Below, in pieces: positions 1 through 40,404 of a DNA stretch of 40,404 nucleotides. The stretch lies in UHGV virus genome UHGV-0391129. One strand, given 5' to 3'. A program made the translations under genes and the position numbers. The notes under the pieces are model-generated. The model searched no databases. It saw nothing but the letters and a program-made list of their open reading frames with translations, and had not been told where the DNA came from. Position 1 is the stretch's first letter. The number at the start of each line of letters is the position of its first letter. The DNA is from a virus.

Positions 1-609
1 GGCAGTAGAAACAGCCGTAGATAGTCTCTGTTCGAGTTTTGAGACATTCCCCCACAAACGATTAGAGAACGTCTTTCCACTCCAAGGATAGTTCATAATG
101 GCTTCTAATTCTGCTTTTGGCAAAGGTGAGACATCACCCCCAAGTAGATAAGTCAATGCATTTACATTTGAGTTGTAAGTTCGGTTTACGATATCTTCCA
201 GCCGTTTATTAAACTTGCCTGTTGCATCTTTTTTTACCATAGAAGCAGCGAGTTCACTAAAAATATCCGTCCGCAGTTGAAGAAGTCGATTTACTTTGGC
301 GTAATCATATGGCGGGAAATATTCATCAATGAATTCTTGGTACTTCTCATCGGAATTCATCAATTCCTTATAGTTCTGGTCAATATACTTTCGATATTTT
401 TTTTGGTCACGCTTGCTGAACTCTTCTAATAACTCCGCTTGCGTCATATCGTGTAAATCCGCTTGAGATAGCAATTTAGCTTGAATATTTTTTAATGCTT
501 CCGGAAGAATATCTTGTAAGAGTTTGATTGTATCGTTTTCCGCTTTTAGCCTGGCTAAATCTTCTAATTCACGACGCTTTTCCCAATACTTATTAGACCA
601 TTTACTCAT
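1..609 (-). CDS. Minor head (head morphogenesis) protein, SPP1 gp7 / Mu F-like, N-terminal part; the ORF runs off the window start
   Basis: ATG at 609..607 overlaps the portal stop. The frame stays open (203 codons, hand-translated MSKWSNKYWEKRRELEDL...RLSTAVSTA) down to nt 1. It sits immediately downstream of the portal gene, as gp7-like genes do, and continues in frame with the ORF leaving the 3' end of the window. Confidence 0.6.
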   Translation of the reverse strand, partial: MSKWSNKYWEKRRELEDLARLKAENDTIKLLQDILPEALKNIQAKLLSQADLHDMTQAELLEEFSKRDQKKYRKYIDQNYKELMNSDEKYQEFIDEYFPPYDYAKVNRLLQLRTDIFSELAASMVKKDATGKFNKRLEDIVNRTYNSNVNALTYLLGGDVSPLPKAELEAIMNYPWSGKTFSNRLWGNVSKLEQRLSTAVSTA

Positions 610-2056
610 TATCCTCACCGACTTTGGCTAGATATTCGCTATCTGGATAAGCTTGATTGGATTCTACGTCCATCATTTCATTTTCGTAGTCCACGTCAGT
701 CACGAAGGGGATCTGGCTTTGAATAGTCCGTTTAGATACATAAGGTGCTAGTTTAGGCAATGCCTCAGCAAGATAACCTAAATCTGTCGGTAGTGACCGA
801 GAGAATGTAAAGATGATTTTATTCGGGTCGATATCAACTTTATTGGCAAATTTCATAAATGCCGCCATTGTTTCAGCACATTCTTTCAAACCTTCTCTAA
901 AATATTGCTCTTTGGTATTCGTCTTTGCTTCTAAACTGATGATTTGCCACTTGCGAGCTTCGCCAGAGCTATTTGACTTAAACACTTCATCATTGAAGTC
1001 AATTGCCTTACAGATTGTGTAAAATTGCTTTTTCAACAGATTTAAATGGTACTCATTAAAATCTTTTTGCAAATCCTTTGTAACATACCCTGCCTTAGAG
1101 CCAGCATCTCTCAAATTGATAATACCGAGTTGTTCCATCATGCGTTTAGCCTTATCCTCATTTAAATCAGCACCAGTAATCAACATGTAAGCTAATTTAA
1201 ATTGTTCGATTTCGTTCTGTTGGTCAGACAGCACACGATCGAGTGCATCGCTAATTTCTTCAGCAACTTCAAAATCGCAATAACGGTTCGTATTATTTTT
1301 AAATTCCGATAAATTAATTGTTCCTAATGGATTCGTGACATCGTCTAAAAATTTAAACTTACCAAAATCTTGCGCTACGCCATCAATATATCGGGCATAA
1401 GTAACAATCTTTGATTCTGTCACCAACTTCAATTCTTCATAATATTTCTTTTGATAGCTGTCATATTTATCTTGAATATAGACGGCACCATTTTCATATT
1501 TTTCAGCTTTCCAGGGCTCTATATTAGATGCCCAAAGCTCCCAACCGTTTTTAGTTTTATTCGGCTCTAACAACCTAAACGCTGCACCGCAAGCGCCCTG
1601 AAAAGTTGCTGTATCAGGGTCTAACATTGCAAAACGCATTTGGCTAATTTGATTAACTAGCGTATCAAATTCTTTTGGTACAGACGGTGTAGAAATTTTA
1701 TTTCCAACTAGCGTATCTCTTAACTTTTGGACTAAAGTTCGTTTCTGTTCAGATACGTCATAATCCCATTTAATCGGAATACCTACAAAGTGATTCACTG
1801 CTTGATCTACAACAATGTTATACATTCCGCCATGGATTTTATTATTAACTTTTATAATTTTCGTATCTGGTTTTTGACGATCATCAATTTCATTTTTCTC
1901 ACTAGTGTAAGCAAGATACTTTCGTTCACGATCATCAAAAAATGGCTTCATATCCTCAATAAAGCTATTTGGATTAAACATCCCATCTGCAATTTGTGTA
2001 GCATATTTAACTCTTAACCGTTTATATTTTTTTAACGATATTTCCGAATTAATCAA
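602..2056 (-). CDS. Portal protein (SPP1 gp6-type)
   Basis: 484 aa ORF directly downstream of terL and upstream of the gp7-like minor head gene; size and position are typical for a siphovirus portal. Confidence 0.75.
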   Translation of the reverse strand: MINSEISLKKYKRLRVKYATQIADGMFNPNSFIEDMKPFFDDRERKYLAYTSEKNEIDDRQKPDTKIIKVNNKIHGGMYNIVVDQAVNHFVGIPIKWDYDVSEQKRTLVQKLRDTLVGNKISTPSVPKEFDTLVNQISQMRFAMLDPDTATFQGACGAAFRLLEPNKTKNGWELWASNIEPWKAEKYENGAVYIQDKYDSYQKKYYEELKLVTESKIVTYARYIDGVAQDFGKFKFLDDVTNPLGTINLSEFKNNTNRYCDFEVAEEISDALDRVLSDQQNEIEQFKLAYMLITGADLNEDKAKRMMEQLGIINLRDAGSKAGYVTKDLQKDFNEYHLNLLKKQFYTICKAIDFNDEVFKSNSSGEARKWQIISLEAKTNTKEQYFREGLKECAETMAAFMKFANKVDIDPNKIIFTFSRSLPTDLGYLAEALPKLAPYVSKRTIQSQIPFVTDVDYENEMMDVESNQAYPDSEYLAKVGEDNE

Positions 2057-2067
2057 AATTCCACCTC

Positions 2068-3483
2068 CTAATAAGCGATAAATTCAAATTCGTCTCCACT
2101 CGCTATCGTCTCAGCAATGCCGGTTGTAGCATCTGGCGCATCATCATGCTTGTTCTTACCCTCACGTTGGTAACTTGTCATGGCTTGATAATATTCCGGA
2201 CATCTTGTTCGCCAATCTGCCGGCATTCTCACATGCTGTTCAATCCAGGCACTATTCGAATATATCCGTGCTTGTTTATTTGATGATTGGTAAAAATCCT
2301 CAATGGCTGCTGTACACTTGCTAACTATCTTCTCTTTAACTGCGCGCGCAAAAGAGCGTCCGCCATTATTCCGTTCAATACGGCTATGGTTGACGCCCTG
2401 ATTAATTATTTGATTTGCTACCGCTATTTCTGTATATTCCATTGGTTCTTGCGTATAAATGACGTCCAAAACATCCACATCACCACTACCATCATCCAGT
2501 TCGCCGAAAGCAATAGAACAGAGATAATCGGCACCGGTATCTGCAGTATCACAGTATTGCCAGATTTTGCGGTATTGTGATTTACTATCGTAAGTTCTGA
2601 ACTCTTTATATAGTCGTCCTTTAATATCAATTGGAGTTTGTTGATAGTTAGCAGCGGCTATGTCAGCTCCCATTGTTTTGATTTTCCGTTGATATTCTTT
2701 CTTTGACAGTATTTCTTCACATAACATCTTATCCGTTTTTTCATCGTACGCCTGCATATTTACGTGTTTCACCCGATATCCAGAATTAGGTAATTCTCGT
2801 AAAGCACGTCCAGCCAAATCATCGCTGTGCCATCGTGTCATGATAATAATAATTTTGCCACCCGATTCAAGACGAGATAGCATTGTATTGATAAACCAAT
2901 CCCAATGTTTTTCTAGCACCATCGCATTATTTGCTTCTTCAGCATTTTTAATTAAGTCATCAATGATGATAATATCTGCACCAAAACCGGTAGCAGTACC
3001 CGTAGGAGACGTAGCTAAATAGTTGTTATAGCCATTAGTTAAACTCCATAAATTCATTGCTCCGTCCCCTTGTTTAATAGATACACCAGGGAAAATATCG
3101 CTAAAGACAATTTTATTTTTATCTGCTTTGATTTCTTGTATGGCATTCCTAACACCTTTTGAAAAGGTCGTCGATAACGTTTCATTATACGAACCTGTCA
3201 TAATCTTTTTAGATTGATCATTCCCTAAAACCCATTCTACAAATTTACCGCCAGTTCTGGACTTTCCGTGACGAGGAGGCTCGTTTATTACAAGTACGTC
3301 ATGCTCATCATCAGATAAAAAACTTTGTAGTTCGTTGCATAAATCGGATAGGAATGTCCTACTAGATTTATAAAATTTTCCTGCTGTTGTCTGGCAATAA
3401 TCCCAAAAGAAACGGCGTGACAACTCAGCTTTAGCACCCGTAGCAATATTACCCATCACGAGATGCCAACTTTCTAAGTTCAT
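2068..3483 (-). CDS. terL: Terminase large subunit
   Basis: 471 aa with a P-loop-like motif NEPPRHGKSRTGG and a C-terminal nuclease-like region containing an acidic IIIIDD patch; 4-nt overlap with the upstream terS-like gene. Confidence 0.8.
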   Translation of the reverse strand: MNLESWHLVMGNIATGAKAELSRRFFWDYCQTTAGKFYKSSRTFLSDLCNELQSFLSDDEHDVLVINEPPRHGKSRTGGKFVEWVLGNDQSKKIMTGSYNETLSTTFSKGVRNAIQEIKADKNKIVFSDIFPGVSIKQGDGAMNLWSLTNGYNNYLATSPTGTATGFGADIIIIDDLIKNAEEANNAMVLEKHWDWFINTMLSRLESGGKIIIIMTRWHSDDLAGRALRELPNSGYRVKHVNMQAYDEKTDKMLCEEILSKKEYQRKIKTMGADIAAANYQQTPIDIKGRLYKEFRTYDSKSQYRKIWQYCDTADTGADYLCSIAFGELDDGSGDVDVLDVIYTQEPMEYTEIAVANQIINQGVNHSRIERNNGGRSFARAVKEKIVSKCTAAIEDFYQSSNKQARIYSNSAWIEQHVRMPADWRTRCPEYYQAMTSYQREGKNKHDDAPDATTGIAETIASGDEFEFIAY

Positions 3484-4033
3484 CCTCGGTTAAGTTAGCA
3501 TAAGGATTGCTTACGCCAACCAGGCCGGATAGTTCCGTTTCCTTTTTGTCACGCCATATTTCAGGTTTGCGATTTTTAAGCCAAAACGCAGCAGCTCCTG
3601 TATCTGGCGCTACTTGTTTATCAACCTCAAGAAATACAATGCGTTCTCGTGTAGGAACCGCCTTTATCGCAGCATCTTTAACTTCTTGCAAAACAGCTTC
3701 TGGGTGATCTAGTTTATAACGATTTTCAAATTCACGACGTTCGCTTTCAACTACATCTCTGTCTCTGTCTACAACTTTCGCTGTTCGCTCAGTATATTCA
3801 TAACCAATCGCTCTTTTAAAAAGCGCATTTTCAACTTGACGGTCTACCACTTCTTTTCCCTTTTTTAAGGCCTGACAAATCTGACTATAATTCTCTTTCC
3901 ATCGATACAAGGTTTTAGGTGCAATGCCCATATTTCCAGATATTTGTTCATCAGTGAGACCGTCGCGGGCCCAACCTTCAATTTTTATCAATCCTTCATC
4001 AGTTAACCATTCTTGATATTTACCCTTAGCCAC
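3449..4033 (-). CDS. terS: Terminase small subunit (HTH DNA-binding)
   Basis: 194 aa with an N-terminal HTH (GNMGIAPKTLYRWKENY) directly upstream of terL. GTG start preceded by AGGTGAG. Confidence 0.65.
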   Translation of the reverse strand: MAKGKYQEWLTDEGLIKIEGWARDGLTDEQISGNMGIAPKTLYRWKENYSQICQALKKGKEVVDRQVENALFKRAIGYEYTERTAKVVDRDRDVVESERREFENRYKLDHPEAVLQEVKDAAIKAVPTRERIVFLEVDKQVAPDTGAAAFWLKNRKPEIWRDKKETELSGLVGVSNPYANLTEDELRKLASRDG

Positions 4034-4164
4034 GATCTCACCTACTTTCTAATCAAAACAAAAAGACACCTGTCGCTGACAGATGCCTCTCATATATTTT
4101 TCGATAATACAATATTACAACATTTTTCTGGAGAAAAACATGAGATAAAAAACTCAAGATTTCC
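4034..4164 (-). promoter_or_regulatory. Late-operon leader/promoter region upstream of terS with a stem-loop (ctgtc-agc-gacag) followed by a T-run
   Basis: Read on the minus strand, the region contains TTGTAA...TATTAT-like hexamers, then the hairpin CATCTGTCAGCGACAGGTG followed by TCTTTTTGTTTTG, lying between the ArpU-like regulator gene and terS. Confidence 0.35.
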
Positions 4165-4605
4165 TCACGTTTTCCTCACGTTTTTACAAAATTCAAAATC
4201 TACTTTTTCTATTCCCTTTGCATAAAGATAACCCACATGTCTTAGTGAATAACTTTTTCTATCTGCTATATCTTCTAAAGACATACGGTCAATAAAGTAG
4301 CATTCCAACACCTCAGCAAAACGATCATCTTCTAAAGAATCAATGCAGTCGAAAATTTCAAATTTAATTTTCTTTGATTTTAAAACTAAATTATTAATTC
4401 TATGCTCCAGTTCTTCTTTTTTTGCTAACAAGTCGTCAGTAGTCAGAGGTTGTCCACCACGGGGCATATCAGTAATATTTTTCGTTTTTAATCCCTGAAG
4501 ATCACAATCAATTTGAAAAAGTTTATTTTCTAATTTTTCAACGCGTTGCATATATCGTCGATATCTACTTAAAAATTTTTTATTTTGGCGTACTTCCTCT
4601 TTCAA
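4165..4605 (-). CDS. Late transcriptional regulator, ArpU/RinA (DUF1492, sigma-70 region-4-like) family
   Basis: 146 aa with a C-terminal sigma-like HTH (MSLEDIADRKSYSLRHVGYLYAKGIEKV), sitting immediately upstream of terS as in many Firmicute siphoviruses. Confidence 0.6.
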   Translation of the reverse strand: MKEEVRQNKKFLSRYRRYMQRVEKLENKLFQIDCDLQGLKTKNITDMPRGGQPLTTDDLLAKKEELEHRINNLVLKSKKIKFEIFDCIDSLEDDRFAEVLECYFIDRMSLEDIADRKSYSLRHVGYLYAKGIEKVDFEFCKNVRKT

Positions 4606-4832
4606 ATAGCTTTACCTCCTGTAACTTGATTCAAATTACTTTCTTGATACTTCATCAAATCAGAAAGAAAGATATTAACCAAAGGATGATTATTGTATTT
4701 ATTTCCCAAGTGACCAATACTATTTACAAGCCACTCCCAATACTCATCTGTTGTAATGGGATACTTTTGACTAAATTTGTTTGATTCAATCATCCAGTTT
4801 TGTAAATCATAAAAAAAAGCACTCCAATTCAT
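4602..4832 (-). CDS. Hypothetical protein
   Basis: 76 aa ORF translationally coupled to its neighbours (ATGA overlaps). Confidence 0.4.
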   Translation of the reverse strand: MNWSAFFYDLQNWMIESNKFSQKYPITTDEYWEWLVNSIGHLGNKYNNHPLVNIFLSDLMKYQESNLNQVTGGKAI

Positions 4833-5227
4833 TACAACTCCTCGATTCTGATATAAATCCCTGTTTGGTCAGCCCAAAATTTTTCGACTATTTCGGAACA
4901 TACTAATGCATCATCTTTCCAGAAGCGACATTCAGTCATACAATCTTTCAATAATTTTTGTAGATTGTCAGTATCCGGTTTGGTGTATTTCCATTCACCA
5001 TTAAAATGTTTGCCTGTCACTGGGAACAACCATTTAACTGTCAAACGTACAGGACCTTCAATAATTTCACTAGGAACATTATGCGATAAGTAACCAGTTA
5101 ATTTTGATCGTGCCGCTTTCAAATCTGGTGGTTCGTAAAACACTGGCTTACCATTTACTACATGCACTTGTTTTTGTTGGTGGGTAACGGTTGGAACTTT
5201 AGCCATAGGCATGAAGAATTCAATCAT
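4832..5227 (-). CDS. rusA: RusA-like Holliday junction resolvase
   Basis: 131 aa; the KPDTDNLQKLLKDCMT motif matches the RusA catalytic region (KPD.DN..K...D). Confidence 0.65.
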   Translation of the reverse strand: MIEFFMPMAKVPTVTHQQKQVHVVNGKPVFYEPPDLKAARSKLTGYLSHNVPSEIIEGPVRLTVKWLFPVTGKHFNGEWKYTKPDTDNLQKLLKDCMTECRFWKDDALVCSEIVEKFWADQTGIYIRIEEL

Positions 5228-5411
5228 CTAACGGCACCTCTATTTCATATTTCAAAGTTCGTTGTCCATTTATTGTTTGGCTTTTGCTTTTAGTGATTTC
5301 AACAGCAGTTTTGTTTTTAGATTCGATGGCAATAAAAGCATAAATCAGAATTTCGGCGAAAATCTTGTTCTTCGGTTTCAATTTCCGATAATTCTCTAGA
5401 ATCTCGTTCAT
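5220..5411 (-). CDS. Hypothetical protein
   Basis: 63 aa ORF whose ATG overlaps the TGA of the upstream small ORF (ATGA coupling). Confidence 0.4.
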   Translation of the reverse strand: MNEILENYRKLKPKNKIFAEILIYAFIAIESKNKTAVEITKSKSQTINGQRTLKYEIEVPLDD

Positions 5412-5588
5412 AATCTAGCCTCTTTCGGCTTAATCCCATTCCGCTCCATTTCTCGACTGAGTTCTTCCTCAATTTGACGGAGTATAGTCTTTTCACGATG
5501 AATATCTTTTGGGGCAGCTCCTGGGCGCTGAATATAATATTGTAATGCATGCTTAATAATTTGTTTTTTAGTATAGGGTGACATCTAA
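5412..5588 (-). CDS. Small hypothetical protein (58 aa, below the ORF-track cut-off)
   Basis: Hand-translated MSPYTKKQIIKHALQYYIQRPGAAPKDIHREKTILRQIEEELSREMERNGIKPKEARL, with a GAGGAG RBS 6 nt upstream of the ATG. It replaces the overlapping track ORF 5317..5622, which is in another frame. Confidence 0.4.
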
Positions 5589-5639
5589 ACTCCTCATTTC
5601 TCGTTATTTTATACTGGTACATACCTATTTTTATTTTTC

Positions 5640-5830
5640 GTTTCCCTCAAATTTCATGTCTCTGTCTTCCCTTTATGTCTCTCTTTCCCTGAAAGGGAGA
5701 GAGACATAGGGAACAGGACACAGACGGAATAAGGGTTTTCGACTTGTGGAACGCTTAGGAACTCTTTTTAGGGGTTCACGTAAACACGTTATGTGGAATG
5801 CTTAGGAGCGCTAAATAGCGTTCTAATAAA
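5640..5830. repeat. Structured non-coding region with a 13-bp bulged hairpin (atgtctctctttccc/gggagagagacat), a flanking imperfect inverted repeat and two copies of GTGGAA(C/T)GCTTAGGA 47 bp apart
   Basis: Read directly from the sequence at 5655..5730 and 5745..5806. Located just 3' of the primase gene, and locally GC-rich compared with its surroundings. Confidence 0.5.
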
Positions 5831-8074
5831 TTAATTAGATATTTTTGTTACCGTTCCTACATCAACTTGAAACAGTTCATGTTTTTTAATTCGTTTGTAA
5901 AGAGCACTCTTTGATATTTCAAGATAATCGGCAATCTGCCCTGCATCTATTGAACCACCGTCTTCACTCAAAACATTGAAAGCCTCTTCCAATTCTTTTG
6001 CGGCCTTTTCTGATCGTGTCTCATTTGATTTCTGAACTCCCTTTTTCCAGTTTTCTTTTGGGTCCTCTTCTAACTTAATATCCTGCAGTGACTCATCCAA
6101 AATATGAATCGGATATTTAAACCAGGCGTTTACTGGTTTAAATTTCGGAAATTCTCGCAAGGTACCTTCCAGTCGCCAAGCCGATGCCTGACGTGCTGAT
6201 TCAATGGCCGCATTTTTTTGATCCTCAATCTCTTTCAGAATCGGCTGGGCGTGAATAGCAGACATAAGATGATGTTGCATCTGCTTTTTGCTGAACTGGT
6301 CATCCAAACCGATATCAGAATAGTCAGGATTGTATTTCTGAATTGCGTCATAGTAGACTTTACAAATTGCCTCATTCTCCAAAGCCATGTATCGGTCTTC
6401 GGTTACGGGCAATTCAATCAAATCTAAAATGGCATCGGGATCTCGGGCAAAAACTCCCGAACCAGAAGAACGATCCATTGAGTTCTTGCCGCCTTGAGAA
6501 CCTTTGCTGTGATGGTGGCAATAAATCACTGCACATCCTAATTCCGTAGCAATTTTGTCAAACTGATTGGTAAAGTTAGCCATCTCATGGGCACTGTTTT
6601 CGTCACCGGTCAGAACTTTATAGATTGGGTCAATAATGACTGCGATATAGCTTTCCTTTTGCGCCCGACGAATTAGCTTCGGTGCCAGCTTATCCATGGG
6701 GGAAGTTTTTCCGCGTAGATTCCAGACATCAATATTCGAAACGTGTTCATGTCCTTGGCCAAGCCGATTGTAGATTTCAAAAAAGCGCATCTTTGCGGAA
6801 TTTTCATCCAATTCCAAATTGACATATAGCACTTTTCCTTGCGTACAATTGAACCCCATCCATTGACGTCCTTCTGCAATAGCTATAGAAAGTTGCATCA
6901 GTGAGAAAGACTTTCCGGCTTTTGAAGGACCAGCAATCAACATCTTATGACCTTGGCGCAGAACACCAGAAATGAGTTCAGGGGCCAGTTCGATTTTTGT
7001 TTCAAACAAATCAGCTAGGCTTTCAGGATCAGGAAGATTGTCATTCATGTCCTCAATGTATTCTTGCCATTCCTCCCAGGAAGCTTTCCCAATGTTAGTG
7101 TCCACAAGAAATTGCTTTTTATTTCCTCGGATAAATCCTGGTAGCCGCGTTAACCTGGAAGGATTCTTGTTCTGCTTGTCTACCCTAAGACCATTCTTTT
7201 CTACTATCTTATATAGATAATCTACTCGTTCTTGATATTGCGGATAATTGACAGCATCTACTTTCACAATAGCATGTAGAGATTTCCCACCAGAATAAGT
7301 TAAAGTCACCACGGGCAATTCTAGTTCTCGGATAATCTCGTTCTGTTTAGCTATGTCCATGTTGTCAGATTCGACTAATGCATAACGAAAATCAACTACA
7401 TTATCATTTTTTACTCCTTGACCGTCCAAGGGATTGAAACGAATCCAAGCGCCGCTATTTGGGTTAGGGTCTCCCATGACAGCGCCGATATCTCCTTGAT
7501 ACCGTCGAAGTCCGTCAATGATTTCACCAGCCGTCTTGGTATAGACACCTGCTTTTGGCAGCCACTTTTCCGTTTCACCTTTTGTATGGAGATAACCATC
7601 GTTCACATAACCAATGATGTCCCCTGGAGCAAAAAGCGTTTCTAAATACTTGACCACCTCATTTGACGGATTCCAGTTCTGATCTGTCGGTTCCTTGATT
7701 TCTTTTCCTAGAACCCAATCTGTTTTGACCAACTTGTACCCTTTGTCCACGTCAGTAGCGATGAAACTATCATTCCAATCAAGGAAGGAATTGTCATCAT
7801 CACTATAGTGGGAGTGCCAGCCGTTGTCTTTGGCTAACTGGGTAATGGTAGCACCAGTAACCGGTGAGTTAGTCCCTTGAAAGGTATTCCATTTCTTTTC
7901 GACTTCACCATCATGATAACGTCCGGGATCGCGTTGACTCCATTCATCCCATTCAGCGACTGTGTAACCTTCATGCTTTAATGCCATACCTACATTTACC
8001 CATTCCTGATAATTCAGCATTGATGGGTCAATGTAATCCAACAATTCGATTAGATTCATTTTTACCTCAGACAT
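5831..8074 (-). CDS. Phage DNA primase/helicase (PriCT_1-like N-terminus, Prim-Pol-like core, AAA_25 RecA-like P-loop, C-terminal HTH)
   Basis: 747 aa. N-terminus YQEWVNVGMALKHEGYTVAEWDEWS is a PriCT-like motif, SGGKSLHAIV is Prim-Pol-like, Walker A is LIAGPSKAGKSFSLMQL, and the C-terminal HTH is AGQIADYLEISKSALYKRIKK. Confidence 0.7.
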   Translation of the reverse strand: MSEVKMNLIELLDYIDPSMLNYQEWVNVGMALKHEGYTVAEWDEWSQRDPGRYHDGEVEKKWNTFQGTNSPVTGATITQLAKDNGWHSHYSDDDNSFLDWNDSFIATDVDKGYKLVKTDWVLGKEIKEPTDQNWNPSNEVVKYLETLFAPGDIIGYVNDGYLHTKGETEKWLPKAGVYTKTAGEIIDGLRRYQGDIGAVMGDPNPNSGAWIRFNPLDGQGVKNDNVVDFRYALVESDNMDIAKQNEIIRELELPVVTLTYSGGKSLHAIVKVDAVNYPQYQERVDYLYKIVEKNGLRVDKQNKNPSRLTRLPGFIRGNKKQFLVDTNIGKASWEEWQEYIEDMNDNLPDPESLADLFETKIELAPELISGVLRQGHKMLIAGPSKAGKSFSLMQLSIAIAEGRQWMGFNCTQGKVLYVNLELDENSAKMRFFEIYNRLGQGHEHVSNIDVWNLRGKTSPMDKLAPKLIRRAQKESYIAVIIDPIYKVLTGDENSAHEMANFTNQFDKIATELGCAVIYCHHHSKGSQGGKNSMDRSSGSGVFARDPDAILDLIELPVTEDRYMALENEAICKVYYDAIQKYNPDYSDIGLDDQFSKKQMQHHLMSAIHAQPILKEIEDQKNAAIESARQASAWRLEGTLREFPKFKPVNAWFKYPIHILDESLQDIKLEEDPKENWKKGVQKSNETRSEKAAKELEEAFNVLSEDGGSIDAGQIADYLEISKSALYKRIKKHELFQVDVGTVTKISN

Positions 8075-8572
8075 CTAATCGCTCCAATCAAAAATGATTT
8101 TTTCTGTGTAATAAGTTCGGTTAATAAAATCTTTCCGCTCACTCTTTTCATATCTAATATTTATAGAATGAATTTTTATCTTTAACAATTTAATCGTAAG
8201 GGGATCTCTTAGCCGTCGATTAGTATAATCATCATCGTTTTGGAAAATAAATGCGTATTTAGAAAACCCTTTACTGGCTGATTGTAATAATTTCTTTTCA
8301 AGATGCTCTTTTTCATACCAGCGCTCAAACCAAATCTGGTGTGAATCTTTTTTCTTTTGTTGTAATTGTTCTTTTAGTGATTGACTTTCAAAACCTTCGA
8401 TTGGTTCATCAGCATTGTCGGATTCTACCAAAAGCTGTTCTGCAATTTTCATAACTTTCTTTCTGCCCTTTACATAGTGATTCATAAGGTCTTTCGGAAC
8501 ATTATCTAATCCACGGAAGAAAGCTAGTCCAACTGCTATCCATTCATCACGGGTCAAATCATTTTTCATCAA
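8075..8572 (-). CDS. Hypothetical protein; the 3' third is markedly more AT-rich than the 5' part
   Basis: 165 aa ORF between the helicase and primase genes, with no motif recognised. Confidence 0.4.
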   Translation of the reverse strand: MMKNDLTRDEWIAVGLAFFRGLDNVPKDLMNHYVKGRKKVMKIAEQLLVESDNADEPIEGFESQSLKEQLQQKKKDSHQIWFERWYEKEHLEKKLLQSASKGFSKYAFIFQNDDDYTNRRLRDPLTIKLLKIKIHSINIRYEKSERKDFINRTYYTEKIIFDWSD

Positions 8573-8582
8573 TTCTACCTCC

Positions 8583-10175
8583 TTAATTAATCATGTCAGT
8601 TTCTCTGAAAGTGGCTGGATTAATCGACAGAGGAACTCGCCAACCATTTGAAGAAATCCGAGCAATCATTTTACGCGCAGTTTCAAACTGCCAAGTTCCG
8701 ACGTGCTGGAATCCTCTTTGTTCCAAGAATCTGATCTGTTTCGGTGTAGTCAGTCCTTCGCTACGTCTGAAATTCAAACGATCTAATAGCAGCGATGCTT
8801 TGCCGGCATTGTCAACTTGTTCTGGTAGAATACCGAATTTTTCTAATGTCTTAACTTGGCTATCACTCGGCGGGCCCATTTCCCAGCCGAATGCTGGTAC
8901 ATAACTAGAAAGATCTTCTGCTTGGATAGACATCTCAAATTGCAGTGGATCCACGAGTTTTTGTTTACGACGTTTCATCTCTGCTAATTGCTTGGCCAAG
9001 GCTTCTTCCCGTTCTGCTACTACATCTTCTGCTGCTTTCGATTCAGCCTCTTCAATATCCACAGGGATACCAGCTTCTTCAATATTTTCAGTCATCTTCT
9101 TAGCCACTTCATCGCTAGTGGCAATTAAATGAGCTGGATGACAAAGTTCATGGCGTTCAGTATGCCAAAGAAAATCTAGTAAAAGTAATTCAGTTTTTCC
9201 CTCATGCAGTCGGGTACCTCGCCCAACCATCTGGCTATAAAGCGACCGTACTTTAGTCGGCCGAAGAACTACAATGCAATCAACAGCAGGACTATCCCAG
9301 CCTTCTGTTAGCAACATTGAATTACAAAGCACATTGTACTTATCATTTTCAAAGTCTTCTAATATTTCCGCGCGATCTTTAGATTCACCATTGACTTCAG
9401 CAGCACGAAAACCTTTCGATTGTAAGATATCTCGAAACTTCTTAGAAGTTTTAACTAGTGGTAGAAATACAACTGTTTTTCGATTACTACAATGTTTCGC
9501 CATTTCATCGGCAATTTGATAAAGATAAGGATCTAGAGCTGTACCTAAATCTTTAGTGGAAAAATCTCCACCTTGCTGCTTTACACCTGTTAAGTCTAGC
9601 TTCAATGGAATCGTTAAAGCTTTAATTGGTGATAGATAGCCTTCTTTGATAGCCTTTGGTAAAGTGTATTCGTAAGCCAAAGATTCAAAGTATGACCCTA
9701 GATTTCTCATATCACCACGGTCTGGTGTAGCAGTTACGCCAAGAACATTGGATTGTTCGAAATGTTGTAGCACACGCTGGTAGCCATCTGAAATAGAATG
9801 GTGAGCTTCATCGACTACAATTGTGTCAAAAAAATTAGGTGGAAACTGGGATAAACGTTTCTCACGTTGTAGCGTCTGTACTGAACCAACAACTACCCGG
9901 AAGAAACTTCCGATGCTGGTCTGTTCTGCTTTTTCAGTTGCTGTTTTAAGTCCGGTCGACTTTTCTAATTTATCGGAAGCCTGGTCAAGTAGTTCCCCGC
10001 GATGAGCGAGGACAAGCACACGCTCGCCCTCACGCACCCGGTCTTCAATTACTTTTGAGAACACAATCGTCTTACCGCATCCTGTGGGTAAAACCAAAAG
10101 TGTCCGTTTTTTGCCTTCTGACCATTCCCGTTGAATGGCTTCACGGGCTTCCTGTTGGTATGGTCTTAATTGCAT
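8583..10175 (-). CDS. DEAD/DEAH-box (superfamily 2) helicase
   Basis: 530 aa with motif I LVLPTGCGKT and motif II VVDEAHH (DEAH); RBS AAAGGAA upstream. Confidence 0.8.
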   Translation of the reverse strand: MQLRPYQQEAREAIQREWSEGKKRTLLVLPTGCGKTIVFSKVIEDRVREGERVLVLAHRGELLDQASDKLEKSTGLKTATEKAEQTSIGSFFRVVVGSVQTLQREKRLSQFPPNFFDTIVVDEAHHSISDGYQRVLQHFEQSNVLGVTATPDRGDMRNLGSYFESLAYEYTLPKAIKEGYLSPIKALTIPLKLDLTGVKQQGGDFSTKDLGTALDPYLYQIADEMAKHCSNRKTVVFLPLVKTSKKFRDILQSKGFRAAEVNGESKDRAEILEDFENDKYNVLCNSMLLTEGWDSPAVDCIVVLRPTKVRSLYSQMVGRGTRLHEGKTELLLLDFLWHTERHELCHPAHLIATSDEVAKKMTENIEEAGIPVDIEEAESKAAEDVVAEREEALAKQLAEMKRRKQKLVDPLQFEMSIQAEDLSSYVPAFGWEMGPPSDSQVKTLEKFGILPEQVDNAGKASLLLDRLNFRRSEGLTTPKQIRFLEQRGFQHVGTWQFETARKMIARISSNGWRVPLSINPATFRETDMIN

Positions 10176-10228
10176 AGAAAGTTCCTTTCTTTAGTTGTAT
10201 AATTTAGAAAAAATAGGAGGCTCAAAAG
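10165..10228 (+). promoter_or_regulatory. Own promoter and RBS for the DUF4145 gene: extended -10 TGTATAAT (10194..10201) and AGGAGG RBS
   Basis: The sequence reads tttagtTGTATAATttagaaaaaatAGGAGGctcaaaagATG; the promoter overlaps the start of the divergently transcribed helicase gene. Confidence 0.45.
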
Positions 10229-10945
10229 ATGATTCAAAATAATTCACTAATCTGTCCTCATTGCGGACAAACATCTCCAAATATTTCTGCTGTTTATAGA
10301 GAAAAAGAAGTTTCCTTTTCGGAGACCTCACCTTCAATTTACGCAAAACATTTTGGTATGGAACCAAACCAATTTGATGAAATCAAAGATGCTATCATTG
10401 TTGGAATCTTGAGGTGTCCTGCTTGCGAAAAACACACAATAAAAATCTTTGGTCTTGGTCATGAAGTTGAAAATAATACTATGAATTTTTGGCCAAAAAG
10501 TAGAGCAAAAGTTTATCCAACCTATATTCCCGATAGTGTCAGAAAAGACTACGAAGAAGCATGTGCCATATTAGATTTAAGTCCAAAGGCATCAGCTACA
10601 TTATCTAGGCGTTGCCTTCAAGGTATGATTAGGGACTTCTGGGGAATTAGTGGTAAAAAATCCCTTTTCGATGAAATTAATTCGATTGATGACCAAGTTT
10701 CTCCGGATGTAAGAACTGTTTTACATTCTCTGAGACAGCTAGGAAACATTGGTGCTCATCCAGAAAAAGATATTAATTTAATCGTTGATATTGAACCTGG
10801 AGAAGCGAATCAGCTGGTTATGTTCATCGAGTATTTAATGGAAAATTGGTACATCAACAGACAAAAAACTGCTGATATGCTTGAAACAATCAATGAAATA
10901 AATAATGAAAAGCAGTCGGTTCGTAAAGAAGACAGTAATCTTTAA
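10229..10945 (+). CDS. Zinc-ribbon plus DUF4145 (HEPN-like) protein; candidate abortive-infection/superinfection-exclusion moron
   Basis: 238 aa. N-terminal CPHCGQ...(42 aa)...CPACEKH zinc ribbon and a C-terminal LRQLGNIGAHPE motif (R..N...H, HEPN-like, as in DUF4145). It is the only plus-strand gene embedded in the minus-strand replication module and has its own promoter. Confidence 0.55.
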   Translation: MIQNNSLICPHCGQTSPNISAVYREKEVSFSETSPSIYAKHFGMEPNQFDEIKDAIIVGILRCPACEKHTIKIFGLGHEVENNTMNFWPKSRAKVYPTYIPDSVRKDYEEACAILDLSPKASATLSRRCLQGMIRDFWGISGKKSLFDEINSIDDQVSPDVRTVLHSLRQLGNIGAHPEKDINLIVDIEPGEANQLVMFIEYLMENWYINRQKTADMLETINEINNEKQSVRKEDSNL

Positions 10946-11106
10946 ACTGGATCTTTTTCAGCCAAAAGATTTCCATCTTTACTCCAGTACTGATCAATAG
11001 GACGAACTGGGTCTTTTTCGGTTCCTTTACCTCTTGTTGCTATTACATGTATCACCTCAACTAGTTCAACTAGCTGAGGTGTTTTCATTTGGATTTCAGG
11101 ATTCAT
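10942..11106 (-). CDS. Unannotated small ORF (54 aa) with a strong RBS
   Basis: Hand-translated MNPEIQMKTPQLVELVEVIHVIATRGKGTEKDPVRPIDQYWSKDGNLLAEKDPV; GGAGGAA RBS 7 nt before the ATG at 11106. Its TAA stop (10944..10942) overlaps the TAA stop of the convergent DUF4145 gene. Confidence 0.4.
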   Translation of the reverse strand: MNPEIQMKTPQLVELVEVIHVIATRGKGTEKDPVRPIDQYWSKDGNLLAEKDPV

Positions 11107-11117
11107 TGATATTCCTC

Positions 11118-11864
11118 CTATGCAATAATCGTAATCCGGCCAGAATCGATCTCTTCAGATAGCTGCTCTTTCAAATATTCACGAATGTTCACGATTGCCT
11201 GATTCCGCCAAGCGCCACCATCTGCTTCAAAGATTGCTCCTCGAGGGCCGTCCTTCATCCGGAAGATAAACTGACTTGTAGGCTGTTCCACTTCAAGGAA
11301 GGTACGGTATGGAGCTAGGTCGACTGGATTAGGCACTCGTACATCCGCTTTTGTTGCAATGCCTTGATTGATGGTAACTGCTTGGCTCACACCATCGTCA
11401 CCGGTTTGACGGATATTATCCTCAGACACATTTCCCACTACTTGTAGCAAGATAGCTCGGTGATCGTTTGGTACAAATTTCGATTGTAAGGCAATGTTGA
11501 AGGATTCCATATCATGGAATTGACCAAAAGCAAAACTTGGTGTAATTGCTTCTGCTACTGCCAAAGTTTCACGGTTACCATCAATTTCAAGGGAACCTCT
11601 CAAATAAACAGTCGTCTCATTTTTGATGTGAACCAGCAGCGACGTATCTTTTCGCTCAATACCTGATTTGATGTAATTCACAAATCCAGACAGGGTATTG
11701 ATTTCAAGAGCTGATTTTGCGACGATAGCCCGTTCTCGAATTTCCGACACATTTCCCTCTTGATCTACGCCAAAAATACGACCATCATCCAGTTCTACAA
11801 TACGTTCATCGGGACGTACCCCTAATGCTGCCAATCTATCGATTGCTGCTACTGTTAAATCCAT
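11118..11864 (-). CDS. Hypothetical phage protein (early/recombination module)
   Basis: 248 aa ORF, comparatively GC-rich; no motif recognised. Confidence 0.45.
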   Translation of the reverse strand: MDLTVAAIDRLAALGVRPDERIVELDDGRIFGVDQEGNVSEIRERAIVAKSALEINTLSGFVNYIKSGIERKDTSLLVHIKNETTVYLRGSLEIDGNRETLAVAEAITPSFAFGQFHDMESFNIALQSKFVPNDHRAILLQVVGNVSEDNIRQTGDDGVSQAVTINQGIATKADVRVPNPVDLAPYRTFLEVEQPTSQFIFRMKDGPRGAIFEADGGAWRNQAIVNIREYLKEQLSEEIDSGRITIIA

Positions 11865-11869
11865 CTAAA

Positions 11870-12298
11870 TCATCCTCTCTTTTGTTGTAAATCAATAATT
11901 TGTTTTTGCTTTGCTTGCTCTTTTTCGATCACATCAATCGGTACCCCGACATCGGTTTTTACTTCCCCATCTGCGGGATCAATAAAGGTTTGACCAGGAA
12001 CGGATGATTTCAGTTCATGAGCTTCCACTTTGCCGGTTGCCAAATCTTTGCCAGTCAACACTGTAGTAGAGACCCCTTCTACAGGTGCAACCTTGACCGT
12101 GAAATCACTTGATACTGTGACGACTTGACGATTTTCGTCTGGCTTGAATTCGAGTTTGATAGTCACACCCCGTTTGGCCGTTGCCGGTGTATTGGGATCA
12201 TGAATATTGGCAAATACTTTTTCCAGTTCGCCATTCAGTTTTTCCTGAATGGCGCCATTTGCTAATTCTGAGAGCTGCAAATCAATTTCTTTTGTCAT
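11870..12298 (-). CDS. Hypothetical phage protein
   Basis: 142 aa ORF in an operon with Sak4-like and DUF669-like genes. Confidence 0.45.
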   Translation of the reverse strand: MTKEIDLQLSELANGAIQEKLNGELEKVFANIHDPNTPATAKRGVTIKLEFKPDENRQVVTVSSDFTVKVAPVEGVSTTVLTGKDLATGKVEAHELKSSVPGQTFIDPADGEVKTDVGVPIDVIEKEQAKQKQIIDLQQKRG

Positions 12299-12310
12299 AA
12301 ATCCGTCCTC

Positions 12311-12901
12311 CTAAAATGCCCCTGCTTGGAATCCACTAGCCTGTGGTTGTTGCGGCTGATTAAAGCCTTGTTGCGGTTGGGTAAATCCTTGTTGTGACTG
12401 ATTCTGCATTGGCGGTTGACCAAAATTTTGTTGAGGTGGCGTTGGATTTCCTTGATATGAACCATTCATATTTGCAGCACCTTCTATAAATTCATCGATT
12501 CGGTTATTTTGCTTATTCTCACCATTTTTTTGATAAGTATTGACGCTAACTTTCGCCCGACCACGGCTTCCTACTACCATTTGCCAATTCGGCGAAAAAG
12601 CTTGTCCTACGACAGGTCCTTGACCAATTGAGGAAAAGAACTGCGTTAACTTCCAAGCCCATTTCTTCATCAAATAAATGCGCTCTTTAACGGTAGTAGT
12701 TCCTTCTGGCGCAGTGATTTCAAATTCAATTTCCGCATAAGGCGCACCATTTGGAATTTTTTGACTTGGACCATCGTAAATCTTTCGTTCCATTCCGATT
12801 ACAACAAATGGATATTCTCCAGCGGGTAAAAGTGTGTACGTGCTTTCCTCAGCTATAAAGCTTCCATTCCAATCTAAAAATTCATTTTCGTTGTTCATCA
12901 A
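12311..12901 (-). CDS. DUF669-like phage protein with a Q/P-rich C-terminal tail (Sak4-associated, possibly ssDNA-binding)
   Basis: 196 aa. N-terminus FLDWNGSFIAEESTYTLLPAGEYPFVVIGMERK...IEFEITAPEG resembles DUF669 proteins that accompany AAA_24 recombinases. The C-terminus is low-complexity QQ/PQ repeats. Confidence 0.4.
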   Translation of the reverse strand: MMNNENEFLDWNGSFIAEESTYTLLPAGEYPFVVIGMERKIYDGPSQKIPNGAPYAEIEFEITAPEGTTTVKERIYLMKKWAWKLTQFFSSIGQGPVVGQAFSPNWQMVVGSRGRAKVSVNTYQKNGENKQNNRIDEFIEGAANMNGSYQGNPTPPQQNFGQPPMQNQSQQGFTQPQQGFNQPQQPQASGFQAGAF

Positions 12902-12911
12902 TTATCTCCTC

Positions 12912-13970
12912 CTAGAAGTTTCTGATTTTATTTTTTAAAAGGCCTAAAGCGTTGGCCCAGTTACTCGCAAGGTAATTCCATAGATCTATTGGTACATTTT
13001 CAGCAGGCGTATCTTGCGGCATAAAACCACCGACATAGATCACTTGCATAATTTCCTCATAGCTAACTCCATCATTACGCATTAAATCAGCCAATCCTTT
13101 TGGAACTATCGACGGAATTTCCGCTCGTTGATCAGGATCAGGTGAAAAGTCCGGTTGTGGCTCAGGTAACGTGACATCATCTGTAGGTGATGGGAAAGGT
13201 TTAGATGCTTCAGTTATAGGCAATTGACCAACACCAACTGTTGCTTGCTCAAAAGCTTGGGAAATTTGTGAATAGTCGAAAGGTAATTCATCAGGTAACT
13301 GCCAGCGATTCTTGGCATCCCACGCTGGGCGGTGAGTTGTATACATCGTCCGTTGACCACCTGTAGCTTTCTTACTATTGGTTTTACTATCAGTAATTAC
13401 AGTAGTCTTATAGTTAGCAAACAACACATTATCAGACCATTCTTTTACGATTCCAGCTGATTTCTTTTCAAGTTTCAGTTCATAGCGATCATAAGCGCCC
13501 ATTTCATCGGGTTCTTCTTTCTTCCGCAACATGGCATGAGCGGTTATCAATACATTGATACCAACGTCTATAACATCACTGAGCAGATTCAGCAGATTTC
13601 CCATCTCTTTTTCTAAGGCAATGTATTTATTACCATAATCGTTCCCTGAATCGTTCCACTTGCCCTGTGCCATCAAATGACGTTTGCAAAGATTTTCTGC
13701 CCAGTCGATCGTGTCAATGACTAATGTGCGACATGGCCGGTTGATTTTGACGTACTCAACTTGTTGCAAAAGCATTGTCCAGCTAGTCGGTTTATCAAAT
13801 CGTTTCACGTCCATATGAAGCGTTGAGTCTTCAGTATCAATAAATAGTGGCTCTGGAAACTGACTAGCAAATGTTGATTTTCCAATTCCTTCAACGCCAT
13901 ATAAAACGACTTTCTGCGCTTTAGGAATACGTCCTGTTGTGATATTCATTAAAATGCTGCTCCTTTCCAT
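12912..13970 (-). CDS. Sak4-like AAA_24 recombination ATPase
   Basis: 352 aa; the VVLYGVEGIGKSTFASQFPEPLFIDTEDS motif matches the AAA_24 Walker A and the adjacent FIDTE signature. Confidence 0.65.
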   Translation of the reverse strand: MERSSILMNITTGRIPKAQKVVLYGVEGIGKSTFASQFPEPLFIDTEDSTLHMDVKRFDKPTSWTMLLQQVEYVKINRPCRTLVIDTIDWAENLCKRHLMAQGKWNDSGNDYGNKYIALEKEMGNLLNLLSDVIDVGINVLITAHAMLRKKEEPDEMGAYDRYELKLEKKSAGIVKEWSDNVLFANYKTTVITDSKTNSKKATGGQRTMYTTHRPAWDAKNRWQLPDELPFDYSQISQAFEQATVGVGQLPITEASKPFPSPTDDVTLPEPQPDFSPDPDQRAEIPSIVPKGLADLMRNDGVSYEEIMQVIYVGGFMPQDTPAENVPIDLWNYLASNWANALGLLKNKIRNF

Positions 13971-15238
13971 GTTGTTTGAGCCGGTGCTACAGTCTCATTT
14001 TTGATTGCATAACCATCTTCGATAATAATCTCGCATTCATCACCAGTAGAAACCCGGGTAGCAATAGCCTGTAGCCCTTCCTGTTCAAGCCACTGACCAA
14101 ATTCTTCAAGCGACTTCATATCCATCTGCTCAAGCTTGTCCAAAAGGATAAAGCCACAATCTGGTTTCAACTTTCGAACAATTGCCGTAGAAACTTTCAA
14201 CTGATCTGACCCAGACATGTTGTCCCAGCGTTGGCCGTTGTATGTTAGTTCACCTTCTACTACGGATAGACCTGGTAAAGGTAAATCAGCCTTATTCAAT
14301 AACTCGGCTTTCTGACGACGGATTTCGTCAATCTTGGTAGTTTCAGCAACGTACTGCGTTTCATATTCTTTGGCATCATATTCGGCTTTTTCCTTATCAA
14401 GATTGGCCCTGACTTTCCGATTGATTTCATCAATTTTTGCCAAATTCTGTTCTAACTGTTCAGTAGATTCATCTTGCAAATCAACAGCAGATTTTTGGGC
14501 AATTTCTAGATTTTTCGAAGTCTCAGCGTGTTGGGCTTCCATTTGAATCAATTGTTGACGAGCTTGCTCAATCTGTTGGCGTTCAAGCTCCCATTTTTGC
14601 CCGATTGACTGCGCCTGTTCCCGTTTCCGCTGATTCTCCCCGTTTTTAGCCAAAATATCTTGTTGTTGGGCAATTAGTTCACTTGCTTCAACAGGTACTT
14701 TAGGTGCATCCGGATAGTAAACTTGCTCAGCGGCGTATTTCTTTTTTTGATCGGCAATCTGACCAATTGCATGACGGTGATTGTAAATCTCTTGTTCAGC
14801 ACGCTCTAACTCAAATAATTGCGGGCCGACTCCAATAATTTGAAGAAGTGTATTCGCCTTTTCTTTGCTCGTAGAATCCATGAACTTGGGAAGGTCAATT
14901 GCGAGTTCCTCTACAAAGCTATTTAAGAGGCTTTGACCGCCTTTTTGTCCATTAGGGTCAATTACCTTCAAATCTGAGTTCTTTCCTTTTCGTTCCACAA
15001 TCAAGCCGTTGTTCATCACAATATGGAGATGTGGCGGGTTCACCGAGCCTTCCCGATGAGCTTGGCTAGGTTTGTACTTGTTGCCACCTAATCCCCAAGC
15101 AATAGCATCTAGGACACTTGTTTTACCCTGATTGTTATTTCCACCAACGATAGTTAGGCCGTTGGCAGTCGGTTCAATTTTTACAGCTTTCACACGTTTG
15201 ACGTTTTCAATCTCAAGTTTGTTGATTTTAACTGACAT
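13949..15238 (-). CDS. SMC/RecF/SbcC-like ABC ATPase (AAA_23-type) with a central coiled coil
   Basis: 429 aa with Walker A GGNNNQGKTSVLDAI, a long E/Q/K-rich coiled coil and a Walker B-like FILLDKLEQMD. Confidence 0.55.
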   Translation of the reverse strand: MSVKINKLEIENVKRVKAVKIEPTANGLTIVGGNNNQGKTSVLDAIAWGLGGNKYKPSQAHREGSVNPPHLHIVMNNGLIVERKGKNSDLKVIDPNGQKGGQSLLNSFVEELAIDLPKFMDSTSKEKANTLLQIIGVGPQLFELERAEQEIYNHRHAIGQIADQKKKYAAEQVYYPDAPKVPVEASELIAQQQDILAKNGENQRKREQAQSIGQKWELERQQIEQARQQLIQMEAQHAETSKNLEIAQKSAVDLQDESTEQLEQNLAKIDEINRKVRANLDKEKAEYDAKEYETQYVAETTKIDEIRRQKAELLNKADLPLPGLSVVEGELTYNGQRWDNMSGSDQLKVSTAIVRKLKPDCGFILLDKLEQMDMKSLEEFGQWLEQEGLQAIATRVSTGDECEIIIEDGYAIKNETVAPAQTTWKGAAF

Positions 15239-15266
15239 CTGTTTTACACTTCCTTTAGATAGGTTT

Positions 15267-16067
15267 TTATTGACTGACTTTTTGCTTGCCGGCTGAGTCG
15301 GTCTTTTTTATTACTAGTAAATCCCCATTGGGCAAATAATATTGTTCTGTTCGTTGGCCATTAATGCACACTGTAGTCAAAATCAAATTGACTTGTTTTG
15401 ATTCAATTGAAATATCTGATGAATTTTCTGTTGAGACATTCACTTCTACTTCCTCCTTTTTCTTAGGAATATGAGCAAATCGAGCATCATTAAAACGATT
15501 CATAGCATTTTTGGCTTTAATACTCGTAGTTCCTTTTATCGGAAAAATATTAATACGACCGGAATTTCGAAGCCGTGTAACTTTCCCTTGGACTTGGCTG
15601 TATTTCATACCAGTTAAACGACTAAGATCGTCATAATTTGATACATATCCGTTTTCATCAAAGCTGATATTATCGATGAGCAATTGAATTTTTTCTTCTG
15701 TCCATTTAGCATCGATACTTGTTGTTCTTTTAGATTTCATAAGTCGTGCTACGCGATTTCCAACAGCTATCTCAGTCCTACCCAATGCACCAGCTATTTC
15801 GCTATGAGTGGCTCCCTGTTTTCTCATTGCTAACAGACGCTTATCTTCTTCGGATGTCCAAGGGCGTTTGAAACTATCAATGGCTAATTCCCGATTTACC
15901 TTTGGGAGATCCCCGTCACGTTGCAAGTTATATATTTTATTTCTTACTGATTGTGTTGTTCGATTTAACTTATTTGCCATTTCTTTTATATTCAAAACTT
16001 CGTTAGTTTCAGCAAGTAAGGCATTCTTTTTTAAATATTGAATTTCCTTAGTAGTCCAATTCTTCAA
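15267..16067 (-). CDS. DNA-binding protein with three Myb/SANT-like repeats
   Basis: 266 aa. Repeats WTTKEIQYLKKN..., PWTSEEDKRLLAMRKQGATHSEIAGALGRTEIAVGNRVARL and KWTEEKIQLLIDN...VTRLRNSGR. Confidence 0.45.
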   Translation of the reverse strand: MKNWTTKEIQYLKKNALLAETNEVLNIKEMANKLNRTTQSVRNKIYNLQRDGDLPKVNRELAIDSFKRPWTSEEDKRLLAMRKQGATHSEIAGALGRTEIAVGNRVARLMKSKRTTSIDAKWTEEKIQLLIDNISFDENGYVSNYDDLSRLTGMKYSQVQGKVTRLRNSGRINIFPIKGTTSIKAKNAMNRFNDARFAHIPKKKEEVEVNVSTENSSDISIESKQVNLILTTVCINGQRTEQYYLPNGDLLVIKKTDSAGKQKVSQ

Positions 16068-16083
16068 TCAACTCACCTTCTTC

Positions 16084-16278
16084 CTAATAAATTCCTTTTT
16101 CAACATCGATAATATGCATGCGATAGCCAAGTAATGCAGATACAATTAAAGCTGAAATAACTGCAATCACAATTAGTGTTACGCTTAAACTGATACTTCC
16201 CATCCAGCTAAATATAGCTGTAACCATGGCTACGACAACTGTAAATAGTATTAGCATTGAACATTTATGTTTTGTCAT
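16084..16278 (-). CDS. Small two-TM membrane protein
   Basis: 64 aa containing two hydrophobic helices. Confidence 0.4.
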   Translation of the reverse strand: MTKHKCSMLILFTVVVAMVTAIFSWMGSISLSVTLIVIAVISALIVSALLGYRMHIIDVEKGIY

Positions 16279-16307
16279 GTTTTCACCCTATTTCTGATTT
16301 TTAGCAA

Positions 16308-16616
16308 TTAATATTCTGGTAAATCATTGAATAATTTTTGTAAAAATGGTCTGATGCGTTCTGCATCAAATATCCATTTTCCATCTGTATCTCTTTTTGC
16401 CAATTTATTATTTCTGACATAAGGATCGTAAACTATATAATCCATAATCCATGCTCTTTTCCTTCGAGTTATTTTTTCCATATCAGCGATTGTCAACCAT
16501 TCAGGTTTCAAAAATTTATCAAATAGTTCATTCAAATATTCTTTGGCAAATTTTTCCATATATTTATTGTCTAATTGCACATTTACTTGCACTGGTAGAT
16601 CTGGTTGAGGAAACAT
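16308..16616 (-). CDS. Hypothetical early protein (DUF771-like?)
   Basis: 102 aa ORF directly downstream of cro; the family assignment is uncertain. Confidence 0.35.
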   Translation of the reverse strand: MFPQPDLPVQVNVQLDNKYMEKFAKEYLNELFDKFLKPEWLTIADMEKITRRKRAWIMDYIVYDPYVRNNKLAKRDTDGKWIFDAERIRPFLQKLFNDLPEY

Positions 16617-16618
16617 AA

Positions 16619-16846
16619 TTACACCTCCTGTTTAACATTTGCGTATTTTCGGTCAATGCCGAGAAAGTCTGCAATTTCTAATCGATAGAAATTAGCTTTT
16701 TTACCTTTTTGAAATCCCTCAATAACTTGACGTGTGTATACAGCAGACTTTCCAATGTGACTGGCAACATCATTTAATTTGATACGCTTTCTTTTCATCA
16801 TGATGTCAGCAATTTCTCCAAAATCTGTGATCCGCATTATTTTCAT
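16619..16846 (-). CDS. Cro-like HTH regulator
   Basis: 75 aa with an HTH (LNDVASHIGKSAVYTRQVIEG). The AAGGAG RBS abuts the first ATG, so the true start may be the ATG at about 16837. First gene of the leftward early operon. Confidence 0.6.
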   Translation of the reverse strand: MKIMRITDFGEIADIMMKRKRIKLNDVASHIGKSAVYTRQVIEGFQKGKKANFYRLEIADFLGIDRKYANVKQEV

Positions 16847-16879
16847 CTCCTTCTTTCCATAAAATTGGGTTAATAATAG

Positions 16880-17164
16880 TTAGCCTTCATCTACTCGGTA
16901 GATGATTTTTGTTTATAAGCTAGTTAATTTATTAGCTAAAACTGTTGACATTTTTAACCTATAGTGTAAAATGTAGACATAGTTAAATAAGGCTATAGAA
17001 AGTCCCAGTAAACCTTTTATCCGTCGCCAAACGTTGAGGTTATCACTATGCTATTCTTATGTCTTTTTTTAGCTGACTAACTAGCTTATGAACATAGTAT
17101 ATTAATCTTTAGATTAAATGTCAACCTTTTTTAACCTAAAGATTAAAAAGATTGTTCTTTTGCT
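16880..17164. promoter_or_regulatory. Genetic-switch region holding candidate promoters, operator half-sites and a perfect palindrome
   Basis: Palindrome CATCTAC-tcg-GTAGATG plus T-run at 16889..16915. Plus-strand promoter TTGACA (16945..16950) and TAAAAT (16967..16972). Minus-strand promoter TTGACA (17124..17119), 17-nt spacer, TATACT (17101..17096). Operator half-sites TTAATCTTTAG at 17102..17112 and its inverse CTAAAGATTAA at 17136..17146. Confidence 0.45.
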
Positions 17165-17530
17165 ATGGAGGATGTTTATATGACACCATTTGAAAGAGTT
17201 AAATATCTTTCTGATAAACAAGGGATTTCGATTAATGCTTTGGAAGAAAGAATTGGTCTTAGCAAAAATACTTTATATTCTTGGAAGAAAAAAACACCAG
17301 GCGTGGACAAGCTTAAACTCGTAGCCGACTACTTCGATGTCTCCACTGACTACCTACTAGGGCGCACGAACAATCCTGTAGCAGGTCTTTCCAAAAAAGC
17401 TCCGTTCACTGTGGAAGAGGCACTCGCTTCTGTTATGAGTAGCGATGGTAAGCCATTGACTGAACACGATCGAAAAGTATTGACTGGTATTATTGAAGCT
17501 TATCTTGAAAAAAATACTGACGCTGAGTAG
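17165..17530 (+). CDS. cI-like repressor (XRE-family HTH)
   Basis: 121 aa with an N-terminal HTH (ISINALEERIGLSKNTLYSWKK). The GGAGG RBS lies inside the first codons, so the start is probably the ATG at 17180 (MTPFERV...). Confidence 0.7.
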   Translation: MEDVYMTPFERVKYLSDKQGISINALEERIGLSKNTLYSWKKKTPGVDKLKLVADYFDVSTDYLLGRTNNPVAGLSKKAPFTVEEALASVMSSDGKPLTEHDRKVLTGIIEAYLEKNTDAE

Positions 17531-17971
17531 GTGATTTTATTGGACATTGATAATGAAGTAAATGAGATTATTAATGAGCTTGGTGTGACAGTTATTGAAA
17601 CGCCCGAACTAGACTCTGATGCCAAATATATAGCCGTAATGGATACAATTGTCTTGGATTCTCGATTATCTGAACGAATTAAGCTATTACGGCTATTACA
17701 CGAACTTGGTCATGCTGCTAAACACAAAAATAACTACTTGCTTTATAAAAAGAGCTTCGCACTTCATTCAAAAATGGAAAATGAAGCGGAAGAATTTATG
17801 ATTGAAAAAATGTTAGAAGCAAAGTTAAATGATCCAGACTTTGAGCCCAGTTCATTTAATTACATAAATTTTTTAGAAAGTTATGATATCGAAACAAGAT
17901 ACGAACCTGTCGTTAAAGAGTTTATGATGAAATATCTTGTCGGTTTTAGTACCGATAATATATTTTTTTAG
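17531..17971 (+). CDS. ImmA/IrrE-family metallopeptidase (anti-repressor protease)
   Basis: 146 aa containing an HEXXH motif (LHELGHAAKH), immediately downstream of the repressor gene. GTG start. Confidence 0.65.
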   Translation: MILLDIDNEVNEIINELGVTVIETPELDSDAKYIAVMDTIVLDSRLSERIKLLRLLHELGHAAKHKNNYLLYKKSFALHSKMENEAEEFMIEKMLEAKLNDPDFEPSSFNYINFLESYDIETRYEPVVKEFMMKYLVGFSTDNIFF

Positions 17972-18021
17972 CAACAAAACGAACATAGGTTCGTAAAATA
18001 GAGTTAGAAAGGAAGATAGAA

Positions 18022-18336
18022 ATGCAATATCAAGAATTCAAAGAATGGATAGAACAGAATACAAGAGGATATGAGCTATTTTGCAACAAAGCTATGGGAT
18101 TACAATTAACTCGTAACAAAAAACGCACAGGAAAGACAAAAAAATGGACTGATAACAAGATGGAACGTGCAGTTGAATCTATGTGGGTTGACGTAGTAAA
18201 AAACGCCTATGAACAAATAAAAGGACAAAAAGGTGTGCCTAAGTACAATGGATACCAGATATGGCTTGACTTCATATCTGAAATCGAATTTGTAGATAAT
18301 TTTGACGATAGTATAGCTGAATTAGAGTTTGAATAG
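18022..18336 (+). CDS. Hypothetical protein
   Basis: 104 aa ORF with RBS GAAAGGAAG, between the ImmA and integrase genes. Confidence 0.4.
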   Translation: MQYQEFKEWIEQNTRGYELFCNKAMGLQLTRNKKRTGKTKKWTDNKMERAVESMWVDVVKNAYEQIKGQKGVPKYNGYQIWLDFISEIEFVDNFDDSIAELEFE

Positions 18337-18347
18337 GAGGAATAACT

Positions 18348-19469
18348 ATGGCAAGTATTAAACAGCAAAAGAACGGAAAGTGGCGTTATAGAGTGCGCTA
18401 TAAAGAAAACGGAAAGTTTAGAGAAATATCAAAAAGTGGATTTAGAACAAAACGTGATGCACAATCAGCAGCTAATGAGATTGAAACGAAAATTTCAGGC
18501 GGGATAAATATTTGCGACGGTAATATGCTGTTGCGAGATTACTTAGAAATATGGCTTAATCTGAAGAAAAGACAAGTTAAACAGTCTACCCTACTCAAGA
18601 TCAATCGTTCTTTTAGACTGTATGTATTACCGCGGTTTGGACTTACTAAAATGACAGATATAAAAAGACTTGACTGCATTCAATGGATTCATACCATGTG
18701 CGAAAATCTTAATATTGACTCGGTAAAATCTTACGCTGCTCCATTCAACAACGCATTAGAAGATGCTGTTAACGAATATAAAATTATTGAATCTAATCCA
18801 ATGAAAAACATTAAATATCCTCGATCCGAGAAAAGAAAAAAGAATATCAAATTTTTTGAGCTTGATGATCTTAAATTATTGCTAGATATTATGAAAAATC
18901 AAAAAGATACACTTTATAATTATCAATATTATGTTTTAACAACGTTTCTAGCGCGAACTGGATTGCGTCTAGGTGAGGCTTTAGCGCTTAATTGGGAAGA
19001 TATAAATAAAAATAATTTATCTGTAACAAAAACTTTATATAGAGAAAATGAACAAGATTTTATAACTTCGCCTAAAACTGATTCAAGCTATCGTGTTATT
19101 GCTTTAGACGGAAAAACTATCGAATTATTAAAATCATTAAAAATAGCAAAGATGAAATATAGCTTAAAAAACAACGATTTTATTTTGAATAAAGACCTGA
19201 TTTTTTACGATTACAAAGGTAACCCACTAAAGCAAACAAATTATCGAACATATTTCTATAAAATGTGTCGATTAGCAAAGGTTCCTGTTTTATCTCCACA
19301 TTCACTCAGACATTCACATGCTGTACATTTACTGGAAAGCGGAGCAAATATAAAATACGTTTCTGAGCGCTTAGGCCATGCTACTATAAATATGACAGCA
19401 AATGTCTATCTGCACGTTTCACAAAAAATAGAACGAGAATCTATTTCTATGTACGAAAACTATTTCTAA
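18348..19469 (+). CDS. int: Tyrosine integrase
   Basis: 373 aa. Catalytic residues lie in ARTGLRLGEALAL (R), HSLRHSHAVHLL (H-x-x-R) and TANVYLHV (Y); RBS GGAGGAA. Confidence 0.85.
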   Translation: MASIKQQKNGKWRYRVRYKENGKFREISKSGFRTKRDAQSAANEIETKISGGINICDGNMLLRDYLEIWLNLKKRQVKQSTLLKINRSFRLYVLPRFGLTKMTDIKRLDCIQWIHTMCENLNIDSVKSYAAPFNNALEDAVNEYKIIESNPMKNIKYPRSEKRKKNIKFFELDDLKLLLDIMKNQKDTLYNYQYYVLTTFLARTGLRLGEALALNWEDINKNNLSVTKTLYRENEQDFITSPKTDSSYRVIALDGKTIELLKSLKIAKMKYSLKNNDFILNKDLIFYDYKGNPLKQTNYRTYFYKMCRLAKVPVLSPHSLRHSHAVHLLESGANIKYVSERLGHATINMTANVYLHVSQKIERESISMYENYF

Positions 19470-19710
19470 TTTTTGTGGCAAGTTTGTGGCAAGCACACTA
19501 ACTTGAGTATATAAAACGTTGATATAAAGAGATTTATTCGTACATACGCCATTTGGTTGATGAACCGCAAAACGTATTATAGCATATAATCTGTGATGGT
19601 GAAATGGCGTTAAATCAACGTTTCAAAAAAATATTTTAATATTTAATTACCCTCGTTTTACCTAATTTTACATTTTTTTGTGGCAAGTTTGTGGCAAGTT
19701 TACACAAACT
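19470..19710. mobile_element. attP region: two 24-bp direct repeats (each a tandem pair of TTTGTGGCAAG) flanking a nested imperfect palindrome
   Basis: TTTTGTGGCAAGTTTGTGGCAAG occurs at 19471..19493 and 19677..19699. Inverted repeats AACGTTGAT/ATCAACGTT and ACGCCATTT/AAATGGCGT lie between them. The region is non-coding and directly 3' of int. Confidence 0.55.
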
Positions 19711-19798
19711 CGGACAGAATCTTAATCCTTATTTATCCCTATGCTGCCTATATCTACTGTGATACAATTTAGGTGATAAAAATGAAGGTGGGGATTAA

Positions 19799-20125
19799 AT
19801 GAAAAAAGGGTTAAACATTTTAATTATCTTAGTTGGTATCTTTATTTTGGGGGCTTGCGGCAGCAATTCAAAAGCAGATTATACAACACAAGAAGCCGAA
19901 AAAGTATTAGTTGATGGAGATTCGATTGATGGAAAAACCGTATCAATTACTGTTGATAAACTAGCTCCTCAAAGTGCTTTTGGATATAATATTCAAACTG
20001 GAGAACATATGAATTTTGTTAGTAACGAAAACCCGAAAGTTGAAACTGGTGATAAATTAATAGTCAAAGTAAATAAAGTAGAAAGTGTCATGGGGTCATG
20101 GATAATCACATATGATAAACAATAA
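19799..20125 (+). CDS. Small lipoprotein (candidate lysogenic-conversion/superinfection-exclusion protein)
   Basis: 108 aa with a signal peptide and lipobox ILGACGS. RBS GAAGGTGGGG. Plus-strand moron between attP and the lysis cassette. Confidence 0.55.
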   Translation: MKKGLNILIILVGIFILGACGSNSKADYTTQEAEKVLVDGDSIDGKTVSITVDKLAPQSAFGYNIQTGEHMNFVSNENPKVETGDKLIVKVNKVESVMGSWIITYDKQ

Positions 20126-21035
20126 CTGGGGGTTGGTAAAATTGAAAAAGATGTTAGGCACAATTTTAGTATTTATCAGCTTTACTCTTGTTGGTTGTTC
20201 CTCAAGAGTTACCACAGAGGATTTAAAAGCTAACGATTGGTCCATTGAACAATCAGGTAATAAAGATGAAGAATTGAAACTAATTGCTTCATTTACTGAT
20301 CACGTCATGACCATGTCAATTGATACGAGCAGCATGAAGTCAACAGCTACAAATGAATTAGAAAAAATTGGCGAAGAATTTGGAGAAGCGTTGATAAAGC
20401 AAATGTCATTCAAATATGAATATGAGTTATCAGGAGATAAGTTAACGCTAACAGATACGGAAGAAAATGAATCGTCATATTATATTGTTTCTAAGGATGA
20501 AAAAAACATTGTATTTGAACCTGATTCTAAAAAGGACAATAAAGATAGCGTTGTAAAGCTTGTTTTAACTCCTTACAAAAAATCAACAACAACAACGACA
20601 ACGAGTACAGAAAGTACATCTTCCTCTACAAAAGAATCGACTTCCAGCACGTCGGAATCCTCATCTTCTGAAGAGCAAGAAATGAGTTCAAGCGTAGATT
20701 TAGGATTACAAACATCTGATCCAAACAGACCATCCGTTAAAGAGCAAATTGAAGCGCAAAAAGCTCAGGAACAAGAAGAAAATTATTATTCTGATTATCC
20801 AGAAGAAAGCCAGCAGCAAAATCAAACACAACAAAATGAGCAACAAGATCAAAACCAAAATCAACAAGACCAAAATGCTCAAACAGGAGAACAATATATT
20901 ACAGTTCAAAATGGCGAAGGCCCGAATCAAGTAGCTGCTCGCGCAGGAATTTCTGTTGATCAATTGTATCAACTAAATGGTATTGATCCAAATAACTTTC
21001 TTTTTAATCCCGGTATGCAATTAAGAATCAAATAG
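20112..21035 (+). CDS. LysM-domain lipoprotein with an S/T-rich linker and a Q/N-rich region
   Basis: 307 aa with lipobox FTLVGCSS and a C-terminal LysM (YITVQNGEGPNQVAARAGISVDQLYQLNGI). The low-complexity middle region is TTTTTSTESTSSS...QQNQTQQNEQQDQNQNQQ. Confidence 0.6.
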   Translation: MINNNWGLVKLKKMLGTILVFISFTLVGCSSRVTTEDLKANDWSIEQSGNKDEELKLIASFTDHVMTMSIDTSSMKSTATNELEKIGEEFGEALIKQMSFKYEYELSGDKLTLTDTEENESSYYIVSKDEKNIVFEPDSKKDNKDSVVKLVLTPYKKSTTTTTTSTESTSSSTKESTSSTSESSSSEEQEMSSSVDLGLQTSDPNRPSVKEQIEAQKAQEQEENYYSDYPEESQQQNQTQQNEQQDQNQNQQDQNAQTGEQYITVQNGEGPNQVAARAGISVDQLYQLNGIDPNNFLFNPGMQLRIK

Positions 21036-21078
21036 AAAAAAGCCCTGACCTCAACTAAGAGACCAGGGCTTTTATTTT
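21036..21078. terminator. Bidirectional rho-independent terminator
   Basis: aaaaaaGCCCTGacCTCaactaaGAGacCAGGGCttttatttt: an A-run before and a T-run after the stem-loop, placed between the convergent LysM gene and the XhlA-like gene. Confidence 0.6.
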
Positions 21079-21098
21079 ACTATTTATGAGTACACTGC

Positions 21099-21359
21099 TT
21101 AATTCCAAAACAACGTAAAAAATATTGGTATAATAATTGAACCAACAACTAATCCAACAATCCAATTTACTTTACCGTCAGTTCTTAAAATCGAATCATT
21201 TTGTCTACCAAGTTTTTCTTCAATTAAACTTTCATTATGTCTAATACTTTGCGAAATAAGATCTAATTTTGCATTTGTTTCTCTTTGGTTTAGCTCAATG
21301 CTATGTGTTATTTCTTTCACAGCAGAGTTAAATTCCTCTTTTGTAACATATTCAGACAT
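21099..21359 (-). CDS. XhlA-like small membrane protein (N-terminal coiled coil, C-terminal TM), lysis-cassette associated
   Basis: The start is called at MSEYVTKEEF (ATG 21359..21357) because a GGAGGCGGAGGA RBS sits 6 nt upstream. The C-terminal TM is WIVGLVVGSIIIPIFFTLFW. The track ORF extends further upstream and overlaps the neighbouring gene. Confidence 0.45.
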   Translation of the reverse strand: MSEYVTKEEFNSAVKEITHSIELNQRETNAKLDLISQSIRHNESLIEEKLGRQNDSILRTDGKVNWIVGLVVGSIIIPIFFTLFWN

Positions 21360-21459
21360 ATTTCCTCCGCCTCCTCCACTGTCGCGGTTTCTTCTCGAAG
21401 GTACTCTTTCTCCGAAAACATTAGGCTCTTGTTTCTCTTCTAAATTAATAACCTTATTA

Positions 21460-21891
21460 TTATTCATCCGACTCACCAATAAATAGTTGTAATGGAAAAG
21501 TCGAAGACATAAAAGTACCCGATTCAATTTGAGCACCTAATCCCATCTCTCCATCAAGTTTGTCAGAAATCGATAACTGAACAGAGATAGAAATAATTTC
21601 TAAATCAAGGAAAGCCTGTTTTTCAAAGGAAAACACTTTATCAAACGAAGTTAATTTTTTAATCATATTATTTGCCAAATTAAATGAAGTTTTACCTAAA
21701 TAGAGATATCCGTCGCTATTCTTTGCTGATACTTCTAAATTGAGTCGCGGTGCTCTCTCAAAATCTATATTTAAGTCATCTGGCAAATAAACAATTCCCG
21801 AAATATCAATCAATATTTCGGGAGAACTGCTTTGAAGTGAAGCTTCTAAAGATTCATAATCAATATTAAATTTCAAAAGACTAGGTTTCAT
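21460..21891 (-). CDS. Hypothetical protein (acidic, lysis-module associated)
   Basis: 143 aa ORF downstream of the endolysin gene. Confidence 0.4.
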   Translation of the reverse strand: MKPSLLKFNIDYESLEASLQSSSPEILIDISGIVYLPDDLNIDFERAPRLNLEVSAKNSDGYLYLGKTSFNLANNMIKKLTSFDKVFSFEKQAFLDLEIISISVQLSISDKLDGEMGLGAQIESGTFMSSTFPLQLFIGESDE

Positions 21892-21949
21892 TGCAATCTC
21901 ACCTTTTTTCTTTCAATTATATCATATGAAATCCAGCTTTATGAAAGCT

Positions 21950-22873
21950 TTATTTTATTGAACCATACGCATCAATTTTGCCTAAAGATAGATATCCTTT
22001 AGTACCATTACCACGTGGCTGAACGCCCCACATGTATCCGCCTGCTAACACGATATCATCAAACTTAACTTTATCGCCTTTTTTTAAAAGTGCAATGACT
22101 GGTGCAGACGTTTTAGCCGCGGTACGCAGATTAACATTACTATTTAGCGTGATTTCTTTCATTTTAATTCCTCCGTTATTTTCTACTGGTGGTTTTTCAG
22201 GTGTCGGAATAGGATTTGGTTTACTACCGCTGTTTGGATTAGCATAGGCCTTCCATGCTTTTTCATCCCCATAGAAGACATTCGCATCCAAAGCGCCACT
22301 ATAACCGCTCAGATATGTTTGGCTAGAGTATTGGAAACAAGCTGTTACACTGAAACCATTAGACTTAGGCGGACTTGGTTGTTTGTATCCTGCGATATTT
22401 GTATTTATTCCATAGTTTGCAATCCACAAACCATAGCCGGCTTTTGCAATCTTACTGAAATCTTTTGCGTTAATCACCGCCGTATATGTGTAAAACCATG
22501 GTCGAATTCCTGTTTTTTGGTACACTCGATCAAGCCAAGCTAAAGCCCAATTCACATCGTACTTATTATCACTTTCCCAATCTAGCACTGGAATTGCATC
22601 ACCATTGAGATAACCCTTCGATTTTTTTAAAAAGAAATCAGCTTCTTCAATTGCAGAACCTTGATAACCAATCTCGTGGGCGTAATGGTATACGCCAAGA
22701 AGTTTTCCAGATTTTTTAGCCAGTTGAAAACGACTGTCACAATATGGATTAACATACCCTTTTCCGTTTCCACCTCCTCCGGTAGACTTAATGATGACAA
22801 AATCACAAGGTACTTTTGAAACATCAATGTTACCTTGCCAGCTAGAAATATCAATACCGTTTAGCATAGTCAC
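21950..22873 (-). CDS. Endolysin: GH25 muramidase plus C-terminal SH3b cell-wall-binding domain
   Basis: The GIDISSWQGNIDVSKVPCDFVIIKSTGG...YHYA signature is GH25. The C-terminal ~65 aa are SH3_5-like. The probable start is the ATG at 22867 (MLNGID), preceded by GGAGG. Confidence 0.8.
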   Translation of the reverse strand: MTMLNGIDISSWQGNIDVSKVPCDFVIIKSTGGGGNGKGYVNPYCDSRFQLAKKSGKLLGVYHYAHEIGYQGSAIEEADFFLKKSKGYLNGDAIPVLDWESDNKYDVNWALAWLDRVYQKTGIRPWFYTYTAVINAKDFSKIAKAGYGLWIANYGINTNIAGYKQPSPPKSNGFSVTACFQYSSQTYLSGYSGALDANVFYGDEKAWKAYANPNSGSKPNPIPTPEKPPVENNGGIKMKEITLNSNVNLRTAAKTSAPVIALLKKGDKVKFDDIVLAGGYMWGVQPRGNGTKGYLSLGKIDAYGSIK

Positions 22874-23172
22874 TTGCCTCCTAACAAATCTTGTTTAGCC
22901 GTTTCAATTAATTTGTCAATTTCTTCATAACTAAAGGGGATTTTATTTTTAGAGAAGGTATCAATTAACTGTGATTTAATTAATTCACGATCAAATCTAT
23001 TCGCTGAACTAATAAAAATCTCTGCGTAACTACGCTTGATAGTTAGCTCATTTTTCAATCGCTCAATTTTGAACGCTTTTAAACATTGAAAAATAGCAAA
23101 CAATAAAGCAATCAGTAAAATCCCAAACATCGATAAAATAATAATATTTGCTACATTATTAAAAATCTGCAT
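22870..23172 (-). CDS. Single-TM membrane protein of the lysis cassette (holin-associated)
   Basis: Start called at MQIFNN (ATG 23172), which has RBS GGAAGGTGA upstream. N-terminal TM IIILSMFGILLIALLFAIF followed by a charged coiled coil. Confidence 0.45.
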   Translation of the reverse strand: MQIFNNVANIIILSMFGILLIALLFAIFQCLKAFKIERLKNELTIKRSYAEIFISSANRFDRELIKSQLIDTFSKNKIPFSYEEIDKLIETAKQDLLGGK

Positions 23173-23173
23173 G

Positions 23174-23587
23174 CTATTCACCTTCCTTGTCATCAGGATT
23201 GTTCGGAGCTTGTAGTCGTTTAATAATCGGGTCAAACATACTTGCAGCTATTCCCATTTTATTAAGATTTTCTACAATGCTGACCAGTTCATTTAGCGTT
23301 TCTAAAATATAAACACCGATAATAACGCTGACTGAAATCATTTCAGGCAATACAATAGTTAAAGGGACTACAGCTACTAATACAGCTAAAAGTGCAAATT
23401 TTTTAAGTAACCCAGTTCCCATTTTCCCTGATTTTAGGTCATGATTCACATAGGCTTGAATAAAACCTGTAATCATGTCTACCGCCATTAACATTAAAAT
23501 TACTGCTAACCAAATCAAAACTTTACCATAGTCGTCTTTCATCATCTGCTCTGCCCATAAAATCATTTTCATATCCATACTACTCAC
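23174..23587 (-). CDS. Holin
   Basis: 137 aa with three hydrophobic segments and a charged C-terminus (PNNPDDKEGE), immediately upstream of the endolysin gene. Confidence 0.55.
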   Translation of the reverse strand: MSSMDMKMILWAEQMMKDDYGKVLIWLAVILMLMAVDMITGFIQAYVNHDLKSGKMGTGLLKKFALLAVLVAVVPLTIVLPEMISVSVIIGVYILETLNELVSIVENLNKMGIAASMFDPIIKRLQAPNNPDDKEGE

Positions 23588-23618
23588 TTTCCTTTTCTAT
23601 TTTGGTAACTTAATCCAT

Positions 23619-23654
23619 CAAAAAAAGACAATCTACTATTAAGAAGATTGTCTA
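23619..23654 (-). terminator. Rho-independent terminator downstream of the tail/fibre operon
   Basis: Minus strand reads AGACAATCT-tcttaatagt-AGATTGTCT followed by TTTTTTT. It starts at the stop codon of the GDPD-domain tail protein gene. Confidence 0.55.
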
Positions 23655-24896
23655 GTAACAACTGATAATATGCTCTACTTGAGCCCATGTCGTCCGCGCA
23701 TCCCAACCGAAGGAAACTTTTACAACACTAGGGTTTGCAGATGCTTTTCCCAATATATCTAAAGCCGCTTTTCCTACACCAGAGGAGGTACGGATGTTAA
23801 TGTCTGTATATCGAGAGTTGAGAGGAGTTGCCCATTCTGGCAGTTTCGTGATTACTGTCCCTCGAGTATTAGAACCATCTGCTAATGAAAGTCTAAGAAT
23901 GAATGAGTTGCTATCAATCATTTCAACAAAACAAGTACCGGTAACATCCGTTCCACCTCCAGGTATCGTAAATTCATTCTCTAAAATCAATTTTGCCCAT
24001 TTACGGTTTCCACTCTTGCTATCGGTTGTAATGTAGTCAAATCCCATCGCAATCATTGCATCAAACTGTGTGTCTGGGACAGTCCAACAACCTGCGCTTA
24101 ATCCGGCTGCATGGATTTTAATTAAATTGTTTGCAGTCACACTTGCATCATTATATTTCACATCTAGCGTAGCATTAACACCCAAAGCTTTTGCGTCAGA
24201 AATTAACTTATCGCTGATTGAATTAACTAAATACTGTACGGGTACAACAGGCAGTCGCTTTTTAATCTCAACTAAGGCTTGATAATCAAAGCTAATAAAT
24301 ACTACCCCCTGTTTTAGGTTATATTTATTTAAACTTGTGATAATGGCATCATAATTTGCTTGGGTATAACTTCCGGCTTTAATTTCGATGATAGGTACTC
24401 GACCATTTGTTTTACAGATTGCTAAAAATTCGTCAAACGTTGGTACCTGCTTGTCAACATCACTCAACGAAGCGAGGTTGTTCCCCGTATCGATTCTCAA
24501 AGCTTTAATTTGTGCAAGCGTCTTGCTTGCCACGGTTCCTGTACCATTCGTGGTGCGATCTACTGTTGAATCGTGCATGCAAATCCAAGTACCATCACTA
24601 GTAACTTGTATATCTGTTTCAATTCCCCAGTGTCGAGTAACTGCTCGAAAAGCTGGTGAGCTATTTTCTGGATAATCTGCATTTGATCCCCGATGGGCAA
24701 TGTACTGAACTAATGCTCCTGATTCTTTAACAACTTGTCCAGAGATAGCAGCTGCTGTGGTGGCCGGTGTCATGTAAGACTGGTCATCTAACCCAAATTC
24801 TCCAACAACATTTGAAGCTTTTCCATCAACCGCAGCAATATGTGTTTTGAGGTATTTAGGTACCCCATTTTCTTTTAGTTGAACAATATCAGCCAT
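23652..24896 (-). CDS. Tail-associated glycerophosphodiester phosphodiesterase (GDPD)-domain protein (putative receptor-binding or depolymerising protein)
   Basis: GDPD motifs are present: IAHRGSNADYPENS and IETDIQVTSDGTWICMHD. The N-terminus MADIVQLKENGVPKY is shared with the next fibre gene. Confidence 0.6.
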   Translation of the reverse strand: MADIVQLKENGVPKYLKTHIAAVDGKASNVVGEFGLDDQSYMTPATTAAAISGQVVKESGALVQYIAHRGSNADYPENSSPAFRAVTRHWGIETDIQVTSDGTWICMHDSTVDRTTNGTGTVASKTLAQIKALRIDTGNNLASLSDVDKQVPTFDEFLAICKTNGRVPIIEIKAGSYTQANYDAIITSLNKYNLKQGVVFISFDYQALVEIKKRLPVVPVQYLVNSISDKLISDAKALGVNATLDVKYNDASVTANNLIKIHAAGLSAGCWTVPDTQFDAMIAMGFDYITTDSKSGNRKWAKLILENEFTIPGGGTDVTGTCFVEMIDSNSFILRLSLADGSNTRGTVITKLPEWATPLNSRYTDINIRTSSGVGKAALDILGKASANPSVVKVSFGWDARTTWAQVEHIISCY

Positions 24897-24897
24897 A

Positions 24898-25347
24898 TTA
24901 AACAGTCCCCACTTTCTCTAATGTAATGGAACTCATTCCATCTAATTTTGCTTTATCTGTTGCAGACATTAATCCTGCCACTGATGTTGTCGCATTCCCT
25001 GGGTTTTTTTGAGCACCGGCTGCAACACCATCTAATTTTGTCTTATCCGTTGATGCCATTAAACCATTCGCACTTGTAGTAGCAACTGCTGTTGTAGTCG
25101 CATTTTGTCCAGGATCTCCCTTATCACCTTTAGGAAGTACAAAATTAAATTTAGCAGCAGATGAAGTTCCAGCATTCGTTACTGCAGCAGTGGTACCGCT
25201 TGTTACTGTGCCAACTGTGATTGTTGCAGCTTGACCAGGATCACCTTTATCACCTTTTATTGTTTCTGGTTTATCTACGATAGCATTCCAGTGAGTTTGA
25301 ACATATACTTGAACACCATCTTGTTTCACTTTTACAATATCTGTCAT
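24898..25347 (-). CDS. Collagen-like tail fibre protein
   Basis: GDKGDPGQ collagen-like triplets occur twice, with internal repeats GLMASTDKTKLDG and GLMSATDKAKLDG. The N-terminus MTDIVKVKQDGVQVY is homologous to that of the GDPD protein; the C-terminus is LEKVGTV. Confidence 0.55.
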   Translation of the reverse strand: MTDIVKVKQDGVQVYVQTHWNAIVDKPETIKGDKGDPGQAATITVGTVTSGTTAAVTNAGTSSAAKFNFVLPKGDKGDPGQNATTTAVATTSANGLMASTDKTKLDGVAAGAQKNPGNATTSVAGLMSATDKAKLDGMSSITLEKVGTV

Positions 25348-26150
25348 TCTAAAACCTCCCCTACTTTTTCAAAACTAAAACTTGGTATCTTCGAATTGGT
25401 GTAAGCTTGTGCCGCCTGATATGTTTCAGTCGCTTTTTGATCTACATATTCTTGGCTAACTCCACCACTGCTTCCACCACCTGTTGCACTGATTACTCCG
25501 GTATTAGATATTGAAATATTTGCGCCAGCGGTATAGTTCATTTGGATATCGGCAGTTAAAACATCTTCTTCCATGGTCAATCCACGTCCAACCCTAATGC
25601 CGCCTTTAATGTCAGATGAAGCAGTAGGTAATTGATACGAACTAGTGTCCGCGGTTGAACTGATTCGCCCATTTTCATCAATTGTGATATTGTCGCCAGC
25701 AGTATAATTTTTTAACGAATCCAGTTTGTTTTTCGATTCTTGCGAAAAATTAATATCCGTTTGTTTTACTGCCGATAGCTTTCCATTTGTATCGATTGCT
25801 AACCGCTCGCCTACTTTAATCCCACCAAGGCGACTATCGTTCGCAATTGGCAATTCATAGTCACCTTCACCAGTATTCAGTATTTTTTGATACATTTCAG
25901 CAGTGATAATACCGTCTTCCACATCACTTGCGTATGGAAGATCAGGCAATTCAGTGATTGCATTTGCCAATCCTAAATCTTCCTTAGTGATAATAACTGT
26001 TCCAGATTTTCCGTTTACAGAAAGTACTTTTGCTTCTCCCGCTATGATTTTCTCAAGACCTAAAATTGCAGAAGCGTGTGTGATTGGGAAAAACTGACGT
26101 TTAACACCTTTTTCATCTGTTTCCATCATTCTTTTAGTTTTGACCATCAA
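25344..26150 (-). CDS. Tail fibre/baseplate protein with GGI(K/R)VG repeats
   Basis: 268 aa with repeats GGIKVGERLAIDTNGKLSA and GGIRVGRGLTM; C-terminus FEKVGEVLE. Confidence 0.45.
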   Translation of the reverse strand: MMVKTKRMMETDEKGVKRQFFPITHASAILGLEKIIAGEAKVLSVNGKSGTVIITKEDLGLANAITELPDLPYASDVEDGIITAEMYQKILNTGEGDYELPIANDSRLGGIKVGERLAIDTNGKLSAVKQTDINFSQESKNKLDSLKNYTAGDNITIDENGRISSTADTSSYQLPTASSDIKGGIRVGRGLTMEEDVLTADIQMNYTAGANISISNTGVISATGGGSSGGVSQEYVDQKATETYQAAQAYTNSKIPSFSFEKVGEVLE

Positions 26151-27022
26151 ATTTCACCTACCTTCTCTAGAAAAAAGGTATCTTGTTCTTTATCATCTAT
26201 CGTTGCAATAATTAATGCGCCATCCTCATTTTTGTAGTCAACAGAGCTTACTTTATCAACATCATGATTTGTAGAGAATAAATCGTCTTCTAAAATATCA
26301 GTAGTCACTACATCACCAATTTCAATAGTAAAAAATACATCCTTCAACTTTTTATAGAAGAATTCCATATCAGCTACTAATCTATCGGTAATATTCCCAT
26401 GCGTTACTCCAGCTATATCAACTCTCGCATTCATCAATTCGAGTAACATCTTTCCACCTGGGTCAATATCAGCCAAAATATCTTTGATTGATTCAAACCA
26501 AACTAAATACTCATTTTTCTGAGAATCACGCCAAGCTTCAAATTCAGATTTTCTAGCATTCATCCACGATGTAAAATCGCCTTGATTTTCTGTAATGAAA
26601 TCAATCATGTCTGCAATTAAATCCTCAACAGATTGCCAATATGACCCCATCTCGCCTTCAGTTTTAGAAACAGCATTAATAACAAAATAAGAAAAATCTT
26701 GCGTCGTTGCAACAATCTCTTCATCTTTGAAGATAATAAAATCAGCGGTTTGTCTGTGAAGGCACTGCATCGAATACTCGTCAAATACATATTGAATTTT
26801 TCCTTGCTTCGCGTCTGTGATTTTAGATGCTAACTGTACTGGATATTTCCCACCCACAATTGACTCAAAGTAGACTTTACAACCAGACAAATCAAAAGGA
26901 AGCCCATTTTCTACAATTTGAGCTTCCAAGATTTCACTATTCTTATTTCCTTGTCTCACTTTTACGATACCAATATAATTGTGTGGCTCTGTGGTGCTTA
27001 AAACGACATGCCATTTACTCAA
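26147..27022 (-). CDS. Baseplate/upper-baseplate protein
   Basis: 291 aa ORF between the Tal-associated genes and the fibres. Its C-terminus FFLEKVGEI shares the EKVG motif with the two downstream fibre proteins. Confidence 0.4.
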   Translation of the reverse strand: MSKWHVVLSTTEPHNYIGIVKVRQGNKNSEILEAQIVENGLPFDLSGCKVYFESIVGGKYPVQLASKITDAKQGKIQYVFDEYSMQCLHRQTADFIIFKDEEIVATTQDFSYFVINAVSKTEGEMGSYWQSVEDLIADMIDFITENQGDFTSWMNARKSEFEAWRDSQKNEYLVWFESIKDILADIDPGGKMLLELMNARVDIAGVTHGNITDRLVADMEFFYKKLKDVFFTIEIGDVVTTDILEDDLFSTNHDVDKVSSVDYKNEDGALIIATIDDKEQDTFFLEKVGEI

Positions 27023-27500
27023 TATTAATCACCCCTTTCTCAAAATCTGGTGGGATACAGATTGAAGCAATTTGATTAGAATCAAAGAAATTCCGATTGT
27101 ATTCCGCAACAATTTCACCATGTTCTGCATTTTGTTCATAAGTTTGAAATTGATGATTCAGCAAACTTTTTATGACTCCCGTATGTCCAAATGTTCGAGG
27201 TGCTAACATATTGTCACTAACTTTTGCCCCTAGTTTCCAATTAATGATTGCGCCTGGAACAAGTTGCTCATACGTCGGTTCAACGATTACACGCCAACCA
27301 TACAGTGTCCAATCGTAAGCTGAACCAATTTCAGCCGCTGACCAAACATTGCCGATTTGATGGGTAATATCGTATTTGGTCATTGCACCCATGCCTGGAC
27401 CGTCCATAATACCAGCGTACTCTGCAGACAATGCATAACATTGGTGATTCCCAATAGGCTGACCGATCAAACTTTGTAAATGATTTAATCCTTTATTCAT
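27015..27500 (-). CDS. Tail-associated putative cysteine peptidase (CHAP/NlpC-like)
   Basis: 161 aa. Candidate catalytic Cys (NHQCYALSAEYAG) and His (FGHTGVIK) lie at CHAP-like spacing. The assignment is tentative. Confidence 0.35.
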   Translation of the reverse strand: MNKGLNHLQSLIGQPIGNHQCYALSAEYAGIMDGPGMGAMTKYDITHQIGNVWSAAEIGSAYDWTLYGWRVIVEPTYEQLVPGAIINWKLGAKVSDNMLAPRTFGHTGVIKSLLNHQFQTYEQNAEHGEIVAEYNRNFFDSNQIASICIPPDFEKGVINIE

Positions 27501-27512
27501 CTTGAGTCTCCT

Positions 27513-30293
27513 TTATTTCTTAATTGGTCGTGCAAGACAAAAGTCACCGCCATTCAGGAGATAACCAAATGACAAATCAATTCTCCCATAACCAACACCA
27601 TTGCTATTCATACCGCCCATTTCGATAATCTTAGTTTGGTGACCATGATAGTCTTCTGTAAGAATTGCAGTATGTCCATTATTCCCTGCCCCGCTGCCTT
27701 GATTGACAATAACAATATCACCTGCTTTTGCTTCACTTGACGAAATCTCACGCAACCAACGTTTCGAACCTCTAGCGTCTGCCGTCATTGACCCGGTATA
27801 CCATTGCATATTTCCGGGCACGTTATAGCCTGCCTTATTTAGAACGAGCCAAACAAAACCGGAACAATCCGTACCACCAGATTTGTTGGGATTCAAAAAA
27901 TCACCCAAATCAGAAGATGGGTGAAGTTGAATATAGTAGAAATAACCAAGCCAGCTTTTAGCAACATCTAATATGGCTCCACCGCCTTTACTAATCGTCA
28001 AATCTTTAAAACGATTAAACCATTCTGTTGCCCAAGATTGGCGTTCTGGATGTGCTGCCGCTGGTCGTTCAAAGTTTTCTTCGAACACATAAGCAGCTTG
28101 TGCTGGATCTGTAATTTTTTTAAACTCAGCTACAGAAGTAGGTTGAACGCGGCCAAGCCATTGTCCGTTATAGCAACACCAATCAATTAGAGCTGATTGT
28201 GCTTTAGTTCCCGTATAATCATCTGTTATCCCTGCTTTGGCCATTAAGCGTTGAACATATTCGCGTCCATCCCACGTAGGCGCACCGATTAACGGATAGG
28301 ATGATCCATCCCACTGAACACCACCGAAACCAGGGCCACCTACTTGCGATGTGTTTGGATTCATTCCGGGACCAACTTCACCTCGAATATTACCAAGGAT
28401 TCCTGCAGTGGCTGCTTTACTGAAACCACGGGCAATTAAATATACCCACCATTGCCATGCAAATTTATCAGCAGAACTCGTGATACCAGCCGGATACGTT
28501 CCATCCCATTCTCCAGAGCCACCTTCTCCGCCGCCCCCACCTTGACCAGGAAAGACCTCTCGACTATTAATAGTCAACTTACCTTGGATATCTAAATCGC
28601 CAAAATGGTATGTTTTGCCATTTCCAAGCATTATAAAGCCTTTTTCTTGCACGGCTGAAATCAAAATATACTTACCAGAACCGTTAGCGCGAATAACCAG
28701 AGCATTTTCTTCTATAGGTGTTGGAGTTACAGCTTTTGGAAATGGATTACCTGCTGAGTCTGTTGTACCGATCGTACCAATCTCACCAGATTTACTCAAA
28801 AATTGCATGCCTTTTTTGGTTAACTCCATTACTTTTTTCTTATTATTTATAATTTGTAAAGCACCCGAAACGATTCTAAGCTGGTCGCCTAATTTGTTAA
28901 ATGATGTTTCCAAAACATCCGCTATTATCGTCCCAGTTCTAATAAAGTCCGCATTAAAGATGCTATCAATCGTCCATGCTGAATTAAAGGGGCCATTCCA
29001 ACCATTTTTGGAAAATGCAATGCCATTCTTGTTTAAACGGATCACATGTTTTGCTGTATTGATATCAGCGGTATCCATAATCAAAATATTAGAAGGTTGT
29101 GTTTTTGGCCACAACACAACATGTCCTCCTGCTTGCCCTCCACCAGTAATCATGGACGATACATAGTCTGTAAAACCACTCATATAACTGTTAGTAGCAT
29201 ACTCTTTTAATTTCTCTTGAAATTGATTCGTTTGTTGTTGATAAAACGCAACTTGCGTATCGCCAGCTACTAACGTTTTGGTCTTTTCATTTAATGTATC
29301 ATAAACAATACCTGTAACTTTTGATTCTAAATAGATATCATATTTTTTGTGATAAACGTGGAAAGTATCAAAAAGTCCATAGTTTCTGATTCGTGCAAAT
29401 TCCTTTGCTTCTTCACTATCTATCAACTTATCAAATTCAATTGTGATTGAAATCTTTGGCTTATCACAACCAGGGTTAATAGATTTAAAATAATTTGCAG
29501 CTACTTTATTCAATGAATTTAAGTCTTTTGCTCCTTGCTCTTCTGTGAATTGAATATGTTCCGTGCGTACATCCGAATAATTTTCAACTAATGGACTATC
29601 TACAACGTTCCCATAAATACGATTTGCCGTTCCTTCTGCTCCTTGTGCATCAACATAGGGGATAATACGAGTTTTCATCCCTGACCAATCAAGTTTTATT
29701 TTTAATCCCATTAAATCTTTGCCATAGCGAATTGTACCAACGTTATCACGTCCACGCCGTTTCAGGAGTGATAATTTAAATGGCTCCCTTTTCATCTCCC
29801 CACCCCAATACTGCAGCAAAGAACCTTGTTCACCGGCTATACAATTTAAAACATTTCGCGCCTCAAATGTAGTGCTAGAAGTCGTTGAAATATCCGAATA
29901 CAACCGAATATCTGATGCCTTATCCATGCCGTTCTCAATGAGTTTCATAGCGTTTTGAGCTGTTTGTGAATCAACTTCCACTTTTGTTACAGCACGTCTA
30001 CCAAGACGATATGTGCGTGACTTGGCATAGACTGTGACAGTATCCATAAATGTATCGACATCTTTATCATCTATATAAAAAATGTGATATTCTTCTTGGT
30101 CATTTGGTTTTGCTTTGATTTGATAATCATCTTCAAAATATTCATCAAATCGTGTTCCAAGCGGATATTCTAACTCTAATTCATATTTCCCGTTTGCCTC
30201 TTCTATGATTTCAACGTAAGAGCAATCTCTTAAAATTCCAAGTCCGTTGGTAGAAAAATCTGTTTCACTTGGCTCATAAATTCTTGGTTTCAT
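27513..30293 (-). CDS. Tail-associated lysin (Tal): prophage-tail-endopeptidase N-terminus, lysozyme-like middle domain and C-terminal NlpC/P60
   Basis: 926 aa. N-terminus MKPRIYEPSETDFSTNGLGILRD is Sipho-tail-endopeptidase-like. The middle region has GILGNIRGE...GGVQWDGS (tail lysozyme-like). The C-terminus has DCSGFVW (Cys) and GHTAILTEDYHGH (His), as in NlpC/P60. Confidence 0.75.
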   Translation of the reverse strand: MKPRIYEPSETDFSTNGLGILRDCSYVEIIEEANGKYELELEYPLGTRFDEYFEDDYQIKAKPNDQEEYHIFYIDDKDVDTFMDTVTVYAKSRTYRLGRRAVTKVEVDSQTAQNAMKLIENGMDKASDIRLYSDISTTSSTTFEARNVLNCIAGEQGSLLQYWGGEMKREPFKLSLLKRRGRDNVGTIRYGKDLMGLKIKLDWSGMKTRIIPYVDAQGAEGTANRIYGNVVDSPLVENYSDVRTEHIQFTEEQGAKDLNSLNKVAANYFKSINPGCDKPKISITIEFDKLIDSEEAKEFARIRNYGLFDTFHVYHKKYDIYLESKVTGIVYDTLNEKTKTLVAGDTQVAFYQQQTNQFQEKLKEYATNSYMSGFTDYVSSMITGGGQAGGHVVLWPKTQPSNILIMDTADINTAKHVIRLNKNGIAFSKNGWNGPFNSAWTIDSIFNADFIRTGTIIADVLETSFNKLGDQLRIVSGALQIINNKKKVMELTKKGMQFLSKSGEIGTIGTTDSAGNPFPKAVTPTPIEENALVIRANGSGKYILISAVQEKGFIMLGNGKTYHFGDLDIQGKLTINSREVFPGQGGGGGEGGSGEWDGTYPAGITSSADKFAWQWWVYLIARGFSKAATAGILGNIRGEVGPGMNPNTSQVGGPGFGGVQWDGSSYPLIGAPTWDGREYVQRLMAKAGITDDYTGTKAQSALIDWCCYNGQWLGRVQPTSVAEFKKITDPAQAAYVFEENFERPAAAHPERQSWATEWFNRFKDLTISKGGGAILDVAKSWLGYFYYIQLHPSSDLGDFLNPNKSGGTDCSGFVWLVLNKAGYNVPGNMQWYTGSMTADARGSKRWLREISSSEAKAGDIVIVNQGSGAGNNGHTAILTEDYHGHQTKIIEMGGMNSNGVGYGRIDLSFGYLLNGGDFCLARPIKK

Positions 30294-31030
30294 ACTTTTC
30301 TACACCACCTTGGAGTAATTTCAAAAGTTTTAATATTACTAGTCCAGCGGAAATCATTTCTGCCAGACACTAATTCAGGAAAATCTAAAAATGCTGTAAC
30401 AAGATCTTGATGTTCCAATGCTCCATCTAAACCTCGATAAGATTCTTCAATTTTTGAATCAATAATTAATTCACGATCAAGTTGTTTAAGTTTGAATTCT
30501 TTATCGTTAATAAAAAAAGAAGCATCGCCCGAACCAGTCAATTTAATAAGTGGTTTAGAGGGATACTTCTCTGTATTAAATAATGAAAAGTTTGAAGTTC
30601 GAAAAAGTGATTTTCTACCTGACCGATTTTCTTTAAAGGGTCGTACACTGACAGTAAACTCAAAAGGAACAATATTTCCTGTTTTACGTGTTCCTTTGAA
30701 TGTCGGTGCATCAATCACGATTGCTTGATAAATGTACTGTAGATCAAAATAGGCAATGAAGTCACTATAACTTCCCATATCAAGCCAAGCTGTGATTCTA
30801 TCTTCATATTCTTGCACATCTTCTAAAGTAGGTGCTTTGTAATAACACTCAATTTTTTTATTGGTATTTTTGTAATAAGCTTTATCAATAACAATAGAGT
30901 CGTTTCCTTCGCGTTCCCTAAGCTCAATTACACGTCCTGAAGAAGTGGAGATGGGACGATTTCGCATAAAGACATTGAATTCTTCAGAATGTTTCCCGTT
31001 AAGTACAAACTGACCTCTCTTAAATTGCAT
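30290..31030 (-). CDS. Distal tail protein (Dit)
   Basis: 246 aa ORF immediately after the tape measure gene, the canonical position; ATGA overlap with the Tal gene. Confidence 0.6.
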   Translation of the reverse strand: MQFKRGQFVLNGKHSEEFNVFMRNRPISTSSGRVIELREREGNDSIVIDKAYYKNTNKKIECYYKAPTLEDVQEYEDRITAWLDMGSYSDFIAYFDLQYIYQAIVIDAPTFKGTRKTGNIVPFEFTVSVRPFKENRSGRKSLFRTSNFSLFNTEKYPSKPLIKLTGSGDASFFINDKEFKLKQLDRELIIDSKIEESYRGLDGALEHQDLVTAFLDFPELVSGRNDFRWTSNIKTFEITPRWCRKV

Positions 31031-33810
31031 TAAATCACCCCTCCCACTGCATCAGCATCATTCTGCATTAAACGAGCTAATTCTATTTTCATTTTCTTCG
31101 CCATTTGACGAATAACCGAATCAGGCATATCTCCATAAACTGTTAAATGTAAATGGATTTCTTGATTTTCATTAGTTCCCACATTAGAACCACTAGCTTT
31201 CGTTTCATTGGCTAAATTGTTGTTTTCCACTTTTGATTTTAAGTTAACCGTTGGCAACTCAGTATTTTCAAATGGTAAGTTATCTAAAGAATTTTTTAAC
31301 CTGGGACTAGTTTGGTCAATCCCTTCAATAATACCTAAGACGACATTTTTACCAATTAAATCCCGCATCAATCTAGAAGGTGAATGGATATTAAGTAAAT
31401 TTTTAAGTCCACTAGTGATTGTTCCGGCTATATCACTGACTTTTTTCTTTAAATCTCCAAACTTTTCTTGGATTCCGTTAATCAATCCGTCAATAATATT
31501 TTTTCCAGTTTCAAATAAATTGATTTTTTTCAAATCATCAAAAATATTTTTGACACGATTAACAGTATTTGATACCCCTCTTTTTAATTTCTCCCATGCG
31601 TTTTCAGCACCTAAAACGAGGTTATTTGCGGTATTAATTACATTAGTTTTTAATGTTTGCCAGGTATTAATTGCGCCATTTTTTAAATCAGTAGCTTTTT
31701 GCTTAATGCTATTCTTTAAGTTCTCCCACGCATTCACCGCACCGTTTTTTAAATCCGTAGCTCGTTGAATAGCACCAACTTTCATATTTTGAAAAGCCTG
31801 AATAGCGAAATTCTTTAAATCTGTAGCAAACGTTTTAACGCTTGTTACTAAATTAGTCCACCAACTTTTAACACCTATAACCATTTCGGAGATTTTTAAG
31901 ATTCCCCAATCCTTAATACCATTGAAAATATTAACCAAAGTTTGATACCATCCTGTAGCTATTCCAACTACAGAATCGACCAACATTGTTGTATATGTTG
32001 TAATAATTGTCTTGATAGAAAGCCAGATACTTCCTGCTGCTTCTACTATATTATTCCAAATACCAACCATATTGTTTTTGGTCTCTTCCCAGCCCCCCGA
32101 AATCATAGAAGTAATGAAAAGAACTGGAGCGAGAATAATATTTTTAAGAATTTCAAAGGCATTTCCAGCAATTTCACTAATTTCTGAAAATATTGTAGTT
32201 AAACTTTCTTTAACGTTTGAAAAAGCATTGGCTATACCGTCAACAAGTGGTCTAATATATGGCATAATCGTCTCAGAAAAAGAAGACCACAATTTGCTTG
32301 CAGTTTCTTTAATTCCTTCCCACAAATCACTGAACCATTGCTTTGTATCAGACCAAGCATCCTTAACTCCTTGAACTGCTAATTTTGCAGAATCAATAGT
32401 TCCTTGCCATAAATTACTAGCGGTACCTTTAATCCCTTGCCATAAGTCACCAAACCATTGTTTTGTATTAGACCAAGCATTTTTAACACCTTCGACTGCG
32501 GCAGAGGCTTTTTCCTTCGCGCCTTCCCAGAGACCTGAAAACCATCCTTTGATGTTATTAAAAGTGACTTTAAAAAAGTCTGCAATTCCACCCCATATTT
32601 TCTTAGCCTCAGCGCTGATAGTATCCCAATTTTTATAAAGCATCACACCTGCAGCAACCAACATTCCTATACCGATGATAATCAGACCTGTCGGACTCAT
32701 TAAAAATGAAAAAGCAGTAGATAAAGATCCCACTGCTTTGGTAATATTTGTGATTGTATTTGTTGCTGAGTTAATTGCAGCCACTGCGGTTAATGCGCCC
32801 ACGACTCCGGAAATAATTGGAATTAACCATTCCGCATTATCGGATAAAAAATTAAACGCATTCGAAATCCCTTCGATAATTGGTGGGATTTCTTTTGCGA
32901 CAACTTTTAATCCATTTTCGAAAGCACTCCCGACTTTTGACAAAATATCAGAAATACTTGTTCCACTTTTTGCTAATCCTTCGTTGATTTTATTGATAGA
33001 TTCAGCAACTCCACGGGTAATAGCAGTTTTCATATTAGCGATACCTGTTTTTATACCCGAAGTTGAATCTTTAGCAATTTTTTCTAGTGACTTGAGACCT
33101 CCACCACCATTTTTATTAAGATCTATCAACTTTTTAGTAAAATCTTCAACTGTTAATTCACCCTTACCAAAGGCTTCTTTCATGGCACTCATGCTCATTC
33201 CCGATTCTTTAGCCATTGCATTTAAAACAGGAGTTAGACCAGAATTACGTAATGAGTTCCAAGTCTGTGCATCGAGCGGTCCATCCATTGGTAATTGCGA
33301 TAACTGCATGATAGCGTTGTTAACCATATCAGTTGAACCTCCGAAACCTAGAATGGCATTATTTAGTCCAGAAAATACTTTTTGTCCTAAATCAATATCA
33401 TCATATGTTGCGGTTAGTGCCGTCATTCCCTGAACAGCAGAGTCCAGCGGCGTCGGTAATCCACTAATTGATTTTTCAAGGTTTTTCATAGCCTTCTTTG
33501 TTTCCCCAGCTCTAAAACCCATATTTTCGAAAACACGATTTGAATTATTTAATGTATCAACACGATTAATAGCCCCATCAACACTACTAGAAATCATTCC
33601 TAATCCCTTAGAAATAATTCTAGTTGCACCACTTGCAAGGAAGTTTCCAACAAAAGATGTCCAGATGCCTCCGAGAGAGCGGCCACCTTTATCCCCGGTA
33701 CGACTAACTTGCCCATCAAAATTGCCTAACTTTTTTACAGCATTATTCATACCTGACGTAAAACCAGATTCATCCAAAATCATTTTTAAAACTAAGTCTT
33801 CGTTGTTCAA
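31030..33810 (-). CDS. Tape measure protein
   Basis: 926 aa with central hydrophobic segments and two tandem repeat families (22-aa ATDLKNGA...NAW and 40-aa KDAWSDTKQWFSDLWEGIK). TTG start after RBS AGGGGGTGG. Confidence 0.85.
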   Translation of the reverse strand: MNNEDLVLKMILDESGFTSGMNNAVKKLGNFDGQVSRTGDKGGRSLGGIWTSFVGNFLASGATRIISKGLGMISSSVDGAINRVDTLNNSNRVFENMGFRAGETKKAMKNLEKSISGLPTPLDSAVQGMTALTATYDDIDLGQKVFSGLNNAILGFGGSTDMVNNAIMQLSQLPMDGPLDAQTWNSLRNSGLTPVLNAMAKESGMSMSAMKEAFGKGELTVEDFTKKLIDLNKNGGGGLKSLEKIAKDSTSGIKTGIANMKTAITRGVAESINKINEGLAKSGTSISDILSKVGSAFENGLKVVAKEIPPIIEGISNAFNFLSDNAEWLIPIISGVVGALTAVAAINSATNTITNITKAVGSLSTAFSFLMSPTGLIIIGIGMLVAAGVMLYKNWDTISAEAKKIWGGIADFFKVTFNNIKGWFSGLWEGAKEKASAAVEGVKNAWSNTKQWFGDLWQGIKGTASNLWQGTIDSAKLAVQGVKDAWSDTKQWFSDLWEGIKETASKLWSSFSETIMPYIRPLVDGIANAFSNVKESLTTIFSEISEIAGNAFEILKNIILAPVLFITSMISGGWEETKNNMVGIWNNIVEAAGSIWLSIKTIITTYTTMLVDSVVGIATGWYQTLVNIFNGIKDWGILKISEMVIGVKSWWTNLVTSVKTFATDLKNFAIQAFQNMKVGAIQRATDLKNGAVNAWENLKNSIKQKATDLKNGAINTWQTLKTNVINTANNLVLGAENAWEKLKRGVSNTVNRVKNIFDDLKKINLFETGKNIIDGLINGIQEKFGDLKKKVSDIAGTITSGLKNLLNIHSPSRLMRDLIGKNVVLGIIEGIDQTSPRLKNSLDNLPFENTELPTVNLKSKVENNNLANETKASGSNVGTNENQEIHLHLTVYGDMPDSVIRQMAKKMKIELARLMQNDADAVGGVI
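31600..31830. repeat. Tandem 66-bp repeats (at least three units) inside the tape measure gene
   Basis: gcgccattttttaaatcagtagc, gcaccgttttttaaatccgtagc and gcgaaattctttaaatctgtagc recur at a 66-bp period. Confidence 0.6.
32300..32540. repeat. Tandem ~120-bp repeats (two units) inside the tape measure gene
   Basis: ccattgctttgtatcagaccaagcatcc at 32335 and ccattgttttgtattagaccaagcattt at 32455; the corresponding 40-aa protein repeat is AV(E/Q)GVK(N/D)AWS(N/D)TKQWF. Confidence 0.6.
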
Positions 33811-33825
33811 AAAGTACCACCCCCT

Positions 33826-34040
33826 TTAGAACATCGTATTCTCGTCAAGATATTTAACATCTTCGTATTCGTTAACGGCGTCTCTAAATCCAATTAGTTT
33901 CATTAAAGTATTTAAATCAGTATTTTCAATCTCATTCAGAGTCCAACCCATTTCAAATAATTGGAGTTTGATTTCCATTTCTCTAAATTGTGGAGTTTTA
34001 ACAAAATCAGGATGAATAAGAAGTTCTGCTACTTTTTTTT
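33826..34040 (-). CDS. gpT-like extension of the tail assembly chaperone, reached by a -1 programmed frameshift (G-T fusion)
   Basis: Slippery heptamer A_AAA_AAG (minus strand 34038..34032) sits immediately before the chaperone stop. The -1 frame stays open for 68 codons (VAELLIHPDFVKTPQFREMEIKLQLFEMGWTLNEIENTDLNTLMKLIGFRDAVNEYEDVKYLDENTMF) and stops at 33828..33826, just before the tape measure start. Confidence 0.5.
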
Positions 34041-34379
34041 CTGTTCAGCGTACACATCGTCATATCCTGCTGTTACAGAATTAAGTAGTTGGCCAGTAAT
34101 TTTTAAAACTTCACGAGCGTCCATTCCGTTCATGTAATCCTCACCCGTAAATTGGCCTTCAAAGATTACATTTCCAATAAAGGCATAACATTCATGCATT
34201 ACTGGCCGAATTTCTTCCATATCATTCGTTTTAATCGCTTCTTGTAGTCTAGTTTGCAAACTGGTAGCTTCTTCCATAACACTACCAGGTAAAAATTCCG
34301 CCGATTTAAACTGTACTGATTTATATTTTCCATCCTTATTTTTCTGCATTAATTTAATTGTGGTTTGATATTTTGACAT
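34029..34379 (-). CDS. Tail assembly chaperone (gpG-like)
   Basis: 116 aa acidic protein between the major tail and tape measure genes, ending in a slippery site. Confidence 0.6.
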   Translation of the reverse strand: MSKYQTTIKLMQKNKDGKYKSVQFKSAEFLPGSVMEEATSLQTRLQEAIKTNDMEEIRPVMHECYAFIGNVIFEGQFTGEDYMNGMDAREVLKITGQLLNSVTAGYDDVYAEQKKK

Positions 34380-34381
34380 TA

Positions 34382-34984
34382 TTATTGATCTCCTTCTTCT
34401 TCAACTGTCAGTGGATTTGCGGGGGTAGCAAACCAATTTTTAATCATTTCAGCATCTACTCCCTCATCGTCTTCATCAACTGAGTACATATAACCTACTC
34501 CTGGCACATCTACAAACGAACCTTTCCATGTTGGATGGGTAAAAGTTACCTTGTTTCCTTCTTGCGTAGAAGTTTCATCGGAATCTAAAGTAAATTGTCC
34601 TTTGTAAAAAATGGTATACCGAAATTTTCCGTTTGTTTTCTTACGTCTATAAGCAAAAGCTCCGTCTTTAGCAATATCTTCTCCCGATCGCAAAGCGCCG
34701 CCTTTCACCAATTTTCCCCCAGTAATTTCCGATAAAACTTTGTGGGTGTACCCGTTTGATTCCAACTCTACTTCTGCTCCACCGAAGGCTGTAAATTGGT
34801 CTTGAACAACTGAATCTCCGAAATCTTGTGTGGTCTCATAATTAGCTGTGGGTTTAATACTGACTGCAGTTCCCATAACTACTGGCTCGCCATATACTGG
34901 AAAATCACCTGCATCATCTATTAATGGAAACCATGTTGGTTTTTCCACAGAAATAATTCCTGTTTTACTCTTTTTATTTGCCAT
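34382..34984 (-). CDS. Major tail protein
   Basis: 200 aa, immediately upstream of the chaperone genes; RBS present. Confidence 0.6.
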   Translation of the reverse strand: MANKKSKTGIISVEKPTWFPLIDDAGDFPVYGEPVVMGTAVSIKPTANYETTQDFGDSVVQDQFTAFGGAEVELESNGYTHKVLSEITGGKLVKGGALRSGEDIAKDGAFAYRRKKTNGKFRYTIFYKGQFTLDSDETSTQEGNKVTFTHPTWKGSFVDVPGVGYMYSVDEDDEGVDAEMIKNWFATPANPLTVEEEGDQ

Positions 34985-35361
34985 TAATCCTCACTCCATT
35001 CAATATATTGAGGAAATGCAACAGTAAATCGAATATGTTGCACTCCATCCGTTTTGTCCGGCATATAATCTTCTGGTAAAATTTGATTGTCATCTATTTC
35101 TAAGACATTAAAAAAAGCCTCACATTGTGAGACCATCTCGTTTATTAGATTTTTGTTGGATTTATTATCCACTAAGGCAATGTCAACTAAGAATGCTTTA
35201 TTTTGTACGTTAATGCCCACATTCTCCATGCCTGCTGGTTCAACTGACAGAACAAAGTAGAAATCTTTTGAAGATTGCATCACGCTATCTTCATAGACTG
35301 GTGCAGATGGCGCAATTTGTTTTAATTTTTGCGTAATCGCACGTGTTATTTTAGACTTCAT
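34984..35361 (-). CDS. Tail terminator/tail completion protein
   Basis: 125 aa, position-based call (head-tail joining gene set); ATGA overlaps. Confidence 0.45.
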   Translation of the reverse strand: MKSKITRAITQKLKQIAPSAPVYEDSVMQSSKDFYFVLSVEPAGMENVGINVQNKAFLVDIALVDNKSNKNLINEMVSQCEAFFNVLEIDDNQILPEDYMPDKTDGVQHIRFTVAFPQYIEWSED

Positions 35362-35765
35362 TTCTTAGCTCCTTTCAGCACTTTAATAGCCATAACTTTC
35401 CATCGGCGCGGAATATAGGTCATATTCGCTAAATTAGTAGCGCGTTGCAACATAAATCGGCCTTTAACGAACCCACCATTTTTAGTTCTATGCCCATCAT
35501 TCACATATTTAAAATATTTTTCGTTATTAATCAAAGCTCCAACGATTCTACCAGTAGAAAGTTTCCTTGCTTTCATAACCCGATATCCCCGTCTTAAATC
35601 ACCGGTTTTAATGGGCGTTAAGGGTACCGCTAATTCCCATACTTTGTTTAAAGAGTCGTTAACAAATGCTTCTCCTTCTTTTTGAGCAAGTTTAGTCATT
35701 TGTTCAAATTGCTTCATAACTTCTTTAGCGTTGCTCTCAAATCTAACGTCACCCATTAGGTTCAC
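35358..35765 (-). CDS. HK97 gp10-family tail-component protein
   Basis: 135 aa; position and the N-terminus MNLMGDVRFESNAKEVMKQFEQ are typical of this family. Confidence 0.45.
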   Translation of the reverse strand: MNLMGDVRFESNAKEVMKQFEQMTKLAQKEGEAFVNDSLNKVWELAVPLTPIKTGDLRRGYRVMKARKLSTGRIVGALINNEKYFKYVNDGHRTKNGGFVKGRFMLQRATNLANMTYIPRRWKVMAIKVLKGAKK

Positions 35766-36117
35766 GTCCTGTCAAACCAACTTCACAATGGCTAGGATAA
35801 TAAAAAGGTTTGGTAGCGTATAGCTCAAACGTAATTTTCGAATATTTTTGATTAACAATAACTTTATCGCCACGCTCGACAATAATTTCCGGACGTGCAA
35901 ACAACTTGTACTCATCTATAGCTACATTTAACATATCCCCTTCAAGCACCTTTAGTCCGTCTTGTTGGCCTTGTGACAAGGCACAAGAAACATTTTCGTG
36001 AATGGCTACATATTTTTGTTCGGTAATTCCAGTTTCCATGTTTTCAACATCCTGCAAGCGTAAAATAGTGGCTATATCTTCATACGTCATTGCTAAAATA
36101 TCTACTTCATTCATCAA
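35749..36117 (-). CDS. Head closure/head-tail adaptor protein
   Basis: 122 aa, position-based call. Confidence 0.45.
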   Translation of the reverse strand: MMNEVDILAMTYEDIATILRLQDVENMETGITEQKYVAIHENVSCALSQGQQDGLKVLEGDMLNVAIDEYKLFARPEIIVERGDKVIVNQKYSKITFELYATKPFYYPSHCEVGLTGREPNG

Positions 36118-36455
36118 AAAAACTCCAATCCTCCACAGCCAATAGTCCGTTTGATTAAATCGTGATAGTTCGTTAATAGACCTTGAATCATACTTGCTTT
36201 TGAGGCATAGCTAATAGTCGTATCTCCTCGCTTAACAGACGATACTACCATTTCTAGCTCATGATTAGCTGTTTGATATAAAACCTCTGTAATCACGCCT
36301 TGTAACTTTGTCCAAGGAATATCATTACCACAAGTGTTATATGATTCAATCTCTAAAATGATTAATTCTAAAATTGTCTCTAGACGTTCTTTTTTTGATC
36401 CAGGCAGTTGTACCAAGACTGACGCAACAATTTTTTCTTTCAGTGAATCGTCCAT
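36114..36455 (-). CDS. Head-tail connector (gp6/gp15-like) protein
   Basis: 113 aa, first gene after the capsid-side small gene. Confidence 0.45.
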   Translation of the reverse strand: MDDSLKEKIVASVLVQLPGSKKERLETILELIILEIESYNTCGNDIPWTKLQGVITEVLYQTANHELEMVVSSVKRGDTTISYASKASMIQGLLTNYHDLIKRTIGCGGLEFF

Positions 36456-36465
36456 GCGATCACTC

Positions 36466-36693
36466 CTAAATTTCTACGATGTCAGCCGCTTCACGTAAAA
36501 TCTTTAATGCGTCAGCATCGTTTTCTCTAATAAAAAACTTTCCATCTTTATCGCCAGTCACAAATCGGCGCGTTTTTGGGTGTGTGAATCCGACAAAGTT
36601 TTTCTCTTTTGCCACACGGAATTCAACTGTTTTTACTTCTTCTTTTTTAGTTTCTTCTTTTTCAGCTGTTTTTACTTCTTCTTTTTTAGCCAT
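36466..36693 (-). CDS. Small K/E-rich protein with an internal repeat (KKEEVKT twice)
   Basis: 75 aa. The DNA carries a 27-bp direct repeat at 36640..36700. RBS AGGAGGAATTAG. Confidence 0.4.
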   Translation of the reverse strand: MAKKEEVKTAEKEETKKEEVKTVEFRVAKEKNFVGFTHPKTRRFVTGDKDGKFFIRENDADALKILREAADIVEI

Positions 36694-36710
36694 ACTAATT
36701 CCTCCTAAAT

Positions 36711-36740
36711 AAAAACAGAGATAGCCAATTGACTATCTCT
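36711..36740 (-). terminator. Rho-independent terminator after the major capsid gene
   Basis: Minus strand reads AGAGATAG-tcaattgg-CTATCTCT followed by GTTTTTATTT. Confidence 0.5.
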
Positions 36741-36741
36741 A

Positions 36742-37641
36742 TTATCCTTCTGTCGCTGTTTTCAAATTAAGAATTGAACCAGAGTTAGATGCATTATATT
36801 CGATAGAATATTCCCCAACGATACCAATACGACGTGAATCTGTTGTTTTTGCTAACTCTACTGCTCGCCATTCACGTAAAGGACGCAAGCGTAAATAGTT
36901 TGTATCTAATGCAGCAATCGTTCCAACCGGCAGAGCTGGTTCGATTAAGGCAATACCCGTTCCATAGTTAGAAACGATTTTACCTAATTGCAAGCCAAAC
37001 GTCATGGCATCGCCAAATTGGACAATTTTAGTGGATTTACCATCTAATTCGTCAGTCATCAAATCTTGCATATCTGGTGATACTAAACAAAGTTTTTCTC
37101 CCATGTAGCCTTTGTCGAACATCACACGAAACATATTATCAATATCTTTTCGTGTCACAGCTCCTGCAGCAGCCGTTTCAACTTTGTTGCTGGCATTAAT
37201 CAAGTTCAAAATACCATTCATTTTACGACCAACAGATCCCGCTTCATTAGTTTTTACTCCCGTAATTAATTTACGGTTCAAGTCAATTTTCATTTCCATT
37301 CCACGTAAGGCAACTTGATTATTTAATTCGCTACCGATCCCGTTGACGTTAATTGCATCTAGAGTTCCTGAAACAGAAGTTGATTTGCGGAAAATCTCTT
37401 GGTAGTTACTAATCCAATTACGACCGGATTCAGCATCTTTGTATTCTCCACCTTCTAATTGTTCAGATGAATCATCGGAATTGATTTCGTATTCTCGCCA
37501 TTTAATTTCTGTTGAACCTGCCGGCGCTGTTTTGCCTGCGCCTAATAAGTAGCTTAAAAACGGTGTGTTTGGTACCTGCATCGCATTAATTGCTGGTGAA
37601 ATATCTAAATACTCTAAATTGTTAACTGATGTTTTCTTCAT
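36742..37641 (-). CDS. Major capsid protein
   Basis: 299 aa ORF directly downstream of the scaffold gene and followed by a terminator. Confidence 0.7.
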   Translation of the reverse strand: MKKTSVNNLEYLDISPAINAMQVPNTPFLSYLLGAGKTAPAGSTEIKWREYEINSDDSSEQLEGGEYKDAESGRNWISNYQEIFRKSTSVSGTLDAINVNGIGSELNNQVALRGMEMKIDLNRKLITGVKTNEAGSVGRKMNGILNLINASNKVETAAAGAVTRKDIDNMFRVMFDKGYMGEKLCLVSPDMQDLMTDELDGKSTKIVQFGDAMTFGLQLGKIVSNYGTGIALIEPALPVGTIAALDTNYLRLRPLREWRAVELAKTTDSRRIGIVGEYSIEYNASNSGSILNLKTATEG

Positions 37642-37655
37642 TTTGACTCCTCCAT

Positions 37656-38276
37656 TTAGTTAAGTGGTTTTAAAATCTGGCTTAATAATTCTTCCGGATT
37701 TTTTGGTTGTTCATTCTGATTGTTTTGCTGTTGGCTGTTTTGTTGCTGCTTTGAACCATAAGCATTGTTCATTTGTAGTTCTTTTAATGATTCAGTATGT
37801 TTCTCATTAATTGCACTCAAAACTTTAGTAAAACCATCTACAGCTTTTTTAGTGAATTCTGTATCTGTACTAACCAAATTATTCAACATGAATTGTGAAA
37901 CCGATTCTTTTAGCTCGCCTTCAAGTTCTAGTCCGGAAATTTGTTCAGCTACAAAAGCTTTGTTATCACTTGTCATGCGTAAAGCTTTTTCTGCTTCAAA
38001 TTCCGCTTGAAGCTTTTCTAATTGCTGTTGTTCAGGTGACTTGTTTTTCTTAGAATCTTCGTACTGTTTGATAGTATCTTGCTTAATTTTTTCAAGATTA
38101 TTCTGCTTCCAAGCCTCTAACTGTTTGTCAGCCACAGACTGTGATTGAGATTGAAGAAATTTCTGTGCGTCTTCGTTGGATTCCGCAAAACTCTTAAATT
38201 CATCAAAAGAAAATTGAGGCGTTTGTTCCCCGTCATTTCCATCTTCAGCAAAAAATTGTAAATTCATTTTTAACAT
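37656..38276 (-). CDS. Scaffolding protein with an N-terminal ribosomal-L27-like Prp cleavage motif (MLKMNLQFFAE)
   Basis: Start called at MLKMNLQFFAED (ATG 38276) because of an AAAGGAGA RBS. The protein is coiled-coil, E/Q/K-rich, and has a QQQNSQQQNNQNEQ tail. The NLQFFA motif is the Prp protease recognition sequence known from Firmicute L27 and from staphylococcal phage 80alpha scaffold and capsid proteins. Confidence 0.65.
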   Translation of the reverse strand: MLKMNLQFFAEDGNDGEQTPQFSFDEFKSFAESNEDAQKFLQSQSQSVADKQLEAWKQNNLEKIKQDTIKQYEDSKKNKSPEQQQLEKLQAEFEAEKALRMTSDNKAFVAEQISGLELEGELKESVSQFMLNNLVSTDTEFTKKAVDGFTKVLSAINEKHTESLKELQMNNAYGSKQQQNSQQQNNQNEQPKNPEELLSQILKPLN

Positions 38277-38415
38277 CCATATTTCTCCTTTCGCCCCGCG
38301 ATTCGCAAAAAACGCCCCGCATTGCCTTGAGTTATAATTGCACCCCACCATTCAATTAAGCCCAGCATTGTGCTAGTTTCACGTCATTGCGGACAAAATA
38401 AAAGTCTAGAATTCG

Positions 38416-38679
38416 CTAAACTTTAATGCATTCATTTAACTTCTTCTCGTAAATGTCAACATAGATTTCCTGCTTATCACCATTCAATGTGATCTCATAC
38501 ATTGATGCACCTTTTAATTTTGTTGATAAAATTGCTTTGCTATTTTGTAATGTTTTACAACTCCAAACAATAAATACGTCTTCTTTTTTTGTCATAACAT
38601 GTTCTTTGGAATTTAATCCTTTGTTCTCTCGTTCCAAAACAATGTCTTTACATGCTTTGATAAATTCTTCGTGTTTCAA
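38416..38679 (-). CDS. Hypothetical small protein (moron in the head module)
   Basis: 87 aa ORF. Confidence 0.4.
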   Translation of the reverse strand: MKHEEFIKACKDIVLERENKGLNSKEHVMTKKEDVFIVWSCKTLQNSKAILSTKLKGASMYEITLNGDKQEIYVDIYEKKLNECIKV

Positions 38680-38681
38680 TA

Positions 38682-38957
38682 CTATTCCTCCTTATAATCA
38701 ACTCTTAAAATTTCACACCCAACTCGCTCATACCACTCGACCACTTGTTTTAATGAAGCAGGATTATGCGACAATAATTGAATCATAAGCGTTGATTCCT
38801 TGTTTGATTCTTGCATGATGTCCACGTATGCATAAACGCCATTCCAGTGTTCACGTAGTCCGTTTGGATAGTTTTCAGTTTCAATTGCTCGTTTATAGAC
38901 ATCTTCTACGTCCGTCGAAACTCTGGCGCTCAATAACGCCTCACAAAAATCTTTCAT
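38682..38957 (-). CDS. Hypothetical small acidic protein (moron in the head module)
   Basis: 91 aa with a strong RBS (AAGGAGGAAAAAA ATG), preceded by a 280-bp AT-rich spacer and a terminator. Confidence 0.4.
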   Translation of the reverse strand: MKDFCEALLSARVSTDVEDVYKRAIETENYPNGLREHWNGVYAYVDIMQESNKESTLMIQLLSHNPASLKQVVEWYERVGCEILRVDYKEE

Positions 38958-39202
38958 TTTTTTCCTCCTTATCTGTCAGCTTATTTATAAGCAATACAAA
39001 AAAACCAACGACTTCACTTATAGCCATTGGTTTAAATGAGTATTTGATTTTTCAGATATCATTATTACTCTCTTCAATTAAATAAAGTAACCCAAATTAT
39101 ATTTAGTAGTTTAAATGCTACTAAGGAGGGAACTAACAGAATTAATATCATCGCTAAAAAAGATGCCACAATCCAAAATATTCCAAACAACCAAGCTTTG
39201 GG

Positions 39203-39242
39203 TACAAAAATAGCACTCAACCTCAGTTAAGAGAGAGTGCTA
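39203..39242 (-). terminator. Rho-independent terminator downstream of the minor head gene
   Basis: Minus strand reads AATAGCACTCTCTCTTAACTGAGGTTGAGTGCTATTTTTGT, a stem-loop followed by a T-run. Confidence 0.45.
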
Positions 39243-39407
39243 TTTAGTCTTATTTACTTTTGCATCTACTTTCCAACGGTCTTGAATTGTTGCCGTTCGG
39301 TAACCATGTTCAGCATAAAAATCACTTTTTATTTTCTTCCAATCTTCAAAACTTTTTGCTTCCTTTTGAAGTTTAATCAATTTGCGTTTTTCAGTAGTAG
39401 TCATCAT
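39240..39407 (-). CDS. Small basic protein (questionable)
   Basis: Out-of-frame overlap with the end of the minor head gene; start MMTTTEKRK; weak RBS. Confidence 0.25.
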   Translation of the reverse strand: MMTTTEKRKLIKLQKEAKSFEDWKKIKSDFYAEHGYRTATIQDRWKVDAKVNKTK

Positions 39408-40404
39408 CAAACTCGAACGTAGGGAGTTCTTTTTTATCGCTTCCATTAATTGTTACCTCCAATCCGTCTGAAGTTTCTTTCACAGTATAAGTAGCTCCAC
39501 GGTTTATAATTAATTCCTTTTCATCAGGAGAATCACTATTATAACCGATGTACCCAGCATTAGTTCCTTTAGAAACATTAATTCTAATTGTCATACCATC
39601 CATTGAATCTGCAAATCTCTCAGCAATAACTTTGTCAACACTTGTAGATTTAAAATCATTAAACTTATTCCCACTTAAAATCTTTTCGTATTCATTTTTA
39701 GAAATGCCACGATAAACTACAAGATCATCCTTAAGTTTAAATTTATTAATTGCTGATTCAAAATTAGCGACATTATATAGCACATAATCATCATCAACAC
39801 TTGAATAATTCGGGTCATTTAACAGCCCGTTCATATCGTTATACCACTCGTCAGTGTAATTGGCTACCGCGGCACGTTCTTTAGACAATAATGTTTTTAT
39901 CCATTCATCGCTTTGTTTTTGAAGTTTACTTTCTAAATCATCATCAACTTCATTATACACTATTTTAGAACTTTGGTTTGCCTTGAGATGGTTAAGTTTC
40001 ACACCCCAGTTGCCACTGGCAAACTCGTCTAACGTATCACCAAATAGCGCTTCGTACTCTTTATCAATCGCTTCGGTATCAAGTTCTGGCATTTTAGGCA
40101 TTAGCGTACATCGGCACCTACCGTGGTAAGGAGGTTCATCTCCTTCCTCAACAACTTGCTTATGCTTTTTTCCACATATACTACAAACTCGCTCATCTTC
40201 TGCGGTGAAAACTTGTCCAGCAGGAACCCCAGTTGCTTTAAAAGATGCTCTAATCCCCTCAACAGCAAAATGTGAATATTCAGTTCGAACTAAATTTTCA
40301 ATGGCATTATTAAACTTGGTGCTTTCAAGTTTAAACATGTCTGCTATTTCAGAACTGCCTCGCATTGTTTTAAGAGCTTCTATCAAACCACCACCACTTG
40401 CGAT
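39391..40404 (-). CDS. Minor head protein (SPP1 gp7/Mu F-like morphogenesis domain) C-terminal part fused to an ADP-ribosyltransferase domain; the 5' end lies beyond the window
   Basis: The frame is open up to nt 40404 (...IASGGG|LIEALK...). Morphogenesis-domain motifs TEYSHF and YHGRCRC are present. The C-terminal ART triad is VVYRGIS (Arg), FKSTSVD (STS) and DEKELIINRG (ExE). Confidence 0.7.
   Translation of the reverse strand: MASGGGLIEALKTMRGSSEIADMFKLESTKFNNAIENLVRTEYSHFAVEGIRASFKATGVPAGQVFTAEDERVCSICGKKHKQVVEEGDEPPYHGRCRCTLMPKMPELDTEAIDKEYEALFGDTLDEFASGNWGVKLNHLKANQSSKIVYNEVDDDLESKLQKQSDEWIKTLLSKERAAVANYTDEWYNDMNGLLNDPNYSSVDDDYVLYNVANFESAINKFKLKDDLVVYRGISKNEYEKILSGNKFNDFKSTSVDKVIAERFADSMDGMTIRINVSKGTNAGYIGYNSDSPDEKELIINRGATYTVKETSDGLEVTINGSDKKELPTFEFDDDYY

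Follow-up and report, generated by a model that had tools for sequence, protein, structure and literature searches.

The coding sequence of a minor head protein is interrupted by the two ends of the window, i.e. the whole 40,404-bp stretch of DNA analysed here, and this raises the question of whether the window is a complete phage genome cut open within a gene, a piece of an integrated prophage, or the product of a faulty assembly. The initial annotation had favoured a closed phage genome, and the data gathered here lead to the same answer: with high confidence, the window represents a temperate siphophage of Enterococcus dispar by a single, complete genome, which has the non-integrated (attP) layout and was linearised arbitrarily by the assembler. 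The cut lies at an arbitrary position within the head-protein/toxin gene that directly follows the portal gene (Table 1), and a circle cut within a gene is an ordinary, well-understood situation.

Table 1. Features of the 40,404-bp window, with positions in nt and strand
Feature	Position	Strand	Remarks
muf-ART, 5' part	1-609	-	codons 1-203, ATG 609-607; MuF core from about residue 196 (nt 24)
Portal (SPP1-type)	602-2056	-	PF05133; phrog_64 E=9.5e-80; TIGR01538 E=7e-32
Terminase large subunit (TerL)	2068-3483	-	74% identical to TP901-1 TerL
Terminase small subunit (terS)	3449-4033	-	phrog_309 E=8.7e-65
Cro-like gene	16619-16846	-	lysogeny switch (16619-17971)
HTH_3 repressor	17165-17530	+	lysogeny switch
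ImmA-like M78 peptidase	17531-17971	+	lysogeny switch
Tyrosine integrase	18348-19469	+	PF14657, PF14659, PF00589; NCBIfam tyrosine recombinase matches
attP	19470-19709	.	24-nt arm repeats TTTTTGTGGCAAGTTTGTGGCAAG at 19470-19493 and 19675-19698; partial third copy 19686-19709
15-bp common core TGGTTGATGAACCGC	19554-19568	.	common to attP, attL, attR and attB
Promoter-like site TTCACC-16-TGcTATAAT	19576-19603	-	10/12 matches, TG extension; reads across core
Two phage-borne lipoprotein genes	19799-21035	+	between attP and lysis module
Lysis module	21950-23578	-	GH25/SH3_5 endolysin 21950-22867; 100-aa ORF 22870-23172; holin 23174-23578
Major capsid protein (SU10_MCP)	36742-37641	-	
Scaffold protein (DUF4355)	37656-38351	-	
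68-aa ORF (54 aa from ATG 39404)	39240-39446	-	overlaps toxin 3' end; candidate immunity protein
muf-ART, 3' part	39391-40404	-	codons 204-540 and TGA 39393-39391; MuF to residue 307 (nt 40093)
ADP-ribosyltransferase domain	residues 366-517 (nt 39918-39463)	-	R435, S456-T-S458, E498-K-E500

Closure at the 40404|1 join

On the minus strand, an ORF opening with the ATG at 609-607 runs over 203 codons that end exactly at nt 1 (...RLSTAVSTA), while nt 40404 is the first base of a codon (IASGGGLIEALKTMRGS...) from which 337 codons extend to the TGA at 39393-39391. The codon boundaries that the initial annotation had placed at the two ends were thus borne out by direct reading of the sequence, and the 203 and 337 codons rejoin in frame, as it had claimed, to encode a single protein of 540 aa. 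Across the join, only one of the six frames stays open, over 546 codons as against 12-121 in the others. The exact 540-aa sequence exists in databases as protein P0001 (100% identity, 100% coverage), and it is encoded without interruption on at least 24 public contigs. Besides, the window aligns without any gap and at 100% identity with two chromosomal contigs of 263 and 297 kb (L001 and L002), over 21,623 bp that span 40404|1. Given this recurrence of the exact protein and the gapless identity of the two contigs, a chance origin of the in-frame join is ruled out, and the two ends of the window are adjacent in nature. In alignments with 12 and with 40 homologues, neither a gap nor a duplication, fixed beforehand as the sign of a wrong join, was observed at residues 203|204.

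The length of the genome could be determined independently. In the 263-kb contig (ENA k141_157311), the core of attL starts at 182,566 (position 5443 of L009) and that of attR at 222,970 (position 11207 of L003), the integrated prophage thereby measuring exactly 40,404 bp from core to core; the join therefore neither drops nor repeats any sequence. Another circular assembly, vOTU_03008, has 40,525 bp, i.e. 40,404 plus an overlap of 121 bp whose two copies, the first and the last 121 nt, match at 95.9%; it starts at position 22768 of the window, with a break in the lysin gene. In addition, scaffold_467 has 40,459 bp (40,404 + 55), and four further assemblies (L005/L010, L008, L011 and L012) run through the attP junction. 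One might still suspect an assembly artefact, i.e. a false circle or a chimera with sequence missing or duplicated at its ends, given that circular contigs from metagenomes can be spurious and that the window offers no overlap to check. However, with independent contigs fully contiguous across the join, a core-to-core distance equal to the window length, a second assembly closing at the same length and at least 24 contigs encoding the exact protein, such an artefact is already refuted and has a negligible probability. Exact-pattern scans gave no match for the 40404|1 junction in IMG/VR, nor for attP in IMG/VR and JGI metagenomes. A contig of 40,504/40,473 bp carrying protein P0132 was considered as another closure of the same circle and rejected, since this contig, a mosaic relative, differs in its packaging region.

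An in-frame join would also result if the virion DNA physically ended where the window does, at cos sites or short terminal repeats, and was circularised after injection. Yet the window ends interrupt a structural gene halfway through a conserved helix, the window lacks terminal direct repeats of 8 nt or more, the other assemblies break at positions 22768 and about 20935-20989, and TerL is of the TP901-1 type, which leaves hardly any credibility to this explanation. Closure of an arbitrarily cut circle is hence retained, and it is only as an arbitrary linearisation of a circle that the expression "circularly permuted", used in the initial annotation, holds.

Attachment sites and host

The integrase, the repressor, attP and the existence of integrated copies are all features of a temperate phage. 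The core of attP, flanked on both sides by inverted repeats, is intact in the window, and attL, attR and the empty attB were recovered elsewhere; the reconstructed attB is an exact match in E. dispar ATCC 51266, whose site is empty, and the host is E. dispar. The initial annotation had located attP between the integrase and the lysis genes, which is right as to the order, although two lipoprotein genes separate attP from the lysis module. The first one encodes 108 aa with the lipobox LGAC, and the second one 307 aa with the lipobox LVGC and a C-terminal LysM domain; both are found in all attP-form contigs.

That the window could be an excerpt of a chromosome, bounded by attL and attR, comes to mind since the same phage is integrated in the 263-kb and 297-kb contigs. 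However, the core in the window is bordered by phage DNA to its left and right, which is the attP junction; host sequence flanks neither end of the window, and both ends fall within a single gene, away from the att sites. Comparison of the att sites has already refuted this possibility, which is extremely improbable, in agreement with the earlier view that the window is not an integrated prophage. In the same way, the claimed lack of host genes is supported by Pfam and PHROGs, none of the window genes receiving a housekeeping annotation.

The attP junction might otherwise stem from tandem prophages or replicative concatemers, any head-to-tail arrangement giving the same junction and a circular graph, and the closed genome would then exist in the assembly graph only. 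Against this stand the chromosomal contigs, which traverse a single prophage copy without collapse, and several attP-form contigs from other samples, one of them labelled vOTU; this origin is very unlikely, and would in any case change neither the genome sequence nor its completeness. Virion DNA, excised circles, concatemers and tandem lysogens are all candidate forms of the DNA sequenced. Under the preferred reading, the temperate phage genome in the window is complete and its closure correct; its host has a name, attP and attB are both defined, host DNA does not contaminate it, and the other findings in the window can be read within this frame.

The split gene as a putative MuF toxin

As anticipated, the gene comes right after the portal gene, whose 3' end overlaps the muf ATG by 8 nt; the portal protein itself shares 22% identity with SPP1 gp6 (E=1e-10). 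The likeness of the N-terminal part to SPP1 gp7 is supported at the level of the domain. The MuF/gp7 domain covers residues 196-307, with TIGR01641 (phageSPP1_gp7) matching residues 211-307 at E=8.9e-9 and 35.7 bits, under its cut-off of 39.65, and PF04233 at E=0.0074 and 17.4 bits, under its cut-off of 29.6; judged by their E-values, both matches are significant. PF04233 also matches all 12 aligned homologues, with a best E of 4.1e-8, while the profile of the homologue alignment matches SPP1 gp7 itself marginally (hhalign E=0.021). Towards the C-terminus, ADPrib_exo_Tox (PF03496) matches residues 366-517 at E=2e-19, with 70.2 bits for a Pfam gathering cut-off of 23.4, as expected from the ADP-ribosyltransferase (ART) noticed initially. 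Motifs of the catalytic type are present, namely R435 (VYRG), S456-T457-S458 and E498-K-E500; the Arg and ExE motifs align with their counterparts in Lmo0066 (8za7_B), Plx2A and VIP2, and the S-T-S stretch has no matching motif in the printed alignment with Lmo0066 8za7_B.

Comparison of the homologues shows that residues 1-340 are conserved and that the C-termini are variously ADPrib_exo_Tox, ART-PolyVal, a domain of unknown type, or absent. An AlphaFold model built on a 40-sequence alignment is usable for the N-terminal region only: a predicted helix of residues 180-215 crosses the join with a pLDDT of 77-86, whereas residues 343-540, comprising the ART part, have a pLDDT below 50. A Foldseek search of this model against the PDB matched only generic helical bundles.

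From these sequence features, we infer that the product of the split gene is a MuF polymorphic toxin, in which a gp7-like N-terminal part is fused to an R-S-ExE ADP-ribosyltransferase, a known architecture. In temperate phages, genes for MuF toxins follow the portal gene, and 14% of these toxins are ADP-ribosyltransferases; one known case is the EFV toxin from the prophage of E. faecalis V583 (Jamet et al. 2017, PMC5576092). In SPP1, gp7 is directed to the procapsid by the portal (PMC6316719). In the present phage, the first 340 residues, which are gp7-like, would attach to the portal and so take a few copies into the procapsid, and the C-terminal R-S-ExE ADP-ribosyltransferase would then enter the next host along with the DNA. 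The overlapping 68-aa ORF, which is called as a gene in L001 and L002 and has no match in Pfam or PADLOC, may encode the cognate immunity protein.

The window thus contributes one further head protein of the MuF-ADP-ribosyltransferase type to a known class, for which the route of delivery is only hypothesised. Lysogens are on record, as are the excised form and a type strain with an empty site, so that the phage and its host form a pair suited to testing this hypothesis of MuF toxin delivery.

DNA packaging

The large terminase subunit is 73-74% identical to those of TP901-1, Tuc2009, ul36 and P335 over 98% of its length, while it matches neither SPP1 G2P by BLASTP nor any PDB sequence. Phages of the TP901-1 type (TP901-1, Tuc2009, ul36) package their DNA by the headful (pac) mechanism. 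Because of the 74% identity with the TP901-1 TerL, headful packaging is suggested for the present phage as well, and this mode by itself makes assemblies close into circles. After induction, the genome would be excised, replicated and packaged by the TP901-1-like terminase, most likely in the headful mode, starting at a pac site close to terS. Terminal redundancy and a pac site had both been proposed as things to look for, and neither was recognised in the window, which includes terS, near which a pac site usually lies. A literature search for a stated packaging mode of TP901-1 yielded no quotable statement. Finally, no prohead protease gene was seen.

Relationship to known phages and toxins

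With the MuF polymorphic toxins (Jamet et al. 2017), the split gene shares its place directly after the portal gene, a conserved N-terminal part, a variable toxin C-terminus, a small downstream ORF and a temperate phage context; what sets it apart from the class is its host, E. dispar, and a MuF domain scoring under the Pfam and NCBIfam cut-offs. "Head protein" homologues from E. faecalis are 51-53% identical over 84% of the 540-aa query, but they carry ART-PolyVal (PF18760) as C-terminal domain instead of ADPrib_exo_Tox (PF03496). SPP1 gp7 occupies the same place after an SPP1-type portal gene and corresponds to the TIGR01641 match at residues 211-307, but it consists of 308 aa without a toxin domain, and SPP1 is a virulent phage with an unrelated TerL. 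As for the C2/C3/VIP2-type R-S-E ADP-ribosyltransferases (Lmo0066, Plx2A, VIP2, Certhrax and BECa), PF03496 scores above its cut-off in the present protein too, whereas the ART domain is here fused to a phage head protein and in the known toxins comes with a secretion or binding component.

The Lactococcus P335-group phages TP901-1, Tuc2009 and ul36 resemble the present phage in their TerL and in the layout of a temperate siphophage, but have no nucleotide similarity to the window and differ in host genus, integrase type and att site, the TP901-1 integrase being of the serine type. The closest phage records are the Enterococcus phages SEsuP-1, VEsP-1 and EFC-1, whose MuF proteins are 51-62% identical, the helicase gene of the window having 75% nucleotide identity to that of EFC-1. 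A megablast search against phage records revealed no close relative: the matches covered just 6% of the initial 25 kb and were absent from the final 15 kb. Judging from these comparisons, the phage is distinct from SEsuP-1, VEsP-1 and EFC-1.

Integration upstream of queT

A side observation concerns the integration site: attB lies within a preQ1-like aptamer upstream of queT, and an outward-facing phage promoter-like site is found beside the core. In the integrated state, this site points toward queT, and it aligns with the native -10 regions of queT in other enterococci. The preQ1-like element is located directly upstream of queT (PF06177) in all seven species compared. With the PreQ1-I model (RF00522), whose gathering score is 39, the empty attB scores 19.7 bits and the lysogen 12.0 bits, both below that threshold, and two orthologous leaders reach 30.1 and 34.9 bits. 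The P1 stem has 5 pairs, with 95% of cells paired and compensatory changes in 2 pairs, in an alignment of 8 sequences only, and its covariation value was reached in 16 of 500 shuffles of these same few sequences. In the window itself, a scan at Rfam gathering thresholds returned no RNA family, and no tRNA was found.

Using the core and the TTTGTGGCAAG arm repeats of attP, the integrase would recombine this site with the attB that precedes queT. The part of the aptamer serving as integration core would be its conserved 5' half, much as tRNA genes serve other phages. Integration would rebuild the aptamer with a change in the outermost P1 pair alone, from C-G to U-G, and would displace the native E. 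dispar promoter, to which the phage extended -10 (TGcTATAAT), 7 nt from the core, would be substituted; in other enterococci, the native queT promoters are similar to this one in both position and sequence. With the promoter replaced and the aptamer rebuilt, lysogeny would therefore rewire the expression of the queuosine-precursor transporter while leaving it under riboswitch control. Taken as a whole, i.e. a core that is the 5' half of a preQ1-type aptamer, a native promoter replaced by that of the phage, and a rewired queT with riboswitch control kept, this joint reading is tentative and falls somewhat short of an even chance. A literature search for prophages integrated at queT or within a preQ1 riboswitch returned nothing relevant. 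Integration in a probable preQ1 riboswitch, together with the adjoining phage promoter, is the sole mildly unusual element of this phage. Finally, conservation of the 15-nt core extends to several Enterococcus species, and this could open a broader set of hosts to lysogenisation.

Adjacency of the window ends

The initial annotation had proposed that the window is a closed phage genome whose minor head gene is split at the window boundary, and its coordinates and sequences at the join proved exact on direct reading. On the minus strand, the frame opened by the ATG at 609-607 runs for 203 codons, the last of which ends exactly at nt 1 (...RLSTAVSTA), and a codon starts at nt 40404 (IASGGGLIEALKTMRGS...), from which 337 codons lead to the TGA at 39393-39391; once joined, the two pieces give a 540-aa protein. 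Among the six frames of the circularised sequence, only one is open across the join (546 codons vs 12-121 for the others), and no terminal direct repeat of at least 8 nt was found in the window. The joined protein is identical (100% over 100% of the length) to the database protein P0001, which is encoded uninterrupted on at least 24 contigs and whose cluster includes a member named 'ADP-ribosyltransferase [Enterococcus dispar]'. Two loci spanning the junction, from ENA ERZ27252297 k141_157311 (263,311 bp) and JGI 3300037528 Ga0334897_000024 (297,227 bp), match the circularised window along a gapless stretch of 21,623 bp that crosses 40404|1, each with 100% identity. The contiguity of these independent contigs and the exact protein in the databases establish that the window ends are adjacent within one in-frame gene of 540 aa. 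The observation is thereby confirmed, and the interpretation given to it is supported.

The length of the circle was obtained from other assemblies. In k141_157311, 40,404 bp, the exact window length, separate the start of the attL core (182,566) from that of the attR core (222,970); the coordinates of the three stretches concerned (L001 around the split gene, L009 on the attL side and L003 on the attR side) agree among themselves, with a net indel of zero. The ENA ERZ2947210 contig vOTU_03008, of attP topology, measures 40,525 bp, starts at window 22768, ends at window 22888 and repeats its first 121 nt as its last 121 nt with 95.9% identity (5/121 positions differ); its length being 40,404 + 121, it therefore represents this same circle, with its break placed in the lysin gene. 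ERZ28598866 scaffold_467 measures 40,459 bp, namely 40,404 + 55, which by arithmetic alone places its break at window 20935-20989. From the integrated length and these assembly lengths, it follows that the window holds the circle exactly once and that its end point is arbitrary. Contig ends from four assemblies fall at window 22768-22926 (vOTU_03008 at 22768/22888, L011 at 22924, L012 at 22926 and L015 at 22897), which suggests either strain microdiversity or a shared lysin-module boundary breaking assembly graphs.

The split MuF-ART gene

The gene was also described as lying directly downstream of the portal gene, which holds, its start codon being placed 8 nt ahead of the portal stop and overlapping the end of that gene. 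As for the proposed SPP1-gp7-like N-terminal part and ART-bearing C-terminus, both domains were matched, but the former below cut-offs. ADPrib_exo_Tox (Pfam) covers residues 366-517 (E=2e-19, 70.2 bits vs a cut-off of 23.4), whereas Phage_Mu_F (Pfam) gives a weak full-length match at residues 196-305 (E=0.0074, below cut-off), TIGR01641 (phageSPP1_gp7, NCBIfam) reaches 35.7 bits vs 39.65 at residues 211-307 (E=8.9e-9), and the protein resembles SPP1 gp7 itself only marginally in direct comparison. PF04233 was matched in all 12 aligned homologues (best E=4.1e-8). These homologues, from Enterococcus, Vagococcus and others, align with neither gap nor duplication around 203|204, and invariant residues stand on both sides of it (L196 and S197; G207 and G209). 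The interpretation thus withstands the check named for it in the initial annotation, under which a large gap or duplication at the join would have refuted it. An AlphaFold model (40 sequences) gives residues 180-215 as one unbroken helix over the join (pLDDT 77-86); the ART part had no usable model, and a fold search was uninformative.

The N-terminal 340 residues are conserved across homologues, and the C-termini vary, being ADPrib_exo_Tox, ART-PolyVal, unannotated or absent. The ART domain carries the motifs R435, S456-T-S458 and E498-K-E500, and the solved structures that match it best are those of Lmo0066 (E=2.7e-13), Plx2A, VIP2, Certhrax and BECa. A lysine-rich ORF of 68 aa overlaps the 3' end of the gene; it has no family match and is a candidate immunity protein for the ART domain. 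This architecture (portal-adjacent position, MuF N-terminus, variable C-terminus, small 3' ORF) matches that of the MuF polymorphic toxins, whose genes lie immediately 3' of portal genes in temperate phages only, and of which the EFV toxin of E. faecalis V583 is a studied example (PMC5576092). SPP1 gp7 enters the procapsid through portal binding, and toxin fusions were proposed to use the same route (PMC6316719). By analogy, we infer that the 540-aa protein would be carried into the procapsid via the portal by its gp7-like part. Public records assign the Enterococcus-type MuF proteins P0035 and P0053 to Bacillus anthracis and Klebsiella pneumoniae, probably owing to contaminated assemblies.

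Integration and host

In the integrated copies (L003, L004, L006 and L007), identity to the window ends at 19568, downstream of the integrase gene, and is followed by host genes (DAGK/YegS-like, RecD2-like and others). On the other side, L009 carries host PTS, nusG, secE, rpmG and queT up to window 19554, where the phage starts. Both junctions share a 15-bp core, TGGTTGATGAACCGC, which is flanked in attP by inverted repeats and lies between copies of a 24-nt repeat; tyrosine integrases usually have arm-type sites of this architecture. An attP junction, where the core has phage DNA to its left and right, is found in the window and in four other samples (L005/L010, L008, L011 and L012), in agreement with the claim of a phage or episomal rather than integrated topology. 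The attB rebuilt from both host flanks has a single exact occurrence in the species-representative genome collection, unoccupied, in Enterococcus dispar ATCC 51266 (NZ_KE136354.1). All four att forms (attP, attL, attR and empty attB) are therefore documented, and the host is E. dispar. Regarding the placement of an intact attP between int and the lysis genes, attP is indeed intact, but two lipoprotein genes stand before the lysis module. A 23S-methyl RNA motif (RF01065, L003 16696-16800, minus strand, 86.6 bits) is located 5' of a methyltransferase gene in the host flank, at about 5.5 kb from attR on the E. dispar chromosome.

Features of the window and its gene modules
Feature	Position	Strand	Description
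Integrase gene	18348-19469		PF14657, PF14659, PF00589
attP core	19554-19568		15 bp
attP arm repeat, 24 nt	19470-19493, 19675-19698		TTTTTGTGGCAAGTTTGTGGCAAG, two 11-mers; partial third copy
Promoter-like site	19603-19576	-	TTCACC-16-TGcTATAAT; extended -10, 7 nt from core, outward to queT
Two lipoprotein genes	19799-21035	+	lipoboxes LGAC, LVGC; between attP and lysis module
GDPD tail protein	23652-24896	-	414 aa; glycerophosphodiester phosphodiesterase domain
Tail lysin	27513-30293	-	926 aa; Prophage_tail, lysozyme, NlpC/P60/CHAP domains
68-aa ORF	39240-39446	-	54 aa from internal ATG; overlaps last 56 nt of toxin gene
Lysogeny switch			Cro-like protein, HTH_3 repressor, ImmA-like peptidase, integrase
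Replication			SMC/AAA_23-like ATPase, AAA_24 protein, DEAD helicase, PriCT_2/AAA_25 primase-helicase, RusA
Late regulator			present
Packaging/portal			TerS, TerL, SPP1-type portal, MuF-ART
Head			scaffold (DUF4355), SU10-type major capsid protein, head-tail connectors
Tail			tail terminator, major tail protein, chaperone, tape measure, Dit, tail lysin, BppU-like protein, GDPD-domain protein
Lysis			holin, GH25/SH3_5 endolysin

Physical form and packaging

The attP topology is proven by sequence, and virion DNA, an excised circle, concatemers and tandem lysogens all fit it alike. Over 98% of its length, TerL shares 73-74% identity with the TerL of TP901-1, Tuc2009, ul36 and P335, which are pac (headful) phages. 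The head module is of pac-type arrangement too: the scaffold has a gene of its own, the portal is SPP1-type, MuF is present and no prohead protease gene was seen. Headful packaging would alone explain why assemblies circularise and why they break at arbitrary positions. Neither a pac site nor terminal redundancy was identified in the window.

The attachment site upstream of queT

On the queT strand, the core reads GCGGTTCATCAACCA and makes up the 5' half of an element that precedes the queT start codon by 20-60 nt. The stretches concerned, with core, element or promoter-like site, are window 19554-19603, L013 (the empty E. dispar locus) 5284-5419, L009 5395-5484 and L019-L024 around 514-603. 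Alignments of the Rfam PreQ1 model RF00522 with this element run from end to end and score 19.7 bits in the empty E. dispar attB (E=0.039 in a 141-nt search), 12.0 in the lysogen at attL (E=4.5), 30.1 in an E. aquimarinus-like leader (E=0.0066) and 34.9 in the E. viikkiensis leader (E=0.0004); since all scores are under the gathering score of 39, RF00522 membership is not established. The element is almost invariant across seven Enterococcaceae queT leaders, and its 5-bp P1 stem is 95% paired with compensatory changes in two pairs, a value reached by 16 of 500 shuffles (n=8 sequences). Integration restores the element, the outermost pair changing from C-G to U-G, and leaves the single promoter-like site that the native E. 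dispar leader has (L013 5284-5312) at the far end of the prophage. The -10 region of the promoter-like site of the phage aligns with those native to the E. aquimarinus-like and E. viikkiensis queT leaders, and this site would replace the displaced E. dispar queT promoter. An att core within a preQ1-I-like aptamer, with a phage-supplied queT promoter, is a lead rather than a result; none of the papers searched connects queT or preQ1 riboswitches to prophage integration.

Gene content and relatives

The window holds the whole genome of a temperate E. dispar siphophage that had not been catalogued before and that carries a MuF-ADP-ribosyltransferase, and the main value of its closure is to provide a frame for interpreting the remaining window. 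Annotation by precomputed Pfam over the whole circle and by PHROGs, Pfam, NCBIfam and PADLOC scans gives the module set of a standard temperate siphophage. No housekeeping gene, tRNA or Rfam family was found in the window, in line with the reported lack of host genes. The two lipoprotein genes, the second of which encodes a protein with a Ser/Thr/Gln-rich linker and a LysM domain at its C-terminus, occur in every attP-form contig and match phage protein families, and are therefore cargo of the phage rather than host DNA; from their lysogenic-conversion position, they could play a role in superinfection exclusion. The GDPD tail protein and the 926-aa tail protein have enzymatic domains and probably act on teichoic acid and peptidoglycan at entry. 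A lone plus-strand gene within the minus-strand replication module (10229-10945; DUF4145, phrog_1305) gives a match to the PADLOC model PD-T7-4 (E=6.5e-15); carried by the prophage, it may serve in anti-phage defence.

No close relative was found in the phage collection, in which 6% of the first 25 kb was matched at 75% identity and none of the last 15 kb. A mosaic relative (L018, Logan SRR13060995_3719, 40,473 bp) has portal and MuF-ART genes 97% identical to those of the window, and its head and tail genes are similar. In the packaging region, TerS and TerL are replaced by two HNH endonuclease genes together with a 376-aa protein, which looks like a module swap at the terminase.

Follow-up and report, generated by a model that had tools for sequence, protein, structure and literature searches.

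The window analysed here, a 40,404-nucleotide stretch constituting the virus genome UHGV-0391129, carries a plus-strand gene (10229-10945) whose 238-amino-acid product is placed by homology in the RAZR (PD-T7-4) family, as a divergent, prophage-borne member. Comparative genomics shows that this gene is one half of a mobile, 942-bp two-gene cassette, the other half being a 54-amino-acid gene on the minus strand (10942-11106) that is the constant companion of RAZR-like genes in tailed temperate phages of Firmicutes. The reading proposed is that the lysogen would be armed with an RNase triggered by phage rings, for which the prophage carries its own antidote, and the whole chain of this reading, antidote step included, is given a probability of roughly 0.55.

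All other credible genes between 602 and 16616 lie on the minus strand, a region of about 16 kb of early genes, so the original prediction was correct in calling the RAZR-like gene the only plus-strand gene for 15 kb. Its ribosome-binding site, AGGAGG at 10216-10221 (plus strand), is 8 nt ahead of the ATG start at 10229, and homologous cassettes retain a GGAG there. The small partner gene also has an AGGAGG, 7 nt before its ATG, within a site (11107-11120, minus strand) that overlaps the TAG stop codon of the upstream 248-aa early gene (ATTACGATTATTGCATAGGAGGAATATCAATG). The two genes meet tail to tail in the palindrome TTAA at 10942-10945, which holds the stop codons of both strands in a 4-nt overlap and leaves no space for a terminator between them, and a scan of 10000-11500 found no terminator-like site. 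Both ribosome-binding sites and the overlap of the stop codons are thus as they had been predicted.

The 238-aa protein consists of a Cys4 zinc ribbon, a linker and, on its C-terminal side (approximately residues 100-215), a DUF4145 domain of the HEPN fold, which would act as an RNase. A check of the sequence places its CxxC motifs at residues 9 and 63 and the motif LRQLGNIGAH at R169-x7-H177. All of 65 homologs keep the ribbon cysteines, C9-x2-C12 and C63-x2-C66, and in the AF2 model each pair sits in a beta-hairpin knuckle, a predicted zinc site, with an insertion of about 25 residues between the knuckles. R169 and H177, which the alignments match with R146 and H154 of RAZR-Ec, are the predicted catalytic pair of an R-x7-H motif. 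Across RAZR-like branches, the R, G, N and H of R..GN..H are invariant, as are both CxxC pairs; within the branch of this protein, G172, N173 and H177 never vary, and at least 90% of the sequences keep R169.

The zinc ribbon and DUF4145/HEPN domain that had been proposed from the sequence are supported by profile searches, with profile-profile homology to RAZR at 99.4%, and the grouping of DUF4145 with HEPN domains, originally offered as uncertain, agrees with the literature (PMC3710099). The statement that this combination had not been characterised functionally does not hold: anti-phage defence by PD-T7-4, a zinc-finger and DUF4145 protein, was demonstrated in 2022 (Vassallo et al.; PMC9519451), and the mechanism and cryo-EM structure of RAZR, which is the same protein, have been published (Zhang et al., 2026; PMC13017515; PDB 9y9c). 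A ring-activated, abortive-infection defence with cleavage of single-stranded RNA is known for RAZR-Ec and RAZR-Kv only (PMC13017515), and homology to PD-T7-4/RAZR lends support to the abortive-infection or exclusion role first suggested for the gene in the window.

The PADLOC profile PDLC04109 matches the 238-aa protein with E=6.5e-15, residues 52-235 aligning to profile positions 38-207 of 211, whereas Streptococcus-phage orthologs match it over their full length (E ~1e-68), which places the protein in a divergent branch. Full-length orthologs are found in phages Javan64, SVep1 and phi891591 (PADLOC E ~1e-68) and share 34% identity with RAZR-Ec over the whole length; the 238-aa protein shares 24%, in the HEPN half only. 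Its second zinc knuckle aligns to C49/C52 of RAZR-Ec, and the first is collinear but cannot be aligned because of the ~25-aa insertion. The residues taken from RAZR as test positions for oligomerisation are D179, D180, R184 and V21. Of these, D179, D180 and R184 form the dimer-dimer interface and are not conserved in the alignment, in which the 238-aa protein has E, N and N and Javan64 has D, N and Q, though other contacts may substitute for them. The solved RAZR chain 9y9c was not retrieved by a Foldseek structure search. Together, the 24% identity, the unalignable knuckle, the unconserved interface and the unretrieved chain suggest that ring-templated activation is possibly altered in this branch.

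The candidate promoter of the RAZR-like gene (10175-10203, plus strand) is composed of a -35-like TAGAAA at 10175-10180, a 17-nt spacer and a perfect -10 hexamer, TATAAT, at 10198-10203, and it matches the consensus at 10 of 12 positions. Its -35 element runs into the start codon (ATG 10175-10173, minus strand) of the helicase gene, which is transcribed divergently. The original prediction gave the gene an extended -10 of its own; the TATAAT is present, but the TG directly abuts the hexamer (TTGTATAAT) instead of forming TGnTATAAT, so the element is not a canonical extended -10, and the promoter scan scores it as "TG: no". A single promoter-like match is not above chance in AT-rich DNA (1 found against 4.0 expected), and support for the promoter therefore comes from conservation among homologous upstream regions. 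When 88 unique upstream regions of homologous genes were compared, each motif against its control percentage, TATAAT was present in 82 (control 16%), TGnTATAAT in 61 (control 5%) and the series TATAAT..GGAG..ATG in 67 (control 3%). The conserved -10 lies about 26 nt ahead of the ATG, most commonly as TGgTATAAT. This conservation argues that 10175-10203 probably works as the promoter of the RAZR-like gene, which would then be expressed in the lysogen.

The inserted cassette (10176-11117, both strands) comprises the promoter, the RAZR-like gene and its partner, and is located between the 248-aa early gene and a DEAD-box helicase gene. Enterococcus phage EFC-1 shares this replication module and has neither of the cassette genes; a gap of 12 nt separates its gp16, the homolog of the 248-aa protein, from its helicase gp17. 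The GC content of the cassette is 35.2%, against 42-43% in both flanks. The same cassette recurs in different contexts, in Streptococcus, Anaerostipes and Mu-like phages, and an identical 238-aa protein is found on contigs of 263-297 kb amid integrase, repressor and replication genes. The cassette-free EFC-1, the lower GC, the conserved promoter and the surrounding prophage genes bear out the initial view of the gene as a self-promoted, antisense moron in a prophage.

The 54-aa ORF, located on the lytic (early-operon) strand, is a real protein-coding gene under purifying selection (dN/dS ~0.12). Its product is predicted to fold into a three-stranded beta sheet (pLDDT 89), has the conserved core RG.GT..DP.R.V.QYW...G.LLAE.DP and matched no known family; its own family comprises 3,921 clusters at 50% identity. 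No domain fusions were found among its longer members, which carry N- or C-terminal extensions without recognisable domains, apart from one tandem duplication. The gene had been proposed as a possible cis antisense partner; the convergent layout stands, but the partner is a conserved protein-coding gene and not merely an antisense one. It would be translated from the early lytic operon transcript, and convergent transcription is plausible as a regulatory device. The partner core is 39-45% identical from one RAZR lineage to another even where the identity of the zinc-finger domains is down to about 18%, which fits a conserved target. In a mirror-tree style comparison, the divergence of the partner correlates moderately with that of the zinc-finger domain (rho 0.48) and of the HEPN domain (rho 0.52), values that do not discriminate binding sites, since linked genes are co-inherited, and that are used only for relative conservation across deep splits.

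In phage loci fetched through RAZR-like proteins, 110 of the 117 RAZR-like genes face a homologous small ORF that converges on their 3' end, a tail-to-tail arrangement far beyond chance, and two more are accompanied by decayed remnants of the partner. The linkage covers three to four deep RAZR lineages and about 20 clusters at 80% identity, and a tblastn search with the partner returned 17 phage records, all of which (by direct view or matching coordinates) pair it with an adjacent RAZR-like gene. In every case the partner shares its strand with the early genes around it, often as the first or second gene past the cI/cro switch, and the modes of the stop-to-stop overlap in homologous cassettes are +25, +4, 0 and -4 nt. 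In three phage contigs (L085, L093 and L094), the RAZR-like gene is intact and the partner broken or absent. Near chromosomal RAZR genes, the partner was found at none of 24 loci, even at E<=10, and it is absent beside a RAZR copy of a filamentous phage, whose virion has no portal. A census of 78 viral loci fetched through the partner, based on a tighter small-protein alignment, contains 21 loci, about 30% of the family, in which it stands without a RAZR-like gene among co-directional early genes, and the paired and lone states are interspersed inside 70% identity clusters. Antisense genes of other kinds were never seen convergent with the partner in the 78 loci. In the loci L153 and L154, a further antisense gene (196-218 aa, with a 43-aa convergent ORF) matched no family.

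By the proposed mechanism, the RAZR-like protein would join a Cys4 zinc-ribbon sensor to a DUF4145/HEPN RNase with a catalytic R-x7-H and, being transcribed constitutively from a sigma-70-type promoter of its own, in the direction opposite to the repressed early operon, it would be present in the lysogen. By analogy with the published RAZR mechanism, a large ring assembly of an infecting phage, such as the portal, would drive oligomerisation via the zinc-finger domain, and the oligomerised RNase would cleave single-stranded RNA non-specifically, stop translation and abort the infection. RAZR membership, expression in the lysogen, ring-triggered abortion and carriage in a mobile cassette are, taken jointly, very probable. 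The gene travels in this cassette together with the convergent, lytic-strand gene for the beta-sheet protein. Upon induction or infection, the early transcript could yield the small protein, which may inhibit the RNase, possibly at its conserved HEPN domain, and the same transcript would run antisense across the whole RNase gene and might silence it by transcriptional collision or duplex RNA. With the partner as antidote, the prophage, which encodes an SPP1-type portal at 602-2056, could assemble its own portal rings without suicide.

The partner is absent from chromosomal and filamentous-phage RAZR, occurs alone elsewhere and has no other antisense mate, which is the pattern expected of an antidote. 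Gene layout and distribution thus suggest that the partner is the antidote of the prophage to its own RNase, acting by protein inhibition together with antisense silencing, and this step is put at somewhat below an even chance. The three contigs that keep an intact RAZR-like gene with a broken partner or none speak against it. More tentative is the generalisation that the partner family would be the first natural inhibitors of RAZR-type HEPN RNases, that tailed temperate phages of Firmicutes would package a poison on the lysogenic strand convergent with an antidote on the lytic strand, promoter choice deciding between them, and that the lone copies would serve in counter-defence. In phage SM1, a second, homologous small-ORF family (gp10 and gp13) pairs with TIR-like and zinc-ribbon/DUF4145-like effectors that are mutually unrelated, which hints at a generic, not an effector-specific, role for convergent small ORFs and suggests a general architecture of prophage-borne abortive-infection genes.

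The RAZR-like gene could also be a self-sufficient defence, with the 54-aa gene an unrelated early gene that marks a preferred recombination or insertion site beside which the RNase hitch-hikes. RAZR-Ec and RAZR-Kv do defend alone from their native promoters (PMC13017515), chromosomal RAZR has no partner, the lone small genes are mixed with paired ones at close identity, and a conserved small gene could provide homology for modular exchange. However, both genes are gained or lost together in the Enterococcus comparison, the pairing is kept over the deep RAZR lineages and several phage types, a Mu-like phage included, and the stop-to-stop geometry is tightly constrained. A generic hotspot also predicts other convergent inserts beside the small gene, which the 78 loci do not contain, and this explanation is considered unlikely.

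A quite improbable reading makes the small protein a positive component: as co-sensor, adaptor or signal of early infection, it would arm or trigger the RNase once the early operon of a related phage fires, in a two-component exclusion of phages carrying the small gene. The tight co-occurrence and co-mobility of the pair would agree with it, many phages have the small gene in an immediate-early position, and the standalone copies in other phages could be the signal that is sensed; but such a prophage would kill itself upon induction, chromosomal RAZR functions without the small protein, and the published triggers of RAZR are large rings, not small monomers (PMC13017515). Still less probable is a toxin-antitoxin-like module, in which a constitutively active HEPN RNase would be held by a constitutive antitoxin. 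RAZR stays inactive until its trigger is met (PMC13017515), and the three contigs with a broken or absent partner keep intact RNase genes. The genes are convergent rather than co-transcribed as in type II systems, and no similarity to MNT or RnlB was found in the pair. The small gene, without a promoter of its own, lies in the repressed early operon right behind another early gene and is thus expected to be silent in the lysogen, where the RNase would be made; this reading was rejected because of how the genes are oriented and the promoters placed. It is hardly credible that the 238-aa protein is a zinc-finger, DNA-binding phage regulator, as SM1 gp7 and phrog_1305 are labelled. The database labels do read "DNA binding protein", and the gene is located at the genetic switch in Streptococcus phages, but no experimental basis for the label was found, all members of the family preserve the catalytic R..GN..H motif, the HEPN fold and the homology to RAZR are strong, and the gene is dispensable in related phages. 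The annotation was rejected as unsupported.

The cassette protein shares with RAZR the domain order of Cys4 zinc ribbon, linker and DUF4145/HEPN, the R-x7-H within R..GN..H, a similar size (238 aa against 219 aa), carriage on mobile elements and a zinc-finger domain that is the most variable part. It differs in the ~25-aa insertion in the zinc ribbon, in its Gram-positive host and in the position of its gene, antisense inside the early operon of a tailed prophage. RAZR is a single-gene system, whereas nearly all RAZR-like genes of tailed Firmicutes phages have the convergent partner, which the characterised Gram-negative loci lack and the RAZR papers do not mention. T4 Dmd is a small phage protein that inhibits the HEPN RNase toxins RnlA and LsoA. 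PDB 5hy3, an entry that belongs with this system, came up in the HEPN-fold search with the 238-aa protein. The 54-aa protein has no sequence or detectable structural similarity to Dmd. The gene for Dmd belongs to the attacking phage, that for the candidate inhibitor lies beside the RNase in the same prophage. Prophage self-immunity by BstA/aba, reportedly described by Owen et al. in 2021, likewise couples an abortive-infection protein to a linked element of the same locus that spares the lytic cycle of its own prophage, as the partner may do here. Unlike the partner, aba is a DNA element within the bstA gene, and BstA is not a HEPN RNase; self-immunity of the RAZR-like cassette is suggested by gene layout and distribution only. 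HepS of Gifsy-1 (PDB 9oik), a prophage product that senses a structural protein of a phage, AbiV (PDB 9bj5) and BxaP, which contains DUF4145 and defends (PMC10799925), are also HEPN-fold abortive-infection effectors, but they have other sensor domains and architectures and no zinc ribbon, and a convergent small partner is not reported for them.

The immune mechanism of RAZR, a megadalton RNase templated by rings, has only recently been solved, and it is known so far from Gram-negative bacteria, as a single gene. In Gram-positive bacteria, divergent RAZR genes are carried by tailed temperate phages and follow a fixed pattern, self-promoted and antisense within the early operon, nearly always together with the gene of a conserved, previously undescribed small protein that is absent from the sampled chromosomal RAZR loci. 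If the partner is not an antidote, the gene still clearly adds a new branch to a defence family already known. If it is, one would understand how the host can be armed by a prophage with a sensor of portal-like rings while the prophage still assembles its own portal; the small protein would be the first anti-RAZR protein and a tool to probe HEPN activation, and prophage defence/anti-defence pairs could be recognised by a simple genomic signature, a small ORF running convergently on the lytic strand.

The window is a circularly permuted genome of a temperate siphovirus, with a plus-strand lysogeny module (17165–19469; HTH repressor, M78/ImmA-like protease and tyrosine integrase), a minus-strand early/replication operon (DUF771, ABC-type ATPase, Sak4-like AAA_24 protein, DEAD-box helicase, PriCT/AAA_25 primase and RusA) and then, likewise on the minus strand, terminase and SPP1-type portal genes. 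The phage is an integrated prophage, since its exact 238-aa protein is found in the same gene context on metagenomic contigs of 263–297 kb; its closest named relatives come from Enterococcus. The integrase and the lysis/tail genes flank two plus-strand genes (19799–21035), in the usual att-proximal position of morons (self-promoted accessory genes inserted in prophages); one encodes 108 residues without a match and the other 307 residues with a C-terminal LysM domain. Within the replication module, a 429-aa ABC/SMC-type ATPase (13949–15238, minus strand) has many weak PADLOC matches (LmuB, AriA, PtuA, GajA, Old; E 1e-9 to 1e-5), mostly limited to the N-terminal P-loop. They are probably generic ATPase matches, because the related Enterococcus phage EFC-1 conserves the gene within its replication/recombination module.

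The 238-aa ORF (10229–10945, plus strand) stands isolated as the original prediction described, all other credible genes between 602 and 16616 being on the minus strand. The predicted sequence features are all present, namely an AGGAGG ribosome-binding site 8 nt before the ATG, two CxxC pairs (CPHC at residue 9, CPAC at 63) and LRQLGNIGAH (R169-x7-H177), as is the TTAA palindrome (10942–10945) in which its TAA overlaps, tail to tail, the stop codon of a minus-strand ORF of 54 aa (10942–11106). This small ORF has an AGGAGG of its own, overlapping the TAG that ends the 248-aa early gene before it. In EFC-1, which has the same replication module (helicase 76% identical at the DNA level), only 12 nt separate the helicase from the homologue of the 248-aa gene, and both cassette genes are missing. 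The inserted segment (10176–11117, 942 bp) has a GC content of 35.2%, against 42–43% in both flanks. A perfect TATAAT (10198–10203, plus strand), with TAGAAA 17 nt upstream, is the sole promoter-like match of a scan of 9800–11500, a count that is not above chance in AT-rich DNA (1 found, 4.0 expected). The "extended −10" claimed for it is not a canonical TGnTATAAT, because the TG abuts the hexamer. Among the 88 unique regions that precede homologous genes, TATAAT occurs in 82 (16% in control regions), TGnTATAAT in 61 (control 5%) and the full order TATAAT..GGAG..ATG in 67 (control 3%), the −10 typically ending about 26 nt before the ATG. The cassette-free EFC-1, the GC difference and this conservation uphold the view of the 238-aa gene as a moron with its own, predicted promoter. 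A sequence scan found neither a promoter-like site for the helicase nor a terminator-like site within the cassette, so that the early transcript would have to cross the whole RNase gene antisense to reach the helicase.

PD-T7-4 was discovered by functional selection in E. coli (PMC9519451) and renamed RAZR, ring-activated zinc-finger RNase, in 2026. It acts by abortive infection, attaching through its zinc-finger domain to large ring-shaped assemblies of the phage, either the T7-type portal or the 24-mer Gp77; RAZR polymerises round the ring, and its HEPN sites then cut single-stranded RNA, shutting down translation (PMC13017515). With these two publications, the earlier statement that the combination of domains lacks a characterised function no longer holds; the link made between DUF4145 and HEPN was correct, its source being Anantharaman et al. 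2013 (PMC3710099).

In the 238-aa protein, Pfam DUF4145 scores over its gathering threshold (E=9e-13), and PADLOC reports PD-T7-4 over residues 52–235 (E=6.5e-15). The sole real match among PDB sequences is 9y9c (E=9e-7), a 219-aa "DUF4145 domain-containing protein" in 24 copies, which is the RAZR chain of the RAZR–Gp77 complex, and R169/H177 align with its R146/H154. A profile of 65 homologues matches one of 18 bona fide RAZR orthologues, among them a Citrobacter protein identical to the E. coli protein (RAZR-Ec) over residues 77–194, with 99.4% probability (E=4.6e-21), the alignment spanning the second CxxC knuckle, the linker and the entire HEPN domain. The AF2 model is confident (pLDDT 87.7), with each CxxC pair in a beta-hairpin knuckle and an entirely helical C-terminal domain; 9y9c was not among the matches retrieved with it by Foldseek. 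Its only low-confidence stretch (residues 175–184, pLDDT < 50) is the loop at and after the catalytic His177, GAHPEKDINL, which is almost invariant within this branch and may be a flexible active-site loop. The predicted zinc ribbon and DUF4145/HEPN domain are thus borne out, as is the abortive-infection idea by homology to RAZR. As identity to RAZR-Ec is 24% and confined to the HEPN half, the zinc ribbon has an insertion of about 25 residues and the residues of the published dimer–dimer interface are not conserved, the protein belongs to a divergent branch of the family. Full-length orthologues are encoded by Streptococcus phages Javan64, SVep1 and phi891591 (PADLOC E ~1e-68; 34% identity to RAZR-Ec along the whole length). 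A PD-T7-4/RAZR orthologue 42% identical to RAZR-Ec is co-directional and adjoins a DUF2726 gene in the filamentous Vibrio phage 10N.261.54.B5_PE001 (Tubulavirales; 2495–3160).

Judged by its conservation pattern, the 54-aa ORF is a real, conserved gene. Its median in-frame dN/dS is 0.11–0.13 (0.14 for the RNase gene), as against pN/pS of 0.4–1.45 in the other five frames. The protein matches phrog_14088 (E=5.5e-17), with no match in Pfam, NCBIfam, PADLOC or PDB sequences, and its homologues share the core RG.GT..DP.R.V.QYW...G.LLAE.DP. The family is large: an exhaustive profile search recovered 3,921 representatives (50% identity), of which 1,167 have E<=1e-10. One member (P0241, 117 aa) carries the domain in tandem, and others have N- or C-terminal extensions of 60–150 aa without a recognisable domain.

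In tailed Firmicutes phages, the RAZR-like gene and its partner make up a mobile cassette of two convergent genes. All 17 records of a phage collection that encode a partner homologue have a tail-to-tail zinc-ribbon/DUF4145 gene (224–241 aa), judged by direct inspection or matching coordinates. Across 102 viral contigs fetched via RAZR-like proteins of two branches, together with loci fetched earlier, the partner lies convergent at the 3' end of 110 of 117 RAZR-like genes, with stop-region overlaps peaking at +25, +4, 0 and −4 nt, and every small-family match adjoins a RAZR-like gene. The seven exceptions comprise two decayed remnants, one gene fragment, two genes of another subfamily, whose small ORF also differs, and two that truly stand without a partner. 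The 117 genes form about 20 clusters at 80% identity and three to four deep RNase lineages, all paired with one small-protein family; between the deepest, the HEPN domain is ~27% identical, the zinc-finger domain ~18% and the small-protein core 39–45%. The pair moves as a unit, since its context differs among phages: in Enterococcus prophages it lies in the replication module, in Streptococcus phages at the cI/cro switch, and in a Mu-like transposable phage (L147, 2501–5180) in the early region, immediately upstream of an rve/Mu-transposase gene. Several cassette-bearing Streptococcus prophages (IPP16, L002, 8197–9147; L011, 1–314; L141, 1–476) also have an Abi_2 (AbiD/F-like) gene beside the integrase, and so two candidate abortive-infection genes each.

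Other convergent antisense pairs were seen. Streptococcus phage SM1 (L001, 1686–3528) has two further antisense early-region genes, each tail to tail with a small lytic-strand ORF: gp11, a TIR-like effector (PADLOC E=2e-17), with gp10, and gp14, a zinc ribbon with a weak DUF4145 lacking the Arg, with gp13. The N-terminal MNELER..L.E.LRTV common to gp10, gp13 and IPP16_13 (IPP16, 2864–3635) makes them a second family of small ORFs, whose two paired effectors are unrelated to each other. In a further phage (L153, 599–1317; L154, 599–1383), an antisense gene of 196–218 aa without a family match converges on a 43-aa ORF with a 4-nt overlap, and a 211-aa protein with the small-family domain stands alone.

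The window gene, by homology, encodes a prophage-borne, self-promoted, divergent RAZR-family zinc-ribbon/HEPN protein. Following the published RAZR mechanism, it would be made in the lysogen and would abort a superinfecting phage through ring-templated activation of RNA cleavage. Tentatively, with a probability of about 40%, the 54-aa protein is the prophage's antidote to its own RNase. Its distribution is that expected of an antidote or anti-defence gene: nearly always with RAZR in portal-bearing temperate phages, never with the sampled chromosomal or filamentous-phage copies, and sometimes alone in other phages. None of 24 chromosomal RAZR loci (Enterobacterales, Vibrio, Pseudomonas, Desulfobacterota, Pedobacter and others) has a small-family gene within ±3 kb, even at E<=10, nor does the filamentous Vibrio phage have such a partner. 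Conversely, 80 viral loci fetched via the small protein itself yielded 78 small-family genes, of which 54 are paired, 21 stand alone amid early genes running the same way and 3 are truncated at a contig end; grouping at 90% identity leaves 22 clusters paired, 14 unpaired and one mixed. Two more database members also stand alone, and no gene other than a RAZR-like one was seen converging on a small-family gene. In every case the partner lies on the lytic strand, and often it is an immediate-early gene; the convergent, terminator-less layout would also shut off the RNase gene as soon as the early promoter becomes active. There are two precedents: prophage self-immunity through BstA/aba, and T4 Dmd, a small, beta-rich protein that inhibits the HEPN RNases RnlA and LsoA.

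The main rival, in which the small gene has no functional tie to the RNase and is an early gene marking where recombination takes place, is less probable. Less likely still are a co-activator role of the small protein, a toxin–antitoxin role of the pair and a DNA-binding regulator.

The RNase adds a new and divergent member to a known family whose mechanism has been solved, and a prophage RAZR homologue alone would not surprise a specialist. Neither the RAZR papers nor any other literature that was found describes the cassette, with its stereotyped antisense arrangement, or its conserved convergent partner. The unnamed partner family can be tested directly as a source of an anti-RAZR protein and bears on how prophages tolerate their own structural-protein-sensing abortive-infection systems.
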